The notes under the pieces were generated by a model. The model did not search any database. It was not told the origin of the DNA and saw only the letters and a list, made by a program, of their open reading frames with translations. Positions 1 through 64,000 of a stretch of 64,000 nt of DNA are shown piece after piece. Within the stretch, counting starts at the first letter, position 1. Every line of letters starts with the position of its first letter. Both the position numbers and the translations under genes were made by a program. Origin of the DNA: Orbicella franksi (Eukaryota); NCBI GenBank assembly GCA_964199315.1, contig OZ116702.1:8928001-8992000 (forward strand). The letters are read 5' to 3'.

Positions 1-3000
1 ATTTTTGCGAATTTCATAAGTGTGGTTTTCCAGTACATAAGTCATGAGTTGGTCAATCTGCTCTCCAGTGTACTTTCCTCGCTGTATGTCTGGAAACACC
101 ATTTGGCAGAGTAACTCAGTTGGCGTTAGAATCTTGACGTCTAAAAGAACTGCTAAAGTCTTGGAATCGTGCTCGGTAATGTCAATCAGCTCTCGCAGAG
201 GTGGAACCGGAAGAGAATCAGCAACCGTTGCACAAAGAACCTCCTCCTTTGATACGAACTTCTTGGACAGCGTCTGGAAAATGGGAAGCGAACACAGAAG
301 ATTGTACTCCGCTTGTCCCACAGATGACCGTCTCACACGGGCCAGAAATGACCTGAGGAGGTGCTTGTCGTTGGTAGATAACATCGTGCACACGATTTCT
401 GAAAACCTTCCAGCTGCTGCCATCTGGCTAGAGGAACACGCCATTGCTTGCAAAACGCCTTGTACAGAAGGTGAATGTACAAACGTCCCCAAGACAGCGG
501 GATGGTGTCTTAAATAGGCGGGAAAATCATTCATGATGATTAAACCAAGCTTCCTTAAAACATTCGTCAGTGAATCGTCTAGGCAATCATAACTTAGGGA
601 TTTGACAACAACTTTTGAAGGGCTGCAAAGTCGAACCAAGGTTACAGACGTTTGTGTCATGTCTAGTGGAATCAGAGGTAGTTTTCCAAGTCTCTGAATA
701 TCTTCCTCTGTGGTGAAATGTTCTTGAAGATATCTCCAGACAACCTTGATCCAGTCTCTTGGAGGATGGTTGTGATTACTGTCATCGGGGTACCACGGAA
801 CGGTATTACCCCTACTCCACTCAGGTGGTAGGGCCTCGCAAAGAAGAGATGGTACATCTTCCTCGCACAATAGCCGTAATTGCGTATCTTCTGTCAAACA
901 AACATAACAACATAGTGACGGTCTCCGTCGTAAAACACTTAATATTAGGACGTTTTTCACCATAATGTTGTTATGCCAACGGAAAAGAATTAAATGATAA
1001 ATACCGACATGCTTCAGTTGTCTTTGTTACAATTTTGGTAAGCTTATTCGTTGTAAGACCGTTCTGCTTTCCACTGTGCCATACGACTTATGAAAGGAAT
1101 GCCATTAACTACTTTAGATAGTAAAATAAAGAATAACCAATTGCTGGGTAAGATATAACCATACTCGTATCCAAAAAAACATTATACCTTGGTCAGCTGC
1201 ATCTTCCAGCTTCCTAATGACGTCCCCATCGACTGTGTCATCAATGAAACGGTGTCCTAGACCAGGAAAAAGTTCTCGGGGATGATGAGGCGAGCAAATA
1301 TAAATTTTCTCTCCCCGATATGAAAATGTTGTGAAGGCGCCATTGGAGAGGGGCAACAACTTCAAGCCGCAGAGTTCGTCAAATTTGCGGTCTTTAAGAC
1401 AAAACTGAAGAAGTAGTAGTTTCTCTCGTCTATTAAGGTTCTGGTAACAAGAAGGGACTTGCTTCAGTGCTGCTCTTGTGCCACTGGGTGTGATATTCTT
1501 TACAGAAGCCCCTGCATAGCACAAAATGGCGTCTGCGACATGACTCGGCACTGAGACGACAGGCACATCAGCTGCTAGTAACACTCGCTGAAGCAGCTCT
1601 TTAGGTTCATCTCTAGACAGCAGGTCAAAGACGACTTTCTGTACTGTCAGCCACTGACCAAGATGTGCTGGGGTATAAACAACTTTTTTCTGCAGTAGCA
1701 GGGTAAACAATGGTTCTTTTATCTTCTCCCACTTTGGGTCAATGGAGCTGATATCTGGCCATGCCCTGCAAGAAACAAATAAGCGTAACACTTCATCAGA
1801 TTCCTGGTTTCGATACCAGTATAGCAAGCAATGCTCTTTCCAATATATACTACAGCCTTGTAGACATTTTTGAAAATACATCATTTCTAAGCGCAATTTC
1901 CGCCGCTCTCTCAGCTCTCGTGGGTTCAGAGAACAGCGCCTGCAAATCAAGCCTAATTAAATTGTGAAAAAGAGAACTTCGATGCACTACATACTCCGTG
2001 TTTGAATAAAATAACGTTTTTCAACAAGTCTGGATTACTGCCACACGTCAAATAGTTCCACAAACTACGCTTCGTGGAAAGAACATGGGTACAAAAATAC
2101 TTAAGACATGTCATGTGCTTTCAACCAGGGATGACTTCTGAGCATAGAATTAACAATCTATAACTCACGTGAAAGCACGTTTCAGGACCAGCAACAACAA
2201 ATATTTCACTGTTGGAGATATATTTATCCAAGCGCAAGACAGTTATTAACCGAGTCACTGCCCTGAAAAAATGACACTTACTTGAAGATGGCTGTCTTTG
2301 GTACGAAAAATGATTTCTCGTTAATGGCTTCCAAAATCATCGTGGTATACGCTCTGGGTATGGCTTCCCCGAGAAGATACCTGTTCCATAGTAACGACTT
2401 GTCCGTCAGCTGCCGACCACAGGTCTCCCGATCCTCTTGATCCGCATTTGGAGATTTGATATAACGCCTGTTCTGACTCAAAGCAAAGAAGCCGTTAACG
2501 TGCACTGGCAAACCTGTCAAGCTCCTCTTTTGCACCGGCAGAGGCAAGAAGCAAAACACGTGGCCTTTGATGTCGGGCATTTGCAGTTTCGGACCTGTTG
2601 GCAGTGCCATGGCGACACCTACCATAGGTAGATAGTTAAGCTCTTTATCTGTCATCAGCCTCTTAAACCCCATAGAAACCTCCCCTCCACAAAAGTAATT
2701 GGTAACTAGGAAAGAATGCTGCTTCACGTGCGAGCCTAACTTTACTGTCTCTATCGTGACAGGGTAGGTTACAGTGACAGATTCCATCATCACTTTTCCA
2801 GGTTTGAACTTTGAGAGAAACTCCTTTCTCTTCCCTCGAACTATTTGGAGACTTTGATCGGCGATTCTCACTTGAAAGGTCCTTTCAGGATCAGACTCTG
2901 ATTCTTCTCTAACATACAGCTCGATCGATTCAAGGTGTTGAAGAAACAGGAGAACCAAGTGAGCGTCAGCCTCAAAACTTTCAAACAGTGTATCCATCTT

Positions 3001-5829
3001 CTCAGCAGAGTAGAGTGTTTGTGACAACTCGGATGGTCTGGTCCTGAAAGGGAAACGGAACAAGGTGCCATCGTAAAATCCCTGGGAAAAAACATCTTCC
3101 GTACAGTCAAAGATTCCCTTGTAAGGAAGGAACTGGTCTGGTATTTCGTCCATCTCTGCGCGATCTTCATTGAGTCGCCAGTGCTTTCCTGTTCTTCTGT
3201 GGCGCTTGTCAGAAAAGTGAACACCATGAGGGTCAATGAAGCCAATTTGGGAATCACTGAGTAAACTTGGTAAATCTGAGATAGAAGAGCAACACAAACA
3301 TAACTAAGAGGACCACTATGGTGTGAAGGACTTTCTTTTAAGTAACGGAATATTGAATTCAATCTTGAAACAATTGTTTCACTTTTCTAAACAAAATAGG
3401 CCAATTTAATTAACTAAAAAAAGACAAGAATTGTAAAGGTTATTTTGCAGCTGTGTTGGAAATTCACCAGGTTCAACAAAAAAATGTGAGTCTTTAAGCA
3501 GGCTCTCAGCTTCAGTTATGATTAAGAGGGCGCATACGTGTAGACCTAGTTGTTACTCTGTGAACCTTAGATTTTCTGTGATTTCATATCACTGGATGAT
3601 TTTTAGTATGGCGTTCAAAAAATTTGGTCGTAGATCTCTGAAAAATTTTTTGCGTTAAGTAGGTTTGAAATGTAAATCTTTTAGTCCCGGTCCAAAACGC
3701 CGTTCCACTCATGTGCCGAACCAAGCTTGATTAAGTTTTGCTTTAGAGCGACTTTGGAGCGACGGCTGGTTCAGACGGCGTACTTGCGTCGAACTTAATT
3801 CGGGAAGCCATTGGTGACAATTTTCGACGAGAGAATATGCGTTCTGAATTCAAGAACTCTATCCAAATAGAAAAATTGTCACTAACATTTCGCTGTTATA
3901 GCAGTATTTAGGGAAGCAAATTCAAACTCTAGGTTCAGTATTTAGGCAGGTTTTCTCCTGGTTAATTCGACTTGTTAAAGGGAAATCTCATAAGCTGGGC
4001 TATTATCACGAAGAAAAACCAAAAAATGAATTTGCCCTAAAGAAACTCGCTTAAGATTGTACTGGAGATGCATGTACCTGTCATGTGAAATACAGACTTG
4101 AATCCAAGACCAAAACGGCCGACTTTCATTGGATCTTCCACTTTGATGCTATCACAGACCAGTCGAATACCCCTCCAGTCTTCTCTTGTAAACCGTGCGT
4201 TGTTGTAAGCGTAAAGCGCTGGGCCCTGTTTGAACATTTCAATAAAATATATATTAGGAAGGCTTCTGTGGAACTAGGAAGAGATTTGTGTCTTTTTGTA
4301 GCGTCCCCAAACGCAACTTGTTGAGTCATGTCAACTATAACAGTATGCCGTACATATTTGTAGATTTTCCCCTTACCTTATCAAACAACATCAGAGAAAA
4401 TTTAGGCTTTTTAAGCATTATATATGTCTACGTATCTATAGTTTCTCCAAAATAAAATTGGACGGATGCACATTTTTCTGCTTAAAGATCTGTTTGTCAG
4501 ACATAAACGGAAAGCATATTCTTCCGTTCAGGAAAGTGCCAAGGACACGTTCCTGTGCATGACATTGAAAACCCAAAAACCCAAAGGCTTTGACCATTAA
4601 ATTAGAAGAAACCCTAAGTATTATGCCCTAGCTTTGTCAAAAATTACCGTGAAACTAAATTGAGCTGTCATTGTGAGTTATCCATTTATAGGGATTTTGG
4701 ATTTTACCACAATAATCACTCTGTCTTGAACAATTCAGTGAGTTTCTTCTACGTAGTGTTAGCTGCGCATTTTAAATTTTGCGAATTTGCAACGTTACTA
4801 AGTCATAATTTTGGTTCGTTTCGATCAAAAATGAGACAAAACCATGTGTTCACCTGAAATTGTGCGAGGTCCTCATCAAAAAGATGTTCTGTGTCATGGC
4901 TGTGTTTGTCGTGCAAGAACTTCACTCGACTGGCATTTGCATCCTCAGCATTTTGAATCAGTTCCTAGACACGAGAGGCGTGAGAGATAAACAATCGCAA
5001 AAATACATATACTAACACAGGAAAATCTTTAACATCTAACGCCAAAGTGTATAAATTTCTGATATACAGACTGTTAGAAAAATAAACGAAGAGTTCTCGT
5101 ACAGAGCCTCGCTGGTTTTTATTACCGATGAATGTGAAGTTGACGTTGTAATTCAGTTCTTAATTGATCCACGGTAGTCCAGTTCGCTATGTGTTGTACT
5201 GTTAGCTACTGTTTGGCAGAAGGATTATATCGTGATATTTGCAAACCTTACTATAGCAGGCAGAAGGAAGGAAATTTTGCTTCCCTGCAATCTGGGCGAT
5301 TTTTGCACAAAAGTAATGTGCTTTACCTTCAGTATCTGTCCATCATCAGGATACTGATCTAGGATGGACCTCAACTGTTGGATCAGTGATGGCTGAATCA
5401 AGTCAAACCCATCGTCATCATTGTTCGCTGAGCAACAAATTAAAGAAACAAACATTAGAGGTAAGTTTCAAATAAGCCAAACACAAAGAGCTGGCCTAAG
5501 AAATATCGGAACTACTATAATTTCCCTCCCGATGGATTGAGGCTTTAAGTTACTTGCAGACAAGAATGTCACTTCAGTTTACATTTCTGATTATCTGATA
5601 ATTCTGGTACATTAGGACTTAAACATGCACCACATGGACTATGGATTGACGAAAGACGTCTCTATAACCTACGCGTAGGCACTAATTCCTGAAAGCTATC
5701 ATTTAAGAATGCTTCCTTACGCGAGTTATTGAAAACGGTCCCAAAATATGGAAAACTAAAAATGAAAGACCCCAACGTTTCTTACTGAAGTCGTTGTTCA
5801 TTTACATGGCATGAGTTATACCTACCCAT
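1..5829 (-). CDS. SACS: Sacsin-like gene, copy 1, 5' part (runs off the left edge). Exons: 5826-5829 (ATG G, inferred), 5327-5427, 4854-4964, 4078-4225, 2282-3275, 1188-1765, <1-890
   Basis: GT-AG exons with compatible phases and the same lengths as copy 3 (101, 111, 148, 994, 578 nt). They encode the SRR1 Hsp90-like motifs [12 protein letters not shown] and [14 protein letters not shown], plus [10 protein letters not shown] and [10 protein letters not shown]. The frame of 1-890 is open and matches the start of the copy 3 giant exon. Exon 1 is inferred from phase and a conserved ATGG|GTAGGT. Confidence 0.9.
3684..4053. mobile_element. Truncated PIF/Harbinger-like MITE in intron 4 of copy 1
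   Basis: Starts TTA|GTCCCGGTCCAAAACGCC at the same site as the full element at 18349-19083. The right half is deleted (403 bp in copy 2 coordinates) at a TTA microhomology. Confidence 0.8.
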
Positions 5830-5932
5830 GAGCAAGATTTCAGATTTTCTTCAAATGGCTTCTTGCTGTTCCTTCACCTGATAATCACCTTAATGAGAGA
5901 ACAATTAAGAATTAAAATCAGCGCGCTTTGGA

Positions 5933-7060
5933 GGGATGTTACTAAAACGGGAACTGGGAACCGGGAACCGGGAACGGGAGTCTGGGAACGAGTGTACAGC
6001 AGTAACCCGCCTGAGAATTTAAAATGGCGGACAAAGGAAAAGAAAAGGGAATAATTTGGGTGTGATACGGTTGTAAACGTGATTTTCTACCGGCTGTGCC
6101 TTAGATCATGTGACCAGTACCTTCTTCTTAGAGCAGAGTCCGACCGATATTGGGATAAACAATATCGTAAATATTCTTTTTCTTTGACCATCGCAGCTTT
6201 ATAAGAAGTAAATGGCGTCTGGGGAGAAAATCGAATTGGTATTATTACCGATGATCAAAGCATGAAATGGCGCCTGGGAAGAAAATCGAATGGATTTTAT
6301 CACATGCTACTCCAATCGGTCAGACTAAAGTCGTTCTTAAATAGAATTTCAAGCCTTCACAGTGTTGTCATATCTTCTCACTCTGTGCGCGAACTGTCAT
6401 ATCAATGTTTAAAAATAGCAACACGCAACATGACTGATCGCGGACAAGTGACATAACACAAGACCATCTTTGAACGTGCGTCGTCTGCTCTCTTCGCATT
6501 CGGCAGCATAGCGGTCCTTCGGAGATCGGCGATTCAGCTGGCAAATCAGGTAAGCAGCAGATAAATAACCTGTAGCCTGGCCGGTTTGTTTAAGACAAAA
6601 TGTACGAAGAAACAAGCATGGAATATTCCACAATAATGCTAATCAGTTGGTGAAAGATGACCGCGGAAGAGTGGAAAAGTATGTTTTTAGACGACATTTT
6701 GTCACGTATCAGACGAGAAGCAGTCTTTATTCTCAGTCTGCGGTTTGTACCTAGACTGCAGTCCGCAGTCTACATTTTGTACCTAATCTGCATTTTGTTC
6801 CCGGTCTGCAGACTGCAGTCTGCATTTTGTACTGACCGATTGGGGTAGCATGTGATAATACCGATTCCATTTTCTCCCAAGGCCCCATTTCATGCTTTGT
6901 TTATCCAGTACCAATCGGACTCTGCTCTAACAAGAACGTACTGGTCAACTGAGGGCATAGCCGGTAGAAACTCACATTTCATGTTGAAATGTTTAGGCTG
7001 GCCTTGTCCAACCGCATTTATTCTTTTGCTTTTCGAGACACCAATCTTGACACTTTGTCT
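5933..7060. mobile_element. Composite non-autonomous transposon/MITE remnants inserted immediately upstream of copy 1 exon 1
   Basis: Homology to copies 2 and 3 stops abruptly at CTTTGGAG|GGATGTTACT (5932/5933). Imperfect inverted repeats lie at about 6070-6245 and 6850-6985 (GACCAGTAC..TTAGAGCAGAGTCCGA versus its reverse complement). A CTGCAGTC-type short repeat tract lies at about 6735-6830. The right boundary is approximate. Confidence 0.5.
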
Positions 7061-7202
7061 CCTTGCGCCCCGAAACACGTGATGTGGCAACGCGTGTTTC
7101 GGGGCGCAAGTGAGCTCAAAGTACGGAACTTGATATAGTGCACGGGTCATTTTCGAATCTATGTGCGTTGGCTGTTAGGCTGGCGTTACATATCTTCGCT
7201 AC

Positions 7203-7247
7203 ACAGTGCTGACGAGCCCCAAGAAGGGCGAAACAGCTTTCCACTGT
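7203..7247 (+). ncRNA. Minimal type I hammerhead ribozyme motif (Penelope-like element/retrozyme type), probably impaired
   Basis: Stem I ACAGTG/CACTGT, core CTGACGA, stem II GCCC-caagaa-GGGC, then GAAA, CAGCT and the triplet TTC in place of the usual GTC. Confidence 0.8.
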
Positions 7248-7419
7248 TGCGATCCTACTTTATCGGTTCTTGTCACGTTGGTGTCTCGAAACGTTTTTCA
7301 CGTAGTATCAGCCTTGCAGTCTACTGCTTTTATTCCACGAGCGCGCCTTGAATACAAGATGACATATACCCAACAAGGGTGTGTAGCGCCAAGTTGGCGC
7401 TAACCATCCTAAAGCCAAC

Positions 7420-7690
7420 AAGCGCGAGTTACTAAAAAACGCCCCCAAAATATACAAAACTAAAAATGAAAGATCCAGATTTCTTACTGAAGTCAGTGCT
7501 CAGTTATATTGTATAATTTATACCTACCCATGAATAAGATTTCAGATTTTCTTCAAATAGCTACTTGCTCTTTCTTCACCTTGCAATCATCTAAACAAGA
7601 CGACAAGAAAAGGGTGATTAGCATTGAATAGGAAATGCAAGAACGGCATTTGCAAAATTAGCGCGCTTTGGAGCCATATTATATATCCAA
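7420..7690 (-). other. Second, diverged copy of sacsin-like exon 1 and its surroundings (ATG G|GTAGGT at 7531-7522)
   Basis: Colinear homology with 5720-5932, 20800-21000 and 51200-51410. ATG and donor site are retained. Confidence 0.6.
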
Positions 7691-10600
7691 GCACTGCATA
7701 TTTAAAAGCTGCGTAAACAGGGTGTTATTAAACAGAGGAAGAATAATATGAGATCTACTTGACAATTTCTGCTATTACCCAGTCTCCTTAAGATGGTCGT
7801 CTACATCGCAAGAGAACAGAAACGCCGACCCAACTGGGAAGAGCTCGAACACATGATTAAACGTAATTTTAGTGGTTTGCTGGAAGATGATTTCGACCCC
7901 GTTAGGATCACCATGAGGCATGTTGGATTCCCATCTGAATATTACCAGGTAAAGATATTTGAAAATATTTGTGGAAAAAAAAAAAACGAGCACTAGAACA
8001 CTAACATAACTGTGACTTCTTAGTATTGTTAGTTCAGTCCCGAAGCGGCTAAATTGTGACATACTTTACAACTCGATACCAAGCTGAAGGAAGGAAACGT
8101 ATAGTATATCATTTTTTTTTTTCTTTCTTACGTCGAAGTTTTCAAAATTATACGCAAAGTGGCTTAAGTATAAAACTCTAAAATTTAAAAGAGGCCAATG
8201 TCCCAGACTATTGGGGTGGATCACGGCGGAAAGGTTTCGCAACCTGAAATTTGATACTATACATGACATCTTCGTCAGTTCGTGGAAAGGAAATCTATCA
8301 CCTGTCAGTCGTAATGTTCGAATAACTTAATTTTGTCTTCAGAGCAGACCTCAACTTACGATAATAATGGGAAAAGTGAAGAAAGAAGTCTTTTCGGCTG
8401 TTTCCAGCGTTATGATTTTGGGAATTAAGGTTACTGTATACCTTCAAAGGTGTCTCGCGTCCAAGTTATGAAGCGCGTCCGGTTTAAACTGTAGATACCC
8501 AAACCCCTATATCAAATTAAAGCTTATGGGGCTGGCTATCAAATGTACCGAGCATTTTGAAACAAAATAAATTGTCGAATTTTGCATAACCACTGAATGC
8601 GAGCGTCCGAATCACCTTTTGAAAGCTACAAGTCAAAGTGAATTTTGTTTTCCGCCAATCTAATTCTTTCCTTGGTTTCAATACACCACGCGATAAAAAA
8701 ACGCGTCTGCGTTTTGCCATATTCAATTGCAGCAAAAAAAGTACAGAACATTTTCGAAATAGAATTCAGACACAATTTCTTTGGTTCCTATGTTTAACTA
8801 ACAACTGTCCAAATTTGTGTGAAATCAAACGAATTCCTGTGTACCAAATTCGTGACATCCGTATAGGTAATTCCCGCGAAAGTAGTCTCGGTTTTAATTG
8901 CATACACACCATAGGGCTGTTATTCTGGAGTGAAACTTCTACCTTCGGCGAAATTAAAACATAACACCGCCGTTTCTCCGCCAATATTTCGTCTTTTTCA
9001 ATCTTTTTTTTTTTTTTCTCAGAAATTAGAGATTTCTCTTCCACAGTTACTTTGACCCATAAATCCAATAAATCTGAAGGTATATGGACTTAATCCGTAC
9101 GTGAAATTTTAAAATACGCCGCTTAAGAGCGTGGTATTGATGAAATTATAATACAGACTTCACGATGGGCTGAACTACAATCAAAACGAGTTCCAAGTAG
9201 CTATGCTCGTTCTTTCGTTTAGTTCAAAACATTAAGTATAGAGCGTTTTCATGGCGCCCTGGTTGCTATTCTGAAACAATGGGAAATGTTTGTATGAGAA
9301 ACTAACGCCATGCAACATGCTAAATATGGCTGCCGTGACATCAGGCTCAACTCCGCAATTTTAATTCAGCGCTGTCATAGCTAGTAGTTACTGACTATGG
9401 CGCTGTTTTGAACTCGCCATTGATAAAACGAATTAGTTAAATGAATCCGCCAACGTCATTTAGCAATCGAATGAAATAATTCCACCCATTGCATGGTTCT
9501 TGAACAAATGATATTAAAATATTGATTCGACTCATGGCAGGAAATGCCGGAAGACCGTTCCGGCGATAAGCAATAAACCGGAGTGCCGAAACCTTTTCCC
9601 AAACAGGAGAGCGTACAAAAGCATACAAAGCAAAGTATTATCACAACAGAATTTCGTTTTACCTTGAAAGTCGAGAATGTAGCAACAAGAAAGGGTTTTT
9701 AGCAGAACTTCCGTGTCAGTCTGCACCAACAATTCAGCTGCTTTCATGCGAACCGAGTATTCCTTCACTCGTCACGCTTTGTTACGTCATTTGCACGTGA
9801 AAAGGGTGCCTGGCCGGCATCTATATTCAATATGATTTGTCCTTGGCCTTTTAGCCTCAAGTTTAAAAATTTACGTGTTTATCCAATAAATAGTAAAAGT
9901 GGTCTTTGAACCCTTTTTGATAGCATATAGCAAACTACAGACGCCTGCGTGACTTAATTAATAGAGCATTGCGAGATCGTCCAAAGTCCATTGAAGTTTG
10001 CCGGGCTCCATAACTATTCGTCTCTAAACTGTACATATGAAAACTCAGAACACAAAGATCGAATTCTTTACGAAAACAAAAATGCCGTACACGCTAGTAA
10101 GCTGTCTAATTTTAAGAGTTACAACTTACTTTTCTGTCGAAGTGCATGCAAAAGTTTCGCAGGGGTATTGTAATTATTCCACACGTCTGTGTCTCTTCAA
10201 TACATGCGTCCTGTATATTTTGGGCAGGTGAAAATAATGTTTGTGTTACACTCTGTGACCCACTCCCAAAGATCTCCTACTTTATTCCACTTTCAAATAC
10301 TCCTAATTGTAGTTTCTGCGTTTTAAAAAGTCTTAGGAAAACGGCTCCTGACACCCTCACGTGTCGTGCGAAAATGGCTTCAAAGATATCATGGAAGATT
10401 CTTGAATTTGTTTATTTTCTCTTTCCCAGAAAACAAATTCATTTGCATGACAACAGCAATTTGAATATGAAATGTGAATATCAAATGTGACAGTCGTGTC
10501 ACACAACAAACCCTTAAACATCAGGCCCTTGCATACACTGAAATTATAAACAAAATTCTGGAATCTGATTGGTTACCAGAACTCCCTATTTTTAACCAAA

Positions 10601-13600
10601 TGCAAGAGCGTGACCAGATAAGGAGTTCAATAATAACAAAGTGTCAAATAACAAGCGCTTTACATAGTATTTCCTCCCTTACACTGAGAACTCACGATCA
10701 GAGTCTCTACATTCAATAAACCGTTTAGAAATGGCTTTCTCCCGGTGAATTTTTTCATCGAAATTATAAATCGTAAACAGGCTTCGCTTTGTCGTGACAG
10801 CGTTTCTCTCGAATTTGTATGAAAGTTATGATTAGTTAATTGATGCAAACAGGACGTCGTGTCGTCCAATTCTGTCTGTAATTATATTTGTGATGGAAAA
10901 AAATTTGTTATCACTCGTATGATTACAGTCCGAATTGGACTTCACTCGGTGCTATTAACATTACGTACTGTTCCCGCTTCGCAAAAAGTTGAATGACTGA
11001 CGGATTTCTGAACTTCGTTGTTTCAGTTACAAGACATACATATCCCATGATGACCAAAATCTAATTTAGAACTAGTAATAATTATATCTATCACTTTCAT
11101 TAAGTGCTCGAGGTTTCTACGAAGTTAAAGTCGATGAATGTTCAGTAGAATTCAAGTTAAATTTCTTTCAAACAACAATTTTCAACTATTCCGGCCACAG
11201 TTCGGTATTATCACGCTTCACCGTTGAATTAATTACAGCTGTAGCTAGCTGTGTAACCAACCTCAACTCATTCAACAATTTTTGAGCTTTTCAGCTGTCG
11301 TAAAGGTGAATGTCCCTGTTTTTCTCTTCTCCAGATTTGAAACATCCAATAACATTTGTGAAAATTTGTGAAACGTCGGAGAAACAAGAAAAATGTTGCC
11401 ATTTTGTTGACCACCTCAAGCTAGTCTGTATACTTATGGATTGCAGACTGTAACATAAGCAGTTAGTATACCAATAAAACAGCTTTTACCGACACGAATA
11501 CCCACACTTGAATATACATGTACTTCATAGCCGCAAGTGGCTTGAATCAAGAACTGATCTTTTCTTATGTTGATCTGATCCAAGATTTTACTGCCGCTCA
11601 CTCACAAGGGCAAAAATCACCTTCAAAAATACTACTACAATAAAAAAAAAAATACTTCCTTCAGTTATGTCCTTGACATTTACTGCATGAGAAAACATGC
11701 TTTGATAGTTTTTCACCGCGTTCGAAGACTTAGCATGCTTCTGACATAATGAAAATGAAGGTTCAAAGATTAAGGACATCTTATCTCAACCATACCGGCC
11801 ATAATTCATCCGATCTACTTCTTATAAACAACTACTTCTATATGTAAGAGTACATATCCTTAAATTATACATTTAAAGTAAAAGGTCAAGCTTGCAAAAC
11901 ATTTATTTCGGGGAGGCTTTCCTACATGTAGTTGCTATGTCTCGTATTTACTCAGTTGATTCATAGAGACTTCCTTTGTTCCCATCGTTACATAGCATAT
12001 TTCAAAATGTTCAGGTAATCTCGGTTACATTTTAATGTATATCAAGGTTGGAGGTCTCCAGCTTACCTGGCGAAATTAAAAAAGAAAAACTTCAAGATAT
12101 TACTACTATTTGAAACATTTATGCAAGACGGCCAGTGAGTAGCATTTAGGACAAAAAAGAAAAATAGTATTTAAGTATAAAAGTTTTCAACAAATTCTTT
12201 GTTTGAGTATTTACCTGTGTGCTAAAATGAGACTCTATTTAAGTCGAATAGCTCGTTCGTTTACTGCATGATCAGCTATTCAAAACAAGTAAATTGAGAT
12301 ACGACAATGGACGTCATTTTATTTCTCTGAGTCACAATTTTATTCATTCCGTCCTAACAGACATTCATCAGCTATTCAATGATCCAGTGGCACATCTGCA
12401 GTTCGATGACACATTTTCTAAGCATTTTTTAAAACCATGATGTCGTACTTTAATTCAAAAAGAATGATAAATACCTGGCAAGTAAGACAGGGTTCAGTTA
12501 CGGATTTCAATATTACATAAAGAGCTTTATAGTTTTCCAAGCACGACTGCAGTACTCGATCGGTTGCTGGTAAATAAGTTAAAACAGCGAATACCAAACG
12601 AGCTCGGTGTCACGATTCTCAGAAAACGTTTTAGCGATCATTCAGTCTAGAAGCTGAAGTTGTTTTGGTTTATTGTTTTGTTTATCAGTCTTCAGTAAAG
12701 AAAAAATACTAAGCGCTCTCTGAAATTGACTGCGATCGCCAAGCTACTTATTCAAATTCACTTCACAGAATTTCATACCCGATGGAATACGACCCCGTTC
12801 CTGTAATCATTTCCCGCTGTCAAGGCGTTCGCCCATTGGAAAAAAAAGAGACTGTAACCGCAAATATCACGGTCCATTTTGTGCAACTTGTCCGTGCTTT
12901 GTAACTCATTTCGACGACCGTCGATAAAACGTAAATTTATCGTAACACCTTTGGACTGTTCATGTACAATTTTTGATAAGAGAAAGCTGAGAATTGTGGA
13001 TGAATGACTTGAGAGAATACTTCATAACAGACCCGAATATGGCGTCAGATTAGGGAATGTTTTACGTACAGTTTTAATGTATCGTGTACCTACTCAGTCG
13101 TACCAAACCCTAAGAAAACATGCTTTCGTGGCACTAGATGACTCTAAAGCTGTTGTTTTCACATGCCTGGATAACTAGTCACTAATTTCTTTCGATCTTC
13201 TTATCCTTTAACGAGTTCCAAACGAAATCATGATATTAAAATGAGGTGTGACATTATTGTGGACCGTATTTTCTTCGCACCCCGATAGAGCGCCTAAAAT
13301 TGATAGTGTTCCGGATGGGGTTAATACGTTTAAATATTGCTGAAGGAGATGGAAACTCATTTATATTGCAAAACATGTTGTGATTTTGCAGTTCAGTCTC
13401 AACTCCCAAAACAGATCGTACCAATTTCCGAGCAATTTCCCATATTAAATGTTTTCCCTTCCTACAAAAAAATCAAATAAACCGATTTACTGCTAACCAG
13501 GATTTTACAATATATATGAGATTCTGAAAGATTTTCTCACCTCTTTCTTGGTTTCAAACCAACGCTTTTGTAGAAGTATTCGCTTCACCAAACTGCGAAG

Positions 13601-13631
13601 GGACAGCAGAAATATGAATTAACAGATCCCT

Positions 13632-35099: not shown

Positions 35100-38000
35100 C
35101 TACAGGAGAACAAATTAATGCAACGTATTCCACAGAGGCACTGGTTACTATTCTCGAAGAGTCTAGCTGTACTTAAATATCTTACAAACATTGCCATGTA
35201 TGAGCAGTTGAAGAAAAAACACTTTCCGTCATTCTTTCTCTTTTTTTCTGCCAAATTACTGCCCGGCTAATAATGCTTATAAGAATTGCGTCGCAGGTTT
35301 GGTTCGCTTTTTTGCGGTCTTTTTTTCTATCCAACTTCTTGCCCCTCAGTTATATATTTTGTTTGTACATGAAAGGAAAAACGATTGATCAACTGGCAAG
35401 CACAGTATAGGTATGTAATCCCAAAGTTAACTTTTCATAGCCTTATAAATATTACTGCGAGACATTTACAAAAGTCAATAATTATCTTTACCTGATGGCA
35501 TTTAAAGCATGCCCACTCATAAGAAGGCCTGCTGGAATCAATTTCATTTGCACCGGCTGCAAGGTCAGCTTCCGCCTGTCTGAACCAACGCTTAGCCTCT
35601 TCAGGCTGAGGATTTCTAATGCAGAACCTTGGAGGCATGTGACATGATGACGATTCCCAGGACCTGTCCGAATTGGCGAGTCTTTCTCTGTACTCCTCAC
35701 GCCGTGTGCCATGTTCTATTGCACGTGTTACCCAAGCATCAATATAGTCGTCGTAAGAGCCACCCAGTTGCGAGATTGCATTCTTGATGTGCTCAAACGC
35801 CTCTGAGCAGAATTCTTCATCTCCCAAGTTCTTCTCTGGATGCCAACGTAGAATTAGCCGCTTCACGATTTGTCGCTTTTGTTCTTCTGGTAGTCTCCAT
35901 GCATCCTTCAGTTGCCCTGAAATCTCTTGAAAAATCACCTCTCTGTTTCTGTTTCTGGGGCGTTCTTTTTCCCGTTCAGATATATCTTGTATACGGTGGA
36001 ATTTGTGCAAGACGGCAGCATTGACCTCAATTGGTTCTCTGTCGAATCCAATGTTGATTTGGTACATCTTTGTCAAGAGAATGGCATCTTCATCGATCAC
36101 TTCGACCTCCTTGATAATGATAGCGTAGATGTACGTGGCGACTCCTTCCCCAAGTTGAAGACTCGGGTCATGTAGCTGATAACCTACATATTCCCCAGGT
36201 TCAAATTCCAAAAAGGCGTCATTCAGCAGATGATGCTCCTCGATTGGAATGAAGCCACCTGGCTCTGCATAAATGCCTATTTCTGATCCATCATAAGTGT
36301 CATCTCGTCGAATGCGCCTACTGTTCAGTAGAAGCCATATGTCACCAAGCGGACAACGCAGCATCTCAGGAATTAGTACCATTTTCTTTCCCAGACGCTC
36401 ACCATAAATCTCTTCAATTACCTGGGACGTAGCCGAAATAGCGTCGCTCATTCCTGTTACAGAATTCAAATACACCTTCAACTTTTCCTTGCCAGACGCC
36501 ACAACTTTCTCTTGAAGATATGGTACATAATCCTCACTTCCGGGAATGAGTTGACCGTTGTGAAAGAGTGAGGTTTTAAGGCTTTCTACTGCGCAAAGCT
36601 CTATGTTTCGAAGACCATTTTCAATATCAGCGGCTATTCCTTCATCAAATTGCTTCTTCTGCGAGTCAACGTGTCGAATAATTCTGACAATGCCCCGAAC
36701 AAATTGAGCAGACAAAAGCCGCGTCATCAATGCATTGACAGCTCCACTTGTCACTATTACACCGTCGGTGAGTTTTTCTTTTACCACAGAGGACAGCGTC
36801 ACTGGTTGTAAAGGTACAGGCAATTTCATCATTAGCTCTTCGTAGTTTGTCATGGCAGATGTTGGTCTGACATCCAGCAGGCTGAGCTCAAGCACAAAAC
36901 GTATGTTGAGCCTCGCGATCCTTGGTCCGTAGGCAGGTACATCATTGAAAACCAGCTCAGTGGACTTGTGCAAAGTCACAGGGATTTGTTTCAGAGGTTT
37001 ATCAGAGGAGCCGGTTTCTGGAAACTTTGCTGGTAGGTACAGATATTCAGGAAACGTCGCTGGTAAGTACAGATTACATATTGCTGACGCTTCATCGGGA
37101 TGGTCTTGAAGCCTTGCCAAGAAACCTTTCACCGCCTTGGAACACATTCTTAATTCATTTTGGTGCAAGTTGTCATTCCGGCTACTTTCCCGCAACATCT
37201 CCAAAACCATAGCATAATGGGTAGCTCCAACAGCCTTGGAACAGCCCAGGTACCCAAACAATCGCTGAAACTTGCCAAAGTCGGGGGGAATTTTGTATAG
37301 ATATGGCTTAATCTCAAGACTTTCGTACAACTCAAGGACTGCCTAACTGGGCAAAATGAACCTCCTTCCTTCTTCAACTAAAATGCAAGGAGTAGTTTCC
37401 AGAACCCTTTTGGCTTCATTTCCTGTGGTCGCGTTGTCTTGCAGAAAGGCGTAAATACTTTCCATGACCGCCTTAACCGCGGAGCATTGCTCACGTGAAG
37501 CAGTTTCCATCTTGCTTTTACGTTCAAAATGGATGCAAATGTTTTCGCAATGAGTAACTACAAGATTTACCGATGGCTTCTTCACAATTTGGAGCTGGGC
37601 GAGAAAAGAATTGCAGTACTGCTCGATGTTGACACCACGAGGACGATCAAAGTCGTATTGACGAGACCTTGGATCTGCCCACCCTGGAAGCAAGTGAGCT
37701 TTCGTCCATACAATGTCTTCGTAATCCTTGAAAACTGCCCCTTTGAATGCAATGAAGGGAACTTCGCCATCCATTGTTGCTCCTAAGGCTGGACAGACTG
37801 TTAACAATGGTTCTGTAACAGGGTCTGCAGCAACGAAGGGAATTTCACAGACCATTTGTAAAAGACCTTCATCCACTACATTTGGTCGAGAGATTAGGTG
37901 ATCCACCAGGGCCCAAGACTTCTTGTATGTACTCTCATTTCGCTTTGTGGCACCTTCCTCTGCAACTTCTTCAGCGAATCTCTGAAAATCATCTTTAGAA

Positions 38001-41000
38001 ACATCCCGCACCAGGCCTATCATTTCCAAAAAGGGCAACCATTCTTCTGAAGCGAAAGGGTCTGGTGGAAACTCGTCCTCTGTTAGCATGGACTTGAAAA
38101 CAGGATTTCGGGGATCACAGAAACTCGACGCAGTCATCAACGTGCCGTCCTTGTTCGGAATAAACTTGACTGTTTTCAAATAATCTAACAGCTTTTGCTT
38201 CCCGATTTCTCTTTCATTTTTCTGCTTTGCACTTCCTGAATAATTAAATTGGCAAATATATCTAATATGAGCCAACGTTCCTTCCTTGTTGAAATACGGA
38301 AAACATTTGAAAACAAACTCGAGATACGCTTCAACCAGAGAGACACTTTCAACATCCAAGAATTCATAAAGATCTGACAGGCTTGAGTTGGATTTCAAAA
38401 ACAAACAGTCAAGTACTGATTCCACAACATCCATCTCTTCTTCGGGTAATTCATCAGGTATAATACAGGATTTTCTATCCTCGAGTTTTGCAAGACCACC
38501 TCTTGCTTTGGGGTAAAATGGCAGCTTCCTTAAGATTTCTTTGTCAACATCTGTGAGACTTTGCACGTTCCGGTTAAAGTACTCTAGAACAACTGTTGCA
38601 TCTGAGGGCGATAATTTCCCCTCAAGGGAAAGAGGATCCGTTTCTAGAGCCTGTTTGAGTGCTGTAAGAAGGGACTTTGGCGTCTTGAGAGAGGCTACGA
38701 GATTACGTACGAAATGGTACAAATCTGATTTGGTATAAGATGCAGTAAGCAAGTACATTGTTGTAATTACTACTGAATTAACCTTTGGCAAGCCCAGAGA
38801 TCTTACAATAGTAGCCAGATTCCGATCTGAAATACCACAGTCATAAAAGTCAAGAACAGTTTCAGCCATACAAAGCGGCACCAAGAAATGATCTGTCAAT
38901 GTTTGTTTGTTGACAACAGTCTTTGAAGAACACGATGTGGAGGATCTTTCTACGTTGATCGTTTTAGTTGCGGGGATAAGGCACCATTTAGATAGTGGCG
39001 AAAGCAGCGTGCGAATGAATTCTTCTTTGCAGTCCTCAGTTATCTCTGCATTCGTCATTGCATCCTTGGCAAACTCTTGCAAGAAGCTCCAAACCCTATA
39101 GATCCACTGGTGATTAGGCAAGGTGGCAGATGGGTCATCTGGGCACCATTTCACATAGTGATCTTCGCTAATGTAGCTGTACGGTAGGGTTTCGTGTAAC
39201 AACGAGGCGAACATTTGTACATCCAAAGGTCGAAAAACGGGGGATTTTACGCATTCAGGGCTGCTAAAAATGTCGCTACGGACTTCTCTGTGAACAAAAA
39301 CGGACGGGGAACATGGAAAAATATCTTGGTAGCGACTCAGACATCGGGGATTACTCTCGCTAAAGGCATTCAAGTTGTTGTCCTCAGTAAGAAGCAGTGG
39401 AAGTCCAGAGAGATTCTTCAAAAACTGGTCGTCGTCTTTGCAGTACTTGAGGAGACGGATCACTCCTTGTTCGTTTTTGAATGGTGTCCTGTTCACAGGG
39501 CATGGAATCTTTCCAACATTGCAAAGCGGATCAGGATCACTAAACGATTTGTAGAAATCCATAACTGCAGTGGGTGAAACACAAACCACTTCCACTTCTG
39601 CCTCCTTGAGTGACTCGAAAGTGGTCATTGAAAATGCGACAAGTTTTAAACCAGTCTCGAGTAAGATTTCTTCAAATCTGGACTTCCGCTTGATTCTTCC
39701 TTCTTCTCTTCTTTTTCTTTCCTCTTTCTCTTCTTTGCTTTCAAGGCCACATTTTGGGGGTTTGAAAGCAAAACAGCCTTTTATTTCGAGATTGTTGAAG
39801 TAGATTTTATCTTTACCGGTACCTGACAGTGCAAGCCACTCTACCTGAACTCTCTCAGAACCGTAGGATTCCTCACGCCGGCAGCTAGAATTCCCTTCTG
39901 CTTTCCTCACTAACGGGATCAAGTGCATCTTCTTTCTGCTCATCACTTGGTAGACTGCCTCAACCAATGTCTTCCAATACGTATCTTCTATGGGTAACTT
40001 TGGAAAGAGCTCCTCATATGTACTTAACTTTCGTAAAGTCGTACTTCTGCAATTACTGCGAGAGTCGGTACGAGATTCAGCACGATCCTGTACGATTGGC
40101 AATTGAAGGAAAACGCGAACTCCGTCTAGAAGGGTCAGATAGCATGACGCAATGACGTCGCGCAACAAGGCATTGTTCCAATCAGTCCTGTAGTCGCCGG
40201 TTACATCTCTCCACAAATTTCTCCTTGCCTCGTGGTCCAATGCAAAGTGCCCATTGATGTGAACTGGCAAATCAGTTTCAAGTGGAAGTGGAAGAAAGCA
40301 GTACGCTCTCTTTTTCATTTCTAGCTGCTCCTTCGAGTTTGTACTCTCCAGAAGGCACGCAACGCCACCGCGAGGAAGCATCCCCAACTTTTGTTTCCTA
40401 AAAGCATCGACAATACTCTTGTCCACCGCTTCCTCAAAGCCAACCTGTTGGGCAATCAACCATGTTTCCTCTCTGCCGGATGAATCTCTTAACTTCATAG
40501 TATACATACACTTTTGGACATCTACGCTTGTGTGTAGGGAATTGTTGCTCTCTTTCACACGATTCCCGATCTCTTTGATACAATCAGCGAATGCTTTCCT
40601 CTTCCTGTCATCGTCTTCGGACAGGAGCACTTCAACAGAGTATCTGTCCGTCAACTTCCCTGATGATTCATCTATTCCACAAAGACTAATCTTCTTCACA
40701 TTGTTAACAAAAAGGAGAATGTCGAAAAGCTCCTTCTTCAGGTCTTCCATCATCTCGTCTAATGTCTTCACTGTTACCGCAGCTGACGATATTTTAGACA
40801 TTTGTGCCATTTCCTCCGTTCTTAGGGGAAGCCTGAACATTGTTGAATTCTGGATGGAAAAAAGATCCTCGAGATAACAAGGGAAGACATCTGGGAACTT
40901 TCGTTGCATCTTCTCGATGTCTTTATACATTCTGCCAGGTTCTTTATCGGTTGCCTTCGGGACATACTTGCAATGTGGGTCGAATACACACAACACATCT

Positions 41001-44000
41001 CCAATTTCTTTACCCCTTGACATGAATGAGGGCACATCAGTCAAGTGGTAGACAGCATTGAATCCGACACCATATTGGCCAGTCTTGTTTGGGTCATTGC
41101 TCTTACTACCTTCGCCAAGGGTCTGTATTCCTTTGATATCTGCATTAGTGAAAGGTTTGTTGTTGTACACACACAATGCAGGACCTTGCAATGGTTTCCA
41201 GCTTTCTTTCAACACTTTTTCATCAGGATGGTATCTTGGGTCCTTTATGAAACAAATTTCCGTTGCTTGCGCATCATCTGCATTTTGAAGAAGTTCTTTC
41301 AAGATGTCTTTCTCACATGGGTAACCTGTTAGAATCCGCTTCAGACGAGTTGTGAGTTTCTCTCGTTGTCCACAAGGAAGCCCAAAGTCATGCTGTTGTA
41401 GGGCTTCGTCTCTTCGTGTTTTAACACCCAAGAGAGAACATGTTGGCCACGGAATTTTGTCACTGACAAATTGAATACTTTCGTCGTCTTCATCGGATAT
41501 CCAAGGGCAGTCCTTCATACAAAGTTCAGATACTGGTTGCATTACTCTCCTAGAGGAAGGAAGGTAAATAGATCCCCATTTGTCAGGTATTTCCGAACAA
41601 TCGCCAGTTGACCATTCGAGTGTCTCCCCTAGCTGAACCGCCATGTGGACTGTCACTTCAAGAGTTTCTTCATCAAGTTGCCTGCCATAGAAATGTCGCT
41701 CTACCCGTTGAAGACTGGAGATGAAATCGTTCTCCTCAAACTTCTCCTTCACGCCAGCAAGTTTCATGATATCGGAACAGGAATCTGCAAGATGTTCTGG
41801 AAGCTTATAAAGGTACGGAGAGCAGTCTGCGTTAATTTCCAGAGCCACCTGGTCTGCGGAGAGAAATGTCTTCCCTACAAGAATGATCTTCTTGCCAACT
41901 AAAAGTTGCATGATCTCCGCGCTGTGACTGCTCATCATTTCCTGCAGAAAGATATACGCCTCAGTGCAAACACGGTTGATTTCGTCATAACCTTTGCGAT
42001 CCAGTGAATCGATGTCAGTACATATTGCTTCTTCAAGCTGGCTCATCACATGCTGGATACTGACATCTTTGTTTCTCAACTTCAACAATTCTGTCACCTT
42101 TTTGGGGATTTCCAGGTCAACAAGCGGCTCCGTACAACACACAAGATACTTCTTTTCCTTCAGGAATGCATCTTTTGGTGCGACCAGAAACTTTCTTCTA
42201 CTTTGAAATTCGTCTCCCTGCCAGGGAAGGGGAAAGTGCTCTGGTTTTCGAAGAACTGGGAGGAATTTAGCCTCTACAAAGCGTGTCATAATGGGTTCTG
42301 TAGGACCTTCACCCTTGCCTTTCATTTTCTTTTGCATAAATGACAGCAACACCTTTACACGCTTGACTGCTGCTTTACTGTCAACTGCATTTATCCTGTC
42401 GATACTCTCTGCTCTCTCTGCAATCCCCTTCCAAGAAAGAACATCTGAAACCATTCCAAGCTGCTCAAGTTTTGTCAGTCGTTGAAGGTTGAGAAAGGTT
42501 TCATCAGTTCCACAAGGAAATTTGCCATCCTCAGGGCAGAATAGAGAGGATACCTCTCTGTTTGGGTTTACAAGCTGGCTAGGACACTTAAGATTTTTGC
42601 CATAGGGTGATGCTGGAATACAGGCATGCGTCTTTATCAGTTCATCTACACCTGAAATGTTGTTATCCAAAACATGTAGCACCAACACATCTCTCAGGTC
42701 TGAACGAACTTTCAAAATGTTTGGAAAGAAAACTTCATGGAAAAATCGTCTCTTGTCGTACGTTCTAGTCTGAATTATTTCCCACAGACCACATTCGTGA
42801 AAAGATTGGAACACGTCTGCTGGCAAATCGATTACCATTTCGTTTTCTTTAGCCAACGTCTGAAGCACGGTAAATGAAGTGTCACCTATTTGAGGCTCCA
42901 AGCGAAACTCTGGATCGAGAAACACTACGTGACGTATGTCAACCCATGTACGTCCATCTGCGGAGAATAGGGCATGATCTCCAACGGCAAGTTGTTCATA
43001 GAAGGACAGCAGGATAGGCCAACAGTCTCCATGTACTTCATCAGCCTTTGGCCATAATGAATGGAACTTATAAGAGCCGTCATCGGGAGTAATTGACCTG
43101 ATGTCATCAAGAAGAGCAAAATAGGCAGACAAAATGGAGTCTTGCATAAGTACTTTGTTCCAGTCGAAACCATGGCATCTCTTGTCGTCTTCAACTTTCG
43201 ACTGTAAGTGACGTCTGTTAGCAGCTACTGCGAAAGCTCCATTAATGTGTAATGGTAGGCCACTATGGATTGGAAGCGGAAGATAGCAGAAGATGACACC
43301 GTTAAGCGTTGGTTCATCCCCATCAACTTTAGCAGGCAATGGCAAGAATGTATCATTTCCAGTTGGTACCAAACGAACAGCTGCTCCACCTGATGGAAGG
43401 AGACTTTCGTCGGTTTCCACAAACTGCATTGCTGGACCATGGCCCATTGCAGAAACCACAAGCCACGTGAAACGCTCATGACCAAGACACCCGTGAGCGT
43501 TAAAGAACTTCAAGCCCAGTGTAGTAAAACGACAATCGATATCAACTACTATGGAACATTCAGGGAATTTACTTGGATGGACAGTGTGGTATCTTGCCTC
43601 CCTCGCGACCTTCGATGACGCTTGAAGAAAGCAACACTGCCTCAGGAAACGCTGCTCTCCAGCATCCAGTTTCTCTGCAGTAACTGGTAATGTCACCGGG
43701 AAACGCAATTCTCGAAGAATTCCTTCCTGGGACATTGATTTGGAGACCTGAAACATTAAAGCAGGCAGAGACTCTTGACCTGTTTTTCTTGGCAAACTGT
43801 AGATTTCCACCCGCAGAACATTTTGAGTAAAAAGAAGCAAAGACTTCGACCTATGAATGAGCATTTGTAGCAACTCTCGCATTTCGTGGTCGTCGTAATT
43901 CAGCTTCTTTATTTCACTTCCCAGGGCTTGCTCTTGAGTCCTCAACGGAAATCGAAAAAGCGTTCCATTAAATGAGTTGTCTTCCTTGCTCAAATGCAAA

Positions 44001-47000
44001 TCGCAGCCAAAGATGCCGTTAAATGGTTTGAATTGATTTGCAAACTTGCAAAGCCTCTTCACATCTTTGTTGAGATTAATCTTTATCCCTGGCTTCCTTT
44101 TGTTCCCGATCGCCTTCCCGAGGTATGACGTGTGAGGATCAAAAATGACAAAATAGTTCCTACTTAAGATCATGGGCACATCTGTCAAATTGTACACCGC
44201 ATTGAAGCCAAGTCCAAACCTGCCAATCTTTTCGGTATCGTACTCTTTTGTTGCTTCATTGAGTTTTGCAATGTTCTCAAAATCTTCATCTTTGAATTCA
44301 GCGTCGTTATAGACCCACAAAGCAGGACCTTGACAACCTTTCATGCCTTCGTCAATCAAGCAAGTCATGGCATCCTCGTTCATTCTTTCATCATAGAGAA
44401 ATCTGACTTCAGTGGCACCGGCATCGTCTGCGTTTTGCACAAGCTCTTTTAGAACTGAAAATCCATCCGTGTACTCCTCCAGAAGTCGGTTCAGCCGAGT
44501 AGTAAGCCTCTCTTCCTGTCCAAACTCTTCTCCTATGGACAGCTCATCCGCGTCCAGCATTCTATTGGTGAGGCTTCGAACACCAAGGCGTTCGGCTGTA
44601 CTGTTAGGGACATTGAGGTGTACATAAAAATAGTCCATGCCTTCATCGTCACCTTCTCTCTTCAACCAATCGTGGTCGCAGTACATACAGCACTCCACTG
44701 GTTCAAGCCTTACATGTGAGTTGTCCTCAGTGTGTGTTGGTAGAACAATTTGCCCTGTTAGCTCTTCGGTTAACTGCCCACTTGCCAACTCATTCACAAT
44801 GTTGACGGATAACTGAAGATCGTGCTTTACTTCTAAAGCGCTGGACGGCACAATTCCATCATCATACTTCTCTTTAATCATGTGAAGGACCTCTACCAGA
44901 ACAGCTGGATTACTGCTTTCCCTCATGCCAAAACGGTAAAACAGCTCAGCGTACTTAGCCATGTCGCTAGGAAGAAAATGTATGTAGGGTGTAAGATCAA
45001 TGTGTGGCTTGCTGAAAAGCACATGGCTAGGTGAGGAAAAGCCATCTCCATTCCAAACCCAATCAAATTCTTCTAAACAGTCAAATGCAGGATCCACACC
45101 AACGTCCTTTGCTAGCACTCGATTAAGCAAGAAGTAAATTTCGTTTACCACAACCATAAAGAGGTGCTTCTCTTCTTTTGAATACGATCTGATCACATTC
45201 TGCAACTGCTGAATGACCTGGAAGACACCGGGTAGGTATTGCCAGCCAAAATACCTGGAAATTTGATTCGTTGACTGTACTTCTACAAGAGGCATAACCG
45301 TTCCAACGAGGTTTGCAAGATACTGACTCTTCACTTCAGTTGGCTTGAAAAAGTGTTTGCAATTTTCTTCACCCTCTTCAAACCATGCCAGTCCCGGAGG
45401 ATAGTTAGGGGGCCTCTCTTGCAATCTTGAAACCCAGGGAATGTCCTTCAGAAGCGATCCTAGTGGTTGTCCATTGACTGACTCCGACAATGTTTTGGGA
45501 TTGTCTCTGAGGAACTCTAAAACTGCTCTTGACTTCTGCTCTGCAGTTGGAATGTGAGTGAGCCCACTTACTAATTTCGCACTTTGGTACAAATCGTATC
45601 CAGTGATGTTGTCCTCGCTTTTCATTCCAAGATCTTCTAACATGACGAGTACAGAACGTTCGTTGTACGGGACTGTGGGGAAAACATCTTCATTGACAAA
45701 TAATTTCTTCAAGATCAACTTTCTGGGATCAAAGAGGTCTGATGTTCTTGCGCGCCCTCGATGTTTGGAGACAAAGGGCAAGGCCTGTAATTTCTGTTTG
45801 AAAGTGGCATTTCTGCGAATTTCGCGAGTGTGGTTTTCCAGTATATAAGTCATGAGTTTGTCAATCTGCTCTCCAGAGTACTTTCCTCTTTGTATGTCTG
45901 GAAACACTATTTGGCAGAGTAACTCGGTTGGCGTTAGAATCTTGACGTCTAATAAAACTGCTAAAGACTTGGAATCATGCTCGCTAATGTCAATCAGCTC
46001 TCGTACAGGTGAAACCGGAAGAGAATCCGCAACCGCTGCACAAAGACCCTCCGTCTTTGATACGAACTTCTTGGACAGCGTCTGGAAAATGGGAAGCGAA
46101 CACAGAAGATTGTACTCCGCTTGTCCTACATATGAGCGTCTCACAAGGGCAAGAAATGACCTGAGGAGATGCTTGTCGTTAGCAGATAATATCTTGCGTA
46201 CGATTTCTGGAAACTTTCCAGCTGCCATCTGGCCAGAGGAAATCACCATTGCTTTCAAAACGCCTTGTGCGGACGGTGGATGTACAAACGCCCCCAAGAC
46301 AGCGGGATGGTGTCTTATATAGGCTGGAAAATCATTCATAATAATTACACCAAGCTTCCTCAAAACATTTGTTAGTGTGTCGTCGAGGCAATCATCTTTT
46401 AGGCGCTTGACAACAACTCTAGAAGAGAGGCAAAGTCGTGCCAAGGTTACAGGTGTGTGTTCTAGGCTGAGTGGAATGAGAGGTAGTTTTCCAAGGCTCT
46501 GAATATCTTCCACTCTTGTGAAATGTTCTTGAAGATATCTCCAGACAACTTTGATCCAGTCTCTCGGAGGATGATTGTGATTACTGTCATCGGGGAACCA
46601 CGAAACGGTATTACCCTTATTCCACTCATCCGGTAGGGCCTCCCAGAGAAGAGATGGTACATCATCTACGCATAATAGCCGTAATTGTGTAACTTCTGTG
46701 AAAAAAGCATAACAACAAAGAGAGTGACGGACTCCTTCATGAGACACGCGATATTAGGACGTTATATTAGGACGTAAAACCAACGAAAAGGAATTGATGA
46801 AAAGATAATAACCGGCATGCCTCAGTTGTCTTTGTTACAGTTTTGGTACGCTAATTCGTTGTGAGGCCGTTTTTCTTTCCACTGTGCCATGCGACTTATG
46901 AAAGAAATGTCATTAACTACTGTAGATATTGAAATAAAGAATAAAAAATGCTCGGTAAGATAACACCATACTCGAATCCAAATAAGAATCATTTTACCTT

Positions 47001-50000
47001 GATCAGCTGCATCATTCAGCTTCCCAATGACGTCCCCATCGAGTGTTTCGTCAAGGAAACGGTGTCCTAAACCAGGAAATAGTTGTCGTGGATGATTACG
47101 CGAGCAGATATAAATTCGCTCTCCCTGATCTGAAAATTTTGTGAAGGTCCCATTGAAGAGGGGCAACAACATCACGCCGCAGAGTTTGTCATATTTGCGG
47201 TCTTTAAGACAAAACTGAAGAAGGAGTAGTTTTTCTCGTCTAACAAGGTTCTGGTAACAAAAGGGGACTTGCTTCAATGCTGCTCTTGTGCCACTGGGAG
47301 TGATATTCTTTACAGTGGCCCCTGCATAGAACAAAATGGCGTCCGTGACGTGACTGGGTACTGAGACAACAGGCACATCAGCTGCTAGTAATACTCGCTG
47401 AAGCAGCTCTTTAGGTTCATCTTTAGACAGCAGGTCAAAAACGGCTTTCTGTACTGTCAGCCATTGCCCAAAATGTGCCGGGGTGTAAACAACTTTTTTC
47501 TGCAGTAGCAAGTGAAACAATGGATCTCTTATCTTCTCCCACTTTGGGTCAATGGAGCTGATGTCTGGCCATGCTCTGTAAGAAACAAATAAGCGTAAAA
47601 CTGCAGTAGTTCCCTCGTTTTAATACCAGCATAGCAAGCAAGACTCTTCTCAAGAGCCATGCTTGCTATACTGCCTGTGCATGCCTTGTAAACATTTTTG
47701 AAATGACATTTATTTCTAGACGCAATATCCGACTTAGTTCCTCTCCAAGAGTACCGAGCGTTGGCTCGGTGAACAGCGGCAGCCAGTTTTAACTTCAATG
47801 CTCTACATACTCCGTGTTTGAATGAAATAACATTTTTTAACAAGTCCAGATTACTGACAAACGCTAAAAAGCACGACAAACTACGCATTCGCGATCGTGG
47901 AAACAAAATGGGTCCAACAATACTAAGAGCCTATCATGTGCCAACAACCATTGATTACTTCTGGGCATAGAATCAACAATTTATAACTTACGTGAAAGCA
48001 CGTTTAAGGGCCAACACTGAACGAATATTTTGTAGTTGGAGGTATACTTATCCAAGAGCATGACAGTTATTATCCGAGTCACTTCTCAGACAAAATAACA
48101 CTTACTTGAAGATGGATGTCCTTGGTACGAGAAATGATTTCTCGTTAATTGCTTCCAAAATCATCGTGGCATACGCTCTGGGTATGGCCTCCTCGAGAAG
48201 ACATCTGTTCCATAGTAACGACTTGTCCGTCAACTGCCGACCACTCGTCTCCCGATCCTCTTGATCCGCATTTGGAGATTTGATATAACGCCTGTTCTGA
48301 CTCAAAGCAAAAAAGCCATTAACGTGCACTGGCAAACCTGTCAAGCTCCTCTTTTGCACCGGCAGAGGCAAGAAGCAGAACACGTGGCCTTTGATGTCGG
48401 GCGTTTGCACTTTGGGACCTGTTGGCAGTGCCATGGCGACACCCACTGTGGGTAGATAGTTAAGCTCTTTATCTGTCATTAGTCTCTTAAACCTCATAGA
48501 AACCTCCCCTCCACAAAAGTAATTGGTAACAAGGAAAGAATGCTGCTTCACGGGCGAGTCGAGCTTTACTGTCTCTATCGTGACAGGGTAGGTCACAGTG
48601 ACAGATTCTGTCATCACTTTTCCAGGTTTGATCTCTGCGAGAAACTCCTTTCTCTTCGCTCGAACTATTTGGAGACTTTGATCGGCGATTCTAACTTGGA
48701 AGATCCTTTCAGGATCAGACCCTGACTCTTCTCTAACATAAAGCTCGATTGATTCCAGGTGTTGAAGAAAGAGGAGAATTAAGTGGGCGTCAGCCTCAAA
48801 ACTTTCAAACAGTATTTCCATCTTCTCAGCAGAGTAGAGTGTTTCTGACAACTCGGAGGGTTTGGTCCTAAAAGGGAAACGGAACAAGGTGCCATCGTAA
48901 AATCCCTGGGAAAAAACGTCTTCCGTACAGTCAAAGATTCCCTGGTAAGGAAGGAACTGGTCTGGTATTTCGTCCATCTCTGCGCGGTCGTCATTGAGTC
49001 GCCAGTGTTTTCCTGTTCTTCTGTGGCGCTTGTCAGAAAAGTAAACACCATGAGGGTCAATGAAGCCAATTTGGGAATCACTGAGTAAACTTGGTAAATC
49101 TGAGATAGAAGAGTGAAAGAAACATGACTCAGGGGACCACTATACGTTGTCAAGTGCTTTCATTTAAGTAACGGAATATTGAATTCAATCTTGAAACAAT
49201 TGTTTCAATTTTCTAAACAAAGTAGGCCAATTTAATAAACTAAAAGAAGACAAGAATTGTAAACGTTTCTCTTTGCAGCTATGGTCGTTTTTCATCAGGT
49301 TCAATGAATAAATGTGAGTCTTTAAGCAGGGTCTCACCTTCAGTTATGATTAAGAGGGCGCATATGTGTGGACCTATTTGTCACTCTGTGAACCTTAGGT
49401 TCTCTGTGATTTCATATCACTGGATGATTGTTTTTTTATGGAAATATAAATACGTGATACGGTCGTAGATCTCTGAAAAATTTTTTGTGTTAAGTAGATT
49501 TGAAATTTACATCTTTTACCTATGTACCATATAAGCGACGTATATAAACACTAAAATTTATTAAGATTGTACTGGAGATGTATGTACCTGTCATGTGAAA
49601 TACAGACTTGAATCCCAAACCAAAACGGCCGACTTTCATTGGATCTTCCACTTTGATGCTATTACAGACCAGTCGAATACCCCTCCAGTCTTCTCTTGTA
49701 AACCGTGCGTTGTTGTAAGCGTAAAGCGCTGGGCCCTGTTTGAACATTTTAATAAAAGGTATATGAGGAAGTCTTCTGTGGCACTGTATCTTTTTGTAGC
49801 GTCCCCAGACGCAACTTGTGTAGTCATGTCAACTATAACAGTATGCTGTAGATGTTGGCAGTTTTCCCCTTACCTTATCTAACAACATCAGAGAAAACTT
49901 TAGGCTTTTTAAGCCTTAAAGATGTCTTTGTATCTATAGTTTCTCCAAAATAAAAATGGTTGGATGCACATTTATCTGGGTAAAGATCTGTTTGTCAGAC

Positions 50001-51304
50001 ATAAACGGAAACCATATTCTTCCGCTCGGGAAAATGCCTAGGACACGCTCCTGTGCCTGACATCGAAAAGCCAGAAACCCAAAGGCTTTCACCATTAAAT
50101 TAGAAGAAATCCTAAATATAATGCGCTCTCAAAAATTACTATGAAACTGAACTGAGCTGTTATTGTGAGTTATCCATTCATAAGGTTCTTGGATTTTAGC
50201 ACAATAATCACTCGACCTTGAACAATTCAGTGAGTTTTTTCTACGTGGTCCTAGCGGCACATTTTAAATCTTGCGAATTTGCAGCGTCATGATTTTTGTT
50301 CGTTTCGATCAAAAGTGAGACAAGACGATGTGTTTACCTGAAATTGTGCGAGGTCCTCATCAAAAAGATGTTCGGTGTCATGACTGTGTTTGTCGTGCAA
50401 GAACTTCACTCGACTGGCATTTGCATCCTCGGCATTTTGAATCAGTTCCTAGACACGAGAGACTCGAGTGATCAACAATCGCAAAAATACATATGCTACC
50501 ACTGGAATATCTTTAACAACGGAAGCAAAACTGTATAAATTTCTCATACACAGCCTGTTAGAAAAATAAACGAAGAGTTCTCGTACAGAGCCTTGCTGAT
50601 TTTTATCATGAATGTGAGGTTGACGTTGTAACTCAGTACTTAATTGATCCATGGTAGCCGGTCCAATATGCTATGTGTTGTATTGTTTGGCAAAAGGACT
50701 ATGTCGTGAACTTGCAAACCTTACTGTAGCAGATGTAAGGAAGGAAATTTTGCTTCCCTGCAATCTCAGCGATTTTTGCACAAAAGTAATGTGTTTTACC
50801 TTCAGTATCTGTCCATCATCAGGATACTGATCTAGGATGGACCTCAACTGTTGGATGAGTGATGGCTGAATTAAATCAAACCCATCGTCATCTTTGTTCG
50901 CTGAGCAACAAATTTAAAAAATAAAACAGACATTAGAGGCAAGTTTCAAAGAAACCACACACAGAGACCTGGCCTGAGAAATATCCGCAGTAACATAGTT
51001 TCCCTCCTGAATGATCGAGGCTTTAAGTTACTTGGGACAAGAATGCCACTTCAGTTGACATCTAATTATCTGATAATTTTCGTACATCCGGACTTCTATA
51101 TGCACCACATGGACTATGGATTGACGGAACGCGTCTCTGTAACCAACGCGTAGGCATTAATTCCTCAAAACTATCATTTAAGAATGCTTCCCTGCGCGAG
51201 TTATTTAAAACACCCCCAGAATATAGAAAACTGAAAATGAAACACACCCGGATTTCTTACTGAAGTTATTGTTCAGTTATATGGCATAGTTTATACCCAC
51301 CCAT
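34821..51304 (-). CDS. SACS: Sacsin-like gene, copy 3, complete but with one in-frame TAG (37343-37345). Exons: 51301-51304, 50800-50900, 50338-50448, 49588-49735, 48106-49099, 46998-47575, 35492-46695, 34821-35099. 13,419 nt = 4472 codons plus stop
   Basis: All junctions are GT-AG and phase-compatible. Three SRR Hsp90-like modules ([48 protein letters not shown]), a J-like domain ([10 protein letters not shown]) and a HEPN domain ([18 protein letters not shown]|[19 protein letters not shown]). It may be a nonsense allele or a young pseudogene. Exon 1 is inferred. Confidence 0.9.
35492..37342 (-). CDS. SACS: Copy 3 exon 7 segment after the internal TAG: linker, J-like domain and start of HEPN
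   Basis: Same frame as the 3134-aa ORF ([20 protein letters not shown]). High identity to the copy 4 ORF 62207-64000. Confidence 0.9.
37343..46695 (-). CDS. SACS: Copy 3 exon 7 main ORF: SRR1 C-terminal part, SRR2 and SRR3
   Basis: Uninterrupted ORF of more than 3100 codons with two complete GHKL motif sets and the sacsin motifs [15 protein letters not shown] and [15 protein letters not shown]. Confidence 0.95.
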
Positions 51305-52366
51305 GAGCAAGATTCCAGATTTTCTGCAAATAGCTTCTTGCTGTTCCTTCACCTGATAATCATCTAAATAAGAGAACAATTAAGAAATAAAATCAGCGCG
51401 CTTTGGAGCCATATTGAACATTCAAGCACTGTATATTTTCAAGCGACGTAAATATTCCGCGACACACACAAGTGTTAATTTTTAATTGAGAAGAAAGTGT
51501 AACCGGTTAGGCACCGCTGGATCTTCTTCATTGTTATAGGAAGGCCAAAATCCTGCTGTTAAATTATAAATACTGCATATTTTGCACCTTTGAAACACGT
51601 CTCGCGTCTCGTCTTTCAAATTTTACAACCCAGATTCTGTTTGAAACCTTGCAAATATCTATCAAACTACGTTGCTCTGGAAAATTAACAGGGTCACTGA
51701 AAACGAGCGCCGTTAACCCACGCGTGAAATTATCACGGGGCTTTTAAGCAGCGTGGCGCCGAAAAATAACCCAGATTAAACTCCTTCTGAAACGATGGGC
51801 GAAACTGCTGTCAAAATGAGTTTCAAGTAGCTATGTTCGGCGATTTTTTTAATCCACAACATTCAATGTAGAGCGTTTTCATAGGGCCCTGGGTGCTGTT
51901 CCGTAACACCAGGAAATGTTTACCAAAGAAAAAAAGAACTCATTTTCCAAAGGAGAGAGTCAATATGGCTGCCATGCCATCGAAGAAGGCTAGACTCTTC
52001 AATTTTAATTCAACGGTGTTTTGAGATGACCATTAACATAAGTTTTGTAAAATGAGTTAACCATTGTCATTTAGATATCGTATGAAATATTTCCATCATC
52101 GCACGGTTCACAGACAAATTATATTAATTACATACTGATGCGACTCGAGATAACAATGTCGCCCGAAAGCGGGAAAACCATTCCGGTGTTCGGCTATAAA
52201 CCGGAGTATTGAAACCTTTTCCAACGCAGGAGTGTGCGCAAAAGCATGCAAAGCATAGTGTTATCACAACAGAATTACGTGTTACCTTGAAAGTCGAGAA
52301 TATAGCAACAAGAAAGAGTTTTTTCGCAGATCTTCCGTGTCAGTCTGTACCAACGATTCAGCTGCG

Positions 52367-52422
52367 TTCTGAGAATCGAGTCAAATTTCCGAGAAACTCC
52401 TTCGACACGCTCTGTTACGTCA
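52367..52422. promoter_or_regulatory. Proximal tandem GAS pair plus CRE-like site, about 1.1 kb upstream of the copy 3 ATG
   Basis: TTCTGAGAA 52367-52375, 11-nt spacer, TTCCGAGAA 52387-52395, TTACGTCA 52415-52422. Confidence 0.55.
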
Positions 52423-54753
52423 TTTGCCCATGGGAAATGTGCTTGGCAACGATATTCGATATGATTTAGCCCTGGCCTTTTAGCCCTTAAGCTTAAAAAT
52501 TTATTTGTTCAGCCAATAAATAGTAAAAGTGCTGTTTGGACCTTTTTTTGATAGCATATATCTAATTTGTCGAGCATGACATCTCCTTGATCGCCGAAAG
52601 TCCTTTGAAGTTTGCCGGGCTTCACAAGTATTCCTTTCTAAACTATACATCATGCGAAATCTTAAAACGCGAAGATCTAACTCTTTACAAAAGTAACAAT
52701 GTCGTACACGAATGTACGGTGCCTAGCATTTCTGGGGTTTACAAGTTTACTTTTCTGTCAAACTGCATGCAAAAGTTTCGCATGGGATATTGTAATTATA
52801 CAACACGCCTGTGTCTGCTCACCGTTTTTTTTGGAAGGTTTAAAAAATGTTTTTGTTACACTCTGTGACTCACTACGAAAGATCTCCTACCTTATTCCAC
52901 TTTCAGATGTTCGTAACTATAGCTCCCGCTTTTTTACAACTAGGAAAACGGCCCCTTCTACCTGCACAGGCCGTGTTTATATGGCTACGAAAATATCATC
53001 AAAGATTCTTGAAGTGTTTTATTATCTCTTTCCTAGAAAGCACATTCATTTGCATGACAACAGCAATTTGAATGTGAAATGTGACAGTCGTACGAAATAA
53101 CAAACCCTTAAACATCAGGCCCTTGCAGACACTGAAATTAATTTTACGATTCGTCATAACTATACTGACAAAATTCTCGAATCTGATTGGTTACCAGCAC
53201 GCTCTAATTCAGGAGCGCGACCAGATAAGGAGTCCAATAACAACGTATTCAATAACAAGCGCTGTTTATTTTTTAGTTCCTCCCGGTGACTCAGTACTCC
53301 TCTATATTGAAAAAAACCGTTCAGATAAATCGTAAACAGTCTAAACAACCTTTGCTTTGTCGGAATATTTATCTTGATTTTGTTTGAAGTTGTGATTGAT
53401 GAATTGTTAACAGGAATTCTTGTCGTCCAATTCTCTCTGTAATCCTACTTGTGATTGTTAAAACAAATCAGACTGTCTCCCGCTTTTTGTTAATCACTCG
53501 TATGATTACAGTCCGAATTGGACTTCACTCCGGTTCATATCACCATAACGAACTGTTTCCACTTCTCAATAAAGAGATTTCAGTTTCTGAATTTCATCGT
53601 TTGAGATATAAGGCATCTATCATTCTGACCAACATTTAACTGAGTAATATTTATCTCTTCCATTATGCGTTCGAGATTTCTACGAAGTAATAGTTCAGTG
53701 ATGAGATGGTTTTGGTAGAATTTAAGAAAGTGCCTTCCAAGTAATCATTTTTAATTCTTCCTCTACATTTCGGTATTGTTAAATATCACCCTTTAGCAGA
53801 AACGCTTGCTTATAGCAAGTGGCTTGAATTGAGAATCTTTTGTAATGTTGATCTGATCCAAGATTCTACTGCTGCTATAAACTCACAAGGGCAAAAATCA
53901 CCTTCACAAACACAACTGCAGTAAACAATACTTACTTTTGCCATTGAGAATTTACTGAGTAAACAGTATTTCGCAGTTTCTCGATCACCGCCGCGTTCGA
54001 AGACTTAACATGCTTATACACAATCAAAATGAAGGTTTAAAGCTGACGACATCTTTTCTCCACTACTCCGGCCGTATTTGATTTGAATTGCTTCTTAACG
54101 AAGGGTATATTAAGACAGAATGTGAAGCTTGCAAAAAATGTCAGTAAGGGAAACTTTTTCTAGTAGCTATATCCTGTATTTTGAATTGAGTTTATTCCTA
54201 ACGGTTGACTTTATTCCTTCGTTAAATTATATATTTCGACATGTTCATACAATTACGAATTACATTTCAATGTAGAAGACGGGAATAAAAATGAGGCTCG
54301 GCGTGGTCATTTAAGAGCGTTTCAGAAAACATTTTAGCGATCATTCACCACTACTTAAACTGAGCTGTGTTTTTTAATCGATCTTTAGCAATGGTTCCCT
54401 CCGTTTTGAAACTTTCACCAGCTCTTTAAACCAAGAGGTTGCTGAAACGGACTGCGATCGGCCGATCGAGCCACTTGTTCAAAGCATTTCTTCGGTTAAA
54501 AAATTATAGTTTCTTAGGCTCAGTTACTGAATGGCTGGTATATAGAAATATTTCCTGTCATCAACTGACTCTGCCACATTCGTCCATGGCAAATTAGGAG
54601 AAGATAACTCCGTCCATTTTGCAGAACTTGTCGTTGTTGCAGTTTGTCAATCGTTTCAATTACTGTCGAACATACATAAATTTATCACGAACACCGTGAC
54701 TATTGATGTGAAGTAAATTTGAAATAATTCATACTTGAACTGCGGTGGTAGAT

Positions 54754-54784
<31 letters not shown>

Positions 54785-55518
54785 TAGCAATTGGAAAATT
54801 TACTGCGATGATCATTCTTCACCGCTTTCACCGTGACTATTCTTGTAAAACTGTTATTCGGTAAGAAGAAAATGAGAAGGGTGAGCGAATGACTTGATGA
54901 ATGATCAATGGCTTCATAAACTGACCTAAGTAAGGCGTTATTTTAAAGGCTTGTTCACCTACAGTTTTAATATATCGTGTACCTACTCGGTCGTACCAAA
55001 CCCTAATCACTATAAGACGTATCTGCATGATACTAAATGACTCTGAAACTGTCCTATTGCCAAGCCAATCTGACGGTCACTAGTTAGTGTCATTCGATCA
55101 TCTAATTCTTAAACGCTTTCTAAGCTAAATTATTTGAAATGAGTTGTAATATTACTTTGAACGGGAATTTTCCTTAACAGTATTCGGAAAGAAATTTAAA
55201 TATCGCCGAAGGATGACACTAGTAATTAAATATTACATACTGGTTGTGATATTATAGTGCGCACGTTGTGATGGAATTTAATTTGTTCTCGCGTTCGGAG
55301 TAAATCGTTACACCGACAACTGAGCGAATGCCGATATTAAAAAAGCCACTTTGATTTTTCCCTTGCTGAAACAATCATACAAACCGATAGAGCATAACAA
55401 TACAACATTCTGAAAGATTTTCTTACCATGTTCTTAGTTTCACACCACTTCTGAGTGAGTATTCTCTTTTTACCAAACAGTGCGAAGTGACAGCACAAAT
55501 AGGAATCAGCAGATCCCT

Positions 55519-55620
55519 TTCCAAGAATTGCCAATGATTCTAGGAATTGCTTTTGTAGTTTCCAAAAATATCTTTCCGAGAAACCAAGATTCTTATCACA
55601 TGATAACATGCGTGACGTAG
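55519..55620. promoter_or_regulatory. Distal triple GAS cluster plus CRE-like site, unit C first duplicate
   Basis: TTCCAAGAA 55519, TTCTAGGAA 55538, TTCCGAGAA 55574, TGACGTAG 55613. Confidence 0.55.
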
Positions 55621-58600
55621 TTGTTTGTTTTTGGTTTTTTACCATATCCCGTATGTAAGATGGCGAGTAGAGCCGCTTGTCATCCGGGATAAAGTGGCGC
55701 GTCGTTTTAAAAAAAGTGGCTGCGGTCTCATGAATTAAAAATGATTTTGCTTGTGTATTTGATTTGGCGGAGGCGGAGGGGTAAGATAGGTTTGAGCAGC
55801 GGATTTGGGCAAAAACGTTTTCATGATAATTAATTTTACTATTATTTAATCATAACTATACTGACAAAATTCTCGAATCTGATTGGTTACCAGAATGTTC
55901 TATTTTCAACCACATTCAGGAGCTTGCACCCAGATAAGGAGTCCAATAACAAGCGCTGTTTATTTAGTTCCTCGCGGTGAATCAGTACTCCTCTATATTG
56001 AAAAAACCGTTCAGATAAATCGTAAACAGTCTTAACAGCCTTCGCTTTGTCGGAATATTGTGGAAGTTGTGATTGATGAATTGTTGACAGGAATTCGTGT
56101 CGTTCATTGAATTCTGTCTGTAATCCTACTTGTGATTAACCAAATCGGACTCCCGCTTTTTTTAATCAATCGTATGATTATAGTTTACAGTCCGAATTGG
56201 ACTTCACTCGGATTCATATCACGATAACGAACTGTTTCCACTTCTCAATAAAGAGATTTCTGAACTTCATTGTTTGAGTTACAAGACATCTATCATTCTG
56301 ACCAACATCCAACTGAGTAATATTTATCTCTTTCGGTATTCGCTCTAGATTTCTACGAAGTAATAGTTCAGTAATGAGATGGGTTAACTTTAGTAGAAGT
56401 TAAGTGTCTTTCAAGTAATCATTTTTAATTCCTCCTCTACATTTCGGAATTGTTAAACATCACTCTTTAGCACAAACGCTTGCTCATAGCAAGTGGTTTG
56501 AACTGAGAATATTTCCTAATTTTGATCTGATCCAAGATTCTACTGCTGTTATAAACTCACAAGGGCAAACATCACCTTCAAAAATGCAACTGCAGTAGGC
56601 AATACTAATTTTTGCCATTGAGCATTTACTGAGTATAAACAGTATTTCGCAGTTTCTCGATCACCGTCGTGTTCGAAGACTTAACATGCTTATACATAAT
56701 CAGGAATGAAGGTTCAGGGCTGAAGACATCTTTTCTCCACAGCGCCGGTCGTATTTCATTTGGATTGCTTCTTAACGAAGGGTATAATAAGACAGAATAT
56801 GAAACTTGCAAAAAAAGTCAGTAAGGGAAGCTTTTTCTAGTAGCTATATCCTGTATTTTGTACTAAGTTTATTCCTAAAGGCTGACTTTATTCCTTCGTT
56901 AAATTAGATATTTCGATATGTTCATATAGTCACGAATTACATTTCAATGTAGAATACTTCAGGTCACCTGGCGAAGAAGGACTACTTCAAGACATTTCTA
57001 CCTTTCACATGCAAAGCATATTTGCAAGATGGCCCGCATTTAGAACATGGCAAATAACAGTAAAGTATAGAACTTTTTTAATTCCGTTGTTTCACCATTC
57101 ACCTGACTCGGTTAATACGTCGAGGCTTATAAATTGTAATGTAAAACTGTTCGCTAATTTCTCGCAGTGAAAATTGTATTCACCTCGTCCTAAACAGAAT
57201 TCACTGCACTTTTTTATTCAATGGCACAGCTGTAGTAGTTCAATACTTGGTGTTTCTTGACCATTAAAACAGACCACGAATTCTAACTTTTCAAAGAGAA
57301 ATCATCTTAACAAATGATTACCTGGCAAAAAATATGACCGCGGTATTTCAAATTATTACATGGCATTTCTTTAGTTCTATAGTTTTTTCAAAAGAAGAAA
57401 ATACTAGGCTACTGGCAAAATGGAAGTTTTCTTTCACTTTGGAGAGAGAAACAGCGAGACCCTTAGACCTGTCTCAGCAGCAAAACACTGATTTATAATT
57501 TCTCTTTCGGCTGCCGGTTTGCGCTTGCCTTCGAAGTTCGAAGAGCACATAAAATTCTAGCCGGGAATAAAAATCAGGCTCAGCGTGATCATTCAAGAAC
57601 GTTTCAGAAAACATTTTAGCGATCATTCACCGCCACTAAAAGCTGTGCTTTTTAGTCGATCTTTAGCAATGGCTCCCTCCCTTTGAAACTTTCACCAACT
57701 CTTTGAACTAAGAGCTTTCTGAAACTGACTGCGATCGGCCGATCGAGCTACTTGTTCAAATGCACCTTTTCGGTTAAAAGATTATAGTTTCTTAGGCTCA
57801 GTTACTGAATGGCTGGTATACAGAAATATTTCCTGTCATCAATTCCACGTTCGTCCATGACAAATTAGGAGAAGATAACTCCGTCCATTTTGCAGAACTT
57901 GTCGTTGTTACAGTCTATCAATCGTTTCGATCACTGTCGAACATACATAAATTTATCACGAACACCATGACTGTTCTTGTAAAACTGTTATTCGGTAAGA
58001 AAAAGCTGAGAGGGTGAACGGATGACTTGATGAATGACTTTGTGAATGGCTTCATGAATTGACCTATGCAAGGCATTATTTTAAAGGCTTGTTTATCTAC
58101 AGTTTTAACATATCGTGTACCTACTCGGTCGTACCAAACCCTAATCATTATAGGACGTATCTACGTGATACTAAATTGATGACTAGTGTCATCCTTCGGC
58201 GATAATTAAATTTTACTCCGAATACTGTTAATTTTAGACGCTTTATCAGGGTGCCAACGAAAATTCCTGTTCAAAATAATATTACAACTCATTTCAAATA
58301 ATTTAGCTTAGAAAGCGTTTAAGAATTAGATGATCGAATGACACTAACTAGTGACCGTCAGATTATCCGGCTTGGCAATACGAGCATTGTGATGGAATCG
58401 TGATGGAATCGTGATGGAATTTAATTTGTTCTCGCGTTCAGACTAAATCGTTACCCCGACAACTGAGCGAATGCCGATATTAAAAAAGCTACTTTGCTTT
58501 TTCCCTTCCTCAAACAATCATACAAACCGATAGAACATAACAATGTAACATTCAGAAAGATTTTCTTACCTTGTACTTAGTTTCACACCGCTTCTGAGTG

Positions 58601-58659
58601 AGTATTCTCTTTTTACCAAACTGCGGAGTGACAGCACAAATAGGAATCAACAGATCCCT

Positions 58660-58762
58660 TTCCAAGAATCGTCAATGATTCTAGGAAACGCTTTTGTAGT
58701 TTCCAAAAATATTTTTCCGAGAAAACAAGATTATTATCACATGATAACGATGCGTGACGTAA
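58660..58762. promoter_or_regulatory. Distal triple GAS cluster plus CRE-like site, unit C second duplicate
   Basis: TTCCAAGAA 58660, TTCTAGGAA 58679, TTCCGAGAA 58715, TGACGTAA 58755. Confidence 0.55.
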
Positions 58763-60646
58763 GTATTTGTTTTTCTTTTTTGTTTTTGACCACATCCCGT
58801 ATGTAAGATGGCGAGTAGAGCAGCTTGTCAGTGGCGCGTCGTTTAAAAAAAGTGGCCGCGGTGTCATGCATTGAAAATGATTTTGCCTGTGTATTTGGTT
58901 TGGCGTAGGCGGAGGGGGAAAATAGGTTTGTGCAGCGGATTTGGGTAAAAATGTTTTCATGACCACATATTCAACCAATATTAATCTGCACGGATTTGAA
59001 TTCTTTTTTTTTTTCTTTTTTTTTTTTTTTTTTGTGCAAACTAACGTAGAATAGGTATATTGATATATTTGGAGCACTTTGGATTAGTAACTATTGTCGA
59101 GGGTTAACCCATAATAGGGAACGTTCACCAAAAAATTTGTACAATCTAAAAGTCTAAAAATCTAAAAATACAATATTTCTTAATACTAATGGATAAAAAC
59201 TCTCGTTATGTTGTTGGGAGGGGAATCAGAGGTTTTAAAACCTTCCTGTGATCTCCAAAAATACTCTAGATTGTCGGATTTTCCGGCCTAGAAATTGCAC
59301 CTGAGTTTCGTAGGCCAACTCTTTTCCATGACCGCTTAAGACCGAGACTGAGTGAATCGAGTCACACTGAGAGGAGAGAGAGCCCTAGAGCTTCTTGCAT
59401 TGTAGGTTCAAAACTTTGTATCGGAAACAAATGGATCAAATGCATAATTTGGCATTTTTGCTCCATCTGGGCCTTTCTTCTACCTGCCACCCGCCCCATC
59501 ACGTCTAGGAAACTGTTTTTTTAGAAATCAAGCAAGAATGTCAAATAAACGCAAATTGGTTTTATTTTTGCTTCGTTTTTCTAACAAACGAGCCTTGCAT
59601 ATGGCCTGTTTCACTGTGTGCTACAGAGATTTTAACTAAATTTATTTCATTATATTTGTTTCTGGCATCGTTAAATTCAACTGAACGTTTATAATTCAGA
59701 CTTATTCGACAAGAGAAACACAACCCTTTTAGACCAGGCTTCTCTAGGGAAAAATGAATTAAGCTTTCGAAGTTGTGTGCTTTGTATTGCAGCCTAAACA
59801 AGTTCATTGTTTTAAAAATAGCTCGAGCTTATTTAGCTTGGAAACATCAAAACCGCCGAAAACTCTTTGGCATTGTGTTTTAACTAAACCGCTGTAAAAA
59901 GACTACAACATCACTTAGAAACACAATAAGAGACGTAGACTAACGGTACACGTCTCCAAACATTTGCTAGTATAAAACTATTTTTTACTTGAAAATTGCC
60001 ATTGAAAATTAGAACATATTTGTTTATTTATACCATTAACCTAAAGGTGTATCTCTCTTTACCTTGTAACTATCTCTACTGATTCCTCTGTTTGACAGGC
60101 ATGTATTCAAGCTTATTTTGAGTAATTACAGCAGTTCTATAATCTTGCATTTACATTTTACTTCAGGTATTCTGAAGTATGAATAACTTCGTATATTCTA
60201 CTGAAAATTATCTACGTAGCAAGCTGTATCTATAACGAGTAAATAGGAATTAGGTTCGTGTTTGAAAGTAGGAAGAACTTTGGTAACTGTGAAATTACGC
60301 GCCTATGTTTATTCCTGACTCACAAATTAGAATATAATCGAGCTATTGGGTCAAGAATCCTAAAGGCTCATGTTTTTACATAGTCTGTGAGTCAAAGGCA
60401 AGCCTAGGACACGTTCAAAACTATGCCCTCGATCTTACTGGTCAACAAGTTTAACTTTGCTAAAAAAAGGTAAATACGAAATGCAACGGCTGACAGGCAA
60501 TGGTATTTTATGTTGCCGGCCACTGTCAATATGGAAGCGTCCGCCTATTTGCCTGCATTGACGCAACTTCTGTTAGAGGCAAGATTTCTTTGCCTTCTTA
60601 AACGGTATAAAATAACTCAAACTAAGCTAATATCGTTTCTCTGAGA

Positions 60647-60674
60647 AAACAAACAAACAAACAAACAAACAAAC
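60647..60674 (+). repeat. (AAAC)7 microsatellite
   Basis: Directly visible. Confidence 0.9.
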
Positions 60675-61506
60675 AAGCAACTTCTATGTTCACCAAATAA
60701 GAATAAAATATTGCAATGCTCACTATAGTCATGCTTTTGCTCGTGCTTTTGCTCTCGAAAATTTTTACGGATTTGAGAAGTAAAAAAAAATATGCATTTA
60801 CTGGAACCTTAAACTCCACGCTAGAGAACATGCACGGGTTTGAAATTTTTTTCTCATCAGAACGTGGATCACCGTACATGTATTACTTGACTTTTTTAAA
60901 ACTGAATTGTTCGATTTAGTTTAGATCCACTGATTAACACATGCGTAGGAACATCGGCAGCAGCATCTGAAATGTATCCTTGAATATTCTCAGCTAGTCC
61001 AAACACTTGCCACACCCTGTCAGATCAATGCAAATAAGATCATGCATTAGTTTTTATTTTTACCTTTACACGTTATTGTACGATCCATTGCATAATAAGA
61101 ATTTTCACGACTACCCATTCAAATGGTCAAAATTTTGCTTCGCGACCATGTAGGGATCCATATACTTCGTTTCTATTGTGACACTGCTTGTCTGTAGAGG
61201 AAATTCAGCTCCTTCCCATTTCACAACTGAGTTGCCAGGAAAAATGAAGGTAAAATGTAACCCTTTTTTTAAACTAGGAGATATCAGGAAACCCGAATGT
61301 GCAATGAAAACGCAAATTTCTAAAACTGGGTTGTCTCGCTTTGGAGATAATAACCGATCACAATTCAGTTTTGGTCATGTCACGTGACGTTTAACGTGTA
61401 ATTATAACGCCTGATATTGAAAGAAATAGTCTACCGGGTTAATGAAAGGTTTCCTTTTTAAGTAAAATGTCACTTATCTATTCATTAATTTCATTTAGCA
61501 TCTACC

Positions 61507-64000
61507 TTAGGGTATCCTGTCTTTGACTCGCATCAAAATATTCTCTGAAAGCTGTAGGGCCTGCTCAGCCATCTGGGCCGAGTAAACTTCGTTTGGGATC
61601 TTGGGGAAGGACACCTGATCTGGATAACGCATGCGCGCGGAACTAAGAACAAGTCTCTCTAGACTACATGCTAAGTCGGTTAATTGGGAGTCATTTAAAC
61701 CATCGCAGTTCTGATCCAAGTTGTGGACACTAGTCTTGTCAGCATCTATTGTGTATTGAGCCGCCTTTAGTGCCTTCTCTGCTGCCTATAGGAGAACAAA
61801 TCCATACAAAGTATTCAACGGAGGCACTGGTTACCAATTCTATTCACGGAGATGTTAGCTGTACTTGAACATATAATAAACAATGTTTTGTAAAGGCGGT
61901 TGAAGAGAGAACACTTTCGCACATTCATTCTTTTTTTTTTCTAACACGATAACTGCCTGGCTAATACTTCAAGTAAGAATTGATTCATTTCGCGGTCTTT
62001 TATTCTCGATCCAACTTGTTGCCTTTCAGTGGTATATTTCTTTTGTACATGAAAGTAACAAAGATTGATCAAATGGCAAGCAAAGTACATATCAATTATT
62101 TTAAAAAAAAACTTAAGAATGGGAAATTCCGAAGTTGAGTTTTTATAGCCTTATGAATATCATTGCGGGTCTCTTAAATAAGTCTAAAATGATCTTTACC
62201 GGCAAATTAACCAAACAAAGCCTTTCTTACCTGATGGCATTTAAAGCATACCCACTCAAAAGAAGGCCTTCTGGAATCAATTTCATTTGTACCGGCTGCA
62301 AGGTCAGCTTCAGCCTGTCTGAACCAACGCTTAGCCTCTTCAGGCTGCGGATTTCTAAGGCAGAACCTTGGAGGAATTTGACGTGATGACGATTCCAAGG
62401 AAACGTCCAAATTAGCGAGTCTTTCTTTGTACTCCTCACGCCGCGTGCCATGCTCTATTGCACGTGTTACCCAAGCATCAATATATTCGTCGTAAGAGCC
62501 ACCCAGTTGCGAGATTGTATTCTTGATGTGCTCAAACGCCTCTGAGCAGAATTCTTCATCTCCCAAGTTCTTCTCTGGGTGCCAACGTAGAATTAGCCGC
62601 TTCACGATTTGTCGTTTTTGTTCTTCTGGTAGTCTCCATGCATCCTCCAGTTGCTCTGAAATCTCTCCAAAAATCGCCTCTTTGTTTCTGTTTCTGGGGC
62701 GTTCTTTCTCCCTTTCAGATATATCTTGTATACGGTGGAATTTGTACAAGACGGCAGCATTGACCTCAATCGGTTCTTTGTCGTATCCAATGTTGATTTG
62801 GTACATCTTTGTCAAGAGGATAGCATCTTCATCCATCACTTCGACCTCCTTGATAATCACAGCGTAGATGTACGTAGCGACCCCTTCCTCGAGTTGGAGA
62901 CTCGGGTCATGTAGCTGATAACCCACATATTCCCCAGGTTCAAATTCCAAAAAGGCGTCATTCAGCAGATGATGCTCCTCGATTGGAATAAAGCCACCTG
63001 GCTCTGCATAAATGCCCATATCTGTTCCATCATAGGTGTCATCTCGTCGAATGCGCCTCCTATCCAGTAGAGGCCATATGTCACCAAGCGGACAATGCAA
63101 CATCTCAGGAATTAGTACCATTTTCTTTCCCAGAAGCTCACCATAAATCTCTTCAATTACCTGGGCTATCAAGGAGGCAGCGTTGCTCATTCCTGTTACA
63201 GAATTCAAATACACCTTCAACTTTTCCTTGCCAGACACCACAACTTTCTCTTGAAAGAATGGTACATCTTCCTCACTTCCGGAAATGAGTTGACCGTTGT
63301 GAAAGAGTGAGGTTTTAAGGCTTTCTACGGCACAAAGCTCTATGTTTCGAAGACCATATTCAATATCAGCGGCTATTCCTTCATCAAATTGCTTCTTCTG
63401 CGAGTCAACGTGTCGAACAATTCTGATAATGCCCTGTACAAATTGAGCAGACAAAAGCCTCGTCGTCAATGCACTGACAGCCCCACTTGTCACTATTGCA
63501 CCGTCGGTGAGTTTTTCTTTTACCACAGAGGACAGCATCACTGGTTGTAAAGGTGTAGGCAATTTCATCATTAGCTCTTCGTAGTTTGTCATGGCAGATT
63601 TTGGTCTGGCATCCAGCAGGCTAAGCTCAAGCACAAAACGTATGTTGAGCCTCGCGATCCTTGGTCCGTAAGCAGGTACATCATCGAAAACCAGCTCGGT
63701 GGACTTGTGCAAAGTCATAGGGATTTTTTTCAGAGGCTTATCAGAGGAGCGCGTTTCTGGAAACTTTGGTGGTAGGTACAGATATTCAGGAAACGTCGCT
63801 GGTAAGTACAGATTACATACTGCTGACGCTTCAACAGGATCGTCTTGAAGCCTTGCAAAGAAACCTTTCACTGCCTTGGAACACATTCTTATTTCATTTT
63901 GGTGCAATTTGTCATCCCGGCTACTTTCCTGCAACATCTCCAAAACCATGGCATAATGGGTAGCTCGAACAGCCTTGGAACAGCCCAGGTACTCAAACAA
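61507..64000 (-). CDS. SACS: Sacsin-like gene, copy 4, 3' end (runs off the right edge). Exons: 62231->64000 and 61507-61785. J-like and HEPN domains
   Basis: Open 590-codon segment colinear with copy 3 (35492-37260). Donor CATCAG|GTAAGA, acceptor CTATAG|GCAGCA, 279-nt terminal exon ending RVKDRIP*. Confidence 0.92.

What the first reader, a model, noticed from the sequence alone, without database searches (positions are those of the whole stretch)
1..64000. Tandem sacsin-like (3x Hsp90-like ATPase, J-like, HEPN) array evolving by birth-and-death: candidate STAT-inducible innate-immune effector system
Seen in sequence: four head-to-tail copies with paralogous intergenic DNA and no unique spacer (the junction block recurs at about 16200, 31500 and 58920). 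The copies are in different states: open, deleted, nonsense-carrying and open. They are mosaic in ancestry, have a hypervariable HEPN patch and carry repeated tandem GAS modules. Established: vertebrate SACS is a single-copy chaperone-like gene. GHKL/Hsp90-like ATPases coupled to HEPN or other nuclease domains recur in prokaryotic conflict systems, and many HEPN domains are RNases. Tandem birth-and-death is typical of immune gene families. Inference: this cluster works as a sensor-ATPase plus HEPN effector induced through STAT, rather than as a housekeeping chaperone.
Basis: partly seen in the sequence, partly recalled or inferred. Interest (0 to 1): 0.85.

Follow-up and report, generated by a model that had tools for sequence, protein, structure and literature searches.

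The report
Reshuffling cluster of coral sacsin-like genes
This stretch of a stony-coral chromosome is part of a row of giant sacsin-like genes that get copied, recombined with each other and sometimes broken; at least the complete one is switched on, but nothing here shows that they are STAT-controlled immune weapons.

Summary
On the minus strand the window carries the 5' third of gene A, a deleted relic B, a complete gene C (4,472 codons) and the 3' end of gene D. All encode sacsin-like proteins: three SACS/Tiamat-type ATPase modules, a J-like domain and a HEPN domain.

The row continues outside the window. There are 9 genes plus the relic on contig C5 between 8.50 and 9.03 Mb, and 18 genes genome-wide.

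- A and D are open. B lacks about 14 kb and its start codon.
- C has one TAG where A and D have CAG. The TAG allele occurs in several DNA runs, but four other runs read CAG. RNA contigs show C is transcribed and spliced.
- Mosaic ancestry is strong: synonymous divergence between neighbours jumps from about 0.06 to above 1 inside one exon.

- The HEPN "hypervariable patch" has high synonymous divergence too (ω 0.27), so it looks like an exchange tract, not diversifying selection.
- Overall ω is 0.27–0.38.
- GAS sites are not enriched once duplicates are collapsed, and the pair at C's transcript start is missing in A and D.
- These copies lack the canonical HEPN histidine.

The immune idea is already published for the family. 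This scan has only two unchecked first-reader notes on sacsin genes of this genome.

The parts
1..5829 (-). Gene A, 5' third. The start codon ends at 5826-5829. Coding exons are 5327-5427, 4854-4964, 4078-4225, 2282-3275 and 1191-1765, followed by the first 890 bases of the giant exon. The rest lies left of the window.
   Evidence: tblastn with P0013. Spliced CDS of 4,473 open codons. 99.2% amino-acid identity to D in the giant exon.
9616..9900 (-). Promoter and first non-coding exon region of gene A. The CRE-like TGACGTAA is kept, the distal GAS is deleted and the proximal site is changed to N4 spacing (TTCGCATGAA).
   Evidence: Alignment of five paralogous promoters.
17167..24438 (-). Relic B. 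Non-coding exons lie at 24355-24438 and 20905-20953. Coding exons lie at about 20391-20493, 19931-20044 and 19156-19306, and half of exon 4 at 17167-17686. The ATG is mutated to GTG. About 14 kb of gene body is deleted.
   Evidence: The 17167-18099 stretch is 95.6% identical to A.
16430..17166 (.). DNA joined to the broken exon 4 of B. It is homologous to the region 1.4-2.1 kb downstream of D's 3' end (59369-60117, 83%), which marks the deletion junction.
34821..52375 (-). Gene C, complete. Non-coding exons are 52292-52375 and 51301-51365 (the second ends in ATG G). Coding exons are 50800-50900, 50338-50448, 49588-49735, 48106-49099, 46998-47575, the giant exon 35492-46695 and the last coding exon 34821-35099. 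Total 4,472 codons.
   Evidence: Related-species transcript L027 mapped. Splice sites. Translation. RNA contigs with 0-4 mismatches per contig.
34363..34818 (-). Intron in the 3' UTR of gene C, starting 2 bases after the stop codon. The 3' UTR exon resumes at 34362.
   Evidence: Loose ends at 34819 in three RNA runs. Their sequence lies at 34333-34362.
35100..35491 (-). Intron that splits the HEPN domain of gene C (GT..AG).
   Evidence: A joint from 35098 to 35491 appears in two RNA runs and not in the DNA run.
37343..37345 (-). In-frame TAG at codon 3763 of gene C, where A and D have CAG. It lies upstream of the J-like and HEPN domains.
   Evidence: Four runs (3 RNA, 1 DNA) read the CAG allele on C-specific contigs. 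31-mers carrying the TAG allele are found in 6 runs from 4 studies, two of which may be the source sample.
43775..44512 (-). ATPase head of the second sacsin repeat (SRR2) of gene C. SRR3 lies at 40640-41365. SRR1 is split over 50335-50454, 49586-49738 and 48705-49106.
   Evidence: PF25794 hits. Motif I ELxQNAxDA at residues 36, 1396 and 2446. PADLOC TmtA E 4.1e-114.
35747..35926 (-). J-like domain of gene C, with HPE in place of the canonical HPD.
   Evidence: PDB 1IUR match. HPE in A, C, D and E against HPD in 12 other paralogues.
34824..35599 (-). HEPN domain of gene C, in two exons. It contains the conserved His (HNL) and RYPD, but no His 4-6 residues after the Arg. The variable patch spans about 34944-35066.
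52367..52395 (.). Two TTCN3GAA sites 20 bp apart, at and just upstream of the 5' end of the known transcript of gene C. The paralogous pair in B lies at 24430-24458.
53030..53038 (.). TTCN3GAA site about 660-690 bp upstream of the transcript start. It is conserved in C, A (10423-10431), D and Z, next to an ATGCAAAT octamer. In A, D and Z an HSE-like triplet sits beside it.
55519..55582 (.). Module of three TTCN3GAA sites plus a TTACGTCA site inside an array-specific intergenic block. It is repeated at 58660-58723, 31242-31287 (two sites) and 13632-13681 (two sites).
58922..58971 (.). Short junction block that recurs at 16199-16248 and 31503-31550.
61507..64000 (-). Gene D, 3' end. The last coding exon is 61507-61785, followed by the HEPN intron and the end of the giant exon from 62231. 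The rest lies right of the window.
   Evidence: The D unit is 98.84% identical to the A unit over 23,053 bp.

Best explanation
**What it is.** The window is a slice of a large cluster of sacsin-like genes in a stony coral. At least the complete gene C is expressed.

**The protein.** Each gene encodes a protein of about 4,470 residues. [quoted passage not shown]

**How the cluster evolves (shown).** It changes by tandem segmental duplication and by unequal crossing-over or gene conversion between neighbours. The 5' third of the gene and its promoter are exchanged among neighbours, while the remaining ~2,800 codons belong to anciently split lineages. Occasional decay also occurs: relic B, and a segregating nonsense allele in C. 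Most copies remain under purifying selection.

**What it does (inferred).** The proteins are ATP-driven stress or infection-responsive factors. Their paralogues have probably divided roles, as in fish and Acropora, where some family members rise and others fall after a viral mimic.

**What is not established.** Control by STAT and RNase action of the HEPN domain are not established. For the copies in this window they are less likely than not.
For: **Architecture:**

**Extent of the array**
- 18 genes genome-wide, with 9 plus a relic on C5 between 8.50 and 9.03 Mb.
- 16 of 18 are open from SRR2 to the end.

**Duplication**
- The A and D units are 98.84% identical over 23 kb, with dS 0.011.
- A-C dS is 0.13.

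**Exchange between copies**
- Z-C dS is 0.06-0.23 over the first ~800 codons of the giant exon, then 0.8 to saturation.
- In the first 400 codons C is closer to Z than to A. Further on it is closer to A.
- Z's 5' 10.5 kb, including introns and promoter, is 93.7% identical to C's.

**Decay:**

**Expression and splicing of C**
- 10 RNA runs hold 81-91% of its 31-mers.
- Spliced contigs are seen.

**Selection**
- ω is 0.38 for A-C, 0.32 for A-D and 0.28 for C against P0001.

**Phylogeny:** several ancient lineages are shared with Acropora, Montipora, Porites and Oculina, together with recent local duplicates.

**Literature on function:**
Against: - Function was not tested. No expression data under challenge were available for these particular paralogues.
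- ω of 0.3-0.4 fits a relaxed housekeeping protein as well as a defence protein.
- The A/D duplication could not be checked by read depth.
- Expression is shown only for C, and mostly in runs labelled as a sister taxon about 0.5% divergent from the window.
- Evidence that the TAG allele occurs in other samples rests on two sampled 31-mers.
Confidence: 0.7

Rival explanations
1. The cluster is a STAT-inducible innate-immune effector system. The ATPase modules sense infection and the HEPN domain acts as an RNase effector that diversifies under host-pathogen conflict.
For: - Homology to Tiamat.
- TTCN3GAA pair at C's transcript start, a conserved site near -680 and a triple module in array-specific blocks. 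A triple within 64 bp is expected about 0.01 times by chance (my estimate from the site density).
- Sacsin-like genes respond to poly(I:C) or virus in Acropora, oyster and fish.
- Death and TRADD-N fusions occur in other invertebrates.
- A candidate STAT locus exists at C5:20.345 Mb.
Against: - No GAS enrichment after collapsing duplicates.
- The pair at the transcript start is absent in the intact genes A and D.
- No ISRE or NF-kB site lies near the starts.
- The HEPN patch has ω 0.27 with dS 0.70.
- There is no canonical Rx4-6H in A, C or D.
- ω is at most 0.4 throughout.
- In Nematostella, STAT knock-down did not reduce cGAMP-induced genes (PMC8713801).
Confidence: 0.15
2. The genes are proteostasis co-chaperones like vertebrate sacsin, expanded in corals for heat and oxidative stress. 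Tandem copies reflect dosage or sub-functionalisation, not immunity.
For: - Same domain order as sacsin, with ATPase motifs intact.
- 12 paralogues keep the HPD motif.
- Purifying selection.
- Coral literature links sacsin to heat stress and bleaching-related traits.
Against: - A, C, D and E have HPE instead of the HPD needed for canonical Hsp70 stimulation.
- No heat-shock element lies at the transcript starts. In the whole window there are 2 matches against 1.5 expected.
- Copy turnover, chimeras and the reported extreme diversity in Acropora are unusual for a core chaperone.
- The ATPase clade is closest to a phage-defence protein.
Confidence: 0.3
3. The repeated copies are an assembly artefact: haplotypes laid in tandem.
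For: A and D differ by only 1.2%, which is within the range of coral heterozygosity.
Against: - There is no N in 164 kb around the window.
- A and D are separated by 49 kb that holds B and C.
- C is 7% different from both A and D, and Z and E are far more diverged.
- Identity rises gradually (90%, 97.8%, 98.8%) at the left edge of the duplicated unit, and the right flanks are 96% identical with indels.
- C-specific contigs occur in many independent runs.
Confidence: 0.04

Closest known systems
Vertebrate sacsin (SACS, the ARSACS protein)
   Same: - Three SACS repeat ATPase modules, then a J domain, then a C-terminal HEPN domain.
- A giant coding exon.
- HEPN and J match the solved human domains (3O10, 1IUR).
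   Different: - No N-terminal ubiquitin-like domain. The protein starts 35 residues before ATPase motif I.
- Multi-copy in tandem arrays rather than single-copy.
- HPE instead of HPD in A, C, D and E.
- The coral HEPN keeps a His (HNL) that the human protein lacks.
[quoted passage not shown]
   Same: - Same family and same domain set.
- NCBI names the homologues 'sacsin-like' in Oculina, Acropora and Montipora.
- Unusual sequence diversity.
   Different: - Those papers treat one gene as single-copy and explain its diversity by balancing selection.
- Here a multi-gene tandem array shows exchange of segments between anciently diverged paralogues. I found this described in none of the papers I read.
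Bacterial anti-phage protein Tiamat (TmtA) and its eukaryotic relatives (bioRxiv 10.64898/2026.09.30.754977; NO VEIN, 10.64898/2026.09.30.755639)
   Same: - Each coral ATPase module matches TmtA profiles (E 4e-114 over three stretches).
- The preprint already lists a type with three ATPases plus J plus HEPN and without the ubiquitin-like and XPCB domains.
   Different: - Tiamat has one ATPase module and a C-terminal PD-(D/E)xK DNase. The coral proteins have three modules and a HEPN domain, with no such nuclease.
- No eukaryotic member has been tested for antiviral activity.
Virus- or poly(I:C)-responsive sacsin-like multigene families of oysters and fish
   Same: Multi-copy sacsin-like genes. 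Paralogues respond in opposite directions, as in Acropora.
   Different: Inducibility of the genes in this window is unknown.
Immune gene families said to evolve by birth-and-death
   Same: Tandem duplicates of several ages, a relic and a segregating null allele.
   Different: - Strong homogenisation of the 5' third and promoter, which is concerted evolution.
- Mostly intact copies (16 of 18).
- No window-level signal of positive selection.

Membership tests
Sacsin family | Three SACS repeat (GHKL-type ATPase) modules | tested here: met
   PF25794 E 6.8e-163. Motif I and the Gly motif are present at three positions in C.
Sacsin family | J domain with an HPD motif | tested here: inconclusive
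   The fold-level match to 1IUR is clear, but Pfam DnaJ scores below its cut-off (17.1 against 27.8 bits). A, C, D and E read HPE. Twelve other paralogues read HPD.
Sacsin family | C-terminal HEPN domain | tested here: met
   Match to 3O10 at E 7.7e-18, and to the bacterial HEPNs 1O3U and 1UFB. The domain is split by a spliced intron.
Sacsin family (vertebrate type) | N-terminal ubiquitin-like domain | tested here: not met
   The CDS starts 35 residues before ATPase motif I, both in C and in the related full-length transcript.
Tiamat (TmtA) anti-phage defence | Tiamat-type ATPase module | tested here: met
   PADLOC TmtA E 4.1e-114. Profile positions about 11-344 of 1370 match three times.
Tiamat (TmtA) anti-phage defence | C-terminal PD-(D/E)xK nuclease | tested here: not met
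   The TmtA profiles match only in their N-terminal third. Pfam finds HEPN and no nuclease.
Catalytic HEPN RNases | Rx4-6H motif | tested here: not met
   A, C and D read RYPDQVSF. The neighbouring Z-type genes read RYPDRMH, which is Rx5H. Anantharaman et al. note that this HEPN-T family often lacks the His and has another conserved His elsewhere. That other His (HNL) is present here.
STAT-regulated genes | Conserved GAS elements in the promoter | tested here: inconclusive
   The pair at the transcript start is intact only in C and relic B. One site near -680 is conserved in C, A, D and Z. There is no overall enrichment after collapsing duplicates.
STAT-regulated genes | Induction that depends on STAT | not testable with these tools
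   Only a weak candidate STAT locus was found.
Birth-and-death multigene family | Duplicates of different ages plus pseudogenes, with lineage-specific gain and loss | tested here: met
   dS is 0.011 (A-D), 0.13 (A-C) and saturated (Z-type against A-type). Relic B. TAG allele. Species-level clades in the tree.
Birth-and-death multigene family | Little homogenisation between copies (independent evolution) | tested here: not met
   The 5' third and the promoter are exchanged between neighbours of different lineages.
Diversifying (arms-race) immune genes | dN/dS above 1 in a recognition or effector region | tested here: not met
   No 150-codon window exceeds 0.9 for A-C. One of about 73 windows of 100 codons exceeds 0.8 against P0001. 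The HEPN patch has ω 0.27. Site models were not run.

The most novel reading that the evidence does not exclude
The array may work as a shuffling system. A common 'head' is kept uniform across neighbours by gene conversion. The head comprises the promoter, SRR1 and the SRR2 ATPase, about 1,600 residues. It is recombined onto anciently diverged 'bodies' (SRR2 solenoid, SRR3, J-like and HEPN; about 59% amino-acid identity between types). This would produce new combinations of a Tiamat-related defence protein.

If so, the extreme trans-species 'haplogroups' reported at the Acropora sacsin-like gene could be imports from paralogues rather than simple long-term balancing selection. The family would then be an infection-responsive effector set in corals.
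Probability: 0.15. Interest if true: 0.75.

Novelty: new member of a known kind. Interest (0 to 1): 0.4.

Why it matters
- Sacsin-like genes are repeatedly flagged in coral heat-tolerance and population-genomic studies. Those studies usually treat the gene as one single-copy 'heat-shock co-chaperone'.
- In this coral the family is a multi-gene array whose members swap large segments. Read mapping, diversity scans and expression counts at such loci therefore need paralogue-aware handling.
- The array also offers natural variants for testing what the non-vertebrate sacsin tail does: HPD against HPE, Rx5H against no His, and a truncating allele.
- It could help test whether the Tiamat-related ATPase clade kept a defence role in animals.

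Tried and rejected
- **Transposon origin of the GAS-bearing intergenic block.** Rejected. All 12 genome matches lie inside this array, and the intergenic ORFs have no Pfam hit.
- **Assembly error as the cause of the TAG.** Rejected on limited evidence. 31-mers spanning the TAG allele occur in 6 runs from 4 studies, but only 2 words were sampled and two runs may be the source sample.
- **C as a fixed pseudogene.** Rejected. Four other runs read CAG on C-specific contigs.
- **Heat-shock elements.** 2 matches against 1.5 expected in the window, none at the transcript starts. An HSE-like triplet sits near -640 to -660 in A, D and Z only.
- **ISRE, NF-kB and TATA motifs near the starts.** None is conserved.
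- **Positive selection by sliding windows.** None convincing.
- **Six-frame Pfam search for STAT.** Nothing at default thresholds. There is a weak two-exon candidate at C5:20,345,500-20,347,021.
- **tRNA scan.** None found.
- **Literature.** One search returned nothing relevant. The main text of Weiss 2013 does not mention sacsin; the data are in its supplement.
- **Not attempted.** Structure prediction, HEPN dimer modelling and site-level codon models.

Full report
**Where the window lies.** The window is G000:C5:8928001-8992000 of a stony-coral genome. It has no N. All long open frames are on the minus strand.

**Anatomy of the copies.**
- Self-BLAST, tblastn with the window's own pieces and tblastn with full-length coral homologues define four head-to-tail units.
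- A 14.7-kb spliced transcript contig from a related coral (L027, which encodes P0013) gave the exon plan. There are two non-coding exons, the second ending in the ATG. Five small coding exons follow, then a giant exon of 11.2 kb and a last coding exon.
- Gene C (34821-52375) is complete, with 4,472 codons.
- Gene A has only its 5' 5.8 kb in the window, and gene D only its 3' 2.5 kb.
- With flanks fetched from the genome, both A and D splice to 4,473 open codons.
- B is a relic. It keeps the promoter, both non-coding exons, coding exons 1-3 and half of exon 4. At 17166/17167 it is joined to DNA that normally lies 1.4-2.1 kb downstream of a gene's 3' end. Its ATG is GTG.

**What the protein is.**
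- Pfam gives SACS (E 6.8e-163), a partial HEPN and a weak DnaJ.
- The tail matches the solved human sacsin HEPN (3O10) and J domain (1IUR), and the bacterial HEPNs TM0613 and TT1696.
- All three repeats keep ELxQNAxDA and the Gly-rich motif.
- There is no room for a ubiquitin-like domain.
- PADLOC's Tiamat (TmtA) profiles match each repeat (E 4.1e-114). This agrees with a 2026 preprint that puts sacsin in a Tiamat clade and lists this same architecture.
- A, C, D and the next gene E read HPE where 12 other paralogues read HPD.
- In the HEPN domain all paralogues keep HxL and RYPD. A, C and D lack a His 4-6 residues after the Arg, while the Z-type neighbours have RYPDRMH.

**Extent of the family.**
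- PF25794 hits 85 exons in the genome, corresponding to 18 genes with giant open frames.
- Nine of them plus relic B lie on C5 between 8.50 and 9.03 Mb. Other clusters are on C4 (three in tandem, plus one), C3 (two), C11, C1 and C5:22.15 Mb.
- From SRR2 to the end, 16 of 18 are open. C and one C4 gene are not.
- Homologues are abundant in scleractinians, and NCBI names them 'sacsin-like'.
- A FastTree of 63 sequences shows several old lineages shared with Acropora, Montipora, Porites and Oculina, together with recent local duplicates. A+D+C form one clade, and Z pairs with the gene at 8.77 Mb.

**How the array evolves.**
- In 164 kb without any gap, the A unit and the D unit are 98.84% identical over 23,053 bp. 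Identity rises gradually at the left edge, and the right flanks are 96% identical with indels.
- Giant-exon dS is 0.011 for A-D and 0.13 for A-C.
- Z is the gene left of A. Its 5' 10.5 kb (promoter, introns, small exons and the start of the giant exon) is 93.7% identical to C's. Its remaining body is about 74% identical to A, C and D at nucleotide level. The protein P0013, which is 89% identical to Z, shares about 59% amino-acid identity with them over that body.
- In 200-codon windows, Z-C dS is 0.06-0.23 for the first ~800 codons and then 0.8 to saturation. In the first 400 codons C is closer to Z than to A, and afterwards closer to A.
- C is therefore a chimera, and the array's 5' third is being homogenised across deeply diverged lineages.
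- The promoter type of C occurs only at Z, A, B, C and D, and partly at E.

**The nonsense codon.**
- C has TAG at 37343-37345 where A and D have CAG.
- I laid three RNA runs and one DNA run on 34700-40600. All four read the CAG allele, on contigs that are C-specific. One example has 3 differences in 1,897 bases, whereas A and D differ from C by 7%.
- A 61-base query in which every 31-mer spans the TAG allele is held by six runs from four studies. These carry two organism labels different from that of the RNA runs. Two of them may be the source sample, and only two words were sampled.
- So the allele is probably real and segregating or lineage-specific. It is neither an assembly slip nor a fixed pseudogene.
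- The same lay-out confirmed the HEPN intron (35100-35491, seen in RNA only). It also revealed an intron in the 3' UTR that starts 2 bases after the stop codon.
- The TAG lies upstream of two exon junctions, so the transcript would be expected to undergo nonsense-mediated decay. That is my inference.
- Ten RNA runs hold 81-91% of the words of a C-specific 2-kb stretch.

**Selection.**
- ω is 0.38 (A-C), 0.32 (A-D) and 0.28 (C against P0001).
- No 150-codon window exceeds 0.9 for A-C, and only one 100-codon window exceeds 0.8 against P0001.
- The HEPN patch differs at 14 of 41 residues between A and C, which is in the top 0.3% of windows. Its dS is 0.70 against 0.13 overall, giving ω 0.27. Windows near the start of the giant exon are equally divergent.
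- This points to a tract of older ancestry, not to diversifying selection.

**GAS sites.**
- TTCN3GAA occurs 49 times against 33.1 +/- 5.6 expected.
- After masking later copies of paralogous DNA the count is 29 against 21.6 +/- 4.4, reached by 22 of 300 shuffles.
- Two sites 20 bp apart sit at the 5' end of the mapped transcript of C, downstream of a conserved TGACGTAA.
- The pair is intact in C and relic B. It is half intact in Z. In A and D it is replaced by a 10-bp deletion and an N4 variant.
- One site near -680 is conserved in C, A, D and Z.
- A triple module lies in the array-specific blocks.
- These are reasonable candidates for a regulatory element, but they do not show STAT control.
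- A STAT gene is only weakly detected. In Nematostella, STAT knock-down left cGAMP-induced genes unchanged.

**Literature.**
- A conflict or RNA-level role for non-vertebrate sacsin HEPN domains was proposed in 2013, along with Death-domain fusions. TRADD-N fusions were reported in 2021.
- Sacsin-like genes respond to poly(I:C) or virus in oysters and lumpfish.
- In Acropora millepora, one of only 16 up-regulated clusters after poly(I:C) is sacsin-like (3.2-fold), while another sacsin-like cluster falls to 0.075-fold.
- Corals' sacsin expansion was noted at orthogroup level.
- An Acropora sacsin-like gene shows the highest nucleotide diversity in that genome. It was treated as single-copy and explained by balancing selection.

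**Verdict.**
- The evolutionary mechanism is well supported: duplication, exchange between copies and occasional decay.
- The immune reading is plausible at family level and already in print.
- Its specific elements are not supported for the copies in this window. These elements are STAT induction, a hypervariable HEPN effector and arms-race evolution.

Noticed in passing
outside the window: G000:C5 about 9,018,400-9,031,300 (gene E): The gene to the right of D matches full-length homologues only from about residue 1370 onward. It has no SRR1 exons nearby, and only a fragment of the shared promoter lies upstream. It looks like a two-repeat gene or a 5'-deleted one.
   Followed up: partly
window 35834-35842, and equivalent places in A, D and E: The J-like domain reads HPE in A, C, D and E but HPD in 12 other paralogues of this genome. 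The Asp of HPD is normally needed to stimulate Hsp70 (my background knowledge, not checked here).
   Followed up: partly
loci L011, L012 and the Z gene (C5:8.77, 8.83 and 8.89 Mb): The Z-type paralogues carry RYPDRMH (Rx5H) in the HEPN domain, whereas the A-type genes in the window lack the His. This gives a natural contrast for RNase tests.
   Followed up: partly
window 34363-34818: An intron in the 3' UTR of gene C starts two bases after the stop codon. It is seen as loose ends in three RNA runs whose continuation lies at 34333-34362.
   Followed up: yes
window 23872-24135 and 29124-29757: A 13-bp tandem repeat (about 20 copies) lies inside the first intron of relic B. A 169-bp repeat (3.8 copies, 96% matches) lies in the B-C intergenic DNA.
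   Followed up: no
window 52422-52429 and paralogous places: A CRE-like TGACGTAA about 45 bp upstream of the transcript start is conserved in all five paralogous promoters. This is better conservation than for the GAS pair. An ATGCAAAT octamer lies near -700.
   Followed up: partly
G000:C1:5463768-5473767 (L020) compared with the window genes: The C1 paralogue is about 99% identical to database protein P0022, while A, C and D find nothing closer than 86%. The C5 array may turn over much faster than dispersed family members, or its close relatives may simply be missing or withheld from the database.
   Followed up: no
G000:C4:10.08-10.17 Mb (L021-L023): A second tandem trio of sacsin genes belongs to a distant lineage. 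It has no HEPN intron and a larger first big exon. One member ends early, about 2,100 codons after SRR2.
   Followed up: no
G000:C5:20,345,500-20,347,021 (L034, L035): Two colinear exon-level matches to the STAT DNA-binding domain (E 0.005 and 0.17) are the only trace of a STAT gene found by the six-frame search.
   Followed up: no
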